From: a virus
Lineage: Duplodnaviria > Heunggongvirae > Uroviricota > Caudoviricetes
IMG/VR virus record: IMGVR_UViG_3300034069_000533
Span: 65,947 to 129,946 of that record
Direction: 5' to 3' (one strand)
Length of the DNA: 64,000 nt
The notes under the pieces: model-generated
What the model was told of the DNA's origin: nothing
Seen by the model: only the letters and a program-made list of their open reading frames with translations
Databases searched by the model: none
Made by a program: the position numbers and the translations under genes
Part shown: in pieces, positions 1 to 64,000 of the stretch
How the letters are laid out: every line of letters starts with the position of its first letter
Numbering within the stretch: the stretch's first letter is position 1

Positions 1-157
1 GCAACCTCGTTCGTCACGTCAGCGCGGTCCTCATGCACGCGCTTTAGCGGCGCATAAGTGGACGTAACCAGCATTGCCTTATAGCTGGCGCTATCCGGGT
101 CAACTAGGCCGCGCCACACATTTTCAATAAACTTGTTATAAATAAGATTGGCCATTG

Positions 158-649
158 CTAAACTCCATATTTTACGTCAAGAGAATGGATGTGATCGCCA
201 CATAAAAGCTCGACTGTTTCGATCAATCCTAATTCTTCTTGGGTAATAATGTTATCCATAACCGTAGCTTCTAAAATTCCGCGTTCCTCGTATTGCGAAT
301 TATTTAAAAGCATTGGGACGTTTCTAACAACGTCAACCGTAATGGTAAGCCCGAATGGCGCGGCAGCTTCTACAGCGGACGGCCCCCGGATTCTCGCGGC
401 AATGGCCTCCAACCTCTCGTAAGCCTCGGCGCCGTAGCGCTCAAGCTCTATGGTCCGCACAATGGGCACAACGACGCGGGCGTTGCCGTCAGCGTCCACA
501 GAGCTAACGTGAATCCCCGCCGGCATAACGCTGCGGACAGCCAGTGTGGAGTATGGTTTATCGGGCCGGTTGGCGTTTTGATCCCGGTAAATTAACCGGC
601 CCGGAGTGCAATACAATGCTAGATAATTTAGCACGTTGGAAAGGCTCAT
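158..649 (-). CDS. hypothetical phage structural protein (end of head/connector module)
   Basis: 163-aa ORF co-oriented and tightly packed with the capsid module; no recognisable motif. Confidence 0.35.
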   Translation of the reverse strand: MSLSNVLNYLALYCTPGRLIYRDQNANRPDKPYSTLAVRSVMPAGIHVSSVDADGNARVVVPIVRTIELERYGAEAYERLEAIAARIRGPSAVEAAAPFGLTITVDVVRNVPMLLNNSQYEERGILEATVMDNIITQEELGLIETVELLCGDHIHSLDVKYGV

Positions 650-1038
650 TAAATAACCTCCCCGTTGGAATTCTCTATTTCTGGCGTCAGCAAATACCGC
701 GCATGCGAAGTATCAACATCATCCAGTGAATCATATTTTGAAACAGCAATAGCTAAATAACGCTTGTCATTATAAATAACAATATCGCCGGGATAGCCTT
801 TTTGTTCTCCTGCAACTTTAATATCAACGTCAATATCCGTGTAACACCGCAGCACGCCAGAGAAGCGCCGCCCCTCCGGGTTGGCTTCTAGCCGCTGATA
901 ATCGCTGGACGATGCTGGATGGATATTAGCCATTAATGGAATTGGCGCGCTGACAGATGGCGGGTTTTCCCGGCCATCTGTATAGCCGGATTCGGTGCGG
1001 CGCAGATAATAATACTGCTTAGGGAAAAGTACGCCCAT
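649..1038 (-). CDS. hypothetical phage structural protein
   Basis: 129-aa ORF; its stop overlaps the upstream gene start (ATGA-type coupling). Confidence 0.35.
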   Translation of the reverse strand: MGVLFPKQYYYLRRTESGYTDGRENPPSVSAPIPLMANIHPASSSDYQRLEANPEGRRFSGVLRCYTDIDVDIKVAGEQKGYPGDIVIYNDKRYLAIAVSKYDSLDDVDTSHARYLLTPEIENSNGEVI

Positions 1039-1502
1039 TACTTGCGCGACTTTTCATAATTGACCGCACCAATTAAAATGCCGTGGTCAATAAGCGGAGT
1101 GCTGCTTTTCTTCATCTTAATTGTCAATGGAGAATTTGGCACCGCCCATGATTTAGATGTGCGAATAGTCTCCCGAACCTTGGATTGGTAATACAAGCCA
1201 ACGGCGTTAAGCACCTGATTTGGATTCAGGCGCCGGGAAATCATCTGCTTAATCAGCAGGGCAAATTGTCCGTTGGCTGTCCTGAGCGAACGGCGCTCTT
1301 GGTCGGCGGTGCGGCGCATAAATGGCCGCGATGGAATGCTTTCGGTGCCAAACTCGTTCCAAGTGGCATAATCAACAACAGGCGTACCGTCCTGAGACGG
1401 CCCGCCGGCCAGAAAGCCGACCTTAACTGAACGGTCTTTTAGCGCCGCAATGTCAAGCTGAATTCTATTCCAACCGCGATCACGCCGAATGACATTGGCC
1501 AT
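1038..1502 (-). CDS. putative head-tail joining/minor structural protein (HK97 gp10-like?)
   Basis: 154-aa ORF downstream of capsid genes; weak resemblance to gp10-type head-tail proteins; coupled to neighbours. Confidence 0.3.
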   Translation of the reverse strand: MANVIRRDRGWNRIQLDIAALKDRSVKVGFLAGGPSQDGTPVVDYATWNEFGTESIPSRPFMRRTADQERRSLRTANGQFALLIKQMISRRLNPNQVLNAVGLYYQSKVRETIRTSKSWAVPNSPLTIKMKKSSTPLIDHGILIGAVNYEKSRK

Positions 1503-1508
1503 GCTGCA

Positions 1509-1964
1509 TTACCCATATGCGGTCATAATGCCGCCACGGCGTACCGGCTTTTGTCCTTCTTCCAAAACTGGCGTGCAAATTTCCCAAAGTGCCTGCCAAG
1601 CGGAATAGGCGGTGCCAGGGCCAGTTAAATTGGATTTGACTTGCGTAATCGTGGTATTTTCGGAAGCAGAGGTTGCGTATTTGACGCGGGTATCACCCTC
1701 TTGCTTTTCAACAATTGGCCCAGCTACAGTTGGCGTGGTCGTCTTTTTAGTGACGTTCGCTTTCTGTCGGGCAATAAACTCTGTTACATAAACCGCGTAA
1801 TGTGCCTGAGCCTGATTCTGCCGATCTTCGGTCAGGCATTCCGGGCGGTATGCCGCCGCCACGGAAATTGCCATTTCCAAATCTTGTTCGGGAACAAATC
1901 GCGGATCATCGCCATCCTCAATATAAGGATAGAAGAACCGGACCCATTCCCGAACAGTCGGCAT
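1509..1964 (-). CDS. hypothetical head-completion/connector protein
   Basis: 151-aa ORF in the structural operon. Confidence 0.3.
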   Translation of the reverse strand: MPTVREWVRFFYPYIEDGDDPRFVPEQDLEMAISVAAAYRPECLTEDRQNQAQAHYAVYVTEFIARQKANVTKKTTTPTVAGPIVEKQEGDTRVKYATSASENTTITQVKSNLTGPGTAYSAWQALWEICTPVLEEGQKPVRRGGIMTAYG

Positions 1965-1975
1965 TAATTAGCTCT

Positions 1976-2215
1976 TTACTTGGTCGCCGGCTTTGGTGCG
2001 GGCGGCTTAACGGGCGGCGGATCGTTTTCATCGTCAAGCTCAGACTTCAGCTTGATTTCGCCCTTTTCAATATCACGCCGATCAAGATAAATCTGAATCA
2101 ACGGATGATCCAGCATATCGGCGGATAGCGGAATAGGCTCGCCGGGGACCATAAGCACCCCGCCGGGCAGATGAATAGCCCGGCGGGAAGTGTTGGTATA
2201 CATCGGGTCAGCCAT
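1976..2215 (-). CDS. hypothetical small structural-module protein
   Basis: 79-aa ORF between major capsid and connector genes. Confidence 0.3.
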   Translation of the reverse strand: MADPMYTNTSRRAIHLPGGVLMVPGEPIPLSADMLDHPLIQIYLDRRDIEKGEIKLKSELDDENDPPPVKPPAPKPATK

Positions 2216-2218
2216 GAC

Positions 2219-3238
2219 TTATAGCCCCTCCATCTTGGCCAGCGCGAGCGGCTGACGGACAATAACGCCCGCAGTCTGCGCCTCACACGGCACCACAAGC
2301 TCTAGACCGCGCGCCTGCGGCGGATGCTCGGTAAACTCAAGCACCGACTCATAGGCATAATAGTTCTGATTGCGGTCAGCGAAAATCATGGCGTGCGTCC
2401 CGCCAGCGCCAGCGCCGGCAAGCTCCTGCACTTCCACAATCTGCACATCAGGAAACGTCTCCTGAATTAGCTGCATCGCGGTCGTGGAAGTGTTCGCCAC
2501 GCGACGGCGCAGCGCCGCAATGCGAAGCTGATAGGGCATGCCAACCACGGTCGGGCGGAAATTACCCTTGGACTGCGCATAAATCGCGCTCATGCCATCG
2601 GTAAAATCCTGCGCAATCTGATCGGCAGTCCGCGCCGCATCGCTCCAAGTGCCGTTGGTCGGCACCACGGCAGGGATATTCGGGTGATTAACCAGCCCAT
2701 AAATATTATAGGCAGCGTCACCACGAACCTTAATGCTGTTGATCTTGCGGTCAACAACATCGCGCGCCACGGCAGCCTTACGGGCCGGAAGACCGGCGCC
2801 GCCAAACACGGCGTTTCGCACTTCCTGAAAGGTGTAGCCATAGCTCACGCCGATGGTCTGGACGCGGGCGGTACGCTCAACCGAACGCACGTCAACGCGC
2901 GGCAGATCATCAACATTGGCGCCGATAATCTTGGCCATACCAACAGCATCATAAATGCGGTAGACCACGCTTTCCGCACCAACGGGAATTTCGTTGGAGG
3001 TCGGCACAAGCGCGTCAATGCCGGGCGTATTGCGCAGAACGCTAATGGTGCGGGCGCTGACGAAATCCAGCGCACGCGCAACATAAATGCTATCCGCGTC
3101 ATTACGCAAATTAATGGCGTGCGCCATCTGCCGAACGGCACTCAGCGTATTCGCCTCGTAGCCCGTCCAAGTTTCGTCAAAACGCTCGGGGACGGAAGCT
3201 AAAAGCGCATCCCGGCCGCTAGTCTGAGTGCCGCTCAT
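2219..3238 (-). CDS. putative major capsid protein
   Basis: 339-aa ORF immediately downstream of scaffold and decoration-like genes, the usual position of the major capsid gene; no transmembrane segments, Ala/Val-rich. Confidence 0.55.
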   Translation of the reverse strand: MSGTQTSGRDALLASVPERFDETWTGYEANTLSAVRQMAHAINLRNDADSIYVARALDFVSARTISVLRNTPGIDALVPTSNEIPVGAESVVYRIYDAVGMAKIIGANVDDLPRVDVRSVERTARVQTIGVSYGYTFQEVRNAVFGGAGLPARKAAVARDVVDRKINSIKVRGDAAYNIYGLVNHPNIPAVVPTNGTWSDAARTADQIAQDFTDGMSAIYAQSKGNFRPTVVGMPYQLRIAALRRRVANTSTTAMQLIQETFPDVQIVEVQELAGAGAGGTHAMIFADRNQNYYAYESVLEFTEHPPQARGLELVVPCEAQTAGVIVRQPLALAKMEGL

Positions 3239-3257
3239 TTCAAATACTTCCCTTTAA

Positions 3258-3743
3258 TTAAGCAACAGCCGGGGAATGAAGCTCAACCTGAACAATAATC
3301 TGCGATCCGGTATCAATTCCCGGCACAGACAGATTAGCGGTTAAAAACTTCGCATTCGGCAGCGTCGCAGTGCCGGCATCGGAAAATAGGCCGGTCGCCG
3401 GATCATACTTCGCAACCGCATCCTTCGTGCAGGTGCCCGACGCGCGGCCCCAAATACGGCCGCGCCGCATCACGGACATTGCATCGCCCTGAAGGTAATT
3501 GTCGCCATTACCAACAAGCCGCGCGCCGCCGCGATGATCGTGGATGGCGACGCCCTCTGGAACGTTGGTCCCAATCGGCAGAACCGACACGCCAGTTGCC
3601 GTCACGGAAGCCACAACAGAGCCATAAGGCTGCGCCGTCGCACCGCAAGGCACCGTCACCTTATCGGTAAAGCCGCTGTCGGCAATCATGCCGGCATAAG
3701 CGGGCGGGTAATCGTAATTGGCGTTCCAAGTAACCGGCTGCAT
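3258..3743 (-). CDS. hypothetical structural protein (possible head decoration/DUF2190-like)
   Basis: 161-aa Gly/Thr-rich ORF between scaffold and capsid genes. Confidence 0.3.
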   Translation of the reverse strand: MQPVTWNANYDYPPAYAGMIADSGFTDKVTVPCGATAQPYGSVVASVTATGVSVLPIGTNVPEGVAIHDHRGGARLVGNGDNYLQGDAMSVMRRGRIWGRASGTCTKDAVAKYDPATGLFSDAGTATLPNAKFLTANLSVPGIDTGSQIIVQVELHSPAVA

Positions 3744-3758
3744 CTTAAATACTCCCTA

Positions 3759-4928
3759 TTAAACGCGAGCCAGCGCGCGGCGAAGGTCAGCGGAGGAACG
3801 AATAACCTGCGCACTATCCTGACGCGGCGCCGGATTACCTTCCTGGCCACCGCCATTCGCAGCAATACGGTTACGGTCGTTCGTCTCGGTCGCCTTCTTC
3901 ACCTTGGCAGTCTCGGCATCAAAAGCGAACGCAACGTAAGCGTCTTCCTTGCCGTCAAACTTATAAACGTCAGGCGCCAGCTTATTCGTAACCGCCTCAC
4001 GAATGGCGCGCGGCGTCATATCCGGCTTGGCGTCAACGCCATGCGCCTTGGCCACGGACTCTAGCTCTAGCCGGGCGCGAACGTCCGCAACGGCGTCCTC
4101 ACGGGCCTTGGCAATCGCCGCCTCATGCTTGGCAACGTCAGCCTTCAGCGCGTCACGCTCAGCCTCTAGAGCGTCGGCGCGGGCCTTCTCAGCCTTGGCG
4201 GCATCGGTGCCAGCCTTGGTCGCGTCGGCAATAGCCGAATCGGCCCGCAGCTTATCAGCCTCGCGCGCCGCCTTCTCGGCAGTCAGCGCCTCGTTGACGC
4301 GATCAAGCGCGGCGGCAACTTCCGGCTGCGCCTGATAATCCAGGCGGTCAACGCGGACGGTAACAAGGCGGGGGAGATTGCTCGGCTCGGCCATAATGCT
4401 TTGATCCTCAATCTTAACAGATGCTTCCGCTGCATCCTCACGGTCTAAACGAAGCCTTGCATTACCAGCACGGCCCCGCGTGACAACGGCTAAATGATTG
4501 CCGCGAAGGTTCCTTTGAATGGCATCGTATCGCTGCCCGTCAATCTCGCCGGGCGTTTCGTCAAGCTCAAGGCTGTAACCTAGTGATAACTCCCGTCGCG
4601 CTCCAATCTTCTTTGTCCGGTGAATGACGATTTCTGCCCGGAGATTGGAGTCCTCGCGCTTGCCCTCGGTCAAAACGGCGCCAACAATGGCGTCGTCGTT
4701 GTCTTCATTGACTCGGCCGGGGTGTCCGTCCGTTACCGGCAAGCCGCGAAGGCTATTCAAATGCTCATCGGAAAAGACTTCCTCTGGCGGACGGTATTCG
4801 CGCTGCACCGTACCGTCAGCCCGGCGGTATTCAAAAATGCCGGAACGCGTTAAAATTGGATTATCCTTAATCCAACCTTCGGGCGTCTTTGCCGCTTTGG
4901 AAATGTCAATAAAATCGTAACGGAGCAT
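3759..4928 (-). CDS. DUF2213-like prohead scaffold/protease protein
   Basis: 389 aa; N-terminal globular domain followed by a long A/E/K-rich coiled coil (AKAEKARADALEAERDALKADVAKHEAAIAKARE), typical of scaffolding proteins; position upstream of the capsid gene. Confidence 0.5.
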   Translation of the reverse strand: MLRYDFIDISKAAKTPEGWIKDNPILTRSGIFEYRRADGTVQREYRPPEEVFSDEHLNSLRGLPVTDGHPGRVNEDNDDAIVGAVLTEGKREDSNLRAEIVIHRTKKIGARRELSLGYSLELDETPGEIDGQRYDAIQRNLRGNHLAVVTRGRAGNARLRLDREDAAEASVKIEDQSIMAEPSNLPRLVTVRVDRLDYQAQPEVAAALDRVNEALTAEKAAREADKLRADSAIADATKAGTDAAKAEKARADALEAERDALKADVAKHEAAIAKAREDAVADVRARLELESVAKAHGVDAKPDMTPRAIREAVTNKLAPDVYKFDGKEDAYVAFAFDAETAKVKKATETNDRNRIAANGGGQEGNPAPRQDSAQVIRSSADLRRALARV

Positions 4929-5155
4929 TTTAATAACCTTCCGTTAAATACGCCAACTCGTTCGTTGACCTCTAGTTCCAAAAGAATGAGTCAAGCAATC
5001 TTTTTTCTTGCGGCCCGTGGCGGATTGAATTATGTTCAAGGGGTCGCGGCGGTTTCTGGCCAGAGGCTTGGAGGCGGTTGCAAACGTATTCTTGGCTTAG
5101 TTGCTGAGCGTTCCGTCAGAGACGGGAGCTATTGCATTAGCCGCCGCGACACTGT

Positions 5156-5232
5156 GCGGGCTTATTCCAATCGGTAGAGAAATGCAGCTTAAACCTGTTA
5201 CAGTGTGGGTTCGAATCCCACAGCCCGCACCA
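5156..5232 (+). tRNA. tRNA, class-I architecture with 7-nt loop cTTAAac (anticodon UAA, Leu-type) and encoded CCA
   Basis: Acceptor gcgggct/agcccgc, T-arm gtggg-ttcgaat-cccac, discriminator A plus CCA; hand-folded. The variable arm is only 5 nt, unusual for tRNA-Leu. Confidence 0.55.
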
Positions 5233-5284
5233 TTCATCGCTTGACCATCCATCCCGCAACCATTAAACCCCAAATCAGCGCTAC

Positions 5285-5358
5285 GCTCCCGTAGCCCAAT
5301 TGGCAGAGGCGTTAGGTCTAGGCCCTAATCAGTGTTGGTTCGAGTCCGACCGGGAGTA
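5285..5358 (+). tRNA. tRNA, class-I architecture with loop tcTAGgc (anticodon UAG, or CUA if shifted); C33 is non-canonical
   Basis: Acceptor gctcccg/cgggagt (one G-U pair), anticodon stem ttagg/cctaa, T-arm gttgg-ttcgagt-ccgac; short variable arm. Confidence 0.5.
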
Positions 5359-5379
5359 TTTCGCGCTTTTTGGTTTTAT

Positions 5380-5453
5380 CAGAGCGTAGCTCAGCTTGGT
5401 AGAGCGTTTGCTTTGGGAGCAAAATGCCGTTGGTTCAAATCCAACCGTTCTGA
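5380..5453 (+). tRNA. tRNA-Pro: tRNA-Pro (TGG)
   Basis: D-arm tagctcagcttggtagagc, anticodon loop tTTGGGa, T-loop ggttcaaatcc, acceptor cagagcg/cgttctg. Confidence 0.75.
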
Positions 5454-5459
5454 TTTTAT

Positions 5460-5540
5460 GGTAAGGTGGGCGAGTGGTTGATGCCGTCAGACTGTAAATC
5501 TGATCCTTCGGGCGCGTTGGTTCGAATCCAACCCTTACCA
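5460..5540 (+). tRNA. tRNA-Tyr: tRNA-Tyr (GTA), class II with long variable arm
   Basis: Acceptor ggtaagg/ccttacc, anticodon stem tcaga/tctga with loop cTGTAAa, variable arm tccttcgggcgc, T-arm gttgg-ttcgaat-ccaac. Confidence 0.75.
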
Positions 5541-6344
5541 TTACCTCAAAACCTGCAAGCCAGGGAACACCGGCTCAGAATTACACCGGCAACGAATCTC
5601 GGAACCGGGCTTAATGCCCGGATCACTCCATTTATAGGTTTTGCCATCACGCACCCGATGCGTTGGTCTAACGCGCTCATCTTGGCTAGTGCGCCAGATA
5701 TATTCGTCAATGCCAACCGAACGCTGCCGCATTTCGGCTAGCTGGCCATTCAATCGGCCAATCTGATCGCGCGCAATTAACTCAGCCCGACTACGGCCAA
5801 CGCCCGCGCGATCCTGCACAATCTTTGCAAGGTCTTTCATGGACGCGCCTTGCGTAAAGGCTCGCACCATTTCCCCACGCATTTGCTCAATAATGCGGTC
5901 AGGGATTGATTTAATTAATGCTAAGTTTTCCTGTTCCCACGCTTGTAGCATACCCGCCAATTGCGGCTCGCCGCGCAGAATATCCACCCCATATGCCGCC
6001 CTTACCTGCTTTCGCCAATCGGTTAGGTTCTTTGCATTAATCTGACGGCCAATGGGTTGAACGGTATTTAAGCCGTCTAGCAGTCTTTTTGCGATCTTAT
6101 CTGCGACGCCAAGCAAAAAACTAGCTAGCGTGGAATACCATGCGTCAACGCGCTGGTTACGCTCAGCGGCAACATCAGCAATAATCATCGGGCCAATGGT
6201 TTTTAGATCATTAAGCGCCGCGCGCTCCAAATCATTAACGATAGCTAGCAGCTTCGCTTTATATTCTAGCTCTGCCGTTAATGGGTAGCGAAGCGGCGGA
6301 ATTTTATTCTTCCGCCGCCGCACCATGGTTGCCGCTATGGCCAT
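5541..6344 (-). CDS. phage head morphogenesis protein, Mu F-like / SPP1 gp7 family
   Basis: 267 aa; C-terminal signature RVRPTHRVRDGKTYKWSDP...CRCNSEP is typical of Mu F-like minor head proteins; sits between portal and scaffold. Confidence 0.6.
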   Translation of the reverse strand: MAIAATMVRRRKNKIPPLRYPLTAELEYKAKLLAIVNDLERAALNDLKTIGPMIIADVAAERNQRVDAWYSTLASFLLGVADKIAKRLLDGLNTVQPIGRQINAKNLTDWRKQVRAAYGVDILRGEPQLAGMLQAWEQENLALIKSIPDRIIEQMRGEMVRAFTQGASMKDLAKIVQDRAGVGRSRAELIARDQIGRLNGQLAEMRQRSVGIDEYIWRTSQDERVRPTHRVRDGKTYKWSDPGIKPGSEIRCRCNSEPVFPGLQVLR

Positions 6345-6856
6345 TAGCCGCCGCTGACGGTATCGCCCGCAGGCGTCTCGCCGGTCGGCTCGGTAGTCAC
6401 CCCGCCAGGGGCAGTATCGTCGCCGCCAGGGCCGGTCCCGCCGCCGGACACGGTATCCGTACCGTCGCCCGGCTCGCCGCCCTCTACGGACGTTCCCTGC
6501 GTCACCGCCTCAACGATGCCAGCCACGCCCGCGCGCAAGTCCTTGTTGAAGGCATCGAACGCGGCAAGCTGCTCAGGCGTGGCACCCTTGGCCAGCGCAT
6601 CGGCAACGGCGCGGTCAATACGCGCCGGGATGCCCTCGGCCAGCGCGCGAACGCTGTCGCGCACGGTCCCAAGGTCGGAAATGGTAGAGCGCAGTTCGTC
6701 AAGCTCACTCTGCATGGTCGTGGACATTTGGCGTAATCCCTCAATGGCTTGGGCAACCTCGCTGGCGGGCACCCCGCCAGAAAGCCGGTCCAGCAGACTC
6801 AGAATATCATCCATCTTGGTCGCGCTAAACGACACGGTAAAAGGCATCTTACGCAC
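6344..6856 (-). CDS. hypothetical protein with Gly/Thr/Pro-rich C-terminus
   Basis: 170-aa ORF translationally coupled to the portal and Mu F-like genes. Confidence 0.35.
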   Translation of the reverse strand: MRKMPFTVSFSATKMDDILSLLDRLSGGVPASEVAQAIEGLRQMSTTMQSELDELRSTISDLGTVRDSVRALAEGIPARIDRAVADALAKGATPEQLAAFDAFNKDLRAGVAGIVEAVTQGTSVEGGEPGDGTDTVSGGGTGPGGDDTAPGGVTTEPTGETPAGDTVSGG

Positions 6857-8231
6857 TCCCTGCCAGGGTATCGTTGCCGCCCGTTACCGTATCGCCAGCG
6901 TTGGCCGGATTAGCCGGGTCAAGCGGCTCATCGGGCAACGGCGGCTCATATACGGTATTCTTTAAATCCAATTCAGGAAAAGCAAGGTCGGCACCGGAAC
7001 GCGCTTCCTCTGGCGAAATCGCCTCAATATCGCGGCCAATCTGCAAAGCCTCCATGGTGGTTTTGCGGGCATTGGCTTTGATTTGATCGGTTTCCGCCAT
7101 TTCCTTTGCTGATGGAGAAAACAGCGAGCCAAATAGCAAGCGCCATGTCTCAGGCTCGCTTTCCTTGGCAACCTTTTGCGCCCATAGCAGCCCGGCCAGA
7201 TATTCAATTGCCGGGCGCATATTGCGCTCATGAATCGAGCGAATAAGCGAGTGATAAATAGATTGCTCGCCCTCGCCCCGGCTGCCTAATCCCTTAATGT
7301 CAGAGCCAAACAAAATAACTTGCGGGATTTTGGACGAAGCAGATAGCGCGGTCTGCATCGCGCCAACCACAATATCAATACCGCCAAGGCTCAGGTCAAT
7401 AATGGTATATTTATCGCCATCACCCTCGCCGTTGCCCGGCCCGCCATCAATGGTGATGCCATTCAGTAAGCCGCGCACCGCATCAGTCAGCGCGATTTTG
7501 TCACGGACGATGCTTTTGCCTTCTTCAGAGCCAAGCAATTCCGAAAGTCCGGCCATGGAATGCACCGCCTGCTGTTTCCGCTTCATAATCTCGCGGGCAA
7601 GCTGCAAGCACGTCCGGTAATTGCTCAGGTCTTCGTGGCAGGCGCCAAGCACGGACTTGCCCTGCCAGGGCAGATTGGATGCTACCCGATAATTACGGCC
7701 TGACTTGTCGCCGGTAAACTTAATCAGGCGACTTTCATGCACCACAAATGGCAAGCCGTATTCTGGCGATAGCTCATAAAAAACCGGATGCCCGTAATTT
7801 TTCAGCCGGGCATCGGTGTAACGCTGCTCCCTGGCATTAATAGACATGCCGGGATAAGGGATAAGACTATCAATAACCTCAAGGTTATTTATATCAATCG
7901 GCTCGCGTAAATCTTTGCCATCTTGTGCCAGAATAAACAGCGCAGAAGCGCCACGCAAACGAGCAAGCCGAATTGCCTCGTTGATTGCTGCAAAAGCGTC
8001 AATCCGATCAAACTCATTTAGAATAAAGTTATTTTCGTCACCTTCAATGGTAAAGCCGCAGGATACCGCGTCATCCGCTGGCTTCTCAACAATGGTGGCC
8101 GCAATACCGTCGCGCTCATAAAGCCATTCGGAATCAAAAAACAAATGATTATTGCTGAGAGCGCCATAGGGCCGCATGCCAGAAACAACGTCTAGCAGTC
8201 CATCGGCGCGAATGCCGCTCATCTGATTCAT
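6849..8231 (-). CDS. phage portal protein (DUF1073-type)
   Basis: 460 aa, directly downstream of the large terminase with overlapping stop/start; size and acidic C-terminus fit a portal. Confidence 0.55.
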   Translation of the reverse strand: MNQMSGIRADGLLDVVSGMRPYGALSNNHLFFDSEWLYERDGIAATIVEKPADDAVSCGFTIEGDENNFILNEFDRIDAFAAINEAIRLARLRGASALFILAQDGKDLREPIDINNLEVIDSLIPYPGMSINAREQRYTDARLKNYGHPVFYELSPEYGLPFVVHESRLIKFTGDKSGRNYRVASNLPWQGKSVLGACHEDLSNYRTCLQLAREIMKRKQQAVHSMAGLSELLGSEEGKSIVRDKIALTDAVRGLLNGITIDGGPGNGEGDGDKYTIIDLSLGGIDIVVGAMQTALSASSKIPQVILFGSDIKGLGSRGEGEQSIYHSLIRSIHERNMRPAIEYLAGLLWAQKVAKESEPETWRLLFGSLFSPSAKEMAETDQIKANARKTTMEALQIGRDIEAISPEEARSGADLAFPELDLKNTVYEPPLPDEPLDPANPANAGDTVTGGNDTLAGSA

Positions 8232-11200
8232 CTTAATAGCGCCTTCGCTCTTTCTAGTGCCGAAGTCTTAACTTGCACAATTTCAAATGCGTCGCTTAAT
8301 CCGTCAACAATATCATCATGCGCACCGCCGGGAAACGTACCTAATTCTTCTAATAAAAACCTATTCCAATCGCCGCGAAGCATAAAAACATTGCCTGCAT
8401 TAACCTGACTGGCAAATGGCGCGGCGCGCGTTGCCTTGTCGCCGGTCGGCCGGGAAATGCTGATCTTGTAGCCCGCCAGTTTGCGTGACAGGTATTGGAC
8501 TTGCGCCTTACCAGCTTGGCCAGGGTCTTGCGGCAAGCGGATGGTGACGTTTTTGCCGTCCTGGCTGGCTGTCCCTGTAAGCAATCGCTCAACATCATCC
8601 GGCCCGCCACGCTCGCGCTTAAGGTCGGCAATGACGTAGCCGCCATTGGGCATCCTGCCGAGTAAGGGTCCAGCGGTCCAGTCTGGATCACGCCCGCCGG
8701 TTTCTGCGGTGCTGGCCAAATCCCAAGCGCGGCAAAACGTGCAACCGACAGGGACCGCATCAATGATTTGGATATTGCCGGTTTTAAAAATGGAGCCTTC
8801 CAACGGGCGCGGGCTTTGCTGGTAAAGCGAAAACCAATCGCGCTGACCGGGGCCTTTTTCGGACTCGGCTTTGATCTTTAGGATTTCAGCAGCGTAGCCG
8901 TAAGAATCGTCGGCCCATAACATTTCGCCCGGAGCGCGGCCTAATTGATCGTTTTCTTCGGCAATGGCCGGGATTTTAATGACTTCCCAATCGCCAAAAT
9001 CATCTTGTAATAATCGTCCAGCTAAATCGTCCTCGTGCCAGCGTGTATTATGGCTAACCAAGCCATTTGCAATAAAATTTTCTGTATTCGCAATTTGAAC
9101 GTCAAAAACCTCCTCAACCCCCGCCGGGGTTATCGTCTGGATTTGGTCTAGCGTGAAGTCGCAAATAGGCGGCAAGCGCATCTGCGGCTTCTGACGTTTT
9201 AATATAGCCTGCTGCAAGGTTGCAATCATTGCAGAGAAGCGCCCGCACTTTGCCGGAATCGTGGCAATGGTCAACGCACAATTTTCCGCCCCAATGGGCG
9301 CGAACGTTTTTGCCGGGAGGTTGCCCGCAAACAGCGCATAATCCATTTTGCTGCTTAACAAAGGCGTCGTAAATTTCTGCTGTAATTCCGTAGCGGTGTT
9401 TAATATGCGCCGCGCGCCTGTCTTTAGCATTAACGGAAGGCGGTCGCACGCCATCCGCCCAACGCTTTTTATTGTAATGAGACGCGCAATATCCGCGCAC
9501 CCTAACCGGCTTGCCGCAGCCCTCATGGGCGCAATTGATGCCTTTCCACTTACCCCATTGGCCCGGAAGATTTCTTGCCCCTGGCGTAAGTTTCTCGTCC
9601 TGATCCATTGCGGCTGTCCATTAACGCTCACAAGGAACGGATGCCTTGCGTTTGCCCGGACAGTTTTACCCGAAGTCATCTTGATTTCAAAGACTGGATC
9701 AGGACCATTATTTTTCCAGTTTAGCACTTTTGATGTTGACAAAACGCCATTATCATATGTCGCAACATTGTCGCCAACCCGAATGTCCCTAAGCGGCCTC
9801 TCTGATCCATCGTGCATTAAAACCGGAGTGTCGCCGGTCATACACTGGACCAAGCACACGGACGCGCCCGGCTTTAAACGAGTGCGTAAATCGGCCCTAT
9901 ACCAGTTATAAGCCTTTTCCCGATATGTCGGGCTGTCAGCGTCAGCCCGTGACTTTACCGGGTCATCAATAATAGCGCAGTTATGAACAAGTAAACCATT
10001 TGCAAAAAAGCATTCCGTATCTTCTATTTGCAAATCATAAACGTCTTTTTCTCCGCATACTCGCTCAACCATGGCCACAGAATCACAGACGGAATTGAAC
10101 GCTCCGCTGCGTGAAGTTTGGTGTGGCATGAGCGACAAAGAATAACTAAATTCTCTAATCTGTGATCCGTTGGATTCATATTTATATGATGCACATTCGG
10201 GTTTTTGTCCGAATTGCACACCACGCATTTCAAACTGTCGCGCTCCCAAATCTTCTGTTTCGCAGCAAACCATTGCCGCGTCATGCCGCGATCCGATCCG
10301 TTCCCGTGCCGCCAAGCTGGATTTGCTTTGCCCTTCATTAATTCCGAATGGCTGGCGTTCTTGCATTTCACACTGCAATAAGCCCCGGTTCCCGCATGCG
10401 TCTTCGGCGTGAACGTATCTCCGCATGCTTGACAAGCTCGCGCCAGAATGGGCTTGCGTCTCATGTCCGCAGCCTTGCGGACCCCATCCACTCGACAAGC
10501 TTCTGAGCAAGTTGAACGCGTGCGAGGCATTCCCTCCAACGAATTGCCACAAGCTACGCAGGTTCGATCCAGCATCCCCCGCGCCGCGTTCGTCGTGCGA
10601 GTTGAGCATGTTTTGCCGCAGTAAAGTGGCCGGTCGGGGAATTTCCTGACTTCCGCCGCAAGCCTCTCGCCCGGCGCTTGGCATCGCGCGCAGGAGAACG
10701 TCAGCCACAGCGAGGGACGCAGCTTGTGTCCAACCGTTAGCAGTTTTGAATCTATGGTTTCCCGTTGCTTCAACCACTTTTCCAGCGGCAGAGCTAATCC
10801 GCCAGATATTCGCGGACTTGCGCCTAGCGACAGCAACCACTCGCTTAAAAACTGTTTTATTGGTGCGTTCGTCATAAGACAAAACATAGCCGGTTTTCGT
10901 GCCGGGCAAAACGTCTTCAATCGGGACTTCACCTAACGGTGTCGTTACCATCGTTCCCGCAACGATGCAATCTGCACGGAAGCCAGCAATACCGCCACCA
11001 ACACCGGCAGATTTATAAGTGCATCCGTTGGACGCGCTCCACATTTCTACAGATTCATTTAATAGGCCATAACCTAAAATATCTTCATTATCTTTAATCA
11101 TTGTCTGCACACGCTTGCTAAATGAATCAGCAAGCGATGACGTGTGCGAAGCTGCCAAAATATTCCTATTGGGAAAATTCAGCATATACCATGCTGGAAA

Positions 11201-11476
11201 CAATACGCTAACGTAAGTAGATTTGGCCGATCCTGGCGGCATCGTAACGATTAATCGCTTAATGTCACCACGCGCCACGGCTTCTAGTTTGGAAATTAAA
11301 AAACGATGGTGAAGCGCTGGCTCCTGTTTTAAGGGATGCAACGCATACGTCGCCCAATCAGTTAAGCTTGCTTTTATCCGGCGTTTCAGAATCTCCGTCA
11401 GCTTGACTCGCAAGGAAGCTGGCAAGTTCGTCTCTAAAAGCCGCGTCAAGTTCTTCGTTGTTAAGTGCTGCGACAT
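8228..11476 (-). CDS. terL: terminase large subunit interrupted by two inteins
   Basis: Walker A PPGSAKST in the N-extein. Intein 1 runs from C-IVAGTMVTTPLG (block A), through TGNH (block B), to FANGLLVHN-C. Intein 2 runs from C-MTGDTPVL through ARHPF to FIANGLVSHN-T. The C-extein resumes with TRWHEDDLAGRL, a terminase nuclease motif. The reading frame stays open for 1082 codons. Confidence 0.75.
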   Translation of the reverse strand: MSQHLTTKNLTRLLETNLPASLRVKLTEILKRRIKASLTDWATYALHPLKQEPALHHRFLISKLEAVARGDIKRLIVTMPPGSAKSTYVSVLFPAWYMLNFPNRNILAASHTSSLADSFSKRVQTMIKDNEDILGYGLLNESVEMWSASNGCTYKSAGVGGGIAGFRADCIVAGTMVTTPLGEVPIEDVLPGTKTGYVLSYDERTNKTVFKRVVAVARRKSANIWRISSAAGKVVEATGNHRFKTANGWTQAASLAVADVLLRAMPSAGREACGGSQEIPRPATLLRQNMLNSHDERGAGDAGSNLRSLWQFVGGNASHAFNLLRSLSSGWGPQGCGHETQAHSGASLSSMRRYVHAEDACGNRGLLQCEMQERQPFGINEGQSKSSLAARERIGSRHDAAMVCCETEDLGARQFEMRGVQFGQKPECASYKYESNGSQIREFSYSLSLMPHQTSRSGAFNSVCDSVAMVERVCGEKDVYDLQIEDTECFFANGLLVHNCAIIDDPVKSRADADSPTYREKAYNWYRADLRTRLKPGASVCLVQCMTGDTPVLMHDGSERPLRDIRVGDNVATYDNGVLSTSKVLNWKNNGPDPVFEIKMTSGKTVRANARHPFLVSVNGQPQWIRTRNLRQGQEIFRANGVSGKASIAPMRAAASRLGCADIARLITIKSVGRMACDRLPLMLKTGARRILNTATELQQKFTTPLLSSKMDYALFAGNLPAKTFAPIGAENCALTIATIPAKCGRFSAMIATLQQAILKRQKPQMRLPPICDFTLDQIQTITPAGVEEVFDVQIANTENFIANGLVSHNTRWHEDDLAGRLLQDDFGDWEVIKIPAIAEENDQLGRAPGEMLWADDSYGYAAEILKIKAESEKGPGQRDWFSLYQQSPRPLEGSIFKTGNIQIIDAVPVGCTFCRAWDLASTAETGGRDPDWTAGPLLGRMPNGGYVIADLKRERGGPDDVERLLTGTASQDGKNVTIRLPQDPGQAGKAQVQYLSRKLAGYKISISRPTGDKATRAAPFASQVNAGNVFMLRGDWNRFLLEELGTFPGGAHDDIVDGLSDAFEIVQVKTSALERAKALLR
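9114..9608 (-). CDS. HNH endonuclease ORF nested in intein 2 of terL, in a different frame
   Basis: 164 aa with CAHEGCG...CASHYNKKRW...CAVCGQ...LCVDHCHDSGKVRALLCNDCN, a clear HNH/EndoVII-like signature; frame offset relative to terL. Confidence 0.55.
   Translation of the reverse strand: MDQDEKLTPGARNLPGQWGKWKGINCAHEGCGKPVRVRGYCASHYNKKRWADGVRPPSVNAKDRRAAHIKHRYGITAEIYDAFVKQQNGLCAVCGQPPGKNVRAHWGGKLCVDHCHDSGKVRALLCNDCNLAAGYIKTSEAADALAAYLRLHARPNPDDNPGGG
10024..10932 (-). CDS. Zn-finger/HNH endonuclease ORF nested in intein 1 of terL, in a different frame
   Basis: 302 aa; the C-terminal half has several CxxC pairs and CVVCNSDKNPNVHHIN...DHRLENLVILCRSCHTKLH (HNH); the N-terminal ~90 aa overlap the Hint N-domain and look non-protein-like. 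Confidence 0.45.
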   Translation of the reverse strand: MKSRLKTFCPARKPAMFCLMTNAPIKQFLSEWLLSLGASPRISGGLALPLEKWLKQRETIDSKLLTVGHKLRPSLWLTFSCARCQAPGERLAAEVRKFPDRPLYCGKTCSTRTTNAARGMLDRTCVACGNSLEGMPRTRSTCSEACRVDGVRKAADMRRKPILARACQACGDTFTPKTHAGTGAYCSVKCKNASHSELMKGKANPAWRHGNGSDRGMTRQWFAAKQKIWERDSLKCVVCNSDKNPNVHHINMNPTDHRLENLVILCRSCHTKLHAAERSIPSVILWPWLSEYAEKKTFMICK

Positions 11477-11741
11477 TTAATGATCCGGTTAAATCAACGC
11501 TCTGCTTTGGCTTGCCCCAACCACGGTCAAGAATTTCCTTGGCCGCAGAAACGCGCGCTGCCGCTGGCTGCTTACCGTTCTTTGCAATGCCAACTAATGT
11601 GGTAATTGCAAGGTCAGTATGCTTGCGCGCCTCTGCCTCAAGCTGCGCAAAGGTTTCAATATAGGTTTCTGGCTTAACTTTGCTGCGCCTGCCCCGGTTT
11701 TCCGAGGCAAGCGGCTGATTCATGTCATTAAACTTGACCAT
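11358..11741 (-). CDS. putative terminase small subunit
   Basis: 127-aa basic/acidic ORF immediately upstream of terL; position only. Confidence 0.3.
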   Translation of the reverse strand: MVKFNDMNQPLASENRGRRSKVKPETYIETFAQLEAEARKHTDLAITTLVGIAKNGKQPAAARVSAAKEILDRGWGKPKQSVDLTGSLNVAALNNEELDAAFRDELASFLASQADGDSETPDKSKLN

Positions 11742-11759
11742 AATAAAACACCCAATTAA

Positions 11760-12164
11760 TTACCCATATTGTGCCTTGCGCAGAGCGTCGCGCGCAACAG
11801 CCGCGTCCGTCCGCTCTTTCATTCTGGCCGAGAAAGCGGCTTGCCGGGGATCGTACCCATTCAAGTCCTCACCCTTAACGAAGCTCATGCCAGCCGCGAT
11901 AGGCTCCGGGGCAGGCTCCGTCACGGGCTTTGGCATCGGGAGGCGCTGAGACAGCATCACCGCCGCCTCTGCCGCCTCCTGGCAGCGCTTGGCCACGTCT
12001 GGCGAGCCTAGCCGGGTTAGCTCGCGCGCCGCCTCTAGCAGCGTGTCAGCCTGCGCCATGATGGCGGCGCTGTGGGCCTCAGCCGCCAGCCGGTCAGCCT
12101 CGCGCTTGCGCGCGGAACGCTCTGTTGCACTCATCGCCCGGTCGCCAATAGGTCGCTGACCCAT
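11760..12164 (-). CDS. hypothetical protein
   Basis: 134-aa ORF with RBS tccttctc-type leader upstream. Confidence 0.35.
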   Translation of the reverse strand: MGQRPIGDRAMSATERSARKREADRLAAEAHSAAIMAQADTLLEAARELTRLGSPDVAKRCQEAAEAAVMLSQRLPMPKPVTEPAPEPIAAGMSFVKGEDLNGYDPRQAAFSARMKERTDAAVARDALRKAQYG

Positions 12165-12210
12165 AAATCTAGTCCTTCTCTATCTAGTGCGTTCGTAACT
12201 ATACGTTTAT

Positions 12211-12414
12211 TTAGGCGCCGAAACTGAATTGGTCAAGGTCTTTATGCGCTAGCTCGATAGCTTTTAGCAGGCTGCGCCTCTCACCCCGGCACAGCGTATA
12301 TTCTGAAAGGTCAATCGTTAAATCACAGCATTCGGACTTTTTTATTTTCTCCACCCGATTCCGCAGCTTGCGCAACGCTTCAACTTCTTCGGGCGTAAAC
12401 CATTGCTCATTCAT
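12211..12414 (-). CDS. hypothetical small protein (start moved to internal MNEQW)
   Basis: 67 aa; the adjusted start avoids overlap with the upstream gene. Confidence 0.3.
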   Translation of the reverse strand: MNEQWFTPEEVEALRKLRNRVEKIKKSECCDLTIDLSEYTLCRGERRSLLKAIELAHKDLDQFSFGA

Positions 12415-12415
12415 A

Positions 12416-12784
12416 TCAAAGAGTATCCTTCGCTGATTCACTTGCCGCGATCCTGCTGAGGTTTGGGCCTTCGTACCAAAACACAACCCGTGGCGGCTCG
12501 TTGTAGATCGTCAGGGCGTGCGGGTCGGCGTAGGCATAGCGCCGGACTGCCTTGCGAATCGTGGCGCCGGTCTGCTGTGCGGTATCAACGACAAGCAAGC
12601 GCCCTAGATGCGCTGGCGCTATGGCGCCGTAGGGGATGAACGGCACGCCTTGCCAGTGGCTTGCGTAGACCGCAGCGATGGCACCTGAGCGCCCCGGCCC
12701 GGTCACGGACCCGATGCCCGGCGGCAGGTTGTCCAACGCTTGCTTTAGGGTCCAAGCGAATTCACGCTCAGTGATTATTCGCAT
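12416..12784 (-). CDS. phosphoribosyltransferase-like domain protein
   Basis: 122 aa with the PRTase type-I PRPP-binding motif LLVVDTAQQTGATI and an upstream GxP loop. Confidence 0.4.
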   Translation of the reverse strand: MRIITEREFAWTLKQALDNLPPGIGSVTGPGRSGAIAAVYASHWQGVPFIPYGAIAPAHLGRLLVVDTAQQTGATIRKAVRRYAYADPHALTIYNEPPRVVFWYEGPNLSRIAASESAKDTL

Positions 12785-12970
12785 TTTTATTGGTTGTCCT
12801 TCTCACTATTTTTGCCACGCGCTCTGGCGTGATCGTTGTTCGGATTATAGCCAATCCACCCGGCGGGCATTCGTGCGGACAAGGCCAACAAAATAGCCGA
12901 TTATTGTTAGCCCTATCCTCGCGGATTACCTCGCCCATTCCCCAACATAGCGAGCAATTCAAATTCAATG

Positions 12971-13186
12971 TCAATCCTCCTTTTTAAACAATGGCCGCAT
13001 CGTTGTCTTGCCGTCCTTTTCGTAAACTACCCTGGCATTTTCTCCGCACTCGTTAACAAGCAAATCGTACATGGCCAGCGCGTTGGTAAATATTTGCGCT
13101 TGGCCCTTGCCGGTGCGCCGCTCAAGCTCATTAAGCATGGTTATTGTCTCAGGCGTCGCGGTCAGCATAATGATTTCACGCTGCAT
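12971..13186 (-). CDS. small putative DNA-binding protein (ribbon-helix-helix-like)
   Basis: 71-aa ORF; N-terminal b-strand plus helix pattern TPETITMLNELERRTGK. Confidence 0.3.
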   Translation of the reverse strand: MQREIIMLTATPETITMLNELERRTGKGQAQIFTNALAMYDLLVNECGENARVVYEKDGKTTMRPLFKKED

Positions 13187-13353
13187 TAGATTTTCCTCCC
13201 CTCGCCAAACGCTTCAATCAGCCGCTTGCGCGCATACGCCACAGTTACGCCAGCGGATTTAGCGGCCTCGCGCGCCATGGCGTCAATCTGGCGCTTGTCC
13301 GCCTCGCGGCGAAGTTGAGCCGGATCGGTGGCAGGCTTTTGCTCAGCGGCCAT
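13186..13353 (-). CDS. hypothetical small basic protein
   Basis: Start placed at aggaaaATGGCCGC; the same RBS and start context is duplicated at the next gene. Confidence 0.3.
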   Translation of the reverse strand: MAAEQKPATDPAQLRREADKRQIDAMAREAAKSAGVTVAYARKRLIEAFGEGRKI

Positions 13354-13561
13354 TTTCCTCCCTCCATTTCTGCGTTTCGCTTGGCGAAGCAATGCGGTCG
13401 GCCATGGCATAACACTCGCCGCGCCATAGCTCGGCAACTTCTGGCGGGCAGTTATCGGGCGCTTCAAATTCCTCCATGTATACCGCCCAATGCTGCCTAA
13501 TCCATTGCCGAGCGGCGTGCTTGGTCATCCGCCCGGTCTTCGTGGTGTCTTTAGCGGCCAT
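13343..13561 (-). CDS. hypothetical small protein
   Basis: Start placed at the second copy of aggaaaATGGCCGC. Confidence 0.3.
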   Translation of the reverse strand: MAAKDTTKTGRMTKHAARQWIRQHWAVYMEEFEAPDNCPPEVAELWRGECYAMADRIASPSETQKWREENGR

Positions 13562-13700
13562 TTTCCTGCCTCCTGCGCGAGCCGCCAATCCACCATCGGA
13601 TTTTATGCCGACGCCAAGGGTTGAATTTGGGCGGATTTGCAAAAGCAAAATAAAGGCGCTCAAGGAAGCTTTCGCGCCGTTTGTTTGTGTCGTCCATGCC

Positions 13701-14060
13701 TCACATGCTCCGCATTTCAAGGATGCGCGCCGCAGCGCCGGGGATCACAGCCAGGGCGTCCAGCGCGGCCAAGGATGCCCGCTGAGCGGCCCGCAGCGTC
13801 TTCCGGTGTAGGTTAACCGTCCGCATCGCCTGCGCCTTCTGGACGGCGCGCGGAGCCTGCCAGTTATGGGCCTCAACCCGCGCCCGGTTGGCGTGGCCAA
13901 GCTGCTTGCAGGCAACGCTATACAGATGCTCAGCGGAGGCCAGATCATCCAGAGCGCAGCGGAAAGCGTTGCGGAGCGCTTCGGCGTTGTCCATGGGCGC
14001 CACGATCTGCGGGGCATCGTAAACGGCGCAGATGGAGCGGCGGGGAACATCAAAAAACAT
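13701..14060 (-). CDS. hypothetical protein (first gene behind a consensus promoter cassette)
   Basis: 119-aa ORF; consensus cassette immediately upstream (14061-14120). Confidence 0.4.
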   Translation of the reverse strand: MFFDVPRRSICAVYDAPQIVAPMDNAEALRNAFRCALDDLASAEHLYSVACKQLGHANRARVEAHNWQAPRAVQKAQAMRTVNLHRKTLRAAQRASLAALDALAVIPGAAARILEMRSM

Positions 14061-14120
14061 TTGGTGGCTTCCTTCTCTCTGGCTCCTTTATAGCGTTAGG
14101 CACGGTATGCCGTCAACAGG
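14061..14120 (-). promoter_or_regulatory. consensus promoter-operator-leader cassette
   Basis: ttccttctctctg...atagcg-N-cacgg...gtcaac (plus-strand view), directly 5' of the start codon. Confidence 0.55.
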
Positions 14121-14148
14121 AAAAAGCGCCCGAAGGCGCTTTATTTTA
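14121..14148. terminator. bidirectional hairpin terminator
   Basis: aaaaagcgcccgaaggcgctttatttt. Confidence 0.6.
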
Positions 14149-14343
14149 AGCTAAAACTGCACGGTCAACGCTGACCCATGCTCCATCGGACTTTCGCTGA
14201 ATGCGGGCCTTGTCGTCATTGCCCCAACGACGCCAATACCATTCCCGCGCTTGTTCATCGTCGTTCAGATGCATTGCCTCTTGGACGCGCAAAGCGCCAC
14301 CATAGCCCTTGACAATTCGGTATTCGCTCTGTCCAGCACGCAT
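14146..14343 (-). CDS. hypothetical small protein
   Basis: 65-aa ORF downstream of 14357..14662 in the same transcription unit; terminator follows at 14121-14148. Confidence 0.35.
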   Translation of the reverse strand: MRAGQSEYRIVKGYGGALRVQEAMHLNDDEQAREWYWRRWGNDDKARIQRKSDGAWVSVDRAVLA

Positions 14344-14356
14344 TTTTATTTATCCC

Positions 14357-14662
14357 TTACAGGTTAAGATCAAAGCCGGTGGCGGTGCGGATTACCTGCC
14401 GCAAGCTGTCGGCATACACGCCCGAATGCTCACCCTTGTTGGTGCAGTTGATGCCGCGCACCGAGAAAAACTCAACATTATAAGTGTCGTCGGAGGTCAA
14501 CGTCACCCGCAGCTTATTGGCCTTATTCTTGGCGCCGCGACCGATGCTGAGCATAAGGCTACGCTCGCCGTACACCATGGCCGAGACGCCAACCATGGCG
14601 CAAAACTGATTGCCGCCAAGCTGAGCGAGGATGGCGGCGGGCACTTCGGGCAGGTTCGGCAT
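14357..14662 (-). CDS. hypothetical protein
   Basis: 101-aa ORF with the consensus cassette upstream. Confidence 0.4.
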   Translation of the reverse strand: MPNLPEVPAAILAQLGGNQFCAMVGVSAMVYGERSLMLSIGRGAKNKANKLRVTLTSDDTYNVEFFSVRGINCTNKGEHSGVYADSLRQVIRTATGFDLNL

Positions 14663-14720
14663 GGTGTGTGTTCCTTCTTTCTAAAGCCAATATACCGTGC
14701 CGAACGCTACACGTCAACAG
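14663..14720 (-). promoter_or_regulatory. consensus promoter-operator-leader cassette
   Basis: Same cassette. Confidence 0.55.
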
Positions 14721-14893
14721 CTAATTTTACTCGCTGCGAGCCTCAACGGAATGCGGCAAGTCGCCGCCATTCTCCTTCTTCCACATGGCCTCACCCTTGG
14801 CCGCAGCGGCAGAGGCGCTAAGCGCCTCCACGGTCTGCCAGCTAGAGCCATTGATGATTAGGCGGAATTGCCGGGGTGTGGTGGCGTCTTTCA

Positions 14894-15196
14894 TTATGCC
14901 TGCCCCGCGCGATCATAAGTGGTGCCTCTGGAAACATGCCAACCGCGCGTTGCCGCCTCTGCGGCGCAGCGGAGCGCGGCAGAATACGCGGTAAGGTCGC
15001 CCGCCTTCATAAATTCAAGCGCCTGCCGCAGATAGTCGGCAGAATTGCGCACCGCTGCGCCACCCATAGTAATATCTCTATCCTCGCAAAGATCGCGGGA
15101 AGTGGACGTGCTTACCGCATCGCTCAGCTTGTCAACATCGGCCTTGAAGGCATCGCCCGTGTAGTGGATCGGGCGGGCTCGGTAGTGCTTCGTCAT
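14894..15196 (-). CDS. hypothetical protein
   Basis: 100-aa ORF with the consensus cassette upstream. Confidence 0.4.
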   Translation of the reverse strand: MTKHYRARPIHYTGDAFKADVDKLSDAVSTSTSRDLCEDRDITMGGAAVRNSADYLRQALEFMKAGDLTAYSAALRCAAEAATRGWHVSRGTTYDRAGQA

Positions 15197-15255
15197 TTGC
15201 TGTGCTCCTTCTCTCTGAAACCTTTATATCGTGCGGAACACAGAGCGTCAACAGC
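15197..15255 (-). promoter_or_regulatory. consensus promoter-operator-leader cassette
   Basis: Same cassette. Confidence 0.55.
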
Positions 15256-16037
15256 TATTTCCCGACATACTTAAAAATTATGTGGTTGGCCAACGCTACG
15301 GCCTCCGGGTTTGGCACGGTTGCGCCCTTGCCGGACTCGGCCTTGGCGTAGTCCCATGCCCGGTCAACCATGGCGTCCAGCACCCGCACGCGCCTGCCGT
15401 GGCCAAGCTCTGATGCGGTAGCCTTAGCCATCAGCAGGGCGGAAATGGCGTCACGCTCATCCTGCGATAGCTGCAAGCCGGTGCCGGTCAAAAGCTCACG
15501 CACATCCATGGGCGGGAAACCGCAAGCGTGTTCGCGCATCCACAGGATGCAGAGCGCCGGACGCACGACATACAAATAGCGTTTGAGATTAACCGTCTCA
15601 GGATCGGCCATGTATTTGCGCTTAATTTGGTCAATCATGGCGCGGTAATGGTAGAGTGCGGCAGAGCGGTTTTCTGACAGCTTGGCTAGCTCGCTCAGGT
15701 CAGTAAAAAACTCTGAATTAACAAAATAGCCGATAGGCGAATTCATCCACTCGCGTACCGTGCTGTTGCCAGCCAGCATAAGACTCAGCGCCTTGCGAAT
15801 ATCCCAACCCGACAGATCAAGGTCATCCGGCAAATGCGGGTATTCGATCACGTCGCGGGTCTGGCCGATTGAAAGATAGCGCTGGACGTTATGGGCGTAA
15901 ATAAATCGCACATCCCAATCACTATCCGGGCTAGGAAATCCCCATGCCCGGCTGCCGGATTCTACAGCAAGCAGCACTTGGCAGGAATGCCCGCGCTCAA
16001 TCGCGCGTAGCTCAGAAACGATGCGCTTATTGTCCAT
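15255..16037 (-). CDS. nucleotidyltransferase-fold protein (Pol-beta superfamily, minimal NTase)
   Basis: GSRAWGF...SDWD matches the NTase hG[GS]x9-13Dh[DE]h motif; ~260 aa with a helical C-terminus; start coupled (TAATG) to the upstream gene. Confidence 0.5.
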   Translation of the reverse strand: MDNKRIVSELRAIERGHSCQVLLAVESGSRAWGFPSPDSDWDVRFIYAHNVQRYLSIGQTRDVIEYPHLPDDLDLSGWDIRKALSLMLAGNSTVREWMNSPIGYFVNSEFFTDLSELAKLSENRSAALYHYRAMIDQIKRKYMADPETVNLKRYLYVVRPALCILWMREHACGFPPMDVRELLTGTGLQLSQDERDAISALLMAKATASELGHGRRVRVLDAMVDRAWDYAKAESGKGATVPNPEAVALANHIIFKYVGK

Positions 16038-16333
16038 TAGCAATCCTCCTCCATCTTCTTGCGGCAAAACAAAATTACGGCATCCTCGGTTGATCCGCGA
16101 AACACAATATCCGGGCGCTTGCCAGCCTTCGTGTCGTCCATTGTTACCGTGCTGGCATCGCGGACAACAAATGCTTGGTCATATTCGTTATGCTCGCCGC
16201 AGCGCCGCACAGTCCGCACCGCGTAAATGGCAAAGCGGCTGAGCGATCCTGGCATCATGGCAACGGACAATTCCTGCCCGGCAACCAAGTGCTTCGGGCT
16301 ATTGCCGGGATTGATAGTGCGCCAGTTAAGCAT
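16037..16333 (-). CDS. hypothetical protein
   Basis: 98-aa ORF, middle gene of a three-gene unit. Confidence 0.35.
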   Translation of the reverse strand: MLNWRTINPGNSPKHLVAGQELSVAMMPGSLSRFAIYAVRTVRRCGEHNEYDQAFVVRDASTVTMDDTKAGKRPDIVFRGSTEDAVILFCRKKMEEDC

Positions 16334-16357
16334 TTCTTTATTCCCTTAAAGGCTGGC

Positions 16358-16570
16358 TTACGCCAGCCGCGCCTTGACCTCAAAGTAGGTCCAAACCCGG
16401 CCCGTACCGTTGTCGTCCACAACGTACCCGCGATCCGCGTTGGCGTAGGGCATGCTGCTCGACATATCAGGGATCGCCTGAATGTTGATAATGCGGATGC
16501 CAGCCTTGGCCAGCTTGACAATCGCACGCTTGCCGAAATCGCGGTTCGCAATCTGAAGGGCAACGGACAT
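16358..16570 (-). CDS. hypothetical small protein
   Basis: 70-aa ORF; variant cassette with a hairpin inserted in the 5' leader. Confidence 0.35.
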   Translation of the reverse strand: MSVALQIANRDFGKRAIVKLAKAGIRIINIQAIPDMSSSMPYANADRGYVVDDNGTGRVWTYFEVKARLA

Positions 16571-16650
16571 TTTAGGCTTCCTTCTACTAGGCGGCAGGAT
16601 TGCCGCCCTCTCTGTTGAACCTAACTTAGCGTGGCAAACGCTATGCGTAA
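16571..16650 (-). promoter_or_regulatory. variant cassette with leader hairpin insertion and degenerate -35
   Basis: Hairpin gggcggcaatcctgccgcc lies between CAGAGAG and the RBS; -35 is CTTTAC. Confidence 0.45.
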
Positions 16651-16654
16651 AGCA

Positions 16655-16999
16655 CTAATCGCATTTAAAATTGCGTCCGTGGTTGCGTCCTTTGCATTCG
16701 CATTCACAATCGCCCATTGGCTTGGCGCCCATACAGCGCCAATCGCAAACATGAGGATCGGGCGTCACCAAAACGCGGATTGAACGCTCAACCGGGTAAA
16801 GCTTCAGCCCATCAGGATGGCCGAACGGCAAACCAACGCGCTTACCGGAAAGCTGGCGCGGACCTCGCACGTCCGGCCAATAATTCATCATTTGACCGGC
16901 GGCGCGAGTCTCAATTTCTTGCAGGGTGTAGTTACACACGTCCTTTAACTCGAAATCTTGATGAAAGTGGATCAGCTTTCCGACGCGACGCTTAGCCAT
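16655..16999 (-). CDS. Cys-rich small protein (paralog of 17044..17385)
   Basis: 114 aa; C-terminal CDWRC...CECECKGRNHGRNFKC metal-binding cluster; consensus cassette upstream. Confidence 0.4.
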   Translation of the reverse strand: MAKRRVGKLIHFHQDFELKDVCNYTLQEIETRAAGQMMNYWPDVRGPRQLSGKRVGLPFGHPDGLKLYPVERSIRVLVTPDPHVCDWRCMGAKPMGDCECECKGRNHGRNFKCD

Positions 17000-17057
17000 A
17001 ACGCATATTCCTTCTTCCTGACAGAAAGATAGCGTGCCGCACGTTATGCGTCAAGCG
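17000..17057 (-). promoter_or_regulatory. consensus promoter-operator-leader cassette
   Basis: Same cassette. Confidence 0.55.
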
Positions 17058-17385
17058 CTATTTCTTCGCAAACAAGAAAACCTTGCCCGTGCCGGGCGCC
17101 GCCACACGAACACTCACAGCGAAAGCCCTTGGCGTCGGTGCAACGCACATCGCATTTATGCTCAGTGGTAACGCCGTCCACCGGCTTGGCATTCCAAGCA
17201 GCCTGCTTGCAGCGCGGGCACCACACATCGGCAGAGGCTTTAATCCAGTGTTCAAAGTGCATGCGGCCATACTGCTTGCCCTGACGCTTAAACATGCCTT
17301 GGCCAAGCGTCACGGTACGAAAGTCGTTGTAGTCGCGGGCGCTGGTCTGCTTGCACTCGCGGCACTTACCAATGTAGCGGACCAT
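17044..17385 (-). CDS. Cys-rich small protein (paralog of 16655..16999)
   Basis: 113 aa; CRECK...CPRCK...CDVRC...CECSCGGARHGQGF; consensus cassette upstream. Confidence 0.4.
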   Translation of the reverse strand: MVRYIGKCRECKQTSARDYNDFRTVTLGQGMFKRQGKQYGRMHFEHWIKASADVWCPRCKQAAWNAKPVDGVTTEHKCDVRCTDAKGFRCECSCGGARHGQGFLVCEEIALDA

Positions 17386-17444
17386 CTTCGCTATTCCTTC
17401 TGTCTGACAGAAAGATAGCGTTTCGCACGCTATTGGTCAAGCAG
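17386..17444 (-). promoter_or_regulatory. consensus promoter-operator-leader cassette
   Basis: Same cassette. Confidence 0.55.
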
Positions 17445-17445
17445 T

Positions 17446-17886
17446 TTATTCAGTCTTTTTTATCTTATAGCGGGCGCCGTCACGGTATGCCGCCTGAGCA
17501 AACGACAGAGCGCATATGTTGCCGCAAAACGGCTCACATGCCGTTAAGTAGTAACTTTCGCCATCCCACGTTTCCCACGTCACCCGCACGCCATGCAGGT
17601 AATTGGCGTCGCGTGTTTTATAATAGTCCGGCATGCCGTGTTGCGGTTGCTCAGCACCGGGCTTCAGCATCATGGCGCTGCGGTCAACCCATGTCTGCAA
17701 AAGATGGTGGTTGCCCTGATACTGCGGGTCCGGCTCGCCATGACAGACAAACTCGCTGGTCTTGCGCGTGTTGCGCTTGCCGTACTGCTTGCCGCATAGC
17801 GCGCAAATTGGCCGGGGTTTTGCGCCAGGAATCTTAACTCGGCGCTTGGTGGCTGTTGCAGAATGCAAATGGTGAGTAATGGTCAT
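17446..17886 (-). CDS. Cys/His-rich hypothetical protein
   Basis: 146 aa with CALCGK...CHGEPD...CEPFCGNIC. Confidence 0.35.
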   Translation of the reverse strand: MTITHHLHSATATKRRVKIPGAKPRPICALCGKQYGKRNTRKTSEFVCHGEPDPQYQGNHHLLQTWVDRSAMMLKPGAEQPQHGMPDYYKTRDANYLHGVRVTWETWDGESYYLTACEPFCGNICALSFAQAAYRDGARYKIKKTE

Positions 17887-17888
17887 AA

Positions 17889-18137
17889 TTACTCCAATCC
17901 CGCCAGAATGGTTGCAGCCTCATGACCATCGTAAAAAACCGCATTGTCGCGGGCGGTGCGGAACGCGCTGGCAGCCTTGCCAACCTTGGTGCGCAGCCCG
18001 TTAGCGCGGGCGCGATGGCTGCGGGCGGACGCCGGGTCGCCTTCGTTGGCGGCAGTCAGCGCGCAAAGGTTGGCGTCGGTCAGAGCCTCGCGGGCGGCGG
18101 TAAGCTCAGCGTACAGGCGAAGCGCGGTGGAAAGCAT
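17889..18137 (-). CDS. hypothetical small protein
   Basis: 82-aa ORF with the consensus cassette upstream. Confidence 0.35.
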   Translation of the reverse strand: MLSTALRLYAELTAAREALTDANLCALTAANEGDPASARSHRARANGLRTKVGKAASAFRTARDNAVFYDGHEAATILAGLE

Positions 18138-18197
18138 TTTGCGGTGTCCTTCTCTCTGCGTCCCTTATACCGTGGCAAACGATATTGGTCAATAGAA
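18138..18197 (-). promoter_or_regulatory. consensus promoter-operator-leader cassette
   Basis: Same cassette. Confidence 0.55.
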
Positions 18198-18221
18198 AAA
18201 TAGGGCCTAATCCCCATTAAT

Positions 18222-18692
18222 TTAGCGCTTTACGCCTACCCCATCCGAACGAAGCTCAAAGCCACGTCCATAAAATTCTTCACGGCTAACAAAGACTGGC
18301 ACAAGCCCATGCATTGCCCTGCCTGTAATGTCATAAGCAACGCGGCCAAAACTCAAACTGCTCCAACGTTTATGCTCTATTGCATATGTCTCTTTTTCGC
18401 CAAGGCCGACATTGCATACAAATACCTTATCGTCTCCCGCCTCCGGGTGGTTTGCGCTAACGTTATCGCAAAAAATGCTGGCAAAATCTTTGCGGGAATA
18501 AACCTGCTCCGGTTCTGACTCTTCCTCCACCGGCACAGGCTCAACGCTCTTGAGCGCAAAATCCGATGGCGTCTTGACCGTCTCCACAAGCTGAAGCGTT
18601 GCCGTAAACACCGCGCCGCCGGGCGTTTCCGCCCAAGCTGTTGCGCGCACTTCCTGAAAATTGCCGACAAAAACAACCGCATATTCAATCAT
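18222..18692 (-). CDS. hypothetical protein (start moved to MIEYAVVF)
   Basis: 156 aa; RBS aaagga upstream of the adjusted start. Confidence 0.35.
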   Translation of the reverse strand: MIEYAVVFVGNFQEVRATAWAETPGGAVFTATLQLVETVKTPSDFALKSVEPVPVEEESEPEQVYSRKDFASIFCDNVSANHPEAGDDKVFVCNVGLGEKETYAIEHKRWSSLSFGRVAYDITGRAMHGLVPVFVSREEFYGRGFELRSDGVGVKR

Positions 18693-18706
18693 GGTCTGAT
18701 TTCCTT

Positions 18707-19021
18707 TCAGATAGAGAAAAAGGCGAAATTGTCGGCCAGATAGGCGCGAGCCTGCTTCGCGCGGTGCGCGGCGGCGGTATACCACTGGCCCCGGATGGTG
18801 ACGCCACGCTCGCCAGCCTCAGCGGCGGCAACAATGGCGCTGGCGATCATCCGCTTGCGGGCAGTAGCCTCATCAACGTTGGCGGCAATCTGCGCCGCAA
18901 TCTCGGCGTCCGTGGCGCCCTGGACCGTCTCCACCGGCAGCGCGTCAAGCGCCGCCTGCGGGATCGCGCCGTCATAACGAAGGCTGAGGCTTTCCAGAGC
19001 GGCGGCGCGGGTCGTGGTCAT
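18707..19021 (-). CDS. hypothetical Ala-rich protein
   Basis: 104 aa; consensus cassette upstream. Confidence 0.35.
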   Translation of the reverse strand: MTTTRAAALESLSLRYDGAIPQAALDALPVETVQGATDAEIAAQIAANVDEATARKRMIASAIVAAAEAGERGVTIRGQWYTAAAHRAKQARAYLADNFAFFSI

Positions 19022-19081
19022 TGTCGGTGTTCCTTCTCTCTGACGCCATTTATAGCGTTGGCAACGCTTGGCGTCAACAGA
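19022..19081 (-). promoter_or_regulatory. consensus promoter-operator-leader cassette
   Basis: In transcription direction: TTGACG-17-TATAAA, palindrome AGCGTTGCCAACGCT, leader GTCAGAGAGAAGGAACACCGACAATG. Confidence 0.6.
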
Positions 19082-19084
19082 TAT

Positions 19085-19291
19085 TTATGCGTTTGACTGC
19101 CAAAGATGGATGCAGTTTTGCAGAATCTGCGAGCAACGCGACGCCTCAACATCGCTGTCATTGGACTGCTCTACGGCCCTGTCAGTCACCGCCTTAGCCT
19201 GAATAAGCTTGGTCAGCGTTGCGCCTCGCGTATGCCAGGGCCGCTTTTGGTCAAGGCTGACGGCAAGGTTAAAGGCTTCATCATAGGTCAT
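19085..19291 (-). CDS. hypothetical small protein
   Basis: 68 aa, second gene of a unit. Confidence 0.3.
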   Translation of the reverse strand: MTYDEAFNLAVSLDQKRPWHTRGATLTKLIQAKAVTDRAVEQSNDSDVEASRCSQILQNCIHLWQSNA

Positions 19292-19317
19292 TTTATTAAT
19301 CCTTCTCTTTTTGTCTA

Positions 19318-19536
19318 TTACAGGTTTTCAAGCAAATTAAGTGCGTCAGTCACACCGCTAACGTTAATTTCGCCGCCCAAATTGGGGCCAGAAAGAAACC
19401 AGCACGAAGCAGAGCCGCCCAACTTGGCGCCACCGTCAACCGTAAACACGCCCGCATCATGCTCAATCTGATAGCGGCCCGCCGCGATCTGCTGCACAGA
19501 CTTGGCCCGACTGTAAAACTTGCGGCGGTATGTCAT
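19318..19536 (-). CDS. hypothetical small protein
   Basis: 72 aa; consensus cassette upstream. Confidence 0.35.
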   Translation of the reverse strand: MTYRRKFYSRAKSVQQIAAGRYQIEHDAGVFTVDGGAKLGGSASCWFLSGPNLGGEINVSGVTDALNLLENL

Positions 19537-19594
19537 CGGTCAACTCCTTCTCTCTGACATCAACATAGCGTTGCACACGCTATCAGTCAACAGA
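19537..19594 (-). promoter_or_regulatory. consensus promoter-operator-leader cassette
   Basis: TTGACT-17-TATGTT with ATAGCGTGTGCAACGCTAT palindrome. Confidence 0.6.
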
Positions 19595-19611
19595 TATTTT
19601 TGTTGTTTTTG

Positions 19612-19887
19612 TTAAGCTTCTCCTAAAGCTTCCTCGCTAACTATCTGTTGAAGATTCATATCCTTTTCCGGGTTGACGTAATACCATTGCCCAACGTCAT
19701 CAACCGAGCATTCAGGAACACAAGAAATCACAACCAAATCACCGGCAGCGATTAATGTTGGCTCAAAGGAACATTTGCCCAAATAGCGAAGGTGATCGCC
19801 AATGGCATACTTTGGCGTAAAAATCTTGCCAGCTTCGGATTCTCTGACTTCGGCATCTTCCCAAGAGCGATATTCGTTCGTACCCAT
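19612..19887 (-). CDS. hypothetical small protein
   Basis: 91 aa; consensus cassette upstream. Confidence 0.35.
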   Translation of the reverse strand: MGTNEYRSWEDAEVRESEAGKIFTPKYAIGDHLRYLGKCSFEPTLIAAGDLVVISCVPECSVDDVGQWYYVNPEKDMNLQQIVSEEALGEA

Positions 19888-19945
19888 TGTTTAATTCCTT
19901 CTTTCTGCTGCTGTTATACCGTGCGGCACAAGTATGGTCAACAAT
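19888..19945 (-). promoter_or_regulatory. consensus promoter-operator-leader cassette
   Basis: Same cassette. Confidence 0.55.
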
Positions 19946-19973
19946 AAAATGGGGCTTGCGCCCCACTATTTTT
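19946..19973. terminator. bidirectional hairpin terminator
   Basis: aaaatggggcttgcgccccactattttt. Confidence 0.6.
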
Positions 19974-20151
19974 AACCAGCGCTGGCACACTCATCGCCAA
20001 GAGAAATCCACTCCTGAATCTCGGCCAACAGCGCCGCATCCGTCATAAACTCCGGGTCAAGGTCTTTCAGAAAGAAATGGTCAAACAACAGCCCTTCGCC
20101 GTAAATGGCATTCAGCAGATCGGCGCGGGATGTGGTGCTGTCAATAAACAT
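19972..20151 (-). CDS. hypothetical 59-aa protein (below the ORF-track cutoff)
   Basis: Found because a full consensus cassette (20152-20209) has no annotated ORF behind it; ATG plus 59 codons; terminator at 19946-19973. Confidence 0.4.
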   Translation of the reverse strand: MFIDSTTSRADLLNAIYGEGLLFDHFFLKDLDPEFMTDAALLAEIQEWISLGDECASAG

Positions 20152-20209
20152 TGTCTGCTGTCCTTCTCTCTGTAGCTAACTTAGAGTTTGCCACGGTATA
20201 GGTCAAGCA
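20152..20209 (-). promoter_or_regulatory. consensus promoter-operator-leader cassette
   Basis: Same cassette; revealed the 59-aa gene behind it. Confidence 0.55.
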
Positions 20210-20210
20210 G

Positions 20211-20238
20211 AAAAATAGCCCCTTGCGGGGCTTTATTT
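20211..20238. terminator. bidirectional hairpin terminator
   Basis: aaaaatagccccttgcggggctttattt. Confidence 0.6.
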
Positions 20239-20445
20239 AATTCTTTTCGCTACTGCAAATTCAACTTCTAGGTTAATCAAATCTCGGTCCACAAGCGAGC
20301 CAATGGAGTCAACGAACGGAATCTTACGGTTGGGTTTTACTCCGGGGTATCTGGCAGTTACGGTTATGGCGGTGTCATCGAACATAAAATCAATTTCGTG
20401 GTTTTCAAGTTTGGTCACGGCGTCAGCAAAAGTGATTGTCACCAT
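20233..20445 (-). CDS. hypothetical small protein with a distinct promoter region
   Basis: 70 aa; upstream region carries two CACCTATAGGTG/AACCTATAGGCG palindromes instead of the consensus cassette. Confidence 0.35.
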   Translation of the reverse strand: MVTITFADAVTKLENHEIDFMFDDTAITVTARYPGVKPNRKIPFVDSIGSLVDRDLINLEVEFAVAKRIK

Positions 20446-20530
20446 TTTTATTATTTCCTTTACATGCCACCTATAGGTGACATTTGCGATTGTAACCTAT
20501 AGGCGGCACCGCTGGTAATCGGCAGTCACA

Positions 20531-20558
20531 GTAAAAGAGGCGCCCGAAGGCGCCCCCA
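20531..20558 (-). terminator. rho-independent terminator
   Basis: Minus strand: ggcgccttcgggcgcc plus a T-rich tail. Confidence 0.55.
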
Positions 20559-20562
20559 TTCC

Positions 20563-20976
20563 TCAGCCCGCCGCCTGACCCTCGCGCTCGGCGCGCTTGC
20601 GCGCCATGGTGGCCACCCGGCCAGCGGTCATGCGCGCAACCGTCTCCGGGCTGCACTTGTAGCCCGCCGGTCGCCCGCGCTTACCCTTGGGCGGTGCCTC
20701 GCCCTCAGCGGTAGCCATCAGCGCCGTAACCTGTCGGGTCAGCGAGAGGTTGGCGTTGCTCAGCGCCACGTTGGCAACCTCAGCCTCGGCCAGCTTGGCG
20801 GAAAGGCTGTCAACCAGCGCCGTCAAGGCGGCGTCAGGGAGGCCCACAGCGACGGCACCCATGATGGCGGCGGCGGCAGCCTTGACCGCATCCGGGGCGC
20901 CTTCGGGCACGTTGGCCGGGTCAACCGACTGCATCTGGCCACGGGCATTGCGGAAGCTGATGTGAAGCTTGGTCAT
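20563..20976 (-). CDS. AT-hook-containing hypothetical protein
   Basis: 137 aa; C-terminal PKGKRGRPAGYK AT-hook; cassette with leader-hairpin insertion. Confidence 0.4.
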   Translation of the reverse strand: MTKLHISFRNARGQMQSVDPANVPEGAPDAVKAAAAAIMGAVAVGLPDAALTALVDSLSAKLAEAEVANVALSNANLSLTRQVTALMATAEGEAPPKGKRGRPAGYKCSPETVARMTAGRVATMARKRAEREGQAAG

Positions 20977-21066
20977 TGTCCTATTTCCTTCTCTCTGTTG
21001 AGAGACGGGGTTAGCTCCCCGTCCTCTCTGAAAACTAACTTAGCGTTTGCCACGCTTTAGGTCAAC
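20977..21066 (-). promoter_or_regulatory. variant cassette with leader hairpin insertion
   Basis: Hairpin gacggggagctaaccccgtc is flanked by a duplicated CAGAGAG. Confidence 0.5.
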
Positions 21067-21080
21067 AGGTTTTTTCAGAA

Positions 21081-21335
21081 TTATTTGCCGCAAACCAAAT
21101 CAATCTGAAGATTGCGGCTTTTGCCGTTTGCGTCGTCATAGGTTGAGCTGTAGCCAATGCACGGCGGCTTGCCCTGTGCCTTGGCGTCATCGCGCGCCTT
21201 CTCAAAATCAGTCATTAGGCGGTAGATGCAAGTTGAAATAGCACCGCGCCGAACCTCTTTGGCGGTTGTGCAAATCTCCAAGCCATCAATAACGAGACGG
21301 ACGCGGGCGGAATCTGCGATGCGGTGCGAGGCCAT
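21081..21335 (-). CDS. hypothetical small protein
   Basis: 84 aa from the internal MASHRIAD start adjacent to the cassette. Confidence 0.35.
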   Translation of the reverse strand: MASHRIADSARVRLVIDGLEICTTAKEVRRGAISTCIYRLMTDFEKARDDAKAQGKPPCIGYSSTYDDANGKSRNLQIDLVCGK

Positions 21336-21394
21336 TTGTCTATTCCTTCTCTCTGACTGGAAACATACCGTGCGGCACATTTCCAGTCAACAGG
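21336..21394 (-). promoter_or_regulatory. consensus promoter-operator-leader cassette
   Basis: Same cassette. Confidence 0.55.
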
Positions 21395-21409
21395 TTTTTT
21401 CAAAATTAT

Positions 21410-21661
21410 TTAGTCAATCGTCTGCATATAGGCGGCGCCAAGCTCGGTCATGTAAATGACATTCTGGCCACGGTCGTATTCCTCAGAAGTCAGATAGCCC
21501 TTTTTCGCCAGCGATCCGACCACGCCCGACAATTCCTTGCCGGTAATCCCGCTAGGCTTCTGGCTGTCGTTGATGGCCCATGCCCACACACCGTCACCAT
21601 CGGTCCCATAGTGGTTGTGCTTCAGCGACAGCATAACGGCGGCTTCGTTGGTGGTAAGCAT
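21410..21661 (-). CDS. hypothetical small protein
   Basis: 83 aa; consensus cassette upstream. Confidence 0.35.
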   Translation of the reverse strand: MLTTNEAAVMLSLKHNHYGTDGDGVWAWAINDSQKPSGITGKELSGVVGSLAKKGYLTSEEYDRGQNVIYMTELGAAYMQTID

Positions 21662-21721
21662 TTTGTTGGCTCCTTCTCTCTGACACTGAAAATAGCGTTT
21701 GCCACGCTATCTGTCAACACT
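21662..21721 (-). promoter_or_regulatory. consensus promoter-operator-leader cassette
   Basis: TTGACA-17-TATTTT with perfect ATAGCGT-ggcaa-ACGCTAT palindrome. Confidence 0.6.
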
Positions 21722-21797
21722 TTATTTTTTTTATTTGTAACCCTAACTATGGCAAAGTTATCCACAGCCATAGTTAGGGTTATCTGCTTAACTTTAA

Positions 21798-22007
21798 TTA
21801 GGGCAGAATGACATGCCCCATATTGTCACGATCAACAACATAGTAGCGCTTACCGGAAAACTGCCCGGCGCGCTTGGCGGCAGTGCGGGCGGCGGTGTCA
21901 GCATCAGCGCGCACCGTATAAGTGCGGTAGCTAAAACCAACACCCTTGGCAATGCTGTTCGTCTCGGTAACGAGAATAAAGCGGTTGGTGAAGCGCTGCT
22001 TGGTCAT
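21798..22007 (-). CDS. hypothetical small protein
   Basis: 69 aa from the MTKQRF start adjacent to the cassette. Confidence 0.35.
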   Translation of the reverse strand: MTKQRFTNRFILVTETNSIAKGVGFSYRTYTVRADADTAARTAAKRAGQFSGKRYYVVDRDNMGHVILP

Positions 22008-22066
22008 TGTCGGTGTTCCTTCTCTCTGACCTAAAGATAGCGTGCCGCACGGCATCCGTCAACAGT
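22008..22066 (-). promoter_or_regulatory. consensus promoter-operator-leader cassette
   Basis: Same cassette. Confidence 0.55.
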
Positions 22067-22073
22067 TAAATGC

Positions 22074-22108
22074 AAAAAAAAAAGCGCCCGAAGGCGCTTA
22101 ATTATTTT
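22074..22108. terminator. bidirectional hairpin terminator
   Basis: aaaaaaaaaagcgcccgaaggcgcttaattatttt. Confidence 0.65.
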
Positions 22109-22425
22109 CTAATTGTGTTCAAATGCGCAACGGGCTGCCCAACCGCTCTGGCGGCATAACATACTGTTCTGTATGCAGTCTCAATATCATAGGGAATGCC
22201 AAAATTTTCCGGCCAATCCGGCAACAAACGAAAGCTACGCATGCAGTCCATCGCTCGCAGCCTCCAATTTTCATAAGCCGTCGCTGCGCCTTCGTTCAGA
22301 CTATCAACGTATTTGTAATCAAATTCCTTGCCATTAATTGCATCGTTCCACCCACGCCGGGCAGGCTCAGCGCGATAGTCGTCGGGCACAATTCTTTTTA
22401 GTTTTTTTGAGGAAAAATTAGTCAT
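22102..22425 (-). CDS. hypothetical protein
   Basis: 107 aa from the MTNFSSKK start adjacent to the cassette; terminator at 22074-22108. Confidence 0.35.
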   Translation of the reverse strand: MTNFSSKKLKRIVPDDYRAEPARRGWNDAINGKEFDYKYVDSLNEGAATAYENWRLRAMDCMRSFRLLPDWPENFGIPYDIETAYRTVCYAARAVGQPVAHLNTIRK

Positions 22426-22484
22426 CTTTTTTCTCCTTCTCTCTGACGCCAACCATACCGTTTGGCACGGTTAGCGTCAACACT
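22426..22484 (-). promoter_or_regulatory. consensus promoter-operator-leader cassette
   Basis: Same cassette. Confidence 0.55.
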
Positions 22485-22493
22485 TTATTTTAT

Positions 22494-22745
22494 TTATTTG
22501 TAGGTCACAGACAGGTCAAGATTGACGATGGCGCGGCAAGTGTGCCGGCCCGGAATAACCTCCATCACGTCAAAGCCGCTGGCGCCATGGCTGCGAGCGC
22601 TGGACAGAGCGCGCTTGGTGCTGGACACCGCCGCCTTAACCGCATCCGCCAGAGTGGCGAAATCCTTGCCGCCCGCCATCTTGGCGCCAACGCCGTTGAT
22701 GACGTAGAAAGTGCCGGGAACAAAGGTCGGAAACTTGACGGCCAT
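22494..22745 (-). CDS. hypothetical small protein
   Basis: 83 aa; consensus cassette upstream. Confidence 0.35.
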   Translation of the reverse strand: MAVKFPTFVPGTFYVINGVGAKMAGGKDFATLADAVKAAVSSTKRALSSARSHGASGFDVMEVIPGRHTCRAIVNLDLSVTYK

Positions 22746-22804
22746 GGCGTGTATTCCTTCTCTCTGCCCCCTTTATAGCGTTCGCCACGCTACCCGTCAA
22801 CACT
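22746..22804 (-). promoter_or_regulatory. consensus promoter-operator-leader cassette
   Basis: Same cassette. Confidence 0.55.
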
Positions 22805-22808
22805 TAAA

Positions 22809-23183
22809 TCAGAAAAAATCGCAATGCGTATTGCGGAACGTTTGCGCGGCCTCGGCTGGCTGCCAGCCAGGGAGCGCCACCGGGGTGGGTCCGCGCTGGT
22901 AGACCATCACGACAGCCTCAGCCCGGCCAAGGATCGCAGCCGCCCGGCCAGACAGCCCGGCATCCGCGATAGCCTGCCGCTCAGCCGGTTTGGTCAGGTA
23001 GCCGACCGGATACAGCCGGGCGGGGCTAGCAGCCGCCAGAAGGCACGCGGGGAGCGCTGAGGCGCCAACCGTTGCCGGGCCAGCAACCGACAAGCAGCCA
23101 TCGGCAACCTCAGCAGCGGTCAGCGCGCGGCAATAACCGACATGCACAAGCGCGCTATCAGCAAACAGCATAACCCGTGTCAC
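22809..23183 (-). CDS. hypothetical protein
   Basis: ~120 aa; GTG or a nearby ATG start; no cassette, probably read through from upstream. Confidence 0.3.
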   Translation of the reverse strand: MTRVMLFADSALVHVGYCRALTAAEVADGCLSVAGPATVGASALPACLLAAASPARLYPVGYLTKPAERQAIADAGLSGRAAAILGRAEAVVMVYQRGPTPVALPGWQPAEAAQTFRNTHCDFF

Positions 23184-23185
23184 TC

Positions 23186-23358
23186 TTAAACCCCTTGCAT
23201 CTTCGCAATCTGCATCATGTCCAACAGCCGATTAAAGCGCCGAGTCGCAATAAACAACCTTTCTCCATTGTATGAATGCGGATGCTTTTTATACCGCCGG
23301 GCTGCGTAGAGAAATTTATATTTCGCTTGAGCGTAAGCAGTTTGATTAATCTGCATTA
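23186..23358 (-). CDS. hypothetical 56-aa basic protein
   Basis: ATG with RBS gagaagga; not in the ORF track. Confidence 0.3.
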
Positions 23359-23443
23359 TTTTGGTTCCTTCTCAAAAAGCCATCAACTTGACAGCCGGAG
23401 TCGGCGGGGCGATTTCCCCGCCCTCAGCCTTCCCGATTATACC

Positions 23444-23698
23444 CTAACCCGGCCAGCCATGGCGAGCGCGCAAGGCATGCCACAGCCCCTTGCAGTCAGC
23501 CTCATCGCCCTTATTCAGCGCCTCACGGATCGCAACCACGTCTTCTGGCGGGGCAAACTTGAACCGCTTGGCCGGACCCTTCCAAGCCGCGCGCTGCGTT
23601 TCATAGGAATTGGCCGCAATTGCCGTAGCCATGTCGCCTAGCCGCTTATAGATAGCGTTTGCGCCCGGCCAGCCCGGCAAATTACCTGTTGATTCCAT
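23444..23698 (-). CDS. hypothetical small protein
   Basis: 84 aa with RBS; hairpin terminator after the stop. Confidence 0.35.
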   Translation of the reverse strand: MESTGNLPGWPGANAIYKRLGDMATAIAANSYETQRAAWKGPAKRFKFAPPEDVVAIREALNKGDEADCKGLWHALRARHGWPG

Positions 23699-23952
23699 CG
23701 CCTAATTTCCTTCTTCAGCTTGCGGCGCTTTTGCGCCTGACGTGCAATATACCGCGCCATGCGCGCCTGCACACTATTTCTTTGCATTATTTCCCTTCTT
23801 TTTCCTGTCAGCCTTCCGCCATTTGTCCATGCGCGCCAACATCATATTGTGCGCCATCTGCCGGTAAGCCTCAGCCAATTTCCGGCTATCCTCGGCGGCA
23901 TCGCGCAAGCTTTGCGCATGCTGCAACCATTCCTCCGGTGTGCGTTCGGTCA

Positions 23953-24180
23953 CTATGGTTTTGCCTCGCGCAAAACCAAATCTGCAAGATCAGGCTTTCC
24001 AATCTTCTGCAAAAAATCTGCAATAACAGCGGCGGCAACTCCCCTATCGTCAACATAATAGGCGTCAATATATTCGTCTCGCTCACCTGCATAATTACCT
24101 GACGGATCGCTTTCCACAATCTTTTTACGCAAAGTAACAGCGGCGCAATTAAGCGCCCGAGAAAAATCATTTTCAGCCAT
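23953..24180 (-). CDS. hypothetical small protein
   Basis: 75 aa; TAATG coupling to the upstream gene. Confidence 0.35.
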   Translation of the reverse strand: MAENDFSRALNCAAVTLRKKIVESDPSGNYAGERDEYIDAYYVDDRGVAAAVIADFLQKIGKPDLADLVLREAKP

Positions 24181-24434
24181 TACACCGCCTCCCCATACAA
24201 AGCGTTGAAAATCTCCAACGCCTCGCCTTCCACAAAGCCAAACTCGTACATGGTGGTACGCCCCTTGTATTCGCGCCGCACGACGCGGCCCCACAGCCGG
24301 AAGAAGTCAATCTCGTTTTCGTCCTCCTCGCCCGACCGGAAGCAGGCAGCTACCACCTTGGTCGCAAACGGGCCGTCAAGGTCCGTGTGCAGGTTGTTGA
24401 CGCAATGGGCGGGAACCGGAGTGGCGAAAAGCAT
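24180..24434 (-). CDS. hypothetical small protein
   Basis: 84 aa from the MLFATPV start adjacent to the cassette. Confidence 0.35.
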   Translation of the reverse strand: MLFATPVPAHCVNNLHTDLDGPFATKVVAACFRSGEEDENEIDFFRLWGRVVRREYKGRTTMYEFGFVEGEALEIFNALYGEAV

Positions 24435-24493
24435 TGTATGTGTCCTTCTCTCTGACACCTAACTTAGCGTGCGCCACACTAAAGGTCAATAGT
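24435..24493 (-). promoter_or_regulatory. consensus promoter-operator-leader cassette
   Basis: Same cassette. Confidence 0.55.
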
Positions 24494-24761
24494 TATTTTG
24501 CACATTTTCAAGCGCGACATTCGCCTTACGCACCACGCGCGCCCACTCAGCGCCAACTAGCCGTGTGTTGTCCTTTCCGGTGCGAATATCAATAATACTG
24601 TCGAACATGGTGAATACCCGGTGCATGGCCTCGCCTTCCATGTGGCATTCATAAGCCAACACACCCGGCGGCACGGATGCCCGCTCATACGGCACGGCAT
24701 AATTGGCCGGTAGCTTCACCTTGGCGCGACTCATGATGCCATCCAGCCCATAGCCATCCAC
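24486..24761 (-). CDS. hypothetical small protein
   Basis: 91-aa ORF. Confidence 0.3.
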   Translation of the reverse strand: MDGYGLDGIMSRAKVKLPANYAVPYERASVPPGVLAYECHMEGEAMHRVFTMFDSIIDIRTGKDNTRLVGAEWARVVRKANVALENVQNNY

Positions 24762-24879
24762 AGCACGCCCGACAGCGCAAAGCCTGCCGCATATCCCGGC
24801 GCTGCCGCTGGCGACAGGCTGAGGCGAAACCCGCCAGCGATCAGCAGCGCGCCAAATCCCATGAAAACATGACCAATCA
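24731..24879 (-). CDS. small hydrophobic membrane protein
   Basis: 49 aa, almost entirely hydrophobic (GFGALLIAGGF...VLWMAMGWM). Confidence 0.3.
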
Positions 24880-24899
24880 TTTGCTTGCTCCTGCCTGCC

Positions 24900-25053
24900 T
24901 CAAGATTTGCACAAAACAACAACGATGCCAGTCATAGAGATTGAAGCCATAATTAAAAAATAAATCTTGTCTCTTGTCCTGTCGGCACATGATATGACCA
25001 TCAAAGAAAAAACAACAGTAAGAATGCTGAGCGCAAGATAAATTTCGGTAAAC
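24900..25053 (-). CDS. small hydrophobic membrane protein (GTG start)
   Basis: 51 aa with TM-like LALSILTVVFSLMVI...MTGIVVVLC; RBS agaaggaaa 6 nt before the GTG; consensus cassette upstream. Confidence 0.35.
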
Positions 25054-25119
25054 ACGGCAAATTTCCTTCTAATTTTCCTACAAACAAATATACCGTGTCG
25101 CACGCAAACGGTCAACAAA
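25054..25119 (-). promoter_or_regulatory. consensus promoter-operator-leader cassette (slightly divergent leader)
   Basis: ataccgtgtcgcacgcaaacggtcaac plus RBS agaaggaaa. Confidence 0.45.
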
Positions 25120-25146
25120 AAAAGCGCCCGAAGGCGCTTTAATCTT
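25117..25146. terminator. bidirectional hairpin terminator
   Basis: aaaaaaagcgcccgaaggcgctttaatctt. Confidence 0.6.
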
Positions 25147-25157
25147 GTCACTCATAA

Positions 25158-25541
25158 TTATTCTCCCCACACAAAGTTAACGCCATCAACCGGTTTCCAG
25201 CCCGGTAGCCATCGCGGATGCGGTGATTCCACATCCAGCAAAACGATAACTTCCACATCGTAAAACGGTTCAAGTTGCATCGCAATAGCGATTTGCGCGG
25301 TATTATAAAGAATATAAGCAAATCCCTTGTTATGCGTCTCGCCTTCGCGCTCCTTCACGATGGCGCCAAACTTGTATTTCACCGGAGGATTAGCCGCGCG
25401 CACAATATCCGCCGGCAAGCCGGATGCGTCGTTGCGGGGCGGCTGAATGCTCCATGTTCCGCTAGCCATCTGCTCAGCGGTAGCGCTGTGGCAATCTCCC
25501 ACCTTCGGCACACCGACACGGGTAAGCGCGAAAACCTGCAT
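25158..25541 (-). CDS. hypothetical protein
   Basis: 127 aa from the MQVFALT start adjacent to the cassette; terminator at 25117-25146. Confidence 0.35.
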   Translation of the reverse strand: MQVFALTRVGVPKVGDCHSATAEQMASGTWSIQPPRNDASGLPADIVRAANPPVKYKFGAIVKEREGETHNKGFAYILYNTAQIAIAMQLEPFYDVEVIVLLDVESPHPRWLPGWKPVDGVNFVWGE

Positions 25542-25601
25542 GCGTTCCGACTCCTTCTCTCTGTGGTCAGCATATCGTGGCAAACGATATGGGTCAAGGA
25601 C
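25542..25601 (-). promoter_or_regulatory. consensus promoter-operator-leader cassette
   Basis: Same cassette. Confidence 0.55.
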
Positions 25602-26196
25602 AGCTTTTGTACCAATATGGCAACGACAAGGCAAATTTTCCTGTCATTACGGAATTATGGGCCGACGAATTTTTGACGCAACCATGACGATTGCTCTCTG
25701 ATTATGGATTATGGGCCGACACGTCCGGCAAAAACAGGGGTCCGAAATGGGCAATCGTGCCATTGCATGACAGAAACATCGGCCCATAATACCGTAACAA
25801 AAAGTAGGGGGAGGAAGAAGGGAAATAGAGCTAACCACTTGATATATATAATATATATATATTACATATATGTATTATCTCTCTTTCTCCCTGATTTATG
25901 GATTATGTCCGCAGCCTTTGTGTCATTCGCAAGGGGTCAGCTTGTTTCCCCGATCATTTTGCTATCGTTACTAGCTACCCCACCCCTCCCGCCAGATACC
26001 CGGCGGGAGGGGAAGACAGGCAAAAAACTCTGCCATTAGGACGAAAGTTTTTCCGTAACAAAATCTACGCCTAGAGCAAGCTGGCTTTTCTTTTCGCCCG
26101 ACCACCCGAAAAGTTTTGGTAATTTGCCGTCAGAGAATTTAATCCTGTCCTTAGTTTCGGGGGCGTATACCATAATTGGTTTGCTCAACTAATTGG
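25602..26196. other. large intergenic region with AT-rich tract and iteron-like repeats (candidate origin/att region)
   Basis: Direct repeats GGAATTATGGGCCGAC / GGATTATGGGCCGAC, inverted copy CGGCCCATAAT, another TTATGGATTATG, an (AT)n tract at 25845-25880, G-rich stretches and a strong hairpin ccctcccgcc/ggcgggaggg. Confidence 0.35.
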
Positions 26197-26727
26197 TTAG
26201 TCCCAAAACCATGCCAGCCGGGGTCTGCCGCGCTGCGGTGTTCGCTCCTGACGCACGCCATACGCCTTCAATTCCTCAAGGTGCTGCGCAACCTCGCATT
26301 CATCAATGATGCGCAGCCTTGTCTTCATGAGGTCGCGCGTGGTGACGCCAGCCGATCCGCTCAGTTTAATATTAAAAAGGATTTCCCGTTTAATCGGCTC
26401 ATTTATATTATTCTTATACATAAACATAGCAACGGCATCCAAAGCAATGCGATCCGCGTCTGTCAGCTTGTCGTCATCCCTGTCCTTAAATGGACCATCA
26501 TCATAGCTTATTGCCTCGCCTTCTTTCTCTGGCAGCTTCTTTTTATCAAACTTTGACAATCTTGCCATAGCTTTATTGTATTTAGCGTAAAGCTCATCAT
26601 GCTTTGCGTCTTGTCTATTTCTTTTCAATTTTAATGTTATGTATTCCTGATAATCTTCCTCCGGTATGGTGACAACGGCGTTGCCATCATCGTTAACGCT
26701 GAAGATATGATTTTCGTTTTCCATCAT
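26197..26727 (-). CDS. hypothetical protein in low-GC island (possible winged-helix C-terminus)
   Basis: 176-aa Lys/Asp-rich ORF in an AT-rich context. Confidence 0.35.
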   Translation of the reverse strand: MMENENHIFSVNDDGNAVVTIPEEDYQEYITLKLKRNRQDAKHDELYAKYNKAMARLSKFDKKKLPEKEGEAISYDDGPFKDRDDDKLTDADRIALDAVAMFMYKNNINEPIKREILFNIKLSGSAGVTTRDLMKTRLRIIDECEVAQHLEELKAYGVRQERTPQRGRPRLAWFWD

Positions 26728-26744
26728 TCATCTTCCTTCTTTCA

Positions 26745-27446
26745 CTAACTGAAGTCTGGCCTATAAATTTCGATGTAATCACAATGAACGTAAGCGTTTC
26801 TTTCTCTTCCTCCCGTCCTAATTTCTAACAAATAAACCAAACCAAAGGCACAATACGCATTTAATATTTCGTTCCATATTTTGTCACTATCAAATCTTGC
26901 AATTAACCTCTTTAAATCTCTAAGGGTCAATCCCCTTTTGTCTGCCTTATAAATTATTGAATACAATTTAACCATTTCTGCCAGTCTCGGCTTTGATCCC
27001 CTGATTTCAAATAATTTTTCCGCCTCGTTAAACTTCTGCCTGCACAAATTGCCTTCGGGCGTATCTGGAAATATTTTATCCAATAAACTGCTTTCTTTGT
27101 CTTTTTCTTTATATTCAACGCTTCCTAAATGCCCTGGCACAATAAATTGAACATTCGTCAAATCTGAATACATATTTCTAAAATGGACTATCCACTGCGC
27201 CTCTAATTCCATCCATCCTTCGTAGCATGAATCAATTTCTTCAATTAGCGGATAATGGCCATTGTCGTATAATTCACGAATCCATTTGCATTTCTCTGAC
27301 CTAAATTCAGTCGAGCCGTAAGCAAATGCTTCGTCCATGTGCTGCTTCAATCGGCGGTCAAGTCCGTGGAATGTCTTGCCAACGTACCTGACGCGTTTAT
27401 TCCTTGGGTCTTTCAAAACATAAATACGCGTTTTAAAACCGGACAT
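26745..27446 (-). CDS. GIY-YIG homing endonuclease
   Basis: N-terminal RIYVLKDPRNKRVRYVGKT...L..R...H matches GIY-(10-11)-YIG; low-GC island. Confidence 0.55.
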   Translation of the reverse strand: MSGFKTRIYVLKDPRNKRVRYVGKTFHGLDRRLKQHMDEAFAYGSTEFRSEKCKWIRELYDNGHYPLIEEIDSCYEGWMELEAQWIVHFRNMYSDLTNVQFIVPGHLGSVEYKEKDKESSLLDKIFPDTPEGNLCRQKFNEAEKLFEIRGSKPRLAEMVKLYSIIYKADKRGLTLRDLKRLIARFDSDKIWNEILNAYCAFGLVYLLEIRTGGRERNAYVHCDYIEIYRPDFS

Positions 27447-27843
27447 TTTTTACCTCGCAATTTGCTGCCCGACAGCATTTGCGGAAGCCGGCAAACTTTT
27501 GTCAATCAAACGTCTTCGTGATGTACTTTTGTCATCCGAAACGAAAAACCGCTGACAGAAAGCCATAACCCTTGACTCCCCCGACACCCTTCCCCATCCT
27601 CTGCGGCGAGGCGCCCGGCTCCTGTTAAGCACTTACGCCAGTCCCCCAAGACATTCGGCTGTATAGATGGCCACCGGGGGCCGGGGCGCCTCACCAAGAT
27701 TGCCCGCCTGAGACGCGCTCCGCGCGCTGGCGGGCGCAGGCCGGGGTTTCAGGGGTGTCCCTCGGCCGGCGGGTGCAAGACCCGCCATAGGCTTCACCGG
27801 GCGGGACTCCTCCTTCTCCACCACGCCCGGCGCGGCTAGCGAG

Positions 27844-28157
27844 CGGTGAAAATCCGCCGGCCGGGTGCTGTTCCCGATGCGGCATCCGGCAGAGGCATGG
27901 GAGCGCAGATTGCGCCGCGTTTGCCATGCTGCGGCCGGTGGAAACCCGGCCCTCTATTTTCCCTTGATCTTTCTGCAATGACCGGATATACCATTCTCCG
28001 GTTTCGCCGCTAGCGCTTGTCACGCCAGCGGCAGACGGGCCTCCTCCTCCCGGCAGCCGGTGAAAGCCCGGCTGTGCTGCGATTGCTGGAACAAGACGCA
28101 ACACAGAGACATGACGGCGCCGCACACGCCATCATGTCGCGGCCGGTGAAAGCCCGG
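27844..28157 (+). repeat. array of four GC-rich hairpin repeats (GCCGGTGAAAGCCCGGC family)
   Basis: Copies at 27844-27860 (cggtgaaaatccgccgg), 27934-27950, 28056-28072 and 28141-28157, spaced ~90-120 nt apart, in an ~800-bp region with no convincing ORF. Confidence 0.5.
27965..27993 (+). promoter_or_regulatory. putative promoter TTGATC-N17-TATACC, sharing a 20-nt motif with the rsr promoter
   Basis: TTGATCTTTCTGCAATG here versus TTGATCTTTTTGCAATG at 30245. Confidence 0.4.
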
Positions 28158-28257
28158 CGCCAATTTCACCTTACATAAAGCTGTTTATGTTTGCCTTGCC
28201 TTACACAAGGCACTCGCCTATTGAAGTTGTGCCACAAACTTTAATGGAGCAATAACC

Positions 28258-28482
28258 ATGTCCGATGTTGACCAGCGCGCAATGCTAGCGTGGCAAACTC
28301 TGGCGTTTGATCGCTTGGCTGCCGTCAACCAGCTTATTGACGCGCTGAATTCCGCATTACGCGATGTTGCCGACGCTGGCATGACGGTAAATCAGCCAAG
28401 GATCGAATCCCACCCGGCCAGCGCTGGCGGCTTGTCGGTGCCGTCCTACAGGATTTTGCCGATTAAGGGTAAGATTGGCTAA
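28258..28482 (+). CDS. hypothetical protein
   Basis: 74 aa; RBS ggag; stop overlaps the next start (TAATG). Confidence 0.4.
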   Translation: MSDVDQRAMLAWQTLAFDRLAAVNQLIDALNSALRDVADAGMTVNQPRIESHPASAGGLSVPSYRILPIKGKIG

Positions 28483-29021
28483 TGGCAACATTCTTTACCT
28501 CCGACACGCATTTTGGTCACACCGGCATTATTGCTCATTGCCACCGGCAATTTGCCAGCGTGCAGGAGATGGACGCGACGCTAATCCGCAACTGGAATGC
28601 GTTTGTTGGCCCGCGTGACGAAGTTTGGCACCTTGGCGATTTTACACTGGCTGGCACCGATGATGCCATTAATTATCTTAACCAGCTAAACGGCAAAATT
28701 CATCTGATTTGGGGCAATCATGACCGCAACAGCGTGCGGTCACTGTCCCGATGGGTGACAAGCGACTATGCGCGCGAAATCAACCTTGACGGCCACAAGC
28801 TGACGCTCTGCCATTACGCAATGCGCGTTTGGAATCAATGTGCGAGAGGCGCGCTCATGCTGTATGGCCACAGCCATACCGGCTTGCCCGGCACATCGCA
28901 GAGCCAGGATGTTGGCGTTGACGCTTGGGACTTCCGCCCGGTGACGCTAGCTGACATTCTGCACCGCATGGCCGGCGCACCCGCGTTTGCCAGCGAAGAT
29001 CATCATTCCCCGGAGTTTTAA
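28482..29021 (+). CDS. calcineurin-like metallophosphoesterase
   Basis: Motifs SDTHFGH, GD, GNHD and HSH in the canonical order. Confidence 0.65.
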   Translation: MATFFTSDTHFGHTGIIAHCHRQFASVQEMDATLIRNWNAFVGPRDEVWHLGDFTLAGTDDAINYLNQLNGKIHLIWGNHDRNSVRSLSRWVTSDYAREINLDGHKLTLCHYAMRVWNQCARGALMLYGHSHTGLPGTSQSQDVGVDAWDFRPVTLADILHRMAGAPAFASEDHHSPEF

Positions 29022-29024
29022 TAA

Positions 29025-29282
29025 ATGCCGAGTTTTGAGATTGATCCGCTGATTGCGCAAGCCGCCAACCGGCTGGACGTGCCTTACCATGCGGTTGAGT
29101 GGTTTGCTTGGCCGGAAGCCTTCCCCACTACCGCCGGCCCGTCGCGCGGCATGATCGCGGGCCAAGCCTTCACCACCTTTCAAGTCTTCGCCTTCCGCGT
29201 GGCGGGCGCTGACAAGGGGCTGATGTATTGCGCCGGTCACTGGCAGGATTGGGGCGGCGCCATGCAGGAGCGTTGGAAGTAA
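29025..29282 (+). CDS. hypothetical protein
   Basis: 85-aa ORF followed by the A/T-flanked hairpin caacggaaaaa...tttttccgttg. Confidence 0.35.
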   Translation: MPSFEIDPLIAQAANRLDVPYHAVEWFAWPEAFPTTAGPSRGMIAGQAFTTFQVFAFRVAGADKGLMYCAGHWQDWGGAMQERWK

Positions 29283-29368
29283 GTCGAATCCGCAACGGAA
29301 AAATCTTCAACGCCGATGCATTTTTCCGTTGCGCCCCATCCAGAATGGCGGCATACATAGCGGGCCGG

Positions 29369-29426
29369 GTTTGGCGCAGGTCGCGGTTTCATCATGGAAC
29401 GAAAAACCGCAGCCGACTCTTTCCAA
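29369..29426 (+). ncRNA. Y-RNA-like hairpin RNA, unit 1 (stem only)
   Basis: 5' TTGGCGCAGGTCGCGGTTTCATC pairs imperfectly with 3' GAAAAACCGCAGCCGACTCTTTCCAA, giving a long bulged stem with a 10-nt loop; the same 5' and 3' motifs recur in five more units. Confidence 0.55.
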
Positions 29427-29477
29427 TCCGGTATTTACCGCCGCAGTAGCGGCGATCTACCGCCGCAGGGCGGGACG

Positions 29478-29557
29478 CTTGGTGTAGGTTACGGTTGCAT
29501 CTGTTTTGTAAACAGGCGTCCTTATGGGACACCGCACGCCGTTCCCGCTTATTCCAG
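29478..29557 (+). ncRNA. Y-RNA-like RNA, unit 2
   Basis: Starts cTTGGTGTAGGttacGGTTGCATC and ends cTTATTCCAG; internal hairpin ctgtttTGTAAacagg; flanked by a long inverted repeat (gcagggcgggacgc / gcgtcccgccctac). Confidence 0.45.
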
Positions 29558-29596
29558 CGTCCCGCCCTACGGCGTCTAACTCGGTAAAGGGGAATT

Positions 29597-29720
29597 CTTG
29601 GCGTAGGACGCGATTGCATCAGCAGGGAGCGGAGGTTGCCGGTTTGGAGTCCGGCCAGCGCCATTCGGGGCTGTAGCTCAACATAGAGCGCCGTTAAGCT
29701 TCGCATCCGATTATTTCCAG
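29597..29720 (+). ncRNA. Y-RNA-like RNA with permuted tRNA-like module, unit 3
   Basis: 5' cTTGGCGTAGG...GATTGCATC; T-arm-like gccgg-tttggag-tccgg; acceptor-like cagcgcc/ggggctg; D-arm tagctcaac-atagagcg; 3' ...TTATTTCCAG. Confidence 0.5.
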
Positions 29721-29759
29721 AATTCCCCTTTGCTGTGTTGGTTGCCGATCAGCGGGCAT

Positions 29760-29819
29760 CTTGGCGCAGGCTTCGGTTTCATCTCCGTAACATGAAAAAC
29801 CGCAGCCGATTATTTCCAG
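29760..29819 (+). ncRNA. Y-RNA-like hairpin RNA, unit 4 (stem only, paralog of unit 1)
   Basis: cTTGGCGCAGGcttcGGTTTCATC ... GAAAAACCGCAGCCGATTATTTCCAG. Confidence 0.55.
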
Positions 29820-29858
29820 ATGCCCGCTTAACGGCGCCTCGATTAAAAGAGTGGTTAT

Positions 29859-29990
29859 TTTGGCGCAGGTTTCGGTTTCATCAAAAGCAGTGTGCCGTTG
29901 GTTCGATTCCAACCAGCCTCCCCAAAATTTATGGAGGCTGTAGCTCAGTGGTAGAGCAACCGCCAGTAGACCGATACCGCCTCTTTCCAA
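29859..29990 (+). ncRNA. YrlA-like Y RNA with canonical circularly permuted tRNA-like domain, unit 5
   Basis: 5' TTGGCGCAGGtttcGGTTTCATC, then T-arm gttgg-TTCGATTCC-aac, acceptor 3' cagcctc, loop ccccaaaatttat, acceptor 5' gaggctg, D-arm tagctcagtggtagagc, then 3' aaccgcc...CTCTTTCCAA. This T-arm / acceptor / D-arm order is a tRNA opened at the anticodon loop and closed at the acceptor end. Confidence 0.65.
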
Positions 29991-30027
29991 ATAACCGCTC
30001 TTTTAATTAGGTCTGTAAAGTGGTTTG

Positions 30028-30175
30028 CTTGGCGTAGGATTTGGTTGCATCGCAGCGCGCGGGTTCGATTCCCGCACAGTCTCAAGCCTAGGCAGCCGGG
30101 AGATTGTTGGGCGAGTGGTAAGCCAGGGGGAGCAATCCCCCGCTTCGGCAATATGCTAATTCCGCTAAATTTCCA
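30028..30175 (+). ncRNA. Y-RNA-like RNA with permuted tRNA-like module, unit 6
   Basis: 5' cTTGGCGTAGGatttGGTTGCATC; T-arm gcggg-TTCGATTCC-cgc; acceptor-like cagtctc/gagattg; D-like ggc-gagtggtaa-gcc; 3' ...TAAATTTCCAG. Confidence 0.5.
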
Positions 30176-30244
30176 GCAAACCGCTTTACCGACTTAATTC
30201 CCGCAAGCTGTCAGACAGCCCCAATTTTTCCCCAATTCTCTGTT

Positions 30245-30273
30245 GATCTTTTTGCAATGGGCGCGTAGCCTAA
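30245..30273 (+). promoter_or_regulatory. putative rsr promoter TTGATC-N17-TAGCCT with the shared TTGATCTTTTTGCAATG motif
   Basis: Same -35 and spacer sequence as at 27965. Confidence 0.4.
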
Positions 30274-30319
30274 ATTTGCGGGCCTATTTTGGCCCCATCG
30301 CAGAAGGAGCAACCATCCC

Positions 30320-31753
30320 ATGTCTCGCATCAACGTCGCCCGGTCTTCCGGCGTATCCCCGTTCGTTCCGCACGAAGCGGGCGCCAATCAGGCGCTTTCC
30401 GCTGAGCAGACGCTAGAGCGGCTTGTGTCGTGCTGCCTGCTTGGCGAGGATCAGTTTTATCTCAACGGCCAGTCCGTCCAGACTGCGATTGCTGAGGTCG
30501 CCAAGCAGGTTAAGCCGGAATTTGTGGTGTCGCTCGCCGTCAAGGCGCGGCTTGAGCTTGGGCTGCGGCATGTCCCGCTGCTGCTGCTGACGCTCACGCT
30601 CGATACCGACGCGGGGCGCAACGCCATCCGCAAGCAGGCGGCGCCGATTCTGCGCACGCCGAAGGATGCGATGGATTTGCTGGCGCTCTACTGGCGAGCG
30701 GGCAAGCGTCCGGTGCCGCACGTTTTCAAGCAGCTTTTCCGTCAGCGCTTCGCGGTTTGGTCTGACTACCAAATCCAGAAGTATGGCACGCTATCGGCGC
30801 GCGTTAGCGTCCGGCTGCGTGATGTGCTGCGGCTGTGCCATGCCGATCCGCGCAATTTTTACTCCAACGCTCTGGCTGATGATCGTAACGCAATTACTGT
30901 TGCGCGCGAGGCTTTGTTTAAGTCGCTGACCGACGACACCATTCGCGCGCCCGACACCTGGGAGTCCGCGCTGTCTGCGGCCGGGCCGGATGGCGACAAG
31001 CGCGCCATTTGGGAGCGGCTGTTGGCTGAGCGGAAGCTTGGCGCGCTGGCGCTGGTCCGCAACCTGCGGAACATGGAGGCGGCCGGCGTCACCCCGGCGC
31101 TCGTGATCGCGGCCATGGAGACGGTCAAGGCGGGCGACGTATGGCCCTGGCAGGCTCTAGCGGCGGCGCGTGAGGCCCCGACCTATACGCACGCCCTGGA
31201 TGCCCTCATGCTGCGATCTGCCGGCTCCCTGCCGCGCCTGCCGGGGCATACGGGCGTGCTGGTAGACGTGTCGGGGTCCATGGATCACGGGCTGTCCACC
31301 AAGGGCACGATGAAGCGCATGGACGCGGGCGCCGGGCTTGCCGTGGTGCTGAATGAGGTTTGCGAGGCGTCCACCATCGCCAGCTTTTCCGAATCCGTGG
31401 TGCTGGTTTCCAGCATCGCCATAGGCAAGCGCGGCGCGGGTCTGGCCAGCGACATTGTACGCAGCCAGCCGCATGGCAGAACCTATCTGGCGCAGGCGGT
31501 GGAAACCTTCCTGCGCTGCCATCCGATCATTGACCGGCTGGTAATTCTGACCGACGAACAGGCGCAGGACCACTTCACGTCCCCGCCGAATTTGCCGGTG
31601 TATGTCGTCAATCTCGCGTCCACTGAGCGCGGGATGAACATGCAACAGAAGGTAACGCGTATCAACGGTTGGTCCGGCAATGTTATTCGCTGGCTGGCTC
31701 AGGATATTGCCGGCACCATCGGGCAGGTTGGCGACGGTAGCGAGGAAGATTAA
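30320..31753 (+). CDS. rsr: Ro60-related protein (TROVE domain plus vWA domain), Rsr ortholog
   Basis: The N-terminus NQALSAEQTLERLVSCCLLGEDQFYLNG aligns with the Ro60/Rsr N.xGG.A..L....L.RFL.LGSEGGTYY block. The C-terminal vWA has a MIDAS-like DVSGSM. Y-RNA-like genes lie immediately upstream, and the terminator gccgggcagtaatgcccggcttttttt follows. Confidence 0.75.
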   Translation: MSRINVARSSGVSPFVPHEAGANQALSAEQTLERLVSCCLLGEDQFYLNGQSVQTAIAEVAKQVKPEFVVSLAVKARLELGLRHVPLLLLTLTLDTDAGRNAIRKQAAPILRTPKDAMDLLALYWRAGKRPVPHVFKQLFRQRFAVWSDYQIQKYGTLSARVSVRLRDVLRLCHADPRNFYSNALADDRNAITVAREALFKSLTDDTIRAPDTWESALSAAGPDGDKRAIWERLLAERKLGALALVRNLRNMEAAGVTPALVIAAMETVKAGDVWPWQALAAAREAPTYTHALDALMLRSAGSLPRLPGHTGVLVDVSGSMDHGLSTKGTMKRMDAGAGLAVVLNEVCEASTIASFSESVVLVSSIAIGKRGAGLASDIVRSQPHGRTYLAQAVETFLRCHPIIDRLVILTDEQAQDHFTSPPNLPVYVVNLASTERGMNMQQKVTRINGWSGNVIRWLAQDIAGTIGQVGDGSEED

Positions 31754-31761
31754 CCAACGAA

Positions 31762-31789
31762 GCCGGGCAGTAATGCCCGGCTTTTTTTA
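31762..31789 (+). terminator. rho-independent terminator after rsr
   Basis: gccgggcagtaatgcccggc followed by a T7 run. Confidence 0.7.
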
Positions 31790-31808
31790 ACCGAGAAGGA
31801 TAAACAAA

Positions 31809-32171
31809 ATGGCTGAAGTGCATATTGGTGGCAAAAAGTTTATTATGTCCGATTCCGACGCCATGCAGCGAACCATGGAGGGAATTCTAGAAATTCAATC
31901 TAACGGCTCTTACGGGCTGCACCCGGATTTCCCGCTGTTTGATGTTATGTCCAAGGGCGTTGCTGATACCATGGACATTGGGCGGCTGCCCTCTAGGAAA
32001 TCTGGCGTTATGGCATTTCTGATGGCAATGTTTGTCAATGTGCAAACACGCCAGGGGACGGTTGCTGCCATTCCCAACGCAATCCTGATTGCGGAATATT
32101 GCGCCGATCATGGCCACGATGTTGCTGCTAGCCTGCGCCTCGCCATGTCGCTTGATCGGCCGCCGCAGTAA
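31809..32171 (+). CDS. hypothetical protein
   Basis: 120 aa; RBS gagaagga; terminator at 32195-32226. Confidence 0.4.
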   Translation: MAEVHIGGKKFIMSDSDAMQRTMEGILEIQSNGSYGLHPDFPLFDVMSKGVADTMDIGRLPSRKSGVMAFLMAMFVNVQTRQGTVAAIPNAILIAEYCADHGHDVAASLRLAMSLDRPPQ

Positions 32172-32194
32172 CTAACGCTTGCCGCCACAGACGA

Positions 32195-32226
32195 AGCCGG
32201 GCTATAATAGCCCGGTTTTTTTATTG
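32195..32226 (+). terminator. rho-independent terminator
   Basis: agccgggctataatagcccggc plus a T run. Confidence 0.65.
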
Positions 32227-32236
32227 AGGAATAATC

Positions 32237-32365
32237 ATGTCCTGGCTGCTGTGGTTTGCTATTGGCTATTGCGTATCAACCATCTTCCCGGTGCCGAAGG
32301 TCCAGCGCGTCATTCTGGACGGTTGGGCGCGCGTGTGGGATCGGATCAAGGTCCACTTTGGTTAA
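32237..32365 (+). CDS. 42-aa hydrophobic peptide
   Basis: RBS gagga 8 nt upstream; MSWLLWFAIGYCVSTIFPV looks like a TM helix. Confidence 0.3.
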   Translation: MSWLLWFAIGYCVSTIFPVPKVQRVILDGWARVWDRIKVHFG

Positions 32366-32377
32366 CCGGCGGGTGCC

Positions 32378-32593
32378 GTGACGGACCTAGCGGACGCACC
32401 CGGCCAGCCCGCCAGCCCTGACGCCGTAACCGCTGGCGAGGTCCACAAGCTAGCCGCTGAGCGCGGTATAGGCGTGCTGTCGGCCAAGGCGCTGCTGATC
32501 CGCGAGCGCATGCAGGCGCAGCTAGAAGCGGCTCAGACGGTAGAAGATTTGAAGCCGCTGCTGCGGCTGCTGATCCGGCACTACACGCCGTAG
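32378..32593 (+). CDS. hypothetical small protein
   Basis: 71-aa ORF. Confidence 0.3.
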   Translation: MTDLADAPGQPASPDAVTAGEVHKLAAERGIGVLSAKALLIRERMQAQLEAAQTVEDLKPLLRLLIRHYTP

Positions 32594-32595
32594 GA

Positions 32596-32910
32596 GTGCG
32601 CCAGATGGGTTGGAGCGATTGCGACACTCATAGCCAGGGGCGGCGCATCGGGTACGCTCACGCGGCGTCCTGCGACCACCCCGGCTGCACCCGCGCCATA
32701 GACCGTGGCCTAGCCTATGCCTGCGGCGGCGATCACGGCGCAGGCGAATTGTTCTGCGAAGGATACTTCTGCGGCGATCATCTCATGGTGGCGCCGGATA
32801 CCGATGGCGGCAGCGTATGGCTCTGCCCTGGCTGCTACGAAGCATATGCAAAAGCCGCCACGGATGATCCGGGCGGCTTTCCTGACATGGCGCGGGATTT
32901 GGGGCTTTAG
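32596..32910 (+). CDS. Cys/His-rich hypothetical protein
   Basis: 104 aa with CDHPGC, CGGDHG, CEGYFCGDH and CPGC metal-binding motifs. Confidence 0.35.
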   Translation: MRQMGWSDCDTHSQGRRIGYAHAASCDHPGCTRAIDRGLAYACGGDHGAGELFCEGYFCGDHLMVAPDTDGGSVWLCPGCYEAYAKAATDDPGGFPDMARDLGL

Positions 32911-32916
32911 CGGGGC

Positions 32917-33306
32917 TTAGCGCCCCGCCTCCCAACCAAGTGCCTGCTTGGTCTTGTTGTCAGCCTGCATGCCGCAGGTAGTCTTGCCGTTCTCCTTCGG
33001 TGCCCGGTCATACGGGTTGCGCTTGTGATAGGTAATGGTCTGCACCACAAGGCAGATAGAGAATTCGCCGCCCTCGCCGCCTTCGCGCTCGAAAACAATA
33101 CTCCAAACCGTCTTGTGGTTATCGGCGTAAGAGGAGCGGCCCCAATTAAAACCAGTGTTATTGGTGGCCTTGGTGCAGTCGAGAAGCTGAAACCCCTTGG
33201 CGGCGATCCGCTGAAGCGTGCGGGTGACAATCTTGTTGGGGCTGTTGTCGGAAGGCTCAACGCCCTCAATCACGCCCGCATTCCAGTCAAAACCCGTCGC
33301 GTTGGT
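32917..33306 (-). CDS. hypothetical protein
   Basis: ~129 aa from MTNATGF; consensus cassette upstream (33307-33367). Confidence 0.4.
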   Translation of the reverse strand, partial: TNATGFDWNAGVIEGVEPSDNSPNKIVTRTLQRIAAKGFQLLDCTKATNNTGFNWGRSSYADNHKTVWSIVFEREGGEGGEFSICLVVQTITYHKRNPYDRAPKENGKTTCGMQADNKTKQALGWEAGR

Positions 33307-33367
33307 CATCAGTGTCTTCCTTCTCTCTGACATCTTTTTACCGTGCCGCACGCATACGGTCAACACC
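33307..33367 (-). promoter_or_regulatory. consensus promoter-operator-leader cassette (outside the main array)
   Basis: Same cassette. Confidence 0.55.
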
Positions 33368-33382
33368 TAATTTCAGCTTTAA

Positions 33383-33412
33383 CAAAAAAAAGCGGGGCTT
33401 AAGCCCCGCTAT
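33383..33412 (-). terminator. rho-independent terminator (bidirectional type)
   Basis: aaaaaaaagcggggcttaagccccgc. Confidence 0.6.
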
Positions 33413-33600
33413 CCATCTGCTTGATCGCCAGATTGGCCTTATGCCGTAAACGCCGATTGTATCCGCGCTTGATCGACTGACACACGCCCGGCCGGTGGGT
33501 GTAGCAATACATCTTGCGCCAGCCGGTAAACACGTCCTGCTCATTACCGTTGGCAAGCTTAATCTTGGACGGCGGCTCTACCTCATGCGCTCGCATTGTC
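33399..33600 (-). CDS. small basic protein
   Basis: 67 aa (MTMRAHEVEPP...), K/R-rich; the longer ORF upstream overlaps tRNA-Gln and was truncated. Confidence 0.3.
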
Positions 33601-33610
33601 ATTCTCCATT

Positions 33611-33685
33611 TGGTTGCCCTGCCAGGATTCGAACCTAGACCCTCGCATTCAAAGTGCGATGTTACTACCGTTAAACTACAGGGCA
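33611..33685 (-). tRNA. tRNA-Gln: tRNA-Gln (TTG)
   Basis: Minus-strand read: acceptor tgccctg/cagggca, anticodon stem tcgca/tgcga with loop cTTTGaa, T-arm ctagg-ttcgaat-cctgg, encoded CCA. Confidence 0.7.
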
Positions 33686-33690
33686 ATAAA

Positions 33691-33927
33691 TTAACTGCGC
33701 TTCGTTTTCTTCTTCTCATCCACCGACGCCACAGCGACCGCCAGCCGGTCAATTGCGCTGGCGATGGCGAATAACCCCGCCGCCTGCCAGCATAGTGGCT
33801 GAATGCTGGATGCGCCCTGCATGCCGGCCAGAGAATTGCCAACATCGGTCAGATGCTCACGCTGCACATCAGACGCGTTAGCCATCATTTCCGCACGCTC
33901 TTTAATGTCCATACTGTTTATTCCCAA
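33691..33927 (-). CDS. hypothetical small protein
   Basis: 78-aa ORF. Confidence 0.3.
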   Translation of the reverse strand: MGINSMDIKERAEMMANASDVQREHLTDVGNSLAGMQGASSIQPLCWQAAGLFAIASAIDRLAVAVASVDEKKKTKRS

Positions 33928-33966
33928 ATAAAAGAAACCCGGCGGGACAATCCCGCCGGATTATTT

Positions 33967-34155
33967 TTAGCGCCGCCTAGCGTCCTCAAACAATGGCGTC
34001 AGGACAACCGCGAGCGCCGTCATGGCTACGCCCAATATTGCGGAAGCGAGAATTGGCACCGGCCCAAAAATCTCGCCAAAGAAGTAAGCAAAATTAACCG
34101 TAAACCCAATAATCAGAATAGCAGCCAGATAAAGCGGCATGTTTTTCTCCCTCAC
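33967..34155 (-). CDS. small membrane protein
   Basis: 62 aa with two hydrophobic helices; translationally coupled upstream of the SPFH gene. Confidence 0.35.
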   Translation of the reverse strand: MREKNMPLYLAAILIIGFTVNFAYFFGEIFGPVPILASAILGVAMTALAVVLTPLFEDARRR

Positions 34156-35081
34156 TTCCCTTCAACGCTGCCGGGCAGCATCATCATGGGAGTCGGCCCG
34201 GAGCCACCGAAAATCTGCCGGGGCATGGCGCCGTCCCACCGTTCAGCCTGCCGCAACCGCACATAGCTGTCGCCAGCGGCCCCAAGCGCTGCCGCCTGCG
34301 CCCGAATGGCACCAGCCTCAGCCTCACCCCGGAGCGCGATGCTGCGGGCCTCTGCGGCTGCCTGTAGCTCGGTCGCCTGCGCCTTGGCCTTGGCCTCGGC
34401 AACCGCGCTGTCAGCCCGCCCACGCGCCGCCTGAATGGCAGCGTTGGCCTCACCGCGCGCCGCATCCTCGCGCGTCTTGGCCTCCGTCTCAACCTGCGCC
34501 TGCCGCTGCTGCGCGATGGCCGCAGTGTTTACCGCATCACGGAATTCCTTGGAGTAATCAAAATTATCAAGTCGCAGGTCGTTAATCAGGATGCCATAAC
34601 GCTCCATCGCTTCTGGCTTCACGCGCTCAAAGATTGCCTGCTGAATGCGCGCCCGACCGCCGGGCAATTCCTCAGCGCGATGCGTGCCAATCTCAGCCTT
34701 GGCGCGGGCAACAATCAGGCTGGCGAGTAGCGCCTCAACGTTGCCGCGAATACGCCATACCTGCTCAACGTTGGCTTCCGGCACGATCCAATCAACCACG
34801 AAATCAACGTCAACGTGCTGCGGCTGGTTGCCGCTGGTAAACACTTCCAAATTCTTCAGCGTAAGAATGCGATTGGTCAAGCTAATATCGTCAACGCCGT
34901 CAATAAACGGCACCTTAAAGCCCATGCCGGGCTGAGCAATGCCGACAAAAGCGCCATTGCGGGTCAACACCCCACGCTCAGTGGCATGCACGTTGTAGAA
35001 GCTGCCGCCAATGGTGGTAATGCCAACCAGCCCAACCACGCCGAGAGCGGCAACACCGCCAATAAATCCAGCATTCGACAT
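34152..35081 (-). CDS. SPFH/band-7 (stomatin/HflK-like) membrane protein
   Basis: N-terminal TM segment, SPFH core, C-terminal Ala/Glu-rich coiled coil (AQVETEAKTREDAARGEANAAIQAARG...). Confidence 0.6.
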   Translation of the reverse strand: MSNAGFIGGVAALGVVGLVGITTIGGSFYNVHATERGVLTRNGAFVGIAQPGMGFKVPFIDGVDDISLTNRILTLKNLEVFTSGNQPQHVDVDFVVDWIVPEANVEQVWRIRGNVEALLASLIVARAKAEIGTHRAEELPGGRARIQQAIFERVKPEAMERYGILINDLRLDNFDYSKEFRDAVNTAAIAQQRQAQVETEAKTREDAARGEANAAIQAARGRADSAVAEAKAKAQATELQAAAEARSIALRGEAEAGAIRAQAAALGAAGDSYVRLRQAERWDGAMPRQIFGGSGPTPMMMLPGSVEGK

Positions 35082-35196
35082 TAATAGTTTTCCTTCTTCT
35101 CTTTTGCATTAGGACCAAGGAGGTAGCATGCGGCCCATCCACACGCGCCCCCAAAGGCAAAGAAAGTCATAGCCACAAAGGCTAGCTCTTTCAGCA

Positions 35197-35778
35197 TTAC
35201 TTCATCCCAAAATTGCCAGGAAACGCAGCCTTCAGCCCCCAAGCCGCGTTAAGATAAATCCGCGCCTTGGAAATATTCGTCTCGCCGGTGTAGAGCGCCA
35301 TCGCCCGGTTGTAGACATCAACGATGGGGTCAAGCGCGCTCGCCGCCGCATCCGCTACGCTGGCCGGCGCTGCCTCAGCGACGGACTCAGCAGCAACGGG
35401 CGCCGCCTTCGCAGGCTTGGCCTCAGCACGGGCAGCCAGCAAAGCCGCTGAGGCCGTCTTGCCGCCCTTGGCCGCGACCGGACCCTTGCCAGTCCACGGC
35501 GCGACGAACCGGCGCGGACCAACACCCTGCACAACCGGCTTGCCAAGCTGCTCGACAGCCTTAACGCCCGCCGTGGTCAGCGAGTAGACCGACACGCCAT
35601 ACTTGTCGGGATACCGGACAGCGAGGCCATCACGCACAAGCTTCTGTGCGTAATTATACGCATTGTTGCCAGCGATGCCGGTTTCCTTGGAAATCTCAGT
35701 CGTCTTGACCGCACGGTGATGCGAAAGGATGAAATATGCAACCTCATGCGCGCGAGTGTTCGGGTAAATCTGCTTCAT
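35197..35778 (-). CDS. winged-helix DNA-binding protein with Ala-rich tail
   Basis: wHTH-like TTEISKETGIAGNNAYNYAQKLVRDGLAVR; upstream promoter carries its own GGAAC-N9-GTTCC palindrome. Confidence 0.4.
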   Translation of the reverse strand: MKQIYPNTRAHEVAYFILSHHRAVKTTEISKETGIAGNNAYNYAQKLVRDGLAVRYPDKYGVSVYSLTTAGVKAVEQLGKPVVQGVGPRRFVAPWTGKGPVAAKGGKTASAALLAARAEAKPAKAAPVAAESVAEAAPASVADAAASALDPIVDVYNRAMALYTGETNISKARIYLNAAWGLKAAFPGNFGMK

Positions 35779-35868
35779 GGTATGTGTTTTCCTTCTCTGT
35801 TGTGGTTAGCGAGTTAGGTATAGCGCTCTGGCTGGAACATTGCAAGCGTTCCGTACAGTTGCGGCGAA
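35779..35868 (-). promoter_or_regulatory. variant promoter TTGCAA-N17-TATACC with a different palindrome GGAACgcttgcaatGTTCC over the -35
   Basis: Upstream of the wHTH gene; possible autoregulatory operator. Confidence 0.35.
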
Positions 35869-36758
35869 TTTTCTTGAGCAACCTCAGAACCGGACTTGGA
35901 GCCAAACAGCGCGCCAATCAGCCCCTTACCCTTTTCTTCATGCATGACAACCTGACAATCATCCTGAATGCCAAGCTGCTCGGCCATGGCGTAAGCTGCC
36001 TGCCGGCGCGAACCGATACCATCAATCAGGCTGTATTCAAGCGCTGTCTGCGCATCAAAAATCATGGCGCCCATTTCGTCGGTAATAACATTTTCGTCAA
36101 TCATCCGGCACGATGAAACATGATTAACAAAATCGGCGTACTGTCGCTTCAGCATGCCACTAATGCCGTCATATTCCTCCTGCGTCATTGCGCGGTGCGG
36201 ATTCAAAATATCCTTGCCGCGCCCGGCGCTCAGCGTGCGAAAGTCAATGCCGCCGCCGCTGGCATCCGTCTCAATTCCGCCAAGCAATCCCTTCTGCGCA
36301 ATAACCTTGCGATAAAAAGCGTGCGTGCCAAGCGTCACGCCAATTGATCCAATGATGCTGCCAGGATCGGCGTAAATCTTGTCAGCCGCCACCATGGCCC
36401 AAACGCCACCCGATGCCGAAATGCCCTCAACATGGGCAAAAATCGGCGCTTTGTCGCCATAGTCAGAAATACCCTCGGCCAGCGCCTCAGCCGCCGATAC
36501 CGTGCCGCCGGGCGTGATAAACTGCATCAGTACGCCCTTGATGCTTTTGTCATCTTCGGCGCGGTCCAAGAGGTTCTGAATGTCCAGCGCCGATGCGCTG
36601 CGGTCAAGCGCGCTGAACGCGCCACGGGGCTTAACCGTAGTCATCACGCCTTCAACCCGGATCAGCAGAATCTTATTCTTGGAGTGACGATCACCCCAAA
36701 CATAGCGCGTGCTAAGCTTCTCGCCCTTGGTCGCGGTCTTACTCGAAAAAATACCCAA
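35814..36758 (-). CDS. S49-family (SppA/ClpP-fold) serine peptidase, NfeD-like
   Basis: GGTVSAAEALAEGI...APIFAHVEGISASGGVWAMVAADKIYADPGSIIGSIGV matches the SppA catalytic region; paired with the SPFH gene. Confidence 0.55.
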   Translation of the reverse strand: MGIFSSKTATKGEKLSTRYVWGDRHSKNKILLIRVEGVMTTVKPRGAFSALDRSASALDIQNLLDRAEDDKSIKGVLMQFITPGGTVSAAEALAEGISDYGDKAPIFAHVEGISASGGVWAMVAADKIYADPGSIIGSIGVTLGTHAFYRKVIAQKGLLGGIETDASGGGIDFRTLSAGRGKDILNPHRAMTQEEYDGISGMLKRQYADFVNHVSSCRMIDENVITDEMGAMIFDAQTALEYSLIDGIGSRRQAAYAMAEQLGIQDDCQVVMHEEKGKGLIGALFGSKSGSEVAQENSPQLYGTLAMFQPERYT

Positions 36759-36876
36759 TTAACTAACTCCTTCTCTTGTTGGGCCTTAGTTTTCCGGCCA
36801 CAGCCCAACAATAAGCGTTGCAAACGATAGGTCAAGCAGATACTTTGAAAATCGTTCAACACAGGAGTTAGCCCCT

Positions 36877-37086
36877 ATGCCCGCCCTGGAAGCGGCGGCA
36901 CCACAGCCGCCCGCCCCAACCCTACTGGACCCGGCCAGCGATCATGCCGCGCTTGTCGCCGCATGGCGCGCGGCTGACGCAGCTTATGAATCATACCGTA
37001 CATGCAATTTCAATGTGTATGGCAGTTGGCTTTCATGGCAACGTCTTGTTGCTGTGGCTGCAAGCTTGGGCGAGCGGCCAGAATAA
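36877..37086 (+). CDS. hypothetical small protein
   Basis: 69-aa ORF. Confidence 0.3.
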   Translation: MPALEAAAPQPPAPTLLDPASDHAALVAAWRAADAAYESYRTCNFNVYGSWLSWQRLVAVAASLGERPE

Positions 37087-37100
37087 GTGGAGTAATTAAA

Positions 37101-37475
37101 ATGAGCGTATGCACTGATGATGTTGAGCGCGCGGTGTTTAATGCCTTTATTCGGCATTACCGCTGCGCCGGGATGGCCGGGCCAGCCTTGACCATTAATC
37201 ATTGGCTGGCGGTAGTCGCGGCGGGTGACGATGACGGATTCAACGCCAGTCAGCGCTTGCGCGATTGGTCGGCCATTCTGAGCGCGGCGGCGAGCGCGCT
37301 GGACGGCACCACGCCAGAGGATGCCGCCCGCATCCACAAAATTGAATGCGAGGCTTACGAACGCGCCGCAAAAGAGGTAGAAGCCATATTGCGCGAGGCG
37401 TCGCAAACAGTCGCCCGCGACATATCAACTGCCATCCGGCAGCTTGGATCAAAAGAAGGAAATAAACATGAGTAA
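37101..37475 (+). CDS. hypothetical protein
   Basis: 125 aa from MSVCTDD with RBS aagtggag. Confidence 0.35.
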   Translation: MSVCTDDVERAVFNAFIRHYRCAGMAGPALTINHWLAVVAAGDDDGFNASQRLRDWSAILSAAASALDGTTPEDAARIHKIECEAYERAAKEVEAILREASQTVARDISTAIRQLGSKEGNKHE

Positions 37476-38277
37476 TGACGCGCTAGGTGACAGAATGAAG
37501 GCTTACGAAGCGCGCGAAAGCGCGCGGCGCTTTCTGCCGGGTTTGCCGATCTATGCCCGCATTGATGGGCGCGGCTTTTCTCGCTTCACCAAGGGACTTG
37601 TGCGCCCCTTTGACCAGCGCATGTCGCTGGCCATGCTGAGCGCCACCCGGCGTCTTGTGCAGGAAACGCACGCCCGGATTGGCTATGTGCAATCGGATGA
37701 AATATCCCTCGTCTGGCTGGCGGAAGACGTGACCGGATCGGTTTTTTTTGACGGCAAGATTCAAAAAATGTGTTCGGTGCTGGCCGGAATGGCGACCGCT
37801 GCCTTTACCCGTGCCGTTCTGAATAGCGATCCGACATTCGCCGCCTACGCTGAAAAGCTGCCGCATTTTGACTGCCGGGTGATTGAGCTACCGAACAAGA
37901 CCGAAGCCGCCAATATGTTCCTTTGGCGTAATCTGGACGCGACCAAAAACGCAGTCAGCATGGCGTGTCGCCATTATTACCCGCATAAAGAAATGCACGG
38001 CCAGGGCCAAGCCGATCAACACGAAATGTTGCATGTGCAGGGTGTTAATTTCAATAACTACCCGGCATTCTTCAAGCGCGGGGTTTGGGTGCGGCGCGTG
38101 CTGGTAGAGCGGCCATTCACGCCACAGGAATTGGAGCGCATCCCCGAAGCGCACCGGCCAGAGCCGAATACCCTTGTGACTCGAAGTGAGATTCGTTCGT
38201 TTGACTTACCGAAGTTTAGCAGCGTGCTAAATCGGGAGGCGGTTATTTTTGATGGCGCGGAGGCGCTGACGCTATGA
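37468..38277 (+). CDS. Thg1-like protein (tRNA-His guanylyltransferase family, 3'-5' nucleotidyl polymerase)
   Basis: DRMKAYE...FLPGLPIYARIDGRGFSRFTKGL...QSDEISLVW parallels Thg1 blocks (KxYE, R[IL]DG[RK]xF[HS]xF, SDE[YI]SF); ~270 aa; RBS aaagaaggaaa. Confidence 0.65.
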   Translation: MSNDALGDRMKAYEARESARRFLPGLPIYARIDGRGFSRFTKGLVRPFDQRMSLAMLSATRRLVQETHARIGYVQSDEISLVWLAEDVTGSVFFDGKIQKMCSVLAGMATAAFTRAVLNSDPTFAAYAEKLPHFDCRVIELPNKTEAANMFLWRNLDATKNAVSMACRHYYPHKEMHGQGQADQHEMLHVQGVNFNNYPAFFKRGVWVRRVLVERPFTPQELERIPEAHRPEPNTLVTRSEIRSFDLPKFSSVLNREAVIFDGAEALTL

Positions 38278-38699
38278 GCCAACACAAATTCTGGCTCATG
38301 GTTACGGGCGGCAGGCACTACGCCAACCAGCCGGCGGTATGGGACGCGCTGGATGAGGTGCATTACGAGGTGGGCGGTATAACCCTGCTGATCCATGGCG
38401 CCACACCAACCAAGCAAGGCGCGGACTGGCTGGCCGATGCTTGGGCTAAAGCCCGTGGCGTGCCGGTCAAGCAGGTTCCGGTTGACACCAAGTTTGATGG
38501 TCCCTGGCCGAACGCTGGCCGCATGCGCAACGCGCGGATGCTGATGCACTACCCGCCGGATGGCATCATGGCGTGGCCAGGAGGTCCGGGAACACAGGAC
38601 ATGATGGTTAGAGCCGATTTAGCCGGGTATATCGTTCGCTATATTGACATACCCGACACCGGGCTTAATGCGGATGGCTCGCTAGTCGGAAAAGGATAA
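38274..38699 (+). CDS. SLOG-family (DUF2493-like) Rossmann-fold protein
   Basis: LMVTGGRHY...LLIHGATPTKQGADWLADAWAKARGVPV resembles the DprA/LOG-like SLOG core; coupled to the Thg1-like gene. Confidence 0.4.
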   Translation: MSQHKFWLMVTGGRHYANQPAVWDALDEVHYEVGGITLLIHGATPTKQGADWLADAWAKARGVPVKQVPVDTKFDGPWPNAGRMRNARMLMHYPPDGIMAWPGGPGTQDMMVRADLAGYIVRYIDIPDTGLNADGSLVGKG

Positions 38700-38723
38700 G
38701 GCGCCTCACGGCGCCTTTTTCAA
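38699..38723 (+). terminator. rho-independent terminator
   Basis: aaggcgcctcacggcgcc plus a T run. Confidence 0.6.
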
Positions 38724-38992
38724 TTAGCTGTCCGCTTAAGCTGCTTTTCCAGCTTCCGGCTGCGCTGCAAAACATCGTCGTACAGCTTGCAGCCAGGGCC
38801 ACGCTTGAAGCTGGAACCGGGCGCCATGTGCCGTTCATAAGCCATGAAGGCAAGCGCCTCGGCCAGAAGCGCGCGGGTCCGCGACACGCACTTGACCGGG
38901 TAGCAGTTGGACGCATGCAGCGGATTTTCCGGCGAAGGCGTCAGTTGTGCGCGAAACTCAACCTGAAAGTCAGCAAGGGTCTTGATTGTCAT
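38720..38992 (-). CDS. hypothetical protein
   Basis: 90 aa; consensus cassette upstream (38993-39050). Confidence 0.4.
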   Translation of the reverse strand: MTIKTLADFQVEFRAQLTPSPENPLHASNCYPVKCVSRTRALLAEALAFMAYERHMAPGSSFKRGPGCKLYDDVLQRSRKLEKQLKRTAN

Positions 38993-39050
38993 GGCTGCAT
39001 TCCTTCTCAACGCAGCCAACTTAACGTGCCACACGAATGCGGTCAACATG
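38993..39050 (-). promoter_or_regulatory. consensus promoter-operator-leader cassette
   Basis: Same cassette. Confidence 0.5.
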
Positions 39051-39070
39051 TTTTTTCAGAATTATTTACA

Positions 39071-39271
39071 TTACAACCGACAGCACGCCACCAACCACCG
39101 CAAAAGCGAACACTTCCAAATTTTCCAATGAGATAGCTTCCAAAGCATCCCTTCAATTAACTGCTCAACGCTGGTTCCTTTGCGCTCGCAATGATACTGA
39201 ATTATGCAACCAATCAATCCAATAATTATTGGCATACCATAAATCAGCAGCAGAAATTGCCCGTCGTTCAT
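39071..39271 (-). CDS. small membrane protein (low-GC)
   Basis: 66 aa with TM helix LLLIYGMPIIIGLIGCII. Confidence 0.3.
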   Translation of the reverse strand: MNDGQFLLLIYGMPIIIGLIGCIIQYHCERKGTSVEQLIEGMLWKLSHWKIWKCSLLRWLVACCRL

Positions 39272-40062
39272 TCGTGCAACTCCTTTACAAACGTCATATT
39301 GTTTTGCTGACAATATCGCTGAAACGCGACTTGGTGAAGCTCACCGGGCAGCATATTTATGCTGGTTCCGATTGTGCCGCCTTTCCATGATCCCTTGCGT
39401 CGTCCGGTTTCTTCTGAAAAAAACAAATCAAGCGAGCGCACAATTTTAGATTTACGGAACAGTGAAAGCCATTTAAACCACCCCTCACCAAACTTCCATT
39501 CGCCCTCATGAATGGCGGTTGTCGCTATAATTTCTTGTCCATCATAATCCTTAAATAAAAACTTACGCTTTGGGCAATCCTCTCGCGCGTCATGCCATGC
39601 GTCATATCCTTGCGTGCCTTTGTCTTGTGGCACGGTTGCAATGTGCTCGCCGTTTAATCCGTACACACTCCACCTAGTGTGCCGCCAATTCATCCAAGGC
39701 AAAAACTTAGAATAGCTTTTTGTTGTTTCGCTATCCCCGGTTTGCGGACCATAAAATAACTGAAAAAATCCTTCATTTGAGGAAACGCCGTATTGCTTTC
39801 TTGCAGTGTCAGTTAACAATTGACCATTGTATGCCGATATACGCGACTTTTGCCAAGGCTTTATGATCTCTGGAATCTCAGCAATAATAGTATGGCCAAA
39901 CCCGCTAATACGCAGCGAGCATGCCGGGGATTCGTCCCCGTCGCCGGAAGATAAAATAATGGCTAGTGGTTTATAACCTGACCTATTGCGGGCATAGGTA
40001 AATGGCCCACAATATTTATCATGATCGCTCCACCGATTATTGCGCGGCATTGTTTTCTCCAT
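39268..40062 (-). CDS. hypothetical Trp-rich protein (low-GC island)
   Basis: ~265 aa with GC well below the surrounding genome. Confidence 0.35.
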   Translation of the reverse strand: MEKTMPRNNRWSDHDKYCGPFTYARNRSGYKPLAIILSSGDGDESPACSLRISGFGHTIIAEIPEIIKPWQKSRISAYNGQLLTDTARKQYGVSSNEGFFQLFYGPQTGDSETTKSYSKFLPWMNWRHTRWSVYGLNGEHIATVPQDKGTQGYDAWHDAREDCPKRKFLFKDYDGQEIIATTAIHEGEWKFGEGWFKWLSLFRKSKIVRSLDLFFSEETGRRKGSWKGGTIGTSINMLPGELHQVAFQRYCQQNNMTFVKELHE

Positions 40063-40531
40063 AATTAAATTCCCTCGCCGCCAACGCCATAGCTGCATGC
40101 GGCCAAATCCAATCCAGCATGCGCTTTATCTCTGGCGGCATCTGTGCGCTCTGCACAAAGCCCATGCCGCCGTTACCCATCATCTGACCAAACACCATCG
40201 GACCAAACGGCCAGGGGCCATGAGCATACGGCTCCATATTCATTGTCCGGCACATATGTAAAGCCAGCCGTTCAATGCGCGCATCCCTGCGCGCCCAAGC
40301 AATAGCTTTGACGTAAGCCGCACGCAAAGAATTCGCTGAGCTATTAAACTCGCGCATTGGGTTGTTATAACTAAAATCATTCTTCCTTGCGCTGACGCCG
40401 TAATCTCCGTTGTGCGTCCAGCCGTTATTAATCAAATAGCCCGGCGGCGCCAGCTTACTAACCACACGCGGCAAGTCTTTAATAATTTTGTCCGGCACAT
40501 TTCGCGCCTGCTGTATTTGCCTTCTATTCAT
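40037..40531 (-). CDS. hypothetical protein
   Basis: 164-aa ORF. Confidence 0.35.
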   Translation of the reverse strand: MNRRQIQQARNVPDKIIKDLPRVVSKLAPPGYLINNGWTHNGDYGVSARKNDFSYNNPMREFNSSANSLRAAYVKAIAWARRDARIERLALHMCRTMNMEPYAHGPWPFGPMVFGQMMGNGGMGFVQSAQMPPEIKRMLDWIWPHAAMALAAREFNYGENNAAQ

Positions 40532-40763
40532 TGCCCTTCTCCTCGCGCTTTATATATGGATTGTGGCGGTTGCTGCCCGGCTCAGGGCATGGCCCCAAGC
40601 CTATTTTGTTTTCCTCGCGCCATTTGGCCTCGTCGGCTTGGTCATACCAAATGTCAGCCATAATATCGTAATTAGGGCAAATTAGCAGCGTTTCCCCTGG
40701 ATCATTGCAGCCGCAGTGGACGCAATAAGCGCCCGGCCAGCCGGACCATGAATGATTATTCAT
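40524..40763 (-). CDS. small Zn-binding protein
   Basis: CVHCGC...CPNYD...C spacing. Confidence 0.3.
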   Translation of the reverse strand: MNNHSWSGWPGAYCVHCGCNDPGETLLICPNYDIMADIWYDQADEAKWREENKIGLGPCPEPGSNRHNPYIKREEKGNE

Positions 40764-40950
40764 TTTTAATATCCAATAATGCTTTCTCTCCGCCGATTAA
40801 TGTTAGCGCATCTAAAGCATTAGATACTTCATTCCAAAGTTCGGGACGTACCGGATAGCGTGAGCCCGCCGCTTCTCTGCCGCGACGATATGCAATAACA
40901 GCGCGTATAACACGCATCGCCGCATTATTTGTTTGCAAATTATCAGACAT
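40756..40950 (-). CDS. hypothetical small protein
   Basis: 64-aa ORF. Confidence 0.3.
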   Translation of the reverse strand: MSDNLQTNNAAMRVIRAVIAYRRGREAAGSRYPVRPELWNEVSNALDALTLIGGEKALLDIKNE

Positions 40951-40973
40951 ATATTGCTTTCCTCAGTTGTTAA

Positions 40974-41411
40974 TTACAACTTGCGCCTCGGGCCGAACAT
41001 CCGGTCAATGCGATCAATTGCGGATTCGCTAATCCGCCGGTCCATCATCTCTTGCAGGGTCGGCGGCTCGGCAAACGCCGGGTCCGGTGGCGGCGTCTCT
41101 GGCAGCCCTAGCCCGCCGGGCTCTGGCGTGACCGTGGACGGGTCTTCCAGCCCTTCGGCTGCCGACAAGCCGTGATTGCCCCGGCGGGCATCCTCAGCCG
41201 CCATGCCGGCCTCTACGGAGGCCCGCCACGCGAGGTTTTCGCGCAAGCCCCGCTCAGCCGCCGCCAGGATGCGCGGCCGATACTCGGCATCCGTCTCCCC
41301 CGGCCGGCGCGGCACGTCCGATCCCCGGCCGAGAATATCCAACTGCCGCATGTTGTAGGTCGCCACCCGCCGGGCGTAGCCATCCAAAATATGCGTCACT
41401 TCGTCAGTCAT
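40974..41411 (-). CDS. hypothetical protein
   Basis: 145-aa ORF. Confidence 0.35.
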   Translation of the reverse strand: MTDEVTHILDGYARRVATYNMRQLDILGRGSDVPRRPGETDAEYRPRILAAAERGLRENLAWRASVEAGMAAEDARRGNHGLSAAEGLEDPSTVTPEPGGLGLPETPPPDPAFAEPPTLQEMMDRRISESAIDRIDRMFGPRRKL

Positions 41412-41575
41412 TCCTTCATTCCCTCTGCTTCTTCAACCAACACCCGACAAACGCACGGCGCCCCTTCATGGTAAGCGCACGCGCGCATTTGCTTAAAATG
41501 CCACGGACAATCAATACGCGTGGCAAATTCCTCAATCTTGTCGTCAATAAGCTTTCGCTTTTCCTTCTCGTTCAT
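41408..41575 (-). CDS. hypothetical 55-aa protein
   Basis: Fills a gap; MNEKEKRKLIDDKIEEFATRIDCPWHFKQM...; not in the ORF track. Confidence 0.3.
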   Translation of the reverse strand: MNEKEKRKLIDDKIEEFATRIDCPWHFKQMRACAYHEGAPCVCRVLVEEAEGMKE

Positions 41576-42141
41576 CCGATTAACTCCCGACAGATTGCGC
41601 GATGACTTCTAATCCAATTGCTAAATGTATGCACAGCAACTATCTTGTCGTGCGGAAACTCTGGATGCCAATGCTTAGGGTTTTCCGGGTCGCAGACATA
41701 ACCAACCGTCATATAATCAATGTCGCTTGGAAATGGTGGCGTCCGGTTGCACCATACGATTGTGCGGGGTGGCGTGTCACGTCTGATTTTGCGCGGTATC
41801 CACTTTTGGCCGGGCGCCAATTTAAACGCGCTATAATCAAACGTGTTTAGTTTTTGATCGGCAGTTTTTTCTTGTTCGATCCACTCGCCGTTTTCTGCCT
41901 CCTCAAACAGCCGATCATTGCGCCGCTTAATCTCAGCGCCAATCGCCTGCATAACCTGTGCCGGCAAACGCAGCGGCTTGCCCGGCACTAGCTCAATCTC
42001 CACCCCATCCCGCATGGCATCAAAGAACGCAGCCACAATCGTTGTTGTGTGCCGCAGTCGCCGCATGCCGGAAGATCGGACGGATATATGCGCCTCTTTC
42101 AAAGCGCGCTGTATCGGGTCCAGCTTGGCCATTAGGTCCAA
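41572..42141 (-). CDS. hypothetical protein
   Basis: 189-aa ORF. Confidence 0.35.
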   Translation of the reverse strand: MDLMAKLDPIQRALKEAHISVRSSGMRRLRHTTTIVAAFFDAMRDGVEIELVPGKPLRLPAQVMQAIGAEIKRRNDRLFEEAENGEWIEQEKTADQKLNTFDYSAFKLAPGQKWIPRKIRRDTPPRTIVWCNRTPPFPSDIDYMTVGYVCDPENPKHWHPEFPHDKIVAVHTFSNWIRSHRAICRELIG

Positions 42142-42620
42142 AGGCTCTCGCGTATTTCCATTAGCTTTTTAAGTTTTTGGTCACATACGTTTTCAACGTG
42201 ACCATATTCATATTTGGATTCTTTTACTCGGCCAAGGCTAATAACCCGTTTAATTTCAACGCCAGCAACCGTTTCCGGCACGGTCATAATTTTTCCTGAA
42301 AAAGATTCTCGAACATCTTTGGCGTAATCTTCTTTAAGCGCTGGCAGTTCGTCCCGATACCACAGCCAAAGATCAATAGCTTTTTTATCTCCATCGTCAG
42401 AGGCGTGCAGGCGATAGCCGCGATACATGCCATTCTCGCCGTCTTCTCGGTCAGCGGACCAAGAGGCTGGCTCGGTGCCAAGCTCCTTCTCGACATATTC
42501 ACCAAGAATAATGAAGCAGGCGTGAAACATACGGGTATCCGCATCAACCCAATCACCCTTTTCAAAGGGCAGCTTCAGGGTGGTAAAATCAAGCTCAGAC
42601 ATTTTAAACTCCCGCACCAA
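42132..42620 (-). CDS. hypothetical protein
   Basis: 162-aa ORF. Confidence 0.35.
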   Translation of the reverse strand: MVREFKMSELDFTTLKLPFEKGDWVDADTRMFHACFIILGEYVEKELGTEPASWSADREDGENGMYRGYRLHASDDGDKKAIDLWLWYRDELPALKEDYAKDVRESFSGKIMTVPETVAGVEIKRVISLGRVKESKYEYGHVENVCDQKLKKLMEIRESLWT

Positions 42621-43182
42621 ACAGCTTCAGGTTAGGAATACGCCCGGCAATAACATGCGATGGCGTCCAGTCGTTTTGCACAACCTCATTACGCAGCTTC
42701 GTGCAGATCAGCCCAAGCTTATTGTAACCCCGCAGGCAACCGGGGCTGCCAGCCAGCACCGCCGCGCCCCAAAAGTTATCCTTGCTGCTGCGCTCAACAA
42801 TGGTGCGGTCCTCGGTGTCCCGAATGGCCGGGGTAAGCGTGTGGATATTCTGCTCAATCTTCAGCCGCACCACCCATTCCATAACGGACTCGCGTACCGC
42901 ATCCCAATCCGGCCGGGTGTCGCTGATGAACGCCTTGGCATTCAGCTTGGCGTTAAAGCCATTCAGCCCGGCAAACACCGCCTCTTGCGCCCGCACATTA
43001 TGCGGATACCGGCAAGCCTGATACAGCGCCTCAGAGGAAGTCCAGCCCATGTTATTGACCATAATTGGATAGCCGCTGGTCATGTTGGACCACGCGCCGT
43101 GGCGCTCGCGCGAGCGAAAGAACACCGCGCATTGCACGGCGTAATAGGTTGTCATATCCGGGGCGTCAGGAAGCATTGGCAT
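42604..43182 (-). CDS. NADAR-domain (YbiA-like, DUF1768) protein
   Basis: FFRSRERHGAWSNMTSGYPIMVNNMGWTSSEALYQACRYPHN matches the NADAR core (F...G..SN...GWTSSEALYQA.KF). Confidence 0.55.
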   Translation of the reverse strand: MPMLPDAPDMTTYYAVQCAVFFRSRERHGAWSNMTSGYPIMVNNMGWTSSEALYQACRYPHNVRAQEAVFAGLNGFNAKLNAKAFISDTRPDWDAVRESVMEWVVRLKIEQNIHTLTPAIRDTEDRTIVERSSKDNFWGAAVLAGSPGCLRGYNKLGLICTKLRNEVVQNDWTPSHVIAGRIPNLKLFGAGV

Positions 43183-43185
43183 TTT

Positions 43186-43935
43186 TTAAACTCCTTCTTT
43201 ATATTTTTTCAGTCTATCTCTTGTTTGCTCTGGCGTCAATCTGCTTCCTTTCATTCTGTTGCACCTAAGACAAGATATTTTTAGATTTTCCCATGTGTGG
43301 TTGCCGCCTTTTGCTATGGATACAATATGCTCAATCTCTGCTTTGTTCGCTGATCTAGGCTCAGCTTGAATTGACGTTTCTATTCCACATATATAGCATA
43401 TTAATCCGTCTCTTTTTGCTATGTCTTCAATTGTAATTTTTTCAAATATTATTCCACGAATTGTTGCTTTTCTTTTTGCTTTAGAGATTTTTGCGTTAAT
43501 TTTTACTTTTTCTTTATTTTTTGTTCGCCAAATTTTTGAATTGCATGAAGCTTGCTCTGAATTGGAGTAATGCCATATTTTTGATCTTTCTTTTATTTTT
43601 TCTTTGTTGTTTTGATAATATTTGATTTGGTTTTCTTTGTATTTTTCAGGATTTTTTGCTATCCACTCTTTAAATTTTTTGTTTCTTTTTTGCGGGTCTT
43701 TGTTGGCATTTTTTCTATTTGTTTCTTTTACTTTTTCAGGATTTTCCAACCAAAGTTTTTGCATTCTTTCCCTTGATCTTATTCTTCCGCACTCATTGCA
43801 AACACCGTTTAATGTTTGTCTATCTGACAAATGATTGTTTACACATAATTTTCCTGTAAAATAACTTTTTAAACCAAGCTTTTTGGCTTCTGATCTTTTT
43901 ATAATTTTTTGATTCATTATACACCCATCAAACAA
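43186..43935 (-). CDS. HNH homing endonuclease (low-GC)
   Basis: C-terminal CYICGIE...EIEHIVSIAKGGNHTWENLKISCLRCNRMKG; AT-rich gene with a K-rich N-terminus. Confidence 0.6.
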   Translation of the reverse strand: MFDGCIMNQKIIKRSEAKKLGLKSYFTGKLCVNNHLSDRQTLNGVCNECGRIRSRERMQKLWLENPEKVKETNRKNANKDPQKRNKKFKEWIAKNPEKYKENQIKYYQNNKEKIKERSKIWHYSNSEQASCNSKIWRTKNKEKVKINAKISKAKRKATIRGIIFEKITIEDIAKRDGLICYICGIETSIQAEPRSANKAEIEHIVSIAKGGNHTWENLKISCLRCNRMKGSRLTPEQTRDRLKKYKEGV

Positions 43936-45299
43936 GCCGCAAACCTTGCTCTAGTCAAAGCTACATACATAAGTTGCTGGTATTCAAGCAGCTTATAGCT
44001 AATTAACTTGTTGCAGTCAGGAACGTCAATCAGCACATTTGAAAATGTAGAACCTTGGCTTGTGTGGATGGTCATGCTGTAAACCGGCCGCAAATCGGCA
44101 ATCTCATCCTTGAAAAGAAATAAGTCTTTCCATCGTGCCTTATTGCCCTGCGCCTCAGCCCGAATGCGACCGATGACAAATTGCAACTCTTGCTCATTGA
44201 CCGGAATGTAAGCCGTCACGTCATCGTTGTTAATAATCTGCTCGCCAGTCCACTTGTCGCGGTAAATGTCTGGCTGGTTGCGGACAAGACTGACCTTCCA
44301 TACCGGCAAGTCATAATACCATTCCGGTATTTCAAGCTGGCCGGGGGAGCCTACCCGCTTTTCAAAATAAATCTTTTTGGTGGATAGCTCAATGTCGGAA
44401 ATATACGCCTCCTCATTGGTCTGGAATGCCGGGCGCCCCATACCATCCAACACCGGATTGCGGCACATGACGCGCTCACCCGGTACAAACGGGGTTTCCG
44501 TCTCGCCGTAAATCCAATAACGCGCCTTGGCGTTAATTTCTTTGACCTTATTATTGGTGTAGGCCAGATAACGAAAACTATCGTTATCCTCCCGAAAAAC
44601 CTCTGACGTAAAAGCGTCATTCAGCCATTTATCGCCATCCGTGCCCGCGCAATACACGCCCGATTGGCCATGCTCGACAGTCCGCACCCATGACATATCC
44701 AGCGCACCGCCCTGCTGGCGCCGCAGAATGCCCGCCGCTTGCAGGATGGGGTTATCTGCCGCCTGCCGCACAACCTCGCTCAGATGCGCGTGGTACTCGC
44801 CACCGATCATCCGATCAAAGATAGGCGCGCGAGCTTCACCCACAGGCGGAAGCTGCGCCGGGTCGCCAACGTAAAGCCGGAAATGCCACGCCAAGTCATT
44901 GTCAATGACACGCTGCATTTCGTGGCCGTTCATTGAAGTTTCGTCAACAACAACGGCCTGATATGCGCCGGCCCGGCTCTTGCCGATTTTCTTTAATACG
45001 GTTTTTTCCGTATCACCCGCCGCCGGGCGCAGCCCCATAAGGCTATGCTCGGTCATGCAGGGAACGTCTAGCTCAGCCTCTACCATCTTGCGCGACAGCA
45101 CTTTGACGGACTGATGCGTTGGCCCGACGCACACAACGTTATGGCCAATGTCCTGAATGGACTTGGCCACCTTTTGCATCAGCGTGGTTTTACCTGTGCC
45201 AGAATCACCCGTGAGCAAAACCTCACGGCTCACCCGATCTTGGTAAATCTGCATAATCCGGGCAAACGCGGACTCCTGCGATCCGCTCAGCGTTATCAT
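43917..45299 (-). CDS. RecD/Dda-like SF1 DNA helicase
   Basis: Walker A LTGDSGTGKTT; Walker B VVVDETSM; C-terminal SMTIHTSQGSTF ... ALTRAR. Confidence 0.65.
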   Translation of the reverse strand: MITLSGSQESAFARIMQIYQDRVSREVLLTGDSGTGKTTLMQKVAKSIQDIGHNVVCVGPTHQSVKVLSRKMVEAELDVPCMTEHSLMGLRPAAGDTEKTVLKKIGKSRAGAYQAVVVDETSMNGHEMQRVIDNDLAWHFRLYVGDPAQLPPVGEARAPIFDRMIGGEYHAHLSEVVRQAADNPILQAAGILRRQQGGALDMSWVRTVEHGQSGVYCAGTDGDKWLNDAFTSEVFREDNDSFRYLAYTNNKVKEINAKARYWIYGETETPFVPGERVMCRNPVLDGMGRPAFQTNEEAYISDIELSTKKIYFEKRVGSPGQLEIPEWYYDLPVWKVSLVRNQPDIYRDKWTGEQIINNDDVTAYIPVNEQELQFVIGRIRAEAQGNKARWKDLFLFKDEIADLRPVYSMTIHTSQGSTFSNVLIDVPDCNKLISYKLLEYQQLMYVALTRARFAACLMGV

Positions 45300-45660
45300 G
45301 TTTTGGTTTGATCCTTCTCGCCTTGGCCGCGCGTTTGCGTGCTTTATGCTTGACGTATCTTAGCTCAGCCGCCGCCAGTAGGTCAACGTAGAACATGATT
45401 CGCTCTAGCTTTACCGGATCATGTTTAAGAAATCTTTTAACTGACATGCTGCCTTTGCGCAGATTGCACGGCTGGCAGGAAGCCACAAAATTACTATACC
45501 GGGCCATGCAGCCATCTAGGGCGCGGGGGATTACATGGTCCAAGTGATCGCGGGATGTTAGCCCGCAATCACAATAGGCGCAGCGCCAGCCCCATGCATG
45601 AAACACAGTGTCTTTTATCTGGCGCCGCTGTTTTGCGTTCCGGTTTTTAATTCCGGCCAT
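45223..45660 (-). CDS. HNH endonuclease
   Basis: CAYCDCGL...DHLDHVIPRALDG...CQPCNLRKGS. Confidence 0.55.
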   Translation of the reverse strand: MAGIKNRNAKQRRQIKDTVFHAWGWRCAYCDCGLTSRDHLDHVIPRALDGCMARYSNFVASCQPCNLRKGSMSVKRFLKHDPVKLERIMFYVDLLAAAELRYVKHKARKRAAKARRIKPKHDNAERIAGVRVCPDYADLPRSGEP

Positions 45661-45983
45661 TAATCAGCGGGCGGCTTAATCTCTTGCCACTTGCAGCCAT
45701 GCCAATATCTGATTTCGTGAGGATGAAAGGTGGATACGTCAAAAGTATCTGAAGCTTTATGATACCGCATGACTTCCTGGCCTTGGTCCGGCCTCTTTTC
45801 AGAGAAATTCCACCAACCGTTAGCGTCCGGCTTCGGCTCTGGCGCAAGAATTTCTGCCCATTCGCACCCAATTGTGGCTTCGTAAGCGTGTCCTGTATAA
45901 ATTCTTGTATCATTCCTAATAAGAACAAGCCTACCGTCACGTTTAAGCTCAGACATTGGCTGACCATTAATAAGCTTCACCAT
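45660..45983 (-). CDS. hypothetical protein
   Basis: 107-aa ORF. Confidence 0.35.
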   Translation of the reverse strand: MVKLINGQPMSELKRDGRLVLIRNDTRIYTGHAYEATIGCEWAEILAPEPKPDANGWWNFSEKRPDQGQEVMRYHKASDTFDVSTFHPHEIRYWHGCKWQEIKPPAD

Positions 45984-45998
45984 TTGCTTTCTCCTTAT

Positions 45999-46691
45999 TT
46001 AGCCGCCTCGGCAACCCTTTGTAATCATCGTATTGTCGCTGTCAAGCGCAATATGTCGGGCAATTCGCGGAACACCATCCGGGCCGGTGGTAATCGTCTC
46101 AATTGACTCGCGCGGCACCGCATATTCCCCATTGGGCAGAATGCGCAGCGGCGCAATCAGTCCCGCCTTAACGGTGTCGTCGTTATCTTGGTCATGATAA
46201 TAGCAGGTAAGCACCTGCACCACATCGCGCGAAATAACCTCAGCAATAATTCGCATTGCGACAAAGCCACGAAAACGAAAGGCGCGGTCGGCGCAAGCTT
46301 GCATAAGCTGCGGCTTGGTCCGGCGCCGGAAGCCAAGCCGCCTGCCCTCGGTGTGAACGAAGTTGGCATGCACAAGCTCGCCCATGGCCGCACAGTGGCG
46401 CATGCGCTCCGCATTGTCGGGCAGGTTCATCCCAAGCCCCATATGCGACACGCGCCGCAGGTACGTCCTGATTCCGGCCTCCCAAGCCGCGTCCAGCGCC
46501 GCCGCTTCCTCTGGCGTCTCGCTCTCACCGGGCACGCGCGGCACCACAGCACCCGCCGTGACCGGGTAATATGTTTCCGACCAATGCAGGTCTAACGCAG
46601 GCTCAAAGCCCCATGCCGGGCCAGGATCGGTCGCACGCGCGGCATGGAGGCCAGCCAGGAGGCCAGCGGTAGCCAGGAGAAATTTACGCAT
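45999..46691 (-). CDS. secreted hypothetical protein (signal peptide)
   Basis: MRKFLLATAGLLAGLHAARA signal sequence; 230 aa. Confidence 0.4.
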   Translation of the reverse strand: MRKFLLATAGLLAGLHAARATDPGPAWGFEPALDLHWSETYYPVTAGAVVPRVPGESETPEEAAALDAAWEAGIRTYLRRVSHMGLGMNLPDNAERMRHCAAMGELVHANFVHTEGRRLGFRRRTKPQLMQACADRAFRFRGFVAMRIIAEVISRDVVQVLTCYYHDQDNDDTVKAGLIAPLRILPNGEYAVPRESIETITTGPDGVPRIARHIALDSDNTMITKGCRGG

Positions 46692-46718
46692 TTTCGTTTT
46701 CCTTCTCAGTTTGTTTAT

Positions 46719-46889
46719 TTAATCTTCGTCGCCAGCCTGCGTCAGCAAGTCAGCCTTGGCGGCATCTTCGGTTGCGCCCCAACCTTCCGGCTGTGTGTCG
46801 TCAGCGTCAAACCGGGCGAAGCGCGCCCGGTAATCAAAGCCGCGGTCAGGGACCGGCGGATTCTCGAACGTTACCACAATTTTTGGCAT
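46719..46889 (-). CDS. hypothetical 56-aa acidic protein
   Basis: Found behind a consensus cassette (46890-46946); not in the ORF track. Confidence 0.35.
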   Translation of the reverse strand: MPKIVVTFENPPVPDRGFDYRARFARFDADDTQPEGWGATEDAAKADLLTQAGDED

Positions 46890-46946
46890 TTTCTTTCCTT
46901 CTTAACGCCAACAGATTTAACGTGCCAAACGCTTTGCGTCAACACC
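46890..46946 (-). promoter_or_regulatory. consensus promoter-operator-leader cassette
   Basis: Same cassette; precedes a 56-aa gene. Confidence 0.5.
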
Positions 46947-46951
46947 TATTT

Positions 46952-49615
46952 TTAGTCTTCTTCTGCCTCCATCCCATCCGGCCGATGCACGGCGATGTGG
47001 TCCTTATGCACCCACGCCTTACGCTCGCGTCCGCCGGTCTTAATTGTAATCCAAAACAAATCGCCCGCCTGCGCCGCTAGCTCTTGGATTTCTTCAAGCA
47101 GCTTCTTTGGTAGGCGCCCGGTCGGTGCCCGGCTAACGTCGCGCTGCGTCATGCCGCGCTCGCCAGAGTTGCGCACAAGCTTAACAAACGTGTTGTAGTC
47201 CCGCTGAAACGGGCTATCGGCAATGTTGTCGGATACCGCGTCCATGCGCTCGACTGTGGCGCGCGACAGGTCAACCGCCCAACGCATCGTCTCAGCATCC
47301 ACATTCAGCGCGCTTTCGTTAATAAAAGGCCCCATGTCGGATGCGGTGGGCAGGATCGCACACGCCCGGATAAGCGCAAACTTCAGCGCGTTTTCCATCG
47401 CACGAACGTACAGCGCATCTTTGCCGCGCTTTCGCGCCTTAAGTTTGGCGTCGTGAATTTCGCCCTCAAAATCCTCAACAATTTTCTTCGCTTCATCGCT
47501 AACGCTGACTGTGCGCGGCTCCAACAACTGCGTACCGCCAAAGCGATGCAGCGGATTTTGGATGGGCGATACCTTGGTCCATGCTGTTAGCCAGTCCGTC
47601 ACCACGCTTGGCACCGGCAGGTTGGCCGGCACGCGGATGCGTTCGTCTCGGTCGCCGGCATCAAACAGCACCATACGCGACAGCAAGCCATTGTTGAGGT
47701 CAGCAGAGGTCAAGGCGCCCGTGATACCGGCGGGTGTTGACGTGCCGTAAAATGATGCGCAAGGCTGGTCTATAATCTTAACCAACTTGGTATCGGCATA
47801 CGATTTGCTTTTGTAGGTGCCTTTGCTGGCGGAATACAGCTTAAGCAGCGTGCCGATAATGCCCACCATATGCGGCCCGGCTTGCTTGCTGTTGGCGGCG
47901 TTAATCATGAATGACGCTTCATCAACTAGCATAAGCTGACGCGGGTATTCTGCGATTGAGTTGACGATGCCGCTATCTGACACCATTTCCTCAACGCCAA
48001 TCAATTCCTCTGTCAGCCCGGCGGATCGCGCCATTTCCTTGACGCATGACATGGGATGCTCTTTGCCGGCGCCGGAATAGGCAATGCCCAACGCATACAT
48101 ATTCGGGCGAGTATTCCAGTATTCCAACTTGACGCGCTGGCCAATCGCGCTGGCCATGAATGCCAGCACACAGCCCAAGGTTAGCGTTGGCTGCGGCTTC
48201 AGCGCGGTAGCCAACACCCATTCGGTCATCATGCCAAGCACACCCGGCAAGCCCTCATACATGGCAGGCGTAACGTTGGAGCCAGTATCCAACGGCTCGG
48301 TTTTAAGCGCCCGCTTGGCGGCGCTCTGGATCAAAGCAGACGGGTCAATCTGCGGCGCGTCCGGCAGCAAGAATGCCGGGTCCGTCAGGTCGGACACCCC
48401 AAGCTTGCCCGTCGCCAACAGCGCGTGCAGATGGTCCAGCCGATCTAGGCCGACGCAGCCGTTGTGCCGACAGTTAATGACGAAGCCGCTGCTAATGCCC
48501 GGCATATGCGCTTGCTCAAGCTGGCTGGCATTGACCGCAAACGTGCCGGTGCCTTCCGCGCCTTGCGTTACATGCTCTGCCGAATTCGGACAAATCAGAT
48601 GGTGTTTGACGCCACTAACCCGTGTAGAAAACACGCTTGGCGCCCGCGTCTTAAGTGCGGTAACAACCTCAAACCGTAGCGCGTATTTTGCTGCCCACGT
48701 TGTCAGGTCAACGAATTCGCCAGCCGGACTAACGAATGTCTTATGGTTGGCGTTGACCGCCTGCAAGCTTGGGCGTGGCGGCGCGTCGAATAACGTTGCT
48801 GCCTTTTGCGCATTGCGATCCGTGATGCGCTCAGCATCCGGCAGGCTCCACAAGTCGCAATCGTCACCATCAACAACCCGGTGCAGGAATTCTTGCGTCT
48901 CATCCCGCCGTCTCGGCAGGTAGAACAGCCGCGACGTGTCAACGCAGGATTGGTCGTGGTCTAGTCCAAGCGCATACGCCAAAGCGCCAATGCGCTCGCG
49001 CCACTTCTGATTTGCGACGGTTTGGTTTTCGTAATTCTCAGCCTGCCAGGGCGTGACAAGCGGCAGGATGATACGAAACTTCGGACACGGCTGATGCTTA
49101 ATCAGATAATTCCGATTGTCCGGGTTGTTTTGGTCTATGACTTCATCAACAATGGCCGCGCCATGCATGACGCGCGGCAGATAGCCGCGCTTGGCTACCA
49201 TGTATGCGCCAATAGGAGCGCCGGAATTCTCAGCAAGCCATTTGTCAGCCGGCTTGGCCGCAATCAGGCTGGTATCGGTCAGGTGCGAAAACGTGCTGTG
49301 GATGATTGCCCGCCAACCCTTCGCCGCAAGCGAGGCGCGGATTTCCTCTAGCGTGTGGCCGCTGTCAGCGTCCAACACCACCACATCAATGCGGCTGGCT
49401 TGGTCCATGCGCCGGACGTAGCCGCTGAACAGCGCAGGCGTGTAACACTCGCCATCTTTCGTCCCAACAGGCGACGTGCTGAGTAGGTCGGCAAACTGCG
49501 CAAACGACATTTCGCGCTGGTCAGTCCAGCGCATTTCAGAGCGCGAGCGCCCAAAGGTGAATCGGAACGGCGCGGACTCGGCAAACTGCCGAACGTCAAA
49601 CAGCAGCGGGGCCAT
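46952..49615 (-). CDS. putative AEP-type primase-polymerase fused to a P-loop helicase-like C-terminal region
   Basis: 887 aa; N-terminal VVVLDADSGHT (AEP DxD motif); later GIAYSGAGKEH P-loop. Confidence 0.45.
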   Translation of the reverse strand: MAPLLFDVRQFAESAPFRFTFGRSRSEMRWTDQREMSFAQFADLLSTSPVGTKDGECYTPALFSGYVRRMDQASRIDVVVLDADSGHTLEEIRASLAAKGWRAIIHSTFSHLTDTSLIAAKPADKWLAENSGAPIGAYMVAKRGYLPRVMHGAAIVDEVIDQNNPDNRNYLIKHQPCPKFRIILPLVTPWQAENYENQTVANQKWRERIGALAYALGLDHDQSCVDTSRLFYLPRRRDETQEFLHRVVDGDDCDLWSLPDAERITDRNAQKAATLFDAPPRPSLQAVNANHKTFVSPAGEFVDLTTWAAKYALRFEVVTALKTRAPSVFSTRVSGVKHHLICPNSAEHVTQGAEGTGTFAVNASQLEQAHMPGISSGFVINCRHNGCVGLDRLDHLHALLATGKLGVSDLTDPAFLLPDAPQIDPSALIQSAAKRALKTEPLDTGSNVTPAMYEGLPGVLGMMTEWVLATALKPQPTLTLGCVLAFMASAIGQRVKLEYWNTRPNMYALGIAYSGAGKEHPMSCVKEMARSAGLTEELIGVEEMVSDSGIVNSIAEYPRQLMLVDEASFMINAANSKQAGPHMVGIIGTLLKLYSASKGTYKSKSYADTKLVKIIDQPCASFYGTSTPAGITGALTSADLNNGLLSRMVLFDAGDRDERIRVPANLPVPSVVTDWLTAWTKVSPIQNPLHRFGGTQLLEPRTVSVSDEAKKIVEDFEGEIHDAKLKARKRGKDALYVRAMENALKFALIRACAILPTASDMGPFINESALNVDAETMRWAVDLSRATVERMDAVSDNIADSPFQRDYNTFVKLVRNSGERGMTQRDVSRAPTGRLPKKLLEEIQELAAQAGDLFWITIKTGGRERKAWVHKDHIAVHRPDGMEAEED

Positions 49616-49880
49616 CTGTTAAAAACCGTTCAACAAATTGCGAATCAATGGATCGCTGCCGCCACTTCGGGTATTAAGCACATAAGCCATTGGTTGCTAC
49701 CTCTTGGCGTCTGCTTGAAAGCCCGGCCCCGCAAGCGCTGCGAACGCTTCGCGGGGTCGTTGGCGTTATGGGTTGCTCTCAGCCCGGCCAGACGGCCGAG
49801 ACGGGGCAGGCATCATCCATGGAATCTCTGTTCGTTGGCATACATTCTTCCTTCATCTTTGCTTGCGTTGTTGCGTAAGC

Positions 49881-50090
49881 CTAAGCATAAATGGAACCGG
49901 GCTGCCCTGGTTCGTTGCTGTTAGTGCAGGCTAGCCGGTGGTCGCTGTGGTGTGGACACCGCTTGTTGCCACATACCTCGCAGGCATAGCGAAATCGCTG
50001 CCAGGACAGCGCGTCAAGCGGTCCAATTTCTTCCTTCTCGCGCCATTTCCGGCGGCAGCGCAGGCATTCACAATCCGGGCGCTCAGTCAT
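49881..50090 (-). CDS. small Zn-finger protein
   Basis: CECLRC...CEVCGNKRCPHH. Confidence 0.3.
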   Translation of the reverse strand: MTERPDCECLRCRRKWREKEEIGPLDALSWQRFRYACEVCGNKRCPHHSDHRLACTNSNEPGQPGSIYA

Positions 50091-50427
50091 TCCCCTTCTC
50101 CCCTTCCACTACCATCAGCTTCCAAATCTCGCTCCAATCTTTGTCATGAGAATGCGCGCTGAAACCACATTTACGAATTGCGGGCGTTGCCTCACGCGGC
50201 ACTAACGCATAGCGCCGGGGCACGCCATACATGCCGCGCTCGCCAATGGCCTTAGCCACCGCCTCTGGCGCTTTCATCCCAAGCTTCGCCACATTGAACG
50301 CAGCCAGGGCAGCAAAATACATGGCACCGGCAACGCCCTCGCCCTGCGGCGCGGCTTCGTAAGCGCCGTAAATCGCTGCCTCTAGCTCATCCCGCAAATC
50401 ATCATCTGACATGTTGCTTTCCTTCAT
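50083..50427 (-). CDS. hypothetical protein
   Basis: 114-aa ORF. Confidence 0.3.
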   Translation of the reverse strand: MKESNMSDDDLRDELEAAIYGAYEAAPQGEGVAGAMYFAALAAFNVAKLGMKAPEAVAKAIGERGMYGVPRRYALVPREATPAIRKCGFSAHSHDKDWSEIWKLMVVEGEKGND

Positions 50428-50684
50428 GTTGGAACATACGGCGTTATTTTATTCATTGCATTATTTGCGGCCGCATTCTTTTCAACCACGCTATCAACGT
50501 AGCCGCCGCATACCGTGCGTATAAAAGTCTGCCATTCGTCGTGAGTCAAGGTTGATAAGTCGGTTTTCTTTATTTCGTCTAAATACTCGCCGCCAAGGTT
50601 TCCAGCATCATCCATGGCGGCTAATTCTAAATCGGTCGGGTCAATCATTTTTACCTCTGATAGTTTGGATCGTAATATTTGCAC
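50424..50684 (-). CDS. hypothetical protein
   Basis: 86-aa ORF. Confidence 0.3.
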   Translation of the reverse strand: MQILRSKLSEVKMIDPTDLELAAMDDAGNLGGEYLDEIKKTDLSTLTHDEWQTFIRTVCGGYVDSVVEKNAAANNAMNKITPYVPT

Positions 50685-50817
50685 TTATTAATATCTACGC
50701 ATTCGCCGCCGGGATAGGCGCACAGCATACAATCGTATTTTGATTCCTTTATGTTGTCCTCCAACATTGCAGGCTCTTTCTTTTGCGGCGCGAATAGTCG
50801 CTTAATCCAAGTCATCA

Positions 50818-52503
50818 TCATATGAATCGCGCCCCTACAACGTTAATGTATTTACCATCCGGCTTTAGCTGAATCTGCGACGGCCAACGCAATTCGCCAG
50901 TCCGGCCCATGGCTTCCGTCACGCTGCCAGGAATGCCGCCGCTGGATCGCTGACGCCACCACATTTCCGCTTTGCTGCGAGGCCAGCCCATGTGGTCCAG
51001 CATGACGTTTTCATTGTGCCGGTTTAGTCCGCAATGATACGTCACCTTCAGCATAGGAAGGTTGGTCTGACGCGATACGGTCTGCGAATACGTTACCTTA
51101 TTCACATCAACCCATTCCGCCGCTTTCTGCTGAATAGACAGCATCGGCGCGACAAATGCCGTGGTGGAAATCTTGGAGCCTTCAATGTCGAACGGAGCGC
51201 CGCATGTGCTGCACTCGCGCGCCGCGATGAAGTTGTCAGCGCCGCACACCCGGCATGCCTTCATCGGCATTTCGCCGCCACCCTTGCCGGGCGTCTTCAC
51301 GTTCGGCTTGTCAATGAAGCCGTGGCGTTTGATGTTGCCGCCGAAGTCCAGCACAAGGCAATCAGGCTTCGGGCCAGCCGCCATCGCCGCCAACCGCCCG
51401 TCAGCGGTGTCAAGGTCGTAGCCGTCCGCATACAATGGCCGAGTGCCGCGCCCGCAAATCTGGATATACAGCCCGGTTGATTGCGTCGGTCTGGCCAGCC
51501 CGATTAGGTCAACGTGCTTGGCGTTGAAGCCAACCGCAAGCGCGTTAACAGACAACAGACAACGGATTTCCTTTCTTTTAAATCGCTCAATTAAGCTGTC
51601 ACGCTCAGCCTTCTTTGTAATAGCGTAGACGCCGTGCGCCGAGAAGCCGCGCCGCTGGATCGCTTCGGCCAGCATTTCGCAATGCTTGACGCCAGCACCA
51701 AACACGATCCAGCCATGCCGGTTGGCGCCTTTGCGGCAAATTTCCTCAGCGATGGAATCCACGGTCTGCGGGTCCATGGCGACAGCTTCAAGCTGGCCGG
51801 GGATAAACTCGCCGCCCCGCACGCCAACGCCCGTGGTGTCAATCTGCGTCTCTGATGCTTCGGATTTCGGACAGGCAAGATAGCCGTCCTTAATCGCCTC
51901 AATAATCGAATACTCGTAACAGACTTCATCAAACATGGCGTCATCGCCATCCGTCAGCCGTCCGCTATCAAGCCGGTAATCGGTCGCGGTCAGCCCGGCA
52001 ACCCGCAGCTTGTTGCCGTTAATGCGGTTAACATCGTTAAAAAACTTCAGCCACATGGTATTTTCATCGCGCGGAATAGACTGCGCTTCGTCAACCAAAA
52101 CAATATCAACCCGCTGCAAAGCAAAGGCAGATTTGTGCATGCTCTGAATAGAGCCAAAAATAACGGTGCTGCTAACGTCACGCTTGCCCAAACCGGCGTT
52201 GTTAATACCGGCAGGGCAGTTTGGCCATAATTCTATCATCTCTTTGTAGTTTTGGGCCACTAGCTCCTTAGCGTGGGTAAGCACCAAAATTCTACAATCA
52301 GGATAGTCAAGCATTACCCTTTGCACAAACAAGCAAATGATAAGAGCCTTGCCCGTTCCTGTCGGGCAAACCACAAGAGGATTGCCGTCTTTATTAATCA
52401 AAAAATCCCATAAGGAATTAACCGCATCCTCTTGGTATGGACGCGGCTTAAGCGGTGTGTGATTCGTCGTTTGCAGCGCAAGCCGCTTCATCGGCATATG
52501 CAT
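50818..52503 (-). CDS. SF2 DEAD/DEAH-box family DNA helicase with C-terminal Zn ribbon
   Basis: PYQEDAV, motif I VVCPTGTGKA, motif II VDEAQ, motif VI QICGRGTR, C-terminal CRVCGADN...CSTCGAP. Confidence 0.6.
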   Translation of the reverse strand: MHMPMKRLALQTTNHTPLKPRPYQEDAVNSLWDFLINKDGNPLVVCPTGTGKALIICLFVQRVMLDYPDCRILVLTHAKELVAQNYKEMIELWPNCPAGINNAGLGKRDVSSTVIFGSIQSMHKSAFALQRVDIVLVDEAQSIPRDENTMWLKFFNDVNRINGNKLRVAGLTATDYRLDSGRLTDGDDAMFDEVCYEYSIIEAIKDGYLACPKSEASETQIDTTGVGVRGGEFIPGQLEAVAMDPQTVDSIAEEICRKGANRHGWIVFGAGVKHCEMLAEAIQRRGFSAHGVYAITKKAERDSLIERFKRKEIRCLLSVNALAVGFNAKHVDLIGLARPTQSTGLYIQICGRGTRPLYADGYDLDTADGRLAAMAAGPKPDCLVLDFGGNIKRHGFIDKPNVKTPGKGGGEMPMKACRVCGADNFIAARECSTCGAPFDIEGSKISTTAFVAPMLSIQQKAAEWVDVNKVTYSQTVSRQTNLPMLKVTYHCGLNRHNENVMLDHMGWPRSKAEMWWRQRSSGGIPGSVTEAMGRTGELRWPSQIQLKPDGKYINVVGARFI

Positions 52504-52515
52504 TAGCTATTCCTT

Positions 52516-52770
52516 CTAACTGGCGAAATTGCGCGCCTTCTTTGCGGGCGGCTGCGGTATCTGTCGCCATTCTAGGTGATTGGTTACTTCGGTTTGCTGG
52601 ATAGCGACAAACCCGCCGCCGTGTTTGAATCCGACAATAATCCATGAACCGCTGCCACCCGCTGCCTGCACACAATCGCCGGGGCGCAGGTTGGCAAATT
52701 CTTCTTCAGTCAATTTTATTAATCCTTCTTTTCCGTTTGCAACCCTAGCAGCCTCGCCGCCGGGTTGCAA
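52516..52770 (-). CDS. hypothetical protein
   Basis: 84-aa ORF. Confidence 0.3.
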   Translation of the reverse strand: MQPGGEAARVANGKEGLIKLTEEEFANLRPGDCVQAAGGSGSWIIVGFKHGGGFVAIQQTEVTNHLEWRQIPQPPAKKARNFAS

Positions 52771-52791
52771 GATTTTCAGCGATTGTTCCGC

Positions 52792-53103
52792 TTACTGACC
52801 AGCACGCTTGCGGAATTCTTCGTCCGGCGCCCGGAGCGCTTTGGCTAGGTAGCTGTAGCACGCCAGGGTGCCGCGCTCCCGCAGCATGTCGCTTGCCTGC
52901 CGGGTCGCCATCATGGCCGCTGCCGCCTCCGCAGGGCTGCCAGGAGGCCCGCCCATGGACTTCCGCACCACCACACGCGCGGTTGCCTCGCAGGGGTCCA
53001 CAGCGCCCGCAGCGACGAAGGGAAAGCCAAGCCCGATAGCGGTCAGAGTTGAAAGCGTGACAAAGCCAATAACCAAGCCGCGCTGTAAATTAATGTTGCT
53101 CAT
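52792..53103 (-). CDS. small membrane/secreted protein
   Basis: N-terminal hydrophobic LVIGFVTLSTLTAIGLGFPFVAAGA. Confidence 0.3.
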   Translation of the reverse strand: MSNINLQRGLVIGFVTLSTLTAIGLGFPFVAAGAVDPCEATARVVVRKSMGGPPGSPAEAAAAMMATRQASDMLRERGTLACYSYLAKALRAPDEEFRKRAGQ

Positions 53104-53283
53104 AATCCGTACCTCAAATGTTAAGTTTTTGTCTTGTCGCGCGCTTTCGGTCTTGCCTCAACACGAACCGACATGACATAGAGACAGCAGCAAGGCGGCG
53201 GGTCTATTTCCTTCTCCCCGTTCGCTAAACTTGGCCCTGCCGATGACACCCTTTGGGGAAGCTCTCGGCAGGGCATTTTTTTG

Positions 53284-53592
53284 CTAATTCGTCCGGTGGG
53301 GTTGAAGCTCCTGCATAATCTCAGCCGCCGCCGCATCCAATGCCCGGCGCTCAGCGTCAATGGAATTCTGCGCTACCGCTCCCGATAGGCAAGCAATTGA
53401 TAGCGCCGCCTCTTTCATTTGCGACGCCGGTAGCGCGCTGGCCATTTGGTCCACCGCTTCCAGAAAGCACAGCAATACAATCTGCGGCATAACTCCGGTA
53501 AATTTCTCTGTCAGCATTTCATCAATTGCGGCGCGGACAATTTCCGTTTCCTGCAAAATGTCCTGCGGCGCATGATTCTGATTAACTTCCAT
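53284..53592 (-). CDS. hypothetical protein
   Basis: 102 aa from MEVNQNH. Confidence 0.3.
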   Translation of the reverse strand: MEVNQNHAPQDILQETEIVRAAIDEMLTEKFTGVMPQIVLLCFLEAVDQMASALPASQMKEAALSIACLSGAVAQNSIDAERRALDAAAAEIMQELQPHRTN

Positions 53593-53593
53593 A

Positions 53594-54547
53594 TTACTTG
53601 TCCTTTCCACTATCACGCCAAATTTTGCCGTCACCCATTTTGTAGTCGATCCACGCGGCATTTTCTGCTGCGTCGATTTGTTCCCCGGCAATAAATGCCG
53701 GGATATACTTGTGCCCATTGCCGCAGCCGTGCCGCTGCATGCGGCTATTCAAAATCCAGCCGTGAAGCTCGCAACGCCATTTCCCGGCTAGCTCACCATC
53801 CGCAACGGGAGTTGAATGCATGCAACTGCGACAATGCCGCTCTGGTAGGTTGCCAGCATGGCACGCGCTGTGATGCTGGCACATTTTGCATTGAAACCAA
53901 GTTGGATCATCGCTGATCCGGCCGGGTGGCACGGGCGAGCGGATAATCCGGCCAGCATGCGCGACAATACGCATGCCTTCCTCCGCATCGTATTGCACGC
54001 GCTCCTGATATAATTCGTCGGTATTTTTATTAACTGCCAAATACATAAATCGCGTTAGCTGCGCCAAATGCATATAGGTTTGCATCTGGCCATAATGCTC
54101 TGGCTTGGATGCTTGAACACCCTTGGCTTTTAATGCGTTAAATGATTTCTCAGAATGCGTCTTGAATTCTAATCCGTGGTAAGTCTTCGGCGCTTCCGGC
54201 AAGCCAATGCATACGCCGTCCATTGACCCACCAAAATGGCCGGTGCTATCCCGCACGGTCCATTGCCGTCCGGTGTCAGGGTCAACGTCCATGACGGTTA
54301 CGCCAATGGACCGCAGGTCATCAACAAACCTAGCCTCAGCCAGATTTCCGGTTTCAAACAAGCGCAATAGCCGGCCGGGGAATACCGCCCTAGTCATCCA
54401 GCGCCAAGTATACCACTTGGCCCGGTCGCAAGCGCCGCCAATAAGTGACGCGCCTAAATGGTCGCGGAAGCCATTGTTGGCTTTGGACTCATACGCTTTA
54501 TATATCGCTTCAACTGTCGGCATTTGTGGCGGTGGAATTGCTACCAT
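53594..54547 (-). CDS. PD-(D/E)XK nuclease with C-terminal Cys cluster (Cas4/RecB-like exonuclease)
   Basis: GGSMDGVCI...LEFKT (D..ExK) plus CKMCQHHSACH...CRSC. Confidence 0.5.
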   Translation of the reverse strand: MVAIPPPQMPTVEAIYKAYESKANNGFRDHLGASLIGGACDRAKWYTWRWMTRAVFPGRLLRLFETGNLAEARFVDDLRSIGVTVMDVDPDTGRQWTVRDSTGHFGGSMDGVCIGLPEAPKTYHGLEFKTHSEKSFNALKAKGVQASKPEHYGQMQTYMHLAQLTRFMYLAVNKNTDELYQERVQYDAEEGMRIVAHAGRIIRSPVPPGRISDDPTWFQCKMCQHHSACHAGNLPERHCRSCMHSTPVADGELAGKWRCELHGWILNSRMQRHGCGNGHKYIPAFIAGEQIDAAENAAWIDYKMGDGKIWRDSGKDK

Positions 54548-55065
54548 GTCCTAGACCTACAGTTAGGGCACATTCTGTTGCCCGGTCCTTCTGAGGTAAA
54601 CCATTTGCCGCAATCCGTGCCCAAGCATTTCATTTGTTTTGGCCACTTCTTCTCGGTCTCCGGTTTACCGGCGGGTTTATCTTCGGGCTGGACAATATGA
54701 ATGGACGAACCGCGCCGCTTTTCAATCACTCCCCGCGCTTGCAAAATCTTTGAAAGTCGGGTGCGGTGCGTATCAATATCTTTGGCTTTAAGTCGCGCCG
54801 TCATTTCAGTTAGGCTTGGCGGCGGGCTTTCTTTTAGCCAAGGCTTCAGCGTGTCAAAAATAAATTGATCGCGGTTAGCGCTGTTTTTCCTAATGTCGTC
54901 AATGCTGATGCGTTTAGCCCAAAGAATATACTTAATGGCATAACCATAGTCGCGGCCAAGAATATCCGAAATCTCATCATTGGTTTTGCCTTCAGCAAGC
55001 AAGCCTTTGACTTGTTCGGTTATTTCCTGCTGTGACTTTCGCTTTGGCTTAAATGATTTATTCAT
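54541..55065 (-). CDS. hypothetical DNA-binding protein with C-terminal Zn ribbon
   Basis: CLGTDCGKWF...CPNCRS. Confidence 0.3.
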   Translation of the reverse strand: MNKSFKPKRKSQQEITEQVKGLLAEGKTNDEISDILGRDYGYAIKYILWAKRISIDDIRKNSANRDQFIFDTLKPWLKESPPPSLTEMTARLKAKDIDTHRTRLSKILQARGVIEKRRGSSIHIVQPEDKPAGKPETEKKWPKQMKCLGTDCGKWFTSEGPGNRMCPNCRSRTW

Positions 55066-55080
55066 TTATTATATCCAGCT

Positions 55081-55112
55081 AAACAAAAGGGCGGCTTGCG
55101 CCGCCCTTCAGT
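55081..55112 (-). terminator. rho-independent terminator
   Basis: gggcggcgcaagccgccc plus a T run on the minus strand. Confidence 0.6.
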
Positions 55113-55131
55113 CTCTCATGCCCGGCCGGCG

Positions 55132-55803
55132 TCAGCCGCGCCGCCACGGGGCGTTGCCACCCCCGCCGCCCTGGCCAACCATGCCCTGCATGGGCGGCTG
55201 CCCACCCTGGCCGCCCTGCTGACCCTGGTAGCCCTGGAAGCCCTGTCCCTGCGGCTCCTGCGGGCGCTGCTGCGGCGCTTGGGCGTAGGCCCCGCCGCCG
55301 TTGGTGTTCGGGTTCGGCGGCAGACGCGGCGCCTGCGCCTGCTGATACAGCCCGCTATCGTTGTTGAACGTGGAATAGCCCTTGACCGCATTGACCAAGC
55401 GCTGTGTCCCCGGCGGGAGATTCTTGTCCTGCCCGTGAACCTCAACCGCGACCTTCAGCAGCATGGGAATACCATGCAACTGCTCGCTGTCCTGAAGGTT
55501 CATCACGCCCGCCGCCCGGCAGATGGCCGAAAGAGTGCGCTGCGCAATCTCCATGGTCTGCTGCGCCTTGGGGCCGGTGTTGACCAAGTTGAGTCGGTCC
55601 CACAGTTTCTTATCCTTGGCCTCACCGTCAAGGATGGCGAATTCCAACACAAGCTGCTGCCCGCCCGTGCTGGTATCCTTCATCTCGCTTTTGGTGATCC
55701 AAGCCGGATAATCACCGGCCGGAAGCGGAGCAAAGGGCGTGGACGGCTCCACCGAATTAGCATCAAAAGCGTTGCCGCCGAAAAGTCCACCGAGGTTAGC
55801 CAT
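55132..55803 (-). CDS. DUF669-like SSB-type partner of Sak4 with Gln/Gly-rich tail
   Basis: 223 aa with a Q/G-rich low-complexity C-terminus; directly downstream of the AAA_24 ATPase. Confidence 0.4.
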   Translation of the reverse strand: MANLGGLFGGNAFDANSVEPSTPFAPLPAGDYPAWITKSEMKDTSTGGQQLVLEFAILDGEAKDKKLWDRLNLVNTGPKAQQTMEIAQRTLSAICRAAGVMNLQDSEQLHGIPMLLKVAVEVHGQDKNLPPGTQRLVNAVKGYSTFNNDSGLYQQAQAPRLPPNPNTNGGGAYAQAPQQRPQEPQGQGFQGYQGQQGGQGGQPPMQGMVGQGGGGGNAPWRRG

Positions 55804-56595
55804 TTATGCAAGTCCCTTCTCTGTAGTTTCGTGTTGGGCATCAATGGCCTTTTGGCCACTGTAATAGGGCACATAGCCCTCAACCGCCGCCCATTCCAGC
55901 GGGATTCGGTCTGGCATATTATAACGGTTCTTTGCCAGAAAAGCCGGGCGCTCAATCGTATAAAGATGCCGGGTGCCGTTACCGACGCCACGCACAGCCT
56001 TACGATTAAACCCCGCATCCGCCTTGGTTGTGGAAACCATGTAGTTGGCGAATAGCAGCGCGTCCACATGCTCTTGCACTAGAGCGGATGCGCTCTTTTG
56101 AAGCTTCGGCTGATACCTGTCGTAAGGCTCAGTTTCCGGGCTATCAAACTTCTTAATCTCCGCGTGGCCAATGAGGATAATCCCCATTTCGCGCTCATCG
56201 CGGGCAATATTCAGCCCCTCTAGAAACTCGCGCCACACCTCCAGCGCGGCGGCAAATCCCTTGCCGTATCCGGGGTCTTCAATGCTATTCCATTTGTTAA
56301 TGCGGCAGGTTTCCGCATGGATAAGCGGCTCAAGCCAATCAACGCTATCCAGCACAATCGTCTTAAAATCGTGCGGCTGCTTAATAAGCTCGCCAATCGC
56401 CTGCGTCACATCGGAATAGGTTTTCAGCACGCCAAAGGTTGCAACCTCAACGTGGCTATCTTCGGTCTGGATAAACACCGGGGCTGGCGCATAAGTGCCA
56501 AGCGTGGTCTTACCAATACCGGCAGTGCCGTAAACCCAAATGCGGGGCGGCTTTGGTCGGGACTGTCTTTGTAATGATGCAATGCTAATTGCCAT
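55804..56595 (-). CDS. Sak4-like (AAA_24) recombination ATPase
   Basis: Walker A VYGTAGIGKTT close to the N-terminus; ~260 aa RecA-like core. Confidence 0.55.
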   Translation of the reverse strand: MAISIASLQRQSRPKPPRIWVYGTAGIGKTTLGTYAPAPVFIQTEDSHVEVATFGVLKTYSDVTQAIGELIKQPHDFKTIVLDSVDWLEPLIHAETCRINKWNSIEDPGYGKGFAAALEVWREFLEGLNIARDEREMGIILIGHAEIKKFDSPETEPYDRYQPKLQKSASALVQEHVDALLFANYMVSTTKADAGFNRKAVRGVGNGTRHLYTIERPAFLAKNRYNMPDRIPLEWAAVEGYVPYYSGQKAIDAQHETTEKGLA

Positions 56596-57046
56596 CGCTC
56601 GCCTTTTCCTTTTGCCTTTTCTCGTTCATCGCTTCGGTCAGTAGTTTGCGCGCCTCCGCTATCATCGCAGAAGCCATCGCCTCGCCTTCGTCAATGGTGC
56701 CACCGGAGTCAGTGTTACCGTTGCGAAAATCTCCGTGTTCCGACACGCTTAATAGCATATCCAACCCGGCCAGCAAGCGAGAAAACAAGTCAAGCCGCCG
56801 TTTATCTTCTTTATTCCCAATAAAGAAGCCGTGCCGGGTAAGAATATCTGACAATTGCCGCGCGCTGTGCATGTACGTTGCGCACAATTCGCCACCAAAC
56901 TTGTCAGCAGTATTGTTTTTGCTTTGCTGAAATTTGACCAAATTGTTGTCTGTTTCTGCCAAAGCCTCTGCCGTTACTTCAATCGTGCGCAACGCTTTGT
57001 CTGCTTTGCTTAGCGGCCCGTCAGTAAAGCCGTCATCCATTGCCAA
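56585..57046 (-). CDS. hypothetical protein
   Basis: 153-aa ORF. Confidence 0.3.
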   Translation of the reverse strand: MAMDDGFTDGPLSKADKALRTIEVTAEALAETDNNLVKFQQSKNNTADKFGGELCATYMHSARQLSDILTRHGFFIGNKEDKRRLDLFSRLLAGLDMLLSVSEHGDFRNGNTDSGGTIDEGEAMASAMIAEARKLLTEAMNEKRQKEKASDGN

Positions 57047-57386
57047 GCGCCTTGTTAACTGCCGCCTTTATCTCGCCGTAGCTGTGCTGGCTGCGGGCTA
57101 GCCCGGCATCCACCTTGGCCACGAAATTCATGCAGGCTTCCAATAGGTCGGGCGCTGCCGCCATAAGCTGCGCATTAGCCCTGGCTACATCGGGTGTCAG
57201 GGTATCGCCCGTCATGTTCCCTTCGTATTCGTCAGGGATGCGGACAACGGCAAGCGAAAACCACGAAGGCAACCCGACGACGCAGGCAATTTCCGCCTGC
57301 ACAAGCCAATGGCGTTCAGTCGGATGCATAATGGCTCGCCACGGGCCGGACGAAAACGGCTTAGCCCACTGTTCTTCAAAATTCAT
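57033..57386 (-). CDS. member A of a tandem paralog triplet
   Basis: SGPWRA ... ANAQLMAAAPDLLEA. Confidence 0.4.
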   Translation of the reverse strand: MNFEEQWAKPFSSGPWRAIMHPTERHWLVQAEIACVVGLPSWFSLAVVRIPDEYEGNMTGDTLTPDVARANAQLMAAAPDLLEACMNFVAKVDAGLARSQHSYGEIKAAVNKALGNG

Positions 57387-57688
57387 TTAATTTCTCCTTC
57401 TGCCTTGGCGATGGCAGCGCGGGCGGCATCCCATGCCGACGCTGTGTGGAAATGCGCGTCACGCTGGCCAACAAGCTCGCGCAAAGCAGCCAGCAAATCC
57501 GGCGCGGCCAAAATCAGGTTGAGATTAGCGCGACCCTCCGCACTTTCCTTGCCTTCAACAATGGTAACAACCTTGGCAAAATCATACCACTGTCCGCGCG
57601 AATTAAGCGGGCCGTCTACTTCTGCGTAACCGTCATATTCCCGCTTGCACGTCCATGGGCCGGGCGTGTGCTTGCCTTTATCTGCCAT
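57383..57688 (-). CDS. member B of a tandem paralog triplet
   Basis: PGPWTC ... ANLNLILAAPDLLAA; start at MADKGK. Confidence 0.4.
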   Translation of the reverse strand: MADKGKHTPGPWTCKREYDGYAEVDGPLNSRGQWYDFAKVVTIVEGKESAEGRANLNLILAAPDLLAALRELVGQRDAHFHTASAWDAARAAIAKAEGEIK

Positions 57689-57689
57689 T

Positions 57690-58004
57690 TTATTCTCCTT
57701 CCTTCGCCAGCCGGATCGCGCTGCGCAGCAAGTCAACCTGTTCGCGCTCGCCGGGCGTCAGGTCGTTGGCCTTAATCATGGGCTCAAAGCCCCGCAGAGC
57801 GCGCTCAGCGGCCACGAACAAAGCGGGCGCGGCTGCCACTAGGCGAGCATTGGCCAAGGCTTCTGGCGGCTCCTGCGAGACTTCGCAGCATTGCAGGGTC
57901 AGCCCCCGGCCGGTTTCGATCCAGTAGCCGCCCCACGCCTTACCCGCGTCGCTGGCGTCGGGCGGCACTACGCGCCACGGGCCGGAAGAAATGCGCAGCG
58001 TCAT
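57690..58004 (-). CDS. member C of a tandem paralog triplet
   Basis: SGPWRV ... ANARLVAAAPALFVAA. Confidence 0.4.
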   Translation of the reverse strand: MTLRISSGPWRVVPPDASDAGKAWGGYWIETGRGLTLQCCEVSQEPPEALANARLVAAAPALFVAAERALRGFEPMIKANDLTPGEREQVDLLRSAIRLAKEGE

Positions 58005-58498
58005 GCGCCCTTCTCCTTTTTCCGCTCAAGCTTAATGGTGTTGCCTCCCGGCTTCGTGGTTCGCGCCGCCTCAAATTCCTTGCGGATCGGCGTTGGCCAA
58101 GACTTGTATGCAGTCTCGCTCACAGAAAGCTTGGTGATAATATACTCGCCGGGCTTGCCGCCCCACTCCTCCTGAATAAGCTTGGCCACCTTCCAAAGCT
58201 CATCCTGATTCCACTCGACATTGATCTTTTTATCGCCCGTCACCACAACGTCAGGATCATCCGGCGCCGGAATATGGACAATGCCGCTGGTCTTCTTTTG
58301 CGCGGTACGCGCGGCATCGGTGCTGTCTGCATACAGATTTAGCAGCGTGGTTTGCAGCTTGTCATTCAGCGCCTTGGCTGCGGCAACGCGCTGCTTAATT
58401 TCGTCCTGCAAGGTTAACAGTTGATCGCTTGGAATGCCGGTGGCATCCTCTGGCGTCATGCTCTCGAATTGCTCAACGGTCACACGGTTACTAGCCAT
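58001..58498 (-). CDS. hypothetical protein
   Basis: 165-aa ORF. Confidence 0.3.
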   Translation of the reverse strand: MASNRVTVEQFESMTPEDATGIPSDQLLTLQDEIKQRVAAAKALNDKLQTTLLNLYADSTDAARTAQKKTSGIVHIPAPDDPDVVVTGDKKINVEWNQDELWKVAKLIQEEWGGKPGEYIITKLSVSETAYKSWPTPIRKEFEAARTTKPGGNTIKLERKKEKGA

Positions 58499-58531
58499 GT
58501 TTGGCTTCTCCTTCTTTGTGGCCAGCCAGAG

Positions 58532-58969
58532 CTAGTCGCCTGTTGAATTTTCTGCAACAGGTTTCTTTTTTATTCTTTTTACTTTTTCCGGCATTGTCTC
58601 GCCCGTATCCACAAGCTCAATCATGACCGAACCGGGCGGGCGCGTTTCGTCAATGTCCAACGTCACGCCACGACAGTATTTGTCATTGACAATGGCGCCA
58701 CCCTTTTGGCATGCGTCTAATAATTCTTTTAATGGCGCATCAACGTCAAAGCCGCTTTCGTCAACCAAGATATGCGCACGAAAGCGATATGGCAGGGTGA
58801 CGCCTTCGCGCTGATTGGCGACGCTGTAAGCCGCTTCATGCGCCCATGCACGGGCCGGTGTGCTTTTGCGAATGCTGGCGCCGGTACGCGTGCGCTGAGC
58901 GCGATATAGCCGGTTTACCCCGCCGGGGCGGTCAAGAAATAGCGTTATCCGTAGCAATTCATTTGTCAT
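58532..58969 (-). CDS. rusA: RusA-like Holliday junction resolvase
   Basis: Size and motifs match RusA (LPYRFRAHILVDE...D.DAPLKELLDA). Confidence 0.55.
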   Translation of the reverse strand: MTNELLRITLFLDRPGGVNRLYRAQRTRTGASIRKSTPARAWAHEAAYSVANQREGVTLPYRFRAHILVDESGFDVDAPLKELLDACQKGGAIVNDKYCRGVTLDIDETRPPGSVMIELVDTGETMPEKVKRIKKKPVAENSTGD

Positions 58970-59205
58970 ATTTTAAAACCTTTATCTTTTAACCTTACGG
59001 CGCCTCGCATTTTGCCGCCGCCAGCATGCTTTGTGCAAGCTTGATAATTGTGGTCATCTTCGCCACAATAAGTGCATCTTATTCTAGAATACTTAACCGA
59101 TCCGCCCCAAGTGTGCGGGCAATGGCTGGTTGGATGCTTCTCTGATCCACAATAAGTGCATCTCATTTTATCACCATAAAAAAGCGGGGCTTGCGCCCCG
59201 CTCAT
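58966..59205 (-). CDS. small Zn-knuckle protein
   Basis: CTYCGSEKHPTSHCPH plus CTYCGEDDHNYQAC. Confidence 0.35.
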   Translation of the reverse strand: MSGAQAPLFYGDKMRCTYCGSEKHPTSHCPHTWGGSVKYSRIRCTYCGEDDHNYQACTKHAGGGKMRGAVRLKDKGFKI

Positions 59206-59208
59206 TTG
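59178..59208 (-). terminator. rho-independent terminator
   Basis: gagcggggcgcaagccccgc plus a T run on the minus strand. Confidence 0.6.
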
Positions 59209-59210
59209 AT

Positions 59211-59912
59211 CTAGTCGCAGTTTGCCGCCAGATAGTCACGCTGCACCTGCGTAGGATCGGCAACGCGACGGATGGCATTGCATTGCGTCCGGCTTGGGCG
59301 CGGATCGCGCGCCGTCGCCGGATGCATCGGCACAACGCGGGTAATCGTCACTGGCTGCGCCGCCTGAGCATTGCGCCGGTTGCGGCTCTCGGTCAGCGCC
59401 TCATTCACTTCCCGATTCTTGGCCATGACCAATAGCGCCGCTTCCGGCTCGCCAAGCACCTGAAGCGCAAGCGCGTAATTGTAACGAATGCAATCCTCGT
59501 CATGCCGGCCGAACATGGCCGAGAAGCTAAAGCCCGGCCCGCTGCCGCCAACGCCTGCCGAATTCTGGCAATAAGCGGTCGCCATGCCAAGCGCAATGCC
59601 GGGCGTGTTGCGGATAGTTGACGGGCTGTTGCTATTGAATGTGTTGCTATTGCTAGCGACACCGCCGCTGGAATTGGCAGAGCCGTAGCCCGTGCCGCCC
59701 TGACCGCCAGCCCCGCCACCGCCACCCGCGCCGCCGGTCGCGGTGCTGTTGCTGCCAATCTGGCCGGTAGAGATTGCGGAGTTAACGCCGTTCTGAAAGT
59801 TGCCGTTGGTCAGCCCGGTTGGCATGTTGACGTTGCCGCCAACCTGCGGCGTTTGCGCAAGCGCTGGAAGCGCAGCGAGACAGAAAACAGCAGACAACAA
59901 AGCTTTATTCAT
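59211..59912 (-). CDS. secreted Gly/Ser/Asn-rich protein (moron-like)
   Basis: Signal peptide MNKALLSAVFCLAALPALA; low-complexity G/S/N core; own terminator. Confidence 0.4.
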   Translation of the reverse strand: MNKALLSAVFCLAALPALAQTPQVGGNVNMPTGLTNGNFQNGVNSAISTGQIGSNSTATGGAGGGGGAGGQGGTGYGSANSSGGVASNSNTFNSNSPSTIRNTPGIALGMATAYCQNSAGVGGSGPGFSFSAMFGRHDEDCIRYNYALALQVLGEPEAALLVMAKNREVNEALTESRNRRNAQAAQPVTITRVVPMHPATARDPRPSRTQCNAIRRVADPTQVQRDYLAANCD

Positions 59913-60092
59913 TTTATTAACTCCTGTTTCAACGCAGCCTGTCTAGCAACCTGCTGTAGAAATTGCAATCGGTATGTGTGACGTTGCGGCGCAGCATGTT
60001 GTTGCTGGTTTGTTAATTGCAGATTTATCAGATTTCGTTTGACACGGTATGCTTATGCTGACATATTGCAATCACAGAGACGGAGAAACCCA

Positions 60093-60317
60093 ATGCTGAC
60101 GCCAGAGCAAATTGCAAAGACCATTGACCATGCTGAGGGTTTTGGTCCGCAGGGCGTTTCAAATTTAATTGATATGCTTGAGCGGCAAGCTGTCGCCTCA
60201 GAAGCTTGGGCTGCGCAATCATCTTATAAGGGTGACAAGCGCAAGGCTTCCGCGCTGGCCGAAGCCAAGCGCCTCCGCGATGAAGCCGCACAGCTTCGCA
60301 CATACGTCTTACGCTGA
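60093..60317 (+). CDS. hypothetical protein
   Basis: Start at MLTPEQ with RBS ggag. Confidence 0.3.
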   Translation: MLTPEQIAKTIDHAEGFGPQGVSNLIDMLERQAVASEAWAAQSSYKGDKRKASALAEAKRLRDEAAQLRTYVLR

Positions 60318-60332
60318 CGCAGGAACCGCTTC

Positions 60333-60527
60333 ATGAACGATCACCACTTTGCTCCGCATAGCAATGAAACATCACAAGCGGAGCGACGGGAATTGATTCG
60401 GCTCCGCGCTATCGAGGCGGCAGCACAAGCCGTATCTCTTGCTGCTTGGACTGATCGCCATTCGCGTCTTCACGGCCACCCTGCGGTGACTGCTTTGGAT
60501 GCCGCGCTGAAGCCTAACCCTGACTGA
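60333..60527 (+). CDS. hypothetical protein
   Basis: 64-aa ORF. Confidence 0.3.
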   Translation: MNDHHFAPHSNETSQAERRELIRLRAIEAAAQAVSLAAWTDRHSRLHGHPAVTALDAALKPNPD

Positions 60528-60542
60528 CCGACAGGCCCCGAC

Positions 60543-60941
60543 TTAGCCCCGCACATACGGCACAGCCAACCCCGCGCCTAACAGCGCGTCGCCAACATCC
60601 TCGCCCGCCTGCGTCACGATGCGGGCGAGGAACCGGCCGAAGCCGTCTTTCGGGTCGCTCCCCTTGGCTTTATCCGTGATGACGAACACCGCCGCGCCGG
60701 GCGGGGCCATATGGTTGGAGTAAGCGGCGCCTAGCTCTGCCGCCTCGCGCGTCTTCGGGTCGCTGGCGTGTAGCTCATAGCAGTTGACGCCTCCCTTGCT
60801 GCCAAGGAGACGGACCCGCTGTTTTGTTCCGATGTAAAAACCAACGTCCACATCCAAATCAACGGTATCGCCATCAATCCAGCGGACGATGCGCGCTTGA
60901 TAGCGCCATAAATTAATTTCCTCTGGCATCGTTGAAATCAC
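60543..60941 (-). CDS. thermonuclease (SNase-like) family nuclease
   Basis: ARIVRWIDGDTVDLDV...QRVRLLG matches SNase (IDGDT...RL.GID). Confidence 0.5.
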   Translation of the reverse strand: MISTMPEEINLWRYQARIVRWIDGDTVDLDVDVGFYIGTKQRVRLLGSKGGVNCYELHASDPKTREAAELGAAYSNHMAPPGAAVFVITDKAKGSDPKDGFGRFLARIVTQAGEDVGDALLGAGLAVPYVRG

Positions 60942-61126
60942 CTTGACAATTTAGGTTTCTTGGACGCCACGGGTGGTAGGTCGCCCGTGTCGCGGTGCCT
61001 GACGATTGCGCGCTCAGGAATGTCAAGCAGCGCGGCAATCCGCACGGTTGAATATTTCTTGCTTAAATATTCACGAATCTGCGCCAGTTGGTCGGGCGCC
61101 AATTTGCCAGCCGGACGGTTTGCCAC
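60938..61126 (-). CDS. small HTH DNA-binding protein
   Basis: EYLSKKYSTVRIAALLDIPERAIVRH helix-turn-helix. Confidence 0.4.
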   Translation of the reverse strand: MANRPAGKLAPDQLAQIREYLSKKYSTVRIAALLDIPERAIVRHRDTGDLPPVASKKPKLSR

Positions 61127-61143
61127 GCTGCCAGCGCGCTAGC

Positions 61144-61374
61144 TTAGCGGACCCGACTCAGAGTCATCTTCTTTGGCGCTCCGCGCGCCAGGGTGTCCAG
61201 CGTGATCTTGTCGCGCATATCTTTGTTCTTCTTTGCAATATCCACAACCTGTGTCCATCGCAGCGTAGGGATGCCGCCCTTGCGCCACTTGAATACGGTT
61301 GTCTCTACAAGGTCCAACTTTTCGGCAAGGAGCTTGTAGCCGCCCAACGCCTCAATAATTTTCTCATGGTTCAT
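61144..61374 (-). CDS. Cro/CI-like HTH regulator
   Basis: MNHEKIIEALGGYKLLAEKLDLVETTVFKWRK; divergently oriented from the 61475 gene. Confidence 0.45.
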   Translation of the reverse strand: MNHEKIIEALGGYKLLAEKLDLVETTVFKWRKGGIPTLRWTQVVDIAKKNKDMRDKITLDTLARGAPKKMTLSRVR

Positions 61375-61395
61375 CGCTTTTGCTCCAAATACCTG

Positions 61396-61424
61396 TTGAC
61401 GCCATGTTGGCGCCCGCCCATAAT
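61396..61424 (+). promoter_or_regulatory. sigma70-type promoter TTGACG-N17-CATAAT in the divergent switch region
   Basis: Canonical hexamers with 17-bp spacing upstream of 61475. Confidence 0.5.
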
Positions 61425-61474
61425 CACCGCATCGCATCCGGCGATAAAGCCCAAAAGTGAGAAAGGATCAAAAA

Positions 61475-61780
61475 ATGTCTGACGTTGTGAACACCGAGGT
61501 TGCCGAGGCTTTCGACGCGCTCAAGACCAAGCTGAAGCAAGTTGCCATGGCTGGCAAGGCTGTGGATATGCAGCGCAATATCAATTACGCTGTGGCGGTT
61601 GAGGCGCTTGAGGAGACGTATAATGCTGGCCATCCGGTTGGCGGCGTGAAGCCTGCGGGCGCGAAGCGCGGTCGTAAGCCGAAGAATGCCGCGACCGAGG
61701 CCAGCCCGGAGGGCGAGACTGCCGCGACCGAGGTTGAGGCTTCTGCCGAGGCTGAGGGTGGGCGGCGCCGCCGGGGCTAA
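61475..61780 (+). CDS. AT-hook-like acidic protein
   Basis: GAKRGRKPKNAATE AT-hook-like motif followed by an acidic tail; RBS gagaaagga. Confidence 0.4.
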   Translation: MSDVVNTEVAEAFDALKTKLKQVAMAGKAVDMQRNINYAVAVEALEETYNAGHPVGGVKPAGAKRGRKPKNAATEASPEGETAATEVEASAEAEGGRRRRG

Positions 61781-62057
61781 TCCCCTAGAGTAAGAGAAAG
61801 CCCGCGCTGGTTCACTGGCGCGGGATTTTCTTTAAAGTAAAAAAGGAAAAAAATTCAATGCAGAAGGAAGCCACCAACATTATTAATTTGCATGCCGCGC
61901 GGGACCGCCGCAACGCGTTCGCCATCCCCTGCCCGCCGCCGGGCAGTCTGATCTACAGCCGCACATGGCCTAGCCGCTGGTTGAATTACCCGCGCATTAT
62001 TGGCCCGTCGCGTCGTCTGTGGATTTGGTTTTAAAAATAGAAAAACGGAGAAGGAAA

Positions 62058-62213
62058 ATGCAAACAATTGCTAGCTATATATATGCTTTTTTTGTAACCA
62101 TTCTCAGCGTTATGTTTATTTTTTACGGGAAAGCTACAAATATTTTATCATTTATTTTTATATTTACATTTTTGACTTTTGCTTTTATTACAGTAAAGGC
62201 AGTTTTGCCTTGA
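62058..62213 (+). CDS. 51-aa hydrophobic membrane protein (very AT-rich)
   Basis: RBS ggagaagga; two TM-like segments; GC far below genome average. Confidence 0.35.
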   Translation: MQTIASYIYAFFVTILSVMFIFYGKATNILSFIFIFTFLTFAFITVKAVLP

Positions 62214-62764
62214 GCGGCGCAATCACATTGGCGATGTTTCTGCAACTGGCCGGGGCCAGTTGCGAGATTGCGCCGCACACTCTGGCCAGCCTGAGCTTTG
62301 CCGAGAGCGGCGGCGCAGGCCAGACGCTTGACTCACTGGCTATCAACATTAACGGGCCGGGTGGCGGCACGGTAAGGGGGATCAGGACGAAGGCGCAAGC
62401 CATGGCGAAGGCGCGCGAGTTAATCCGCGCTGGCAGGGACTTTGATGCGGGTGTTGGACAAATTAACGTCCGCAATTGGCGTTGGCTTGGCGTGACGGTT
62501 GAGACGGTATTTAACCCGGCAGATAATATTGCCGCGCAATGCCGGCTTTTGCAGTCATACAGCCGATACAATACGGGATCACCCGTCCGTGGCGTGGCTA
62601 ATGGCTATGTCGGACGGATTGTCAGAGGCGCAGCCAGCGTCAGGGAGGTTGCTCGGCAATCCGCCGCGTCAACACCCCGGCGCGACGCTAACGCATGCCC
62701 TAGCCGCTCCCGCGTGGCGGTATGGGGCACGTCGCCCCGACAGGCACGGTGCCGGTCGGGATAA
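62210..62764 (+). CDS. lytic transglycosylase (SLT domain; VirB1-like)
   Basis: SLSFAESGG ... GVGQINVRNW catalytic-region motifs. Confidence 0.55.
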   Translation: MSGAITLAMFLQLAGASCEIAPHTLASLSFAESGGAGQTLDSLAININGPGGGTVRGIRTKAQAMAKARELIRAGRDFDAGVGQINVRNWRWLGVTVETVFNPADNIAAQCRLLQSYSRYNTGSPVRGVANGYVGRIVRGAASVREVARQSAASTPRRDANACPSRSRVAVWGTSPRQARCRSG

Positions 62765-62784
62765 TTCTGCATGGAAACAAACCG

Positions 62785-63063
62785 ATGGATAATAACACTT
62801 GGCGTAAGCTTAATATTGTCTGTTTAACGCTTCTGGCTTGCTTGTTTTCCGTTACTGCCAGCGCTGATGTTATTGGCGCCATGTCGGCAGTAAGCACGGA
62901 AATGATTGGTTGGGTACAGACTGGCGCGATTATCGTTGTTATTATTTCCGCTATTGCGGTGGCAACTGGTCGCGCTTCGCTTCTTGGTTTGGCTGGTCTG
63001 ATTATTGGTCTTGCGGTTGCGGCTCAGCCGGAAACCTTCGCCAATCTGATTACTAGGTCTTAA
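62785..63063 (+). CDS. VirB2/TrbC-like pilin
   Basis: Signal peptide ending ASA, then two TM helices; size and topology of T4SS pilins. Confidence 0.45.
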   Translation: MDNNTWRKLNIVCLTLLACLFSVTASADVIGAMSAVSTEMIGWVQTGAIIVVIISAIAVATGRASLLGLAGLIIGLAVAAQPETFANLITRS

Positions 63064-63064
63064 A

Positions 63065-63412
63065 ATGTCCATTTCAGTCGAGCAAGAAATAGAAACGCAT
63101 ACCATCCAGCTTGCAGACACGCGACCGACGATGATTGGTATTCCGTTTTTGGGCGAAATACCAATTGTGCTAGGAGCGCTGGTTTTCGCAATCTTTGGCT
63201 GCGCCTATGTCTTGTTCGGCTGGAAATGGGCACTTGGCTTTCCGGCGGTGTGGTTTGGCGTGTCAAGGCTAATTGCGCTTGACTACCACGCAATTACCAA
63301 ATTTGACTTGTGGCGCAACACAAGCGCGTGGAACCTAGACACAAAGACGCACGGCGGAAATTCGGTGACGCCGTTTCCGCTGTATCCAAAGCGCCCAAAA
63401 GGTATGAGATAG
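63065..63412 (+). CDS. VirB3/TrbD-like T4SS protein
   Basis: ADTRPTMIGIPFLG resembles the VirB3 ATRPALFLGVP motif; ALDYHA resembles ERDYNA; hydrophobic core. Confidence 0.5.
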   Translation: MSISVEQEIETHTIQLADTRPTMIGIPFLGEIPIVLGALVFAIFGCAYVLFGWKWALGFPAVWFGVSRLIALDYHAITKFDLWRNTSAWNLDTKTHGGNSVTPFPLYPKRPKGMR

Positions 63413-63483
63413 CAAATTAGGTGTTGCGCACGATTAGAATTCTGCTAAGCTGTTTGTGTTGAGCAAGCAGAAGGAATAGACAA

Positions 63484-63843
63484 ATGACGCTTTCCGTTGT
63501 TATTACCCGCGAGGGTCTTTTGGTTTCCGGCGCCATGAGCAGCGCCGATGATGTTGACTTCGTTATCAAGTCGCTGCGGGCGGCGCAGGAGAGTCTTTTT
63601 CCGGTTGGGCGCATGCACTCGGTCACGCTGCGCCATGTGCCGGATGATCGGCGGATTAATACTATTAAGGAAGTCCGCGCGTTTACCGGCCTTGGACTGA
63701 AGGAAGCCAAAGATTTGGTTGACAAGGTTTCCGCTGGTAATCCGACCATTGTTGCCAGCATGTTGCCCCACAATGACGCGGTACGCGCCCGGTCTGCGCT
63801 TGAGTCACACGGTTGCGCCGCTGATATTTCCCTTGTTGCGTAG
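63484..63843 (+). CDS. protein with ribosomal bL12 (L7/L12) C-terminal-domain-like region
   Basis: [28 protein letters not shown]...[12 protein letters not shown] aligns with bL12 CTD [30 protein letters not shown]...AEALKKALEEAG; the N-terminal half is unrelated. Confidence 0.5.
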   Translation: [119 protein letters not shown]

Positions 63844-63860
63844 AGAAGGAACATGAAACA

Positions 63861-64000
63861 ATGCCGCACCTGACTGATTACTTGCCCGCCAAACTGAGGG
63901 AGGCGGTTGGTTGGTGCGGCGGGGGAGAAAGCGAGCCGTCGCGCTTCTTCCCTTATTTCGATCATGTGCGGCCCAATGTCATGCTGTTACGCGACGGCGG
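63861..64000 (+). CDS. partial ORF running off the window
   Basis: ATG at 63861 stays open to the window end. Confidence 0.2.
   Translation, partial: MPHLTDYLPAKLREAVGWCGGGESEPSRFFPYFDHVRPNVMLLRDG

Follow-up and report, generated by a model that had tools for sequence, protein, structure and literature searches.

By the textbook account, inteins are in-frame elements, with splicing and nuclease domains in one polypeptide. Fractured genes have been described in which split inteins flank a free-standing homing endonuclease gene (HEG), and a model was proposed in which the HEG invades the intein (Dassa et al. 2009, PMC2677866). In 2015, a terL intein with an overlapping ORF for a "putative HNH endonuclease" was reported from Brucella phages (PMC4422536); the Brucella phage note reads "intron-encoded". 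Actinobacteriophage terL inteins were later described with an endonuclease VII-like homing endonuclease in frame 3, and a secondary ORF outside the splicing domain was the typical case in this 2025 preprint (Gosselin, Arsenault, Gogarten, bioRxiv 10.1101/2025.01.02.630785). Splicing of one such intein, TerL6-f of phage Chandler (gp6), has been observed in a reporter assay (PMC5050341). A cyanobacterial dnaX intein has an out-of-frame LAGLIDADG homing endonuclease, according to a 2026 preprint (bioRxiv 10.64898/2026.09.14.751524), and a hidden HNH has been described in phage methylases (ShiLan, PMC11855218).

The locus compared here with these systems lies in a 64,000-nucleotide stretch of phage DNA, here called the window. 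Its terminase gene, terL, contains two inteins, and a nuclease ORF lies inside each of them in another frame, while the host frame is unbroken. The features are as follows, with offsets given relative to the terL frame.

8228..11476, minus strand: terL precursor ORF, a single ORF of 1082 codons
10970..11476, minus strand: N-extein, aa 1-169, with the P-loop MPPGSAKST, ending in ...FRAD; pLDDT 83-94
9980..10969, minus strand: intein 1, aa 170-499, 330 aa, class 1 by profile matches and motifs
10094..10689, minus strand: linker of intein 1 in the terL frame, about aa 263-461, open, unconserved and predicted to be disordered; the +1 frame holds the HNH zinc ribbons and core
10024..10875, minus strand: HNH nuclease gene in the +1 frame, 283 aa, with a conserved ATG at 10875, an HNH core and a PHROG match
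9845..9979, minus strand: middle extein, aa 500-544, from Walker B (CAIIDDP) through ...CLVQ
9047..9844, minus strand: intein 2, aa 545-810, 266 aa, class 1 by profile matches and motifs
9114..9608, minus strand: endonuclease VII-like gene in the +2 frame, 164 aa, Endonuclease_7 (PF02945)
8228..9046, minus strand: C-extein, aa 811-1082, with TRWHEDD and an RNaseH-like nuclease domain (Terminase_6C)
Junction sequences without the inteins: GGTATTGCTGGCTTCCGTGCAGAT joined to TGCGCTATTATTGATGACCCGGTA, and GGCGCGTCCGTGTGCTTGGTCCAG joined to ACACGCTGGCACGAGGACGATTTA

The original prediction had placed in terL an ORF of 1082 codons with two intact Hint domains and a nuclease ORF in a shifted frame at 9114-9608, and all of these were recovered. 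The Hint domains were matched by Pfam Intein_splicing (E=1.9e-29, two stretches) and by the NCBIfam models for the intein N- and C-termini, TIGR01445 and TIGR01443 (two matches each), and the boundary residues are present. Intein 1 runs from C170 to HN499, followed by C500, and has the class 1 residues C170, block B TGNH (238-241), H498-N499 and the +1 residue C500. Intein 2 runs from C545 to HN810, followed by T811, and has C545, H809-N810 and the +1 residue T811; in its block B, NARH, the Thr is replaced by Asn. Intein 1 is inserted immediately N-terminal of Walker B (between RAD and CAIIDDP), and intein 2 in the ATPase coupling C-motif (between LVQ and TRWHEDD), which is the TerL6-f site of Kelley et al. 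(2016). If both were spliced out, the mature TerL would have 486 aa. The placement of the terL start codon is uncertain: the ATG at 11476 lacks a Shine-Dalgarno sequence (SD) and lies where terL and the TerS ORF overlap, and in the JGI annotation the gene begins at aa 46.

No nuclease domain was found in the terL frame by domain profile search (Pfam). AF2 models the precursor with a pLDDT of 80-93 in the exteins and 60-80 in the Hint domains, as compared with about 25-30 at aa 258-462 and 640-774. The linkers, which had been described as low-complexity and motif-free, are indeed motif-free, but their composition bias is mild (entropy 3.9-4.0 vs 4.1 bits). A split intein or fractured gene was ruled out, terL being one unbroken ORF. 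A HEG encoded by a group I or group II intron was likewise rejected, as the terL frame is continuous and an Rfam scan of 7800-12000 for introns or frameshift elements was empty at E<=1.

The longest ORF in the HNH frame, at 10024..10932 on the minus strand (302 aa, offset +1 nt), agrees in position and in its zinc ribbon and HNH core with what had been predicted; the predicted start, GTG 10932, was replaced by the conserved ATG at 10875. None of the window-type sequences compared, 8 loci and 5 called proteins, lacks an ATG at the equivalent position, and 3 shortened alleles have it too; another in-frame ATG lies at 10887. In the encoded protein, an N-terminal extension precedes an array of CxxC zinc ribbons, after which come the HNH core and a C-tail; the core residues C217, C220, H229, H230, N242, C247, C250, H251 and H255 were invariant in 5 sequences. 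The 302-aa ORF is matched by PHROG 1271 "HNH endonuclease" (E=1.8e-26), and with a catalytic motif between two CxxC pairs it has the features of the HNH (beta-beta-alpha-metal) nucleases. Pfam HNH (PF01844) scored 19.0 bits, under its cut-off of 21.4, and weak similarity to HNH or zinc-ribbon proteins was all that Foldseek returned for the predicted structure in the PDB (E~0.05). Modelled by AF2, the +1 reading reaches a mean pLDDT of 75, with residues 10-100 at 82-92. For the 164-aa ORF in intein 2 (offset +2 nt), the Endonuclease_7 score of 62.2 bits lies well over the cut-off (23.6), with 78 of the 82 profile positions aligned, and PHROG 2914 gave E=1.6e-25.

It had been argued, at a stop frequency of about 3% per codon, that the open double frames are very unlikely by chance. 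Outside the nested ORFs, terL contains 47 stops in the +1 frame and 73 in the +2 frame, that is 6-8% per codon and roughly double the rate assumed. On synonymous recoding of the 195 HNH-coded codons, the terL frame stayed open in 0 of 5000 trials, which bears the argument out for the HNH gene; for the 132 EndoVII-coded codons it stayed open in 9-15%, and here openness alone does not exclude chance. The offsets, +1 for HNH and +2 for EndoVII, do not vary among the related loci examined, which are those of Brucella Pr, Ralstonia RS-CA1, Gordonia Clown and Keitabear, Mycobacterium Phlyer and Chandler, and metagenomic and IMG/VR loci. Finished phage genomes and independent isolates or assemblies are among the loci with these offsets.

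Nucleotide differences pile up at third positions of the nuclease frame: by codon position they number 21/14/73 between the window and locus P0002 and 40/32/90 between the window and P0008, the counts not being independent, as phylogenetically related sequence pairs were used for the constraint statistics. In the linkers, identity in the terL frame is no different from that in the third frame (0.65 vs 0.64; 0.28 vs 0.30). In the linkers, the nuclease frames and not the terL frame are under purifying selection by this pattern. Of the options offered in the original prediction, that of free-standing-type homing endonuclease genes nested in the inteins is supported by the shared offsets and by selection, and conservation of the HNH-frame ORFs among homologs is the opposite of the outcome named there as a refutation. 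Comparison of sequences thus confirms genuine dual coding rather than sequencing error or decay.

The inteins of Brucella phages Tb, Pr, Iz and their relatives resemble intein 1 in the insertion site (RAD, then C...HN, then C(V/A)IIDDP), in a homologous HNH protein (36% identity) and in the +1 offset. There are two differences: the Brucella terL has one intein only, against two here, and in Brucella Pr a stop interrupts the +1 frame at aa 267 and the HNH begins only past Hint-N, so that the 62-codon overlap discussed below is absent. The actinophage inteins are direct homologues of intein 2, with the C-motif site and the +2 offset in common; the Chandler TerL6-f intein bears the same +2 EndoVII ORF, and its splicing would, by homology, support splicing here. 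Gordonia Keitabear is 54.5% identical in EndoVII and 62% in Hint-N, and the DNA aligns at 64-71%. What sets intein 2 apart from the actinophage inteins is that it shares its terL with a second, unrelated HEG-bearing intein. In fractured genes, a free-standing-type HEG is likewise tied to an intein; here, in contrast, the intein is a cis-splicing one in an unbroken host frame, and the HEG lies nested within it, overlapping, instead of between two genes. The dnaX intein and ShiLan follow the same principle: a nuclease gene is read in a second frame, the host frame has no stops along it, and selection depends on the frame. Nuclease families and host genes are others, and in ShiLan there is no intein; the parts of these papers that were consulted describe no nuclease overlapping a splicing domain with selection on both frames.

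The distribution is that of mobile inteins: it is sporadic, intein-less alleles exist, and intein and extein are incongruent. The relative P0002 has intein 1 only, and is 78% identical over aa 22-543 (the N-terminal exteins and intein 1); the C-motif site is empty in seven relatives; and the 62% identity of intein 2 Hint-N to Keitabear compares with 32% for the C-extein. A metagenome scan returned mostly distant HNH cores and one full relative (L015), and representative bacterial genomes scanned with the portal protein and the HNH alignment gave no matches. The terL of the host phage has about 51% G+C, and the ribosome sites of the phage are of the AGGAG type; it may therefore not be an actinophage.

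The reading we prefer, at a probability of roughly 85%, is that terL holds two mobile class 1 inteins, each with a free-standing-type HEG in a different frame, and that both products are made and homing takes place. We infer translation of the nested genes, splicing of both inteins, nuclease specificity and homing. Free-standing-type HEGs would have been inserted into the linker of each intein in different reading frames. Ribosomes in the terL frame would cross both inteins and read the nuclease DNA as a disordered spacer that needs only to be free of stops, after which protein splicing would restore Walker B and the C-motif of the terminase. Internal initiation at ATG 10875 (+1) would give the zinc-ribbon HNH nuclease, and at ATG 9608 (+2) the endonuclease VII-like nuclease. 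In a mixed infection, intein-less alleles of terL would be cleaved by the nucleases at the conserved DNA that encodes the motifs, and the empty site would receive a copy of intein and HEG during repair.

With respect to the typical case of a secondary ORF outside the splicing domain, intein 2 fits and intein 1 does not. The EndoVII ORF begins with an ATG that shares bases with the Trp codon in the Hint motif QPQW, and it has only about 17 codons in common with Hint-N, without extra synonymous constraint. The HNH gene overlaps Hint-N with its first 62 codons and Hint-C with its last ~22:

10690..10875, minus strand: dual-coding segment 1, 62 codons, Hint-N (terL frame) and the HNH N-terminal extension (+1), both conserved
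10024..10093, minus strand: dual-coding segment 2, start of Hint-C, aa 462-484 (...DSVAMVERV...), and the HNH C-tail (ILWPWLSEYA...)

Among identical amino acids, the fraction of identical codons is 0.33-0.36 in the exteins and 0.29-0.45 at aa 170-199 of intein 1, rises to 0.60-0.73 from aa 200 and returns to 0.38 past aa 480. The step from ~0.33 to ~0.67 coincides exactly with the limits of the +1 ORF, and the same step is seen in a second, independent subfamily. It indicates that selection is acting on both frames across the Hint-N and Hint-C overlaps of intein 1. No earlier report of a splicing-domain overlap under dual selection was found in the literature; out-of-frame layouts themselves are known.

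The N-terminal ~62 residues of the HNH protein are modelled as helix-strand-helix. They are absent from a free-standing relative, and several HNH relatives of 230-260 aa begin directly at the first zinc ribbon, without the N-terminal module; Ralstonia RS-CA1 is of the type with the extension. A tblastn search of phage genomes with the 64-aa extension gave chance-level matches only. The "mini-intein" alleles retain a shortened +1 ORF and for this reason are useless as a nuclease-free control for the constraint on Hint-N. In shortened alleles that lack the catalytic HNH residues, the extension is still open and constrained, which would fit recent deletions. Because the ends of the HEG are overprinted on Hint-N and Hint-C, nuclease and splicing domain appear entangled in intein 1. 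We give slightly better than even odds to the HNH gene having become entangled in this way through an extension overprinted on Hint-N after the HEG invaded a mini-intein, with both frames kept in many divergent terL genes and the pair stabilised. As the HNH start and first domain lie within the essential splicing domain, deletions could hit only the middle of the gene, with which the observed deletion series agrees; the overlap would therefore stabilise the selfish pair.

The synonymous constraint on Hint-N might also come from an RNA or DNA element (a translation-control structure, or a recombination or target sequence) rather than from a translated extension, which we regard as improbable. 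Such an element would account for constraint that persists in shortened alleles without a functional nuclease, and for an HNH ATG without an SD. It would not account for a +1 frame that is open over Hint-N in all window-type loci while the +2 frame there has 2-9 stops, although this openness by itself is weak evidence (14-65% of recodings per locus, with a product of ~5e-4 over 7 loci). Furthermore, the constraint is unbroken from the conserved ATG into the nuclease body, the +1 peptide of the extension is conserved at the amino-acid level with conservative replacements and is predicted to be folded (AF2 pLDDT ~89-92), and the most compact allele joins exactly this extension to an intact HNH core.

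Little likelihood is also given to the nested HNH being, in addition or instead, a terminase-associated packaging HNH as in HK97-like phages, co-expressed from terL. A functional link to the terminase was speculated upon in the Brucella phage paper (PMC4422536), and a free-standing HNH relative was found two genes upstream of an intein-less terL. The nested gene, however, is always intein-borne and moves with the intein, its catalytic HH..N is deleted in two relatives (P0007 and P0008), and related intein-less terL alleles exist; deleted and intein-less alleles are what is expected of a selfish HEG and not of an essential packaging factor.

Programmed ribosomal frameshifting from terL (+1 into HNH, -1 into EndoVII) would yield fusions of the N-extein, part of Hint-N and the nuclease. 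A good SD is lacking at both nested starts of the window: the HNH ATG has none, its upstream region being T-rich, while most genes of the same phage use AGGAG-type sites, and the EndoVII ATG is preceded by a weak GGA only. The +1 frame of the window is moreover open from aa 182, 19 codons ahead of the HNH ATG. Despite this, frameshifting is very unlikely. No conserved slippery heptamer or stimulatory element was found, nor any match in the Rfam scan. In several homologues the shifted frames have stops shortly before the starts: the distance to the HNH ATG is 1-3 codons in P0005 and L073 (+1), and that to the EndoVII ATG is 4-5 codons in P0008, P0005 and the window itself (+2). The positions of the ATG or GTG starts are conserved, synonymous constraint begins at the HNH ATG and not before, and GGAG or AAGGAG precedes the EndoVII start in P0008, P0021 and Phlyer. 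Counting against the preferred reading itself, besides the missing SD and the weak GGA, a sigma-70 scan for an internal promoter gave 4 matches against 3.8 expected, and predicted mRNA accessibility near the HNH ATG, examined for an SD-independent start, was inconsistent among 8 homologues (percentiles 0.20-0.93).

Sequencing or assembly indels or ancient compensating frameshifts, which would make the shifted ORFs relics and the inteins mini-inteins with junk linkers, might be read from the unconserved, predicted-disordered terL-frame linkers and from the degenerate alleles without HNH catalytic residues, but are excluded by offsets that recur in all related loci examined, finished isolate genomes included, by invariant zinc and catalytic residues in nuclease frames under purifying selection, and by the lack of any in-frame version in the best 150 of 184 cluster representatives at E<=1e-30.

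On the preferred reading, that of two mobile inteins with nested HEGs, the locus strengthens the recent case for a separate, out-of-frame nuclease gene being able to replace the in-frame domain, and it pairs two unrelated nested-nuclease solutions within a single essential gene. It also supports the view of intein origins in which splicing came first and the nuclease invaded later. If the Hint-N overlap is translated, it would be a clean natural case of two folded domains from the same ~190 bases, and useful, if true, for studies of overprinting, gene entanglement and hidden-gene annotation. Gene callers overlook or mis-split such loci, and in 3 related contigs the HNH ORF was called at the expense of terL, which was fragmented.

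The large terminase gene (terL) of the window carries two inteins, each with a nuclease gene nested in another reading frame:

8228-11476, minus strand: terL, a single uninterrupted ORF of 1082 codons
10024-10932, minus strand: nested HNH ORF of 302 codons, inside terL, offset +1 nt from the terL start
9114-9608, minus strand: nested endonuclease VII-like (EndoVII) ORF of 164 codons, inside terL, offset +2 nt from the terL start
terL C170 to H498-N499, then C500: intein 1, splitting ...GFRAD / CAIIDDP immediately ahead of Walker B
terL C545 to H809-N810, then T811: intein 2, splitting ...CLVQ / TRWHEDD in the ATPase coupling (C-) motif

The long ORF was identified as a large terminase by matches to Terminase_6C and TIGR01630 and, weakly, to Terminase_6N and a T7-type terminase model. 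Two Hint/intein modules were recognized within it (Pfam Intein_splicing, E=1.9e-29, and two matches to each of the intein N- and C-terminal models), and intein 2 is inserted at the site called TerL6-f by Kelley et al. (2016; PMC5050341). TerL without both inteins has 486 aa. A JGI metagenome contig of 130 kb (P0001) matches the window with full identity. Its neighbourhood is an ordinary phage head module, comprising TerS-like (11358-11741), portal (6849-8231), head morphogenesis, protease and major head protein genes. The terL start is ambiguous (11341-11476): ATG 11476 has no Shine-Dalgarno (SD) sequence and implies a 119-nt overlap with the TerS-like ORF, the JGI call begins at codon 46, and homologue alignments begin at about codons 16-22. 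Four tRNA genes (Leu-TAA, Leu-TAG, Pro-TGG and Tyr-GTA; 5156-5541, plus strand) lie between the minus-strand head-morphogenesis and protease genes, and a fifth, Gln-TTG, is found at 33611-33685 (minus strand). Inside intein 2, an antisense ORF of 187 codons (9348-9911, plus strand) matched no family and probably results from the constraint on the sense frames.

The original prediction placed nucleases in shifted frames of both inteins, and family matches bear this out. The 164-aa ORF belongs to the endonuclease VII family (62.2 bits against a Pfam cut-off of 23.6; PHROG 2914, E=1.6e-25), and the 302-aa ORF has CxxC zinc ribbons and an HNH core (PHROG 1271, E=1.8e-26; IscB HNH model, 9e-9), its Pfam HNH score being slightly under the cut-off. 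The domain search returned no nuclease domain in the terL frame, as anticipated; the low complexity also attributed to the terL-frame linkers amounts to a mild composition bias only. In an AlphaFold model of the whole precursor, based on an alignment of 22 sequences, pLDDT was about 25-30 at aa 258-462 and 640-774, against 80-93 in the exteins and 60-80 in the Hint domains, while the HNH model from the same DNA as the intein 1 linker, read in the +1 frame, had a mean pLDDT of 75 from a shallow alignment of 8 sequences. In the nuclease-coding stretches, the terL frame is a spacer only.

Stops outside the nested ORFs number 47 and 73 in the +1 and +2 frames of terL, which is 6-8% per codon rather than the roughly 3% first estimated; at this frequency, chance does not account for open runs of 302 and 164 codons. 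When the HNH protein was kept and its codons were redrawn, the terL frame was open in 0 of 5000 trials, and the improbability claimed for the open frames holds for this gene. It does not hold equally for EndoVII: the terL frame was open in 9-15% of its recodings, so that the first estimate overstates how remarkable this "cheap" overlap is.

A tblastn search placed both nested proteins within terminase genes annotated in isolated phages: the HNH protein in 41 records from Brucella phages, in Ralstonia RS-CA1 and in Gordonia Clown, and EndoVII in Gordonia Keitabear, Affeca, Sedona, Angelicage and related phages and in Mycobacterium Phlyer, Chandler, Pipefish and Athena. In every locus fetched (phage isolates, 10 loci from a protein collection and a metagenome scan, and 7 IMG/VR loci) the terL frame was open, with the HNH homologue, where carried, at +1 and the EndoVII homologue at +2. 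Both elements also occur together in two other terL genes, P0005 and P0021. Since the offsets recur across loci, a reading of the shifted ORFs as sequencing errors or relics was ruled out. Nucleotide differences in the overlaps were highest at the third position of nuclease-frame codons (21/14/73 for the window against P0002; 40/32/90 against P0008, both related terL genes). Pairwise identity in the nuclease frames was 0.33-0.86, and in the overlaps the terL frame was no more alike between pairs than the remaining, non-coding frame (0.65 vs 0.64; 0.28 vs 0.30). For the exteins, the pairwise codon-position pattern was normal for the terL frame. All HNH zinc ligands and catalytic residues are invariant in 5 sequences. 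Of the three explanations first offered, the constant offsets, the third-position differences and these invariant residues favour genuine dual coding, with nuclease genes of free-standing type nested in the inteins.

One feature is absent from the original prediction: the +1 ORF of the window, like that of its closer relatives, starts about 62 codons earlier than the end of Hint-N, and this N-extension overlaps the splicing domain. Its ATG (window 10875) arises from the Tyr-Asp codons TAT-GAC of the Hint motif VLSYD and is at the homologous position in all sequences of this layout compared (8 loci and 5 called proteins), as well as in 3 shortened alleles. The conserved peptide that follows is M...E(W/L)LLSLGA..SG..LPL..WLKQRETI....VG.R.RPSLWVTFSC; conservation of RETI in the +1 frame means that the third bases of the terL codons for TGNH (block B) must be fixed.

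Identical codons as a fraction of identical terL-frame amino acids (21 phylogenetically non-independent pairs)
Exteins: 0.28-0.37
Intein 1, aa 170-189: 0.28-0.37
Intein 1, aa 190-199: 0.45
aa 200-289: 0.50-0.73, mostly 0.60-0.73
aa 440-479: 0.65-0.90
From aa 480: 0.38, with the +1 stop at aa 484

A more recent ancestry of the intein cannot explain this step and was excluded, because the final 16 intein residues are 81% identical as protein with a codon fraction at baseline (0.39). The Hint-N codon fraction was likewise at baseline (0.31) against Brucella Pr, Clown and P0021, all without the extension. A second, independent subfamily (L078-L083, L015 and RS-CA1) showed the same constraint step where its +1 ORF opens, with the peptide KLS..VR.LG(Y/F)TESPL..EWLKLRETI. 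With a pLDDT of about 89-92, the AlphaFold prediction for the N-extension is a confident helix-strand-helix-strand unit; the N-extension had no PHROG match, and nothing significant was found in phage genomes. At the other end, the overlap is between the beginning of Hint-C and the HNH C-tail (PWLxEYA), an ancestral part of the nuclease. In L080-L083 (IMG/VR loci of the second subfamily) the +1 HNH ORF passes the intein C-terminus; in L080 (terL aa 236-540; C-terminus N532) it ends in the Walker-B codons of the extein, with its stop at aa 540, so that the nested gene covers 8 extein codons in addition to Hint-N, the linker and Hint-C; its sole canonical start is TTG. In intein 2, EndoVII overlaps Hint-N by about 17 codons only, with no extra constraint, as in the published description of such elements.

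The EndoVII start, an ATG or GTG that overlaps the Trp codon in the Hint motif xW(I/V)R, is positionally conserved in 6/6 homologues. It is preceded by GGAG or AAGGAG in P0008, P0021 and Phlyer and by GGA only in the window; in the window, P0008 and P0005, the +2 frame is closed by a stop 4-5 codons before this start. Upstream of the HNH ATG there is a T-rich tract and no SD sequence, AGGAG-type sites being usual in this phage, and the +1 frame of P0005 and L073 has a stop 1-3 codons before this ATG. A search for an accessibility signal at the HNH ATG was negative, as were those for an internal promoter and for Rfam elements. The conserved starts, the upstream stops and the constraint beginning at the ATG argue for internal initiation over programmed frameshifting. 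From these sequence features, low-level internal initiation is the favoured mode by which the nested genes would be expressed, fitting a toxic nuclease.

Over aa 22-543 (N-terminal exteins and intein 1), P0002 and the window terL share 78% identity; P0002 contains intein 1, and its site 2 is empty. Empty C-motif sites with conserved TRWHEDD-coding DNA were found in six further relatives. Between intein 2 and its Keitabear counterpart, Hint-N is 62% identical and the C-exteins 32%, P0005 showing the reverse; the intein 2 DNA aligns to Gordonia phages at 64-71% despite a G+C of 51% vs 67%. These are the features expected of an element that moves horizontally. The predicted splicing competence has its experimental support by homology, from the gp6 intein of Chandler: this intein carries the same +2 EndoVII ORF and spliced in a reporter (PMC5050341). 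The related terL P0010 (807 aa; known from protein sequence) is without intein 1 and has an intein of about 345 aa at the C-motif site; the middle of this intein, about 200 aa, gave no match to the EndoVII-coded linker or to a Pfam nuclease domain, and it may hide a further out-of-frame nuclease.

The class is already known, and both window elements are homologous to described ones. An intein-encoded HNH gene out of frame within terL was reported in Brucella phages in 2015 (PMC4422536), whose records annotate terL as "intein present" with an overlapping HNH CDS. A frame-3 endonuclease VII-like HEN was described in terL inteins by Gosselin et al. (bioRxiv 10.1101/2025.01.02.630785), whose Gordonia phages are exactly those matching intein 2. 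A dnaX intein with an out-of-frame LAGLIDADG and frame-dependent selection is described in a 2026 preprint (bioRxiv 10.64898/2026.09.14.751524); the ShiLan element (PMC11855218) has a hidden HNH and no intein. What is new is the presence of HNH and EndoVII types together in one gene, a carrier phage with G+C and ribosome sites unlike those of the actinophage carriers, and the dual-coded overlap of HNH with Hint-N and Hint-C, of which no report was found in open-access papers and bioRxiv preprints. The finding is real, correctly interpreted and mostly known as a class, with one undescribed, testable twist. Such loci are also a systematic annotation trap: in L073, L074 and L075, automatic gene calling took the HNH ORF and fragmented terL, leaving its N-terminal part uncalled, in spite of an open terL frame of 830-838 codons.

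A free-standing 260-aa HNH relative without the N-extension is encoded in L076 (2501-3283), two genes upstream of an intein-less terL (3664-5205); it may represent the ancestral state or a terminase-associated HNH. Several cluster representatives of 230-260 aa also have no N-extension and begin right at the first zinc ribbon; no in-frame fusions were found among the best 150 of 184 strong HNH relatives. On the most economical reading, a free-standing HNH gene would have entered a mini-intein, and its 5' end would later have been lengthened by overprinting Hint-N. Alleles resembling a "mini" intein 1, in the related terL genes L085 (P0011), L086 (P0007) and L014 (P0008), are not free of the nuclease ORF. 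The 175-aa intein of L085 is nearly all dual-coded by a +1 ORF of about 137 aa, with the N-extension, an intact HNH core and the tail, the zinc ribbons being deleted; L086 and L014 keep extension and tail and have lost the catalytic HH..N. As the deletion end points differ, independent recent deletions would be the simplest explanation of these sequences. Their Hint-N synonymous constraint equals that of full-length alleles (0.68) and the extension is open; the N-extension may have a role independent of nuclease activity.

What the first reader, a model, noticed from the sequence alone, without database searches (positions are those of the whole stretch)
13700..25601. About twenty-three copies of a 60-bp promoter-operator-leader cassette driving single small genes
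Each copy reads, in the direction of transcription: TTGAC(N), a 17-bp spacer containing the inverted repeat AGCGTG-N5-CACGCT (the half-site ends ACGC abut the -10), TA(T/A)nnT, a few bases, GTCAGAGAGAAGGA, then 8-10 nt and ATG. Most copies head a one- or two-gene unit that ends in a GC-hairpin terminator. The result is a tiled array of autonomous cassettes expressing about 30 small, mostly orphan proteins. These include a minimal nucleotidyltransferase, Cys-rich paralogs, AT-hook proteins and tiny membrane proteins. The palindrome sits at the position of an operator, which suggests one dimeric repressor or activator controls the whole set. Three more copies at 33.3, 39.0 and 46.9 kb extend the regulon. 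The architecture resembles a hypervariable accessory or anti-defence island with a shared switch.
Basis: seen in the sequence. Interest (0 to 1): 0.75.

Follow-up and report, generated by a model that had tools for sequence, protein, structure and literature searches.

The report
Repeated early-promoter cassettes in a phage
An uncultured ~130-kb phage uses about 25 copies of one standard 65-bp promoter–palindrome–ribosome-site cassette to switch on short units of mostly orphan genes, a variant of the mobile promoter cassettes (PeSLs) known from T4-like phages, which could serve as a marker for finding early and counter-defence genes.

Summary
The repeat is real, but the finding needs corrections. 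It lies on the minus strand. There are 20 canonical copies in 13.7–25.6 kb and 23 in the window, plus two degenerate ones. Only about 7 of 20 units are bounded by a convincing terminator.

Each copy has an A-rich tract, TTGAC(N), a 17-bp spacer holding the palindrome, TAnnnT, GTC-AGAGAG, then AAGGA, 8–9 nt and ATG. The first A of AGAGAG lies 7–8 nt after the −10, the canonical start position. AGAAGGA is the phage's general ribosome-binding site.

The window is a phage with no close isolate relative. The motif is absent from 185,579 bacterial and archaeal species genomes but conserved in relatives with 55–58% portal identity, while the cargo genes turn over. Unrelated phages sharing one cargo family carry their own cassettes with a different palindrome.

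Best reading: PeSL-like portable early-promoter cassettes read by host sigma-70 polymerase. The sequence-invariant palindrome is probably a repressor operator, but no regulator was identified and a stem-loop role remains open. "Anti-defence island" is unsupported: 30 of 35 proteins match no family.

New variant of a known kind; moderate interest.

The parts
13701..25609 (-). Array of 20 cassette-headed transcription units carrying 35 small genes. There are 10 one-gene, 6 two-gene, 2 three-gene and 1 six-gene units; the last unit runs on towards the terminase.
   Evidence: Gene calls and unit map. Only the RlaP nucleotidyltransferase at 15258-16037 has a functional annotation.
25539..25609 (-). 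Cassette: -35 TTGACC 25597-25592, -10 TATGCT 25574-25569, ATG at 25541
   Evidence: PWM 32.5 bits; symmetric TATCGT..ACGATA palindrome
25053..25127 (-). Cassette: -35 at 25115, -10 TATATT. Longer, diverged leader with GTG start at 25055; heads two tiny hydrophobic proteins.
   Evidence: PWM 39.6 bits
24432..24501 (-). Cassette: -35 at 24489. Heads a six-gene unit; its first gene (g24434) is conserved in L010.
   Evidence: PWM 45.9 bits
22743..22812 (-). Cassette: -35 at 22800, -10 TATAAA
   Evidence: PWM 45.0 bits
22423..22492 (-). Cassette: -35 at 22480, symmetric ACCGT..ACGGT variant of the palindrome
   Evidence: PWM 46.7 bits; hairpin dG -12.5
22005..22074 (-). Cassette: -35 at 22062
   Evidence: PWM 45.9 bits
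21659..21729 (-). Cassette: -35 TTGACA at 21717
   Evidence: PWM 42.9 bits
21333..21402 (-). Cassette: -35 at 21390. Has an extra 9-bp outer inverted repeat, GACTGGAAA/TTTCCAGTC.
   Evidence: PWM 44.3 bits; read from the sequence
20974..21077 (-). Cassette: -35 at 21065. A GC-rich hairpin is inserted in the leader between the predicted start site and a second AGAGAGAAGGA.
   Evidence: PWM 51.3 bits
20149..20218 (-). Cassette: -35 at 20206, right arm degenerate (ACTC)
   Evidence: PWM 34.0 bits
19885..19953 (-). Cassette: -35 at 19941
   Evidence: PWM 36.1 bits
19534..19602 (-). Cassette: -35 at 19590
   Evidence: PWM 49.8 bits
19019..19089 (-). Cassette: -35 at 19077, 7-1-7 palindrome AGCGTTG-C-CAACGCT
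   Evidence: PWM 42.7 bits
18135..18204 (-). Cassette: -35 at 18192
   Evidence: PWM 38.1 bits
17383..17452 (-). Cassette: -35 at 17440; heads Cys-rich protein g17385
   Evidence: PWM 45.7 bits
16997..17066 (-). Cassette: -35 at 17054; heads Cys-rich paralogue g16999
   Evidence: PWM 42.3 bits
16568..16663 (-). Cassette: -35 TTTACG at 16651, with a hairpin inserted in the leader. Heads g16570 (a widespread 70-aa family), g16333 and the RlaP nucleotidyltransferase.
   Evidence: PWM 39.6 bits
15194..15263 (-). Cassette: -35 at 15251
   Evidence: PWM 40.3 bits
14660..14729 (-). Cassette: -35 at 14717; heads g14662, which is conserved in L010
   Evidence: PWM 53.7 bits
14058..14128 (-). Cassette: -35 at 14116, the only copy with an 18-bp spacer. 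Heads g14060 (conserved in L009 and L010) and the run of genes leading to the terminase.
33307..33375 (-). Outlying cassette: -35 at 33363, preceded by a terminator
   Evidence: PWM 47.6 bits
38990..39058 (-). Outlying cassette: -35 at 39046, leader GTTGAGAAGGA, immediately downstream of the Acb3 gene
   Evidence: PWM 43.8 bits
46887..46954 (-). Outlying cassette: -35 at 46942, immediately downstream of the primase gene
   Evidence: PWM 49.6 bits
36756..36847 (-). Degenerate cassette: TTGACC 36835-36830, palindrome 36829-36813 shifted towards the -35, hairpin leader, TTG start at 36758. Heads the S49 peptidase / winged-helix / SPFH operon.
60013..60095 (+). Degenerate cassette and the only plus-strand copy: TTATCA, 17-bp spacer with TTCGTTTGACACGG, TATGCT, long leader CAGAGACGGAG, ATG at 60093
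25121..25140 (-). Intrinsic terminator (stem GCGCCTTCGGGCGC plus T run) abutting the next -35
22082..22099 (-). Terminator with the same GCGCCTTCGGGCGC stem
20536..20557 (-). Terminator with the same stem, internal to the unit headed by the 21065 cassette
14123..14142 (-). Terminator with the same stem, abutting the 14116 cassette
20217..20232 (-). Terminator (AGCCCCGCAAGGGGCT plus T run) before the 20206 cassette
19948..19967 (-). Terminator before the 19941 cassette
18199..18218 (-). Terminator before the 18192 cassette
22820..22835 (-). Weaker terminator-like hairpin before the 22800 cassette
61144..61374 (-). Candidate regulator, not linked to the site: 76-aa Cro/YdaS-like HTH protein
   Evidence: Pfam E 1e-4, below the curated cutoff; no PDB match; structure model poor
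35197..35778 (-). Candidate regulator, not linked to the site: 193-aa protein with an N-terminal winged helix, second gene of the operon headed by the degenerate 36.8-kb cassette
   Evidence: Pfam EarA 23.4 bits against a cutoff of 22; TrmB and IclR HTH below cutoff

Best explanation
The repeats are portable early-expression cassettes of a lytic-looking phage of about 130 kb. They are the functional equivalent of the PeSLs (promoter-early stem-loops) of T4-like phages.

1. Promoter. Each cassette is a near-consensus promoter for the host's sigma-70 RNA polymerase: an A-rich UP-like tract, TTGAC(N), a 17-bp spacer and TAnnnT. Inferred from sequence; my estimate is about 0.85.
2. Leader. Transcription should start at the A of GTC-A-GAGAG. 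That gives a purine-only, unstructured 5' UTR of about 20 nt whose AAGGA Shine-Dalgarno sits 8-9 nt before the ATG, so each small gene is expressed strongly and on its own from the moment of DNA entry. About 0.8.
3. Insulation. Terminators placed directly against the next -35 insulate some units.
4. Palindrome. TAnCGT-N5-ACGnTA fills the spacer and runs into the -10. It is most likely the operator of a dimeric, phage-encoded repressor that occludes RNA polymerase and shuts the whole set of at least 25 promoters off together after the early phase, as Aca proteins do at anti-CRISPR promoters. About 0.45; the protein is unidentified.
5. Evolution. Because the same 65 bp flank unrelated genes, the cassettes also act as patches of homology through which promoter-plus-gene modules are gained, lost and reordered. 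About 0.5.

Nothing here has been shown experimentally.
For: Copy number and specificity:
- 23 canonical copies score >=32 bits and nothing else in the window reaches 12 bits.
- All copies are intergenic and all but one lie on the transcribed strand.
- An independent sigma-70 consensus scan finds 25 sites against 10.0 +/- 3.3 in shuffles.

Start site and leader:
- The A of CAGAGAG lies 7-8 nt after the -10 in 18 of 23 copies and 6 nt in one more.
- AGAAGGA also precedes 22 of 109 non-cassette genes, so it is the general RBS. AGAGAGAAGGA precedes 0 of 109 non-cassette genes but 15 of 23 cassette-headed genes.
- Conservation stops sharply at about -45 and at the SD.

Not a host repeat:
- The core pattern has 0 hits in 185,579 bacterial and archaeal species genomes and 0 in IMG/VR.

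Conserved under selection:
- 13 more copies occur in three relatives whose portal is only 55-58% identical, again heading small genes upstream of the terminase.
- Only about 5 of 35 cargo genes are shared, and their order differs.

Evidence for an operator:
- G17, T18, A24 and C25 are invariant in 35 of 35 copies.
- The left-arm TA is conserved although it has no promoter role.
- The half-sites are 11 bp apart.
- The hairpin is weak: mean dG -5.8 against -3.1 kcal/mol for shuffles, and 8 of 23 copies are no better than shuffled.
- L008 and L009 use TATCGT..ACGATA symmetrically, as expected if the site co-evolves with a protein.

Generality:
- Unrelated phages that share the g16570 cargo family have their own cassettes with the same layout and a private palindrome abutting the -10: L025 with 11 copies, L023 with 7 and L028 with 5.

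Mosaicism:
- Left-half and right-half similarities between copies are uncorrelated (Mantel r 0.01, p 0.42).

Precedents:
- PeSLs have the same parts list, and their promoter, attenuator and mini-circle activities were shown experimentally (PMC2839356, PMC4122927).
- In archaeal viruses, early anti-defence genes share one regulatory sequence thought to be repressed by the winged-helix protein Aca8 (PMC11065993).
Against: - There are no transcription data, and the host is unknown.
- No regulator was identified. The two HTH candidates are weak, and about half of the roughly 130-kb genome lies outside the window.
- Arm pairing exceeds the column shuffles (64.5% against 59.3%; covariation score 0.188 against 0.125; 0 of 500 shuffles reach either).
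- Non-Watson-Crick cells favour G.T over A.C, 12 to 3.
- L010 has copies with 11-12-bp arms and compensatory changes on both arms, and L025 shows C-G and G.T substitutions. These point to selection for base pairing on the sense strand, which a protein site on duplex DNA does not need.
- The mosaic pattern could also come from independent selection on each half.
- No near-identical genome was available to show indels at cassette boundaries.
Confidence: 0.55

Rival explanations
1. The inverted repeat is a nucleic-acid structure, as in classical PeSLs, and not a protein site. On read-through RNA it would form a stem-loop that attenuates or terminates upstream transcription, or marks an RNase processing site, so that each unit is expressed only from its own promoter. 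Alternatively it extrudes as a hairpin or cruciform in DNA. The promoter and leader parts are as in the best explanation.
For: - In the RB49/phi1 PeSLs the stem-loop most often lies between the -35 and -10 or overlaps the -10, and one such stem-loop reduced read-through about as much as rrnB T1 (PMC2839356).
- Pairing and covariation exceed the shuffles, 0 of 500.
- G.T outnumbers A.C 12 to 3. C16->T occurs 5 times, while the mirror change G26->A never occurs.
- L010 has copies with 11-12-bp arms and three compensatory pairs.
- L025 shows T-A to C-G changes with T.G intermediates.
- 13 of the 20 array units have no separate terminator.
Against: - Only 3 base pairs are solid in every copy, and there are 47 transversion-type mismatches in pairs d2-d8.
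- Mean dG is only -5.8 kcal/mol, 8 of 23 copies are no better than shuffled, and there is no T run after the stem.
- The position is fixed and four bases are invariant across four phages, whereas PeSL stems vary in both position and sequence.
- Dedicated GC-rich terminators exist next to 7 cassettes, which would be redundant.
- The innermost pair (columns 19/23) shows no association: 15 paired against 20 unpaired.
- The copies are related by descent, so the shuffle control overstates the significance.
Confidence: 0.25
2. The palindrome is bound by a host transcription factor, so that early phage expression is tied to the host's physiological state.
For: The site is in an operator position. No phage regulator was found.
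Against: - The site matches no host-regulator consensus that I know of (my own knowledge, not tested).
- The full cassette pattern is absent from 185,579 species genomes, although the bare palindrome was not searched on its own.
- Unrelated phages carrying the same cargo family each use a different palindrome, which fits private phage regulators better.
Confidence: 0.07
3. The cassettes are read by a phage-specific polymerase or sigma factor that recognises a promoter hairpin, as the virion RNA polymerase of N4 does. On this view the sigma-70 resemblance is incidental.
For: There is an inverted repeat with a 3-5-nt loop upstream of the start site. N4 early promoters are DNA hairpins (PMC4496689, listed; details from my own knowledge).
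Against: - The -35, the 17-bp spacer and the -10 are conserved as such in every lineage, even where the palindrome sequence differs.
- No RNA polymerase or sigma gene was seen among the window's large or annotated proteins. The other half of the genome is unseen.
- The stem is not uniformly formed.
Confidence: 0.05
4. The repeats are selfish or neutral elements (MITE- or REP-like) with no regulatory function.
For: They are short, numerous, carry an inverted repeat and are intergenic.
Against: - 24 of the 25 copies point in the direction of transcription.
- Every copy sits at a fixed 8-10 nt from a start codon.
- There are no hits in bacterial genomes.
- The cassette is conserved in relatives with 55-58% portal identity while the flanking genes change.
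- The conserved columns coincide with promoter and RBS positions.
Confidence: 0.03

Closest known systems
PeSLs (promoter-early stem-loops) of T4-like phages RB49/phi1, PST/T4 and nt-1/KVP40 (Arbiol et al. 2010, PMC2839356; Comeau et al. 2014, PMC4122927)
   Same: - The parts list and order match: AT-rich tract, near-consensus sigma-70 -35, N17, -10, an inverted repeat most often between the -35 and -10 or overlapping the -10, then SD and ATG.
- They are dense in a hyperplastic region of orphan genes.
- The cargo differs between relatives.
- A terminator function is associated with the element.
- The copies are mosaics.
   Different: - The host genome here is not T4-like. It has a Phage_portal_3 portal with <30% identity to any GenBank phage and a Pa193/E217/PhiTE-type head and tail.
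- The repeat has one fixed position and a sequence-specific core (CGT/ACG invariant in 35/35), rather than a G(n)/C(n) stem of variable position.
- The stem is weak, and separate GC-rich terminators do the terminating.
- The start-site region (GTCAGAGAG) is also conserved.
- Recombination and mini-circles were not tested here.
Aca-repressed anti-CRISPR promoters, and the shared early regulatory sequence of archaeal viruses with Aca8 (PMC11065993)
   Same: A strong early promoter is shared by many small, mostly single, unannotated genes. An inverted repeat lies within the core promoter and is proposed to be bound by a small virus-encoded HTH or winged-helix repressor that shuts the burst off. 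The motif can be used as bait to list early and anti-defence genes.
   Different: That is an archaeal BRE/TATA promoter rather than sigma-70. In bacterial acr operons one or two promoters are controlled, not about 25 (my own knowledge). No Aca-like protein was identified here, and no cargo gene is a known anti-defence gene.
SPO1 host-takeover module (Stewart et al. 1998; summarised in PMC6873191)
   Same: A block of about 12 kb carries some two dozen small early genes in many short operons, each with promoters and ribosome-binding sites typical of very highly expressed genes.
   Different: That is a Gram-positive phage with a different promoter sequence. A shared palindrome in the spacer is not part of its description as far as I know. 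Several of its genes have demonstrated host shut-off functions, whereas none is known here.
Stoperators and operators of Cluster A mycobacteriophages (PMC6550527, PMC9283540)
   Same: One repressor recognises 20-30 copies of a short site spread over the genome. The site consensus co-varies with the repressor between lineages.
   Different: Stoperators are asymmetric, are bound by a monomer, are mostly not in promoters, and block elongation in temperate phages. Here every site is symmetric and sits inside a promoter, and no integrase or immunity repressor is seen in the window.
N4 virion-RNA-polymerase early promoters (PMC4496689)
   Same: There is an inverted repeat just upstream of the start site of early genes.
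   Different: N4 promoters lack sigma-70 hexamers and need a giant virion polymerase (my own knowledge). Here the hexamers are at consensus and no such polymerase is seen in the window.

Membership tests
PeSL (T4-like phage promoter-early stem-loop) | [quoted passage not shown] | tested here: met
   Columns -9 to -5 upstream of TTGAC carry 0.8-1.1 bits of A/T signal (AAAAT-like) or a terminator T run.
PeSL (T4-like phage promoter-early stem-loop) | Near-consensus sigma-70 -35 / N17 / -10 | tested here: met
   TTGAC(N) in 22 of 23 copies, a 17-bp spacer in 22 of 23, and TAnnn(T/C/A/G).
PeSL (T4-like phage promoter-early stem-loop) | Sequence able to form a stable stem-loop within or next to the promoter | tested here: inconclusive
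   The inverted repeat is present in every copy, but mean dG is -5.8 against -3.1 kcal/mol for shuffles and 8 of 23 copies are no better than shuffled. Some covariation and a G.T bias are seen.
PeSL (T4-like phage promoter-early stem-loop) | Shine-Dalgarno and start codon at the 3' end of the element | tested here: met
   GAAGGA is followed by 8-9 nt and then ATG or GTG in 21 of 23 copies.
PeSL (T4-like phage promoter-early stem-loop) | Concentrated in a hyperplastic region, next to orphan genes that differ between relatives | tested here: met
   There are 20 copies in 12 kb. 30 of 35 proteins match no family. About 5 of 35 are shared with relatives, in a different order. The relatives are distant, however, so individual events cannot be traced.
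PeSL (T4-like phage promoter-early stem-loop) | Recombination between copies (mini-circles, indels ending in the elements) | not testable with these tools
   Only indirect evidence: mosaic copies (Mantel r 0.01). No near-identical genome was found.
PeSL (T4-like phage promoter-early stem-loop) | Resident in a T4-like (Tevenvirinae) genome | tested here: not met
   The head and packaging genes are of the Phage_portal_3 / DUF2213 / PF09950 type, and the portal is <30% identical to any deposited phage.
Repressor-operator regulon (Aca-like early shut-off) | Palindromic site overlapping the core promoter | tested here: met
   TAnCGT-N5-ACGnTA occupies spacer positions 3-17 and the first two bases of the -10. 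It gives 20 hits against 0.88 expected.
Repressor-operator regulon (Aca-like early shut-off) | Half-sites conserved in sequence, about one helical turn apart | tested here: met
   G17, T18, A24 and C25 are invariant in 35 of 35 copies across four phages. The centre-to-centre distance is 11 bp.
Repressor-operator regulon (Aca-like early shut-off) | Cognate DNA-binding protein encoded by the phage | tested here: inconclusive
   The Cro/YdaS-like protein (61144-61374) is below the Pfam cutoff. The winged-helix protein (35197-35778) is barely above one cutoff. There is no PDB sequence match, and neither is linked to the site. About half of the genome is unseen.
Repressor-operator regulon (Aca-like early shut-off) | Binding and repression demonstrated | not testable with these tools
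   This needs EMSA, DAP-seq and reporter assays.
Cluster A mycobacteriophage stoperators | Asymmetric 13-bp sites, mostly outside promoters, oriented with transcription | tested here: not met
   The sites here are symmetric, and all 25 lie inside promoter-like cassettes. The family definition is from PMC6550527.
N4-type hairpin promoters | Hairpin promoter without sigma-70 hexamers, read by a virion RNA polymerase | tested here: not met
   Consensus hexamers are present in all copies. No polymerase gene was found among the window's large ORFs. The rest of the genome was not examined.
Host REP/MITE-like repeat | Also present in bacterial chromosomes and/or inside coding regions | tested here: not met
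   0 hits in 185,579 species genomes. All copies are intergenic.

The most novel reading that the evidence does not exclude
Tagging early promoters with an operator may be a general and so far undescribed design in phages. In this design one small phage repressor controls two dozen or more standardised immediate-early promoters through a lineage-private palindrome wedged between the -35 and -10. Unrelated phage lineages (this clade, L025, L023, L028) would each have evolved their own 'code' while exchanging the same cargo genes. If so, the cassette is both a master off-switch and a barcode that lists a phage's complete immediate-early (host-takeover and counter-defence) gene set from sequence alone.
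Probability: 0.3. Interest if true: 0.7.

Novelty: new variant of a known kind. Interest (0 to 1): 0.5.

Why it matters
If the cassettes are immediate-early promoters, then about 45 mostly orphan genes in this one window are marked as the first products made after DNA entry. This is the class in which host-takeover and anti-defence proteins are usually found. They could be listed from sequence alone, as was done for archaeal viruses (PMC11065993).

The finding also extends the PeSL idea of portable promoter-plus-gene modules beyond T4-like phages to at least four other lineages. It adds a feature that classical PeSLs lack: a sequence-specific, lineage-private palindrome. That palindrome offers a testable route to a single regulator controlling about 25 promoters.

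The cassette is also a compact, apparently very strong and possibly switchable expression part.

Tried and rejected
- Close relatives by DNA: none in GenBank phages.
- Close relatives by portal or primase peptides in IMG/VR: none.
- Motif scans:
  - The 7 IMG/VR hits to a looser pattern are single occurrences in unrelated contigs, about the number I estimate chance would give for 19 specified bases.
  - The 5 metagenome hits are one unrelated conserved locus at 43% GC with no promoter.
- Host REP-like repeat: rejected, with 0 hits in species genomes.
- Array made by gene duplication: rejected. Only two weak paralogue pairs exist among the 35 genes.
- Strong hairpin or terminator role for the spacer repeat: weak energies.
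- Strict covariation: the outer pair 15/27 and the inner pair 19/23 do not co-vary convincingly.
- Looking for the regulator among conserved cassette-headed proteins: the g16570 family gives a confident model (pLDDT 90) but no significant PDB fold match and no DNA-binding resemblance.
- The Cro-like protein modelled from a single sequence was unusable.
- Pfam on 70 small proteins found no sigma factor, anti-sigma factor or clear repressor.
- Sigma-54 and ECF-type readings of the spacer were checked by eye and do not fit the spacing.
- Rfam finds no known RNA family in the cassettes.
- The g16570 family is absent from the species genome collection, so it gave no host assignment.

Full report
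**What the window is.** Nearly all genes lie on the minus strand, and GC skew is negative throughout.
- PHROG and Pfam searches identify the following:
  - a large terminase interrupted by intein/HINT domains (8228-11476);
  - a Phage_portal_3 portal (6849-8231), a DUF2213 protease and a PF09950 major capsid protein;
  - further along, in the direction from which transcription comes, a replication module with a DUF3987 primase, two helicases and a Cas4-like exonuclease.
- There is no DNA match in GenBank phages, and the portal is under 30% identical to any deposited phage.
- The identical portal protein is on record from a 129,946-bp contig, so the window is about half of an uncultured phage genome.
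- No integrase was seen in the window.

**Checking the observation.** The repeat is real, but several details need correcting.
- The leader GTCAGAGAGAAGGA gives 17 hits at up to 2 mismatches against 0.18 expected, all on the minus strand.
Laying the copies out shows the real repeat is TAGCGT-N5-ACGCTA, which is the same as AGCGTG-N3-CACGCT. In that form it gives 20 hits against 0.88 expected.
- A weight matrix built from 22 copies scores all of them at 32 bits or more, and nothing else in 64 kb reaches 12 bits on either strand.
- One more copy, with its -35 at 14116, has an 18-bp spacer.
- The totals are 20 copies in 13.7-25.6 kb and three outliers (33363, 39046, 46942).
- There are also two degenerate copies. 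One at about 36.84 kb heads the S49-peptidase / winged-helix / SPFH operon. The other at about 60.03 kb is the only plus-strand copy.
- All promoter cores are intergenic.

**Anatomy of the cassette.** Conservation starts about 9 nt upstream of the -35 with an A-rich tract and stops at the Shine-Dalgarno sequence. The flanks carry no information. In order, each copy reads:
- (A-rich) c-T-G;
- TTGAC(N);
- a 17-bp spacer, nn-TA-n-CGT-K-nnn-M-ACG-n;
- TAnnnT;
- 3-4 nt, then GTC-AGAGAG-AAGGA;
- 8-9 nt, then ATG.

Two points follow from this layout.
- The A of CAGAGAG lies 7-8 nt after the -10 hexamer in 18 of 23 copies and 6 nt in one more. That is the canonical sigma-70 start distance.
- AGAAGGA also precedes 22 of 109 genes that have no cassette, so it is simply this phage's ribosome-binding site. 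The AGAGAG extension occurs at 0 of 109 such genes against 15 of 23 cassette-headed genes. The 'leader' is therefore the start-site region fused to the standard RBS, giving a purine-only 5' UTR of about 20 nt.

**Transcription units and cargo.**
- The 20 array cassettes head 10 one-gene, 6 two-gene, 2 three-gene and 1 six-gene units. The last unit runs on towards the terminase.
- Convincing GC-hairpin plus T-run terminators abut only about 7 of the 20 cassettes. Four share the identical stem GCGCCTTCGGGCGC. The other cassettes are preceded by A-rich tracts.
- Of the 35 array proteins, 30 match nothing in Pfam or PHROGs. The only functional label is a 260-aa RlaP-family nucleotidyltransferase.
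- Only two weak paralogue pairs exist, so the array did not arise by gene duplication. The same promoter fronts unrelated genes.

**Not a host repeat, and conserved in relatives.**
- The core pattern has no hit in one genome from each of 185,579 bacterial and archaeal species, and none in IMG/VR.
- Five metagenome hits are one unrelated locus.
- Relatives were reached through portal homologues of 40-64% identity.
- Three contigs with sequence upstream of the terminase (L008, L009 and L010; portal 55-58% identical) carry 13 more copies, each heading a small gene. The CGT-N5-ACG core and the (G)TCAGAGAGAAGGAA leader are kept.
- L008 and L009 use TATCGT..ACGATA symmetrically.
- Only about five array genes have homologues in these relatives, and g14662 and g16570 are in swapped order in L010.
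- So the cassette is conserved while its cargo turns over.

**Is the palindrome an operator or a stem-loop?**

Evidence for a protein site:
- Four bases are invariant in 35 of 35 copies from four phages.
- The left-arm TA is conserved although it has no promoter role.
- The half-sites are 11 bp apart.
- The position never varies.
- As a structure it is weak: mean -5.8 against -3.1 kcal/mol for shuffles, 8 of 23 copies are no better than shuffled, and no T run follows the stem.
- 47 transversion-type mismatches leave only three pairs solid in every copy.

Evidence for base pairing:
- Pairing and covariation exceed column shuffles, with 0 of 500 reaching either observed value. The copies are related by descent, so this overstates the significance.
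- G.T cells outnumber A.C cells 12 to 3.
- Four L010 copies have 11-12-bp arms spanning the -35 to the -10, and one of them has three compensatory pairs.

I rank the operator first, at about 0.45, and a PeSL-type stem-loop second, at about 0.25. The two are not mutually exclusive.

**Search for the regulator.**
- Neither has a PDB sequence relative, and a single-sequence model of the first was unusable.
- The winged-helix gene sits in the operon headed by the degenerate 36.8-kb cassette. That would suit autoregulation, but this is only a pointer.
- A conserved operator implies a conserved regulator, so I examined g16570, the most conserved cassette-headed protein. It gives a confident model (pLDDT 90) with no significant fold match. 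It is cargo, not an identifiable regulator.

**The design recurs in other phages.** The g16570 family occurs in 22 protein clusters. Its genomic contexts are different phage types, including an HK97-like head (L025) and an integrase-bearing temperate phage (L023). None carries the window's cassette, but several have their own:

| Locus | Copies | -35 | Spacer | -10 | Inverted repeat |
|---|---|---|---|---|---|
| L025 | 11 | TTGTAA | GGCTGCGCACCTTGCAC | TATGTT | TGTAAGG/CCTTACA |
| L023 | 7 | TTGCGC | nnnAGTTACGnnnnnCG | TAATAT | TTACG-N5-CGTAA |
| L028 | 5 | TTGACA | tGGAATCCTAACGGGTT | CATAAA | GAATCC-N4-GGGTTC |

- L025 also has a conserved hairpin-containing leader before the SD and ATG.
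- In each case the spacer is 17 bp, the repeat abuts or overlaps the -10, and a lineage-specific leader follows.
- L004/L006, an unrelated 80-kb contig, repeats TTGACG followed by GTCCnnnnGGAC.

**Comparison with what is known.**
- The closest described elements are the PeSLs of T4-like phages. They have an AT-rich tract, consensus sigma-70 hexamers with N17, a stem-loop most often between the -35 and -10, and an SD and ATG. They are dense among orphan genes in hyperplastic regions, and promoter, attenuator and mini-circle recombination activities have been demonstrated (PMC2839356, PMC4122927).
- The present cassettes share the parts list and the setting. Their halves are mosaic (Mantel r 0.01, p 0.42).
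- They differ in four ways:
  - the genome is not T4-like;
  - the repeat is fixed in position and specific in sequence;
  - separate terminators do the terminating;
  - the start-site region is conserved as well.
- Functionally they also resemble three other systems:
  - Aca-controlled anti-CRISPR promoters and the shared early regulatory sequence of archaeal viruses (PMC11065993);
  - the SPO1 host-takeover module (PMC6873191);
  - more loosely, the stoperator regulons of mycobacteriophages (PMC6550527).

**Verdict.** The promoter-leader reading is well supported by sequence. The operator reading is plausible but unproven. The anti-defence label is unsupported. This is a new variant of a known kind of element and is of moderate interest. 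Its main value is as a sequence marker for immediate-early genes and as evidence that PeSL-like modular cassettes, here carrying private palindromes, are widespread outside T4-like phages.

Noticed in passing
window 29934-30084 (+) and 30320-31753 (+): A Ro60/TROVE-domain protein (Pfam E 3e-15; PHROG 'RNA-binding protein') is preceded by an odd 151-nt Rfam tRNA hit (35.2 bits). This may be a YrlA-type Y RNA with a tRNA-like module, on the strand opposite to most genes.
   Followed up: no
window 15258-16037 (-), 37468-38274 (+), 38274-38696 (+), 28482-29018 (+), 42607-43182 (-): The phage carries a set of RNA-repair and nucleotide-signalling genes: an RlaP nucleotidyltransferase, a Thg1-like tRNA-His guanylyltransferase, a YAcAr SLOG protein, a metallophosphoesterase and a NADAR domain protein. 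Together with Ro, this suggests a toolkit against tRNA- or RNA-targeting defences.
   Followed up: partly
window 39271-40050 (-): There is a strong match to the CBASS inhibitor Acb3 (Pfam PF25187, E 1e-75). The gene lies immediately upstream of the 39046 cassette but is not itself headed by a cassette.
   Followed up: no
window 8228-11476 (-): The large terminase is 1082 aa against about 455-480 aa in relatives. It carries intein/HINT matches at two places (residues ~170-263 and ~540-810), so there are probably two inteins. A relative (L020) has an intein in its Mu-F-like head protein instead.
   Followed up: no
window 63484-63840 (+): A phage-encoded protein carries a ribosomal L7/L12 C-terminal domain (Pfam E 3e-14). 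It lies in a plus-strand gene block (61.5-63.8 kb) that diverges from the Cro-like gene.
   Followed up: no
window 20974-21077, 16568-16663, 36756-36847 (-); L010 ~4030-4110: Three cassettes have a GC-rich hairpin inserted between the predicted start site and the SD. The g16570 orthologue in L010 keeps such a structured leader. These could be 5' stabilisers or gene-specific riboregulators.
   Followed up: partly
L025:4373-12984, L023:7399-11906, L028:2847-4598, L036:3839-6616: Unrelated phages that carry the g16570 cargo family have their own repeated cassettes of promoter, spacer palindrome and leader (11, 7, 5 and 3-4 copies). L023 is temperate (it has an integrase), so there the palindrome might be an immunity-repressor site.
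   Followed up: partly
L004:1372-8453 and L006:4667-11748 (IMG/VR 34-kb and 81-kb contigs): The motif TTGACG + GTCC-N4-GGAC is repeated on both strands near promoters. One copy is followed by the same TCAGAGAGAAGGAG leader as in the window. Several other unrelated viral contigs (L002, L003, L005) also show TTGAC-N17-TA...TCAGAGAGAAGGA-N8-ATG.
   Followed up: partly
window 16361-16570 (-); P0018-P0039: A 61-77-aa protein family is found in small-gene arrays of several phage types (22 clusters, one from a contig binned to Massilia). It has a confident predicted alpha/beta fold (pLDDT 90) with no significant PDB match. It is absent from 185,579 species genomes.
   Followed up: yes
window 5156-5541 (+) and 33611-33685 (-): Four tRNA genes (Leu-TAA, Leu-TAG, Pro-TGG, Tyr-GTA) lie on the strand opposite to the surrounding head genes, between the protease and Mu-F-like genes. 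A tRNA-Gln lies just upstream of the 33363 cassette.
   Followed up: no
window 26748-27446 (-) and 46952-49615 (-); GC dips at 26-28 kb and 42-44 kb: A GIY-YIG endonuclease-like gene shares a 68-aa stretch (37% identity) with the primase gene product. Both regions of low GC (0.44-0.47) look like recent insertions, possibly by homing endonucleases.
   Followed up: no
L013-L017 (JGI metagenome contigs, ~43% GC): A conserved locus, CTACAACCGTATGAAACGTTACGAGAGATGACAGAGAGAAGGACGATAGCC, recurs in five marine-type contigs. It matched the search pattern but has no promoter layout. It is unexplained.
   Followed up: no
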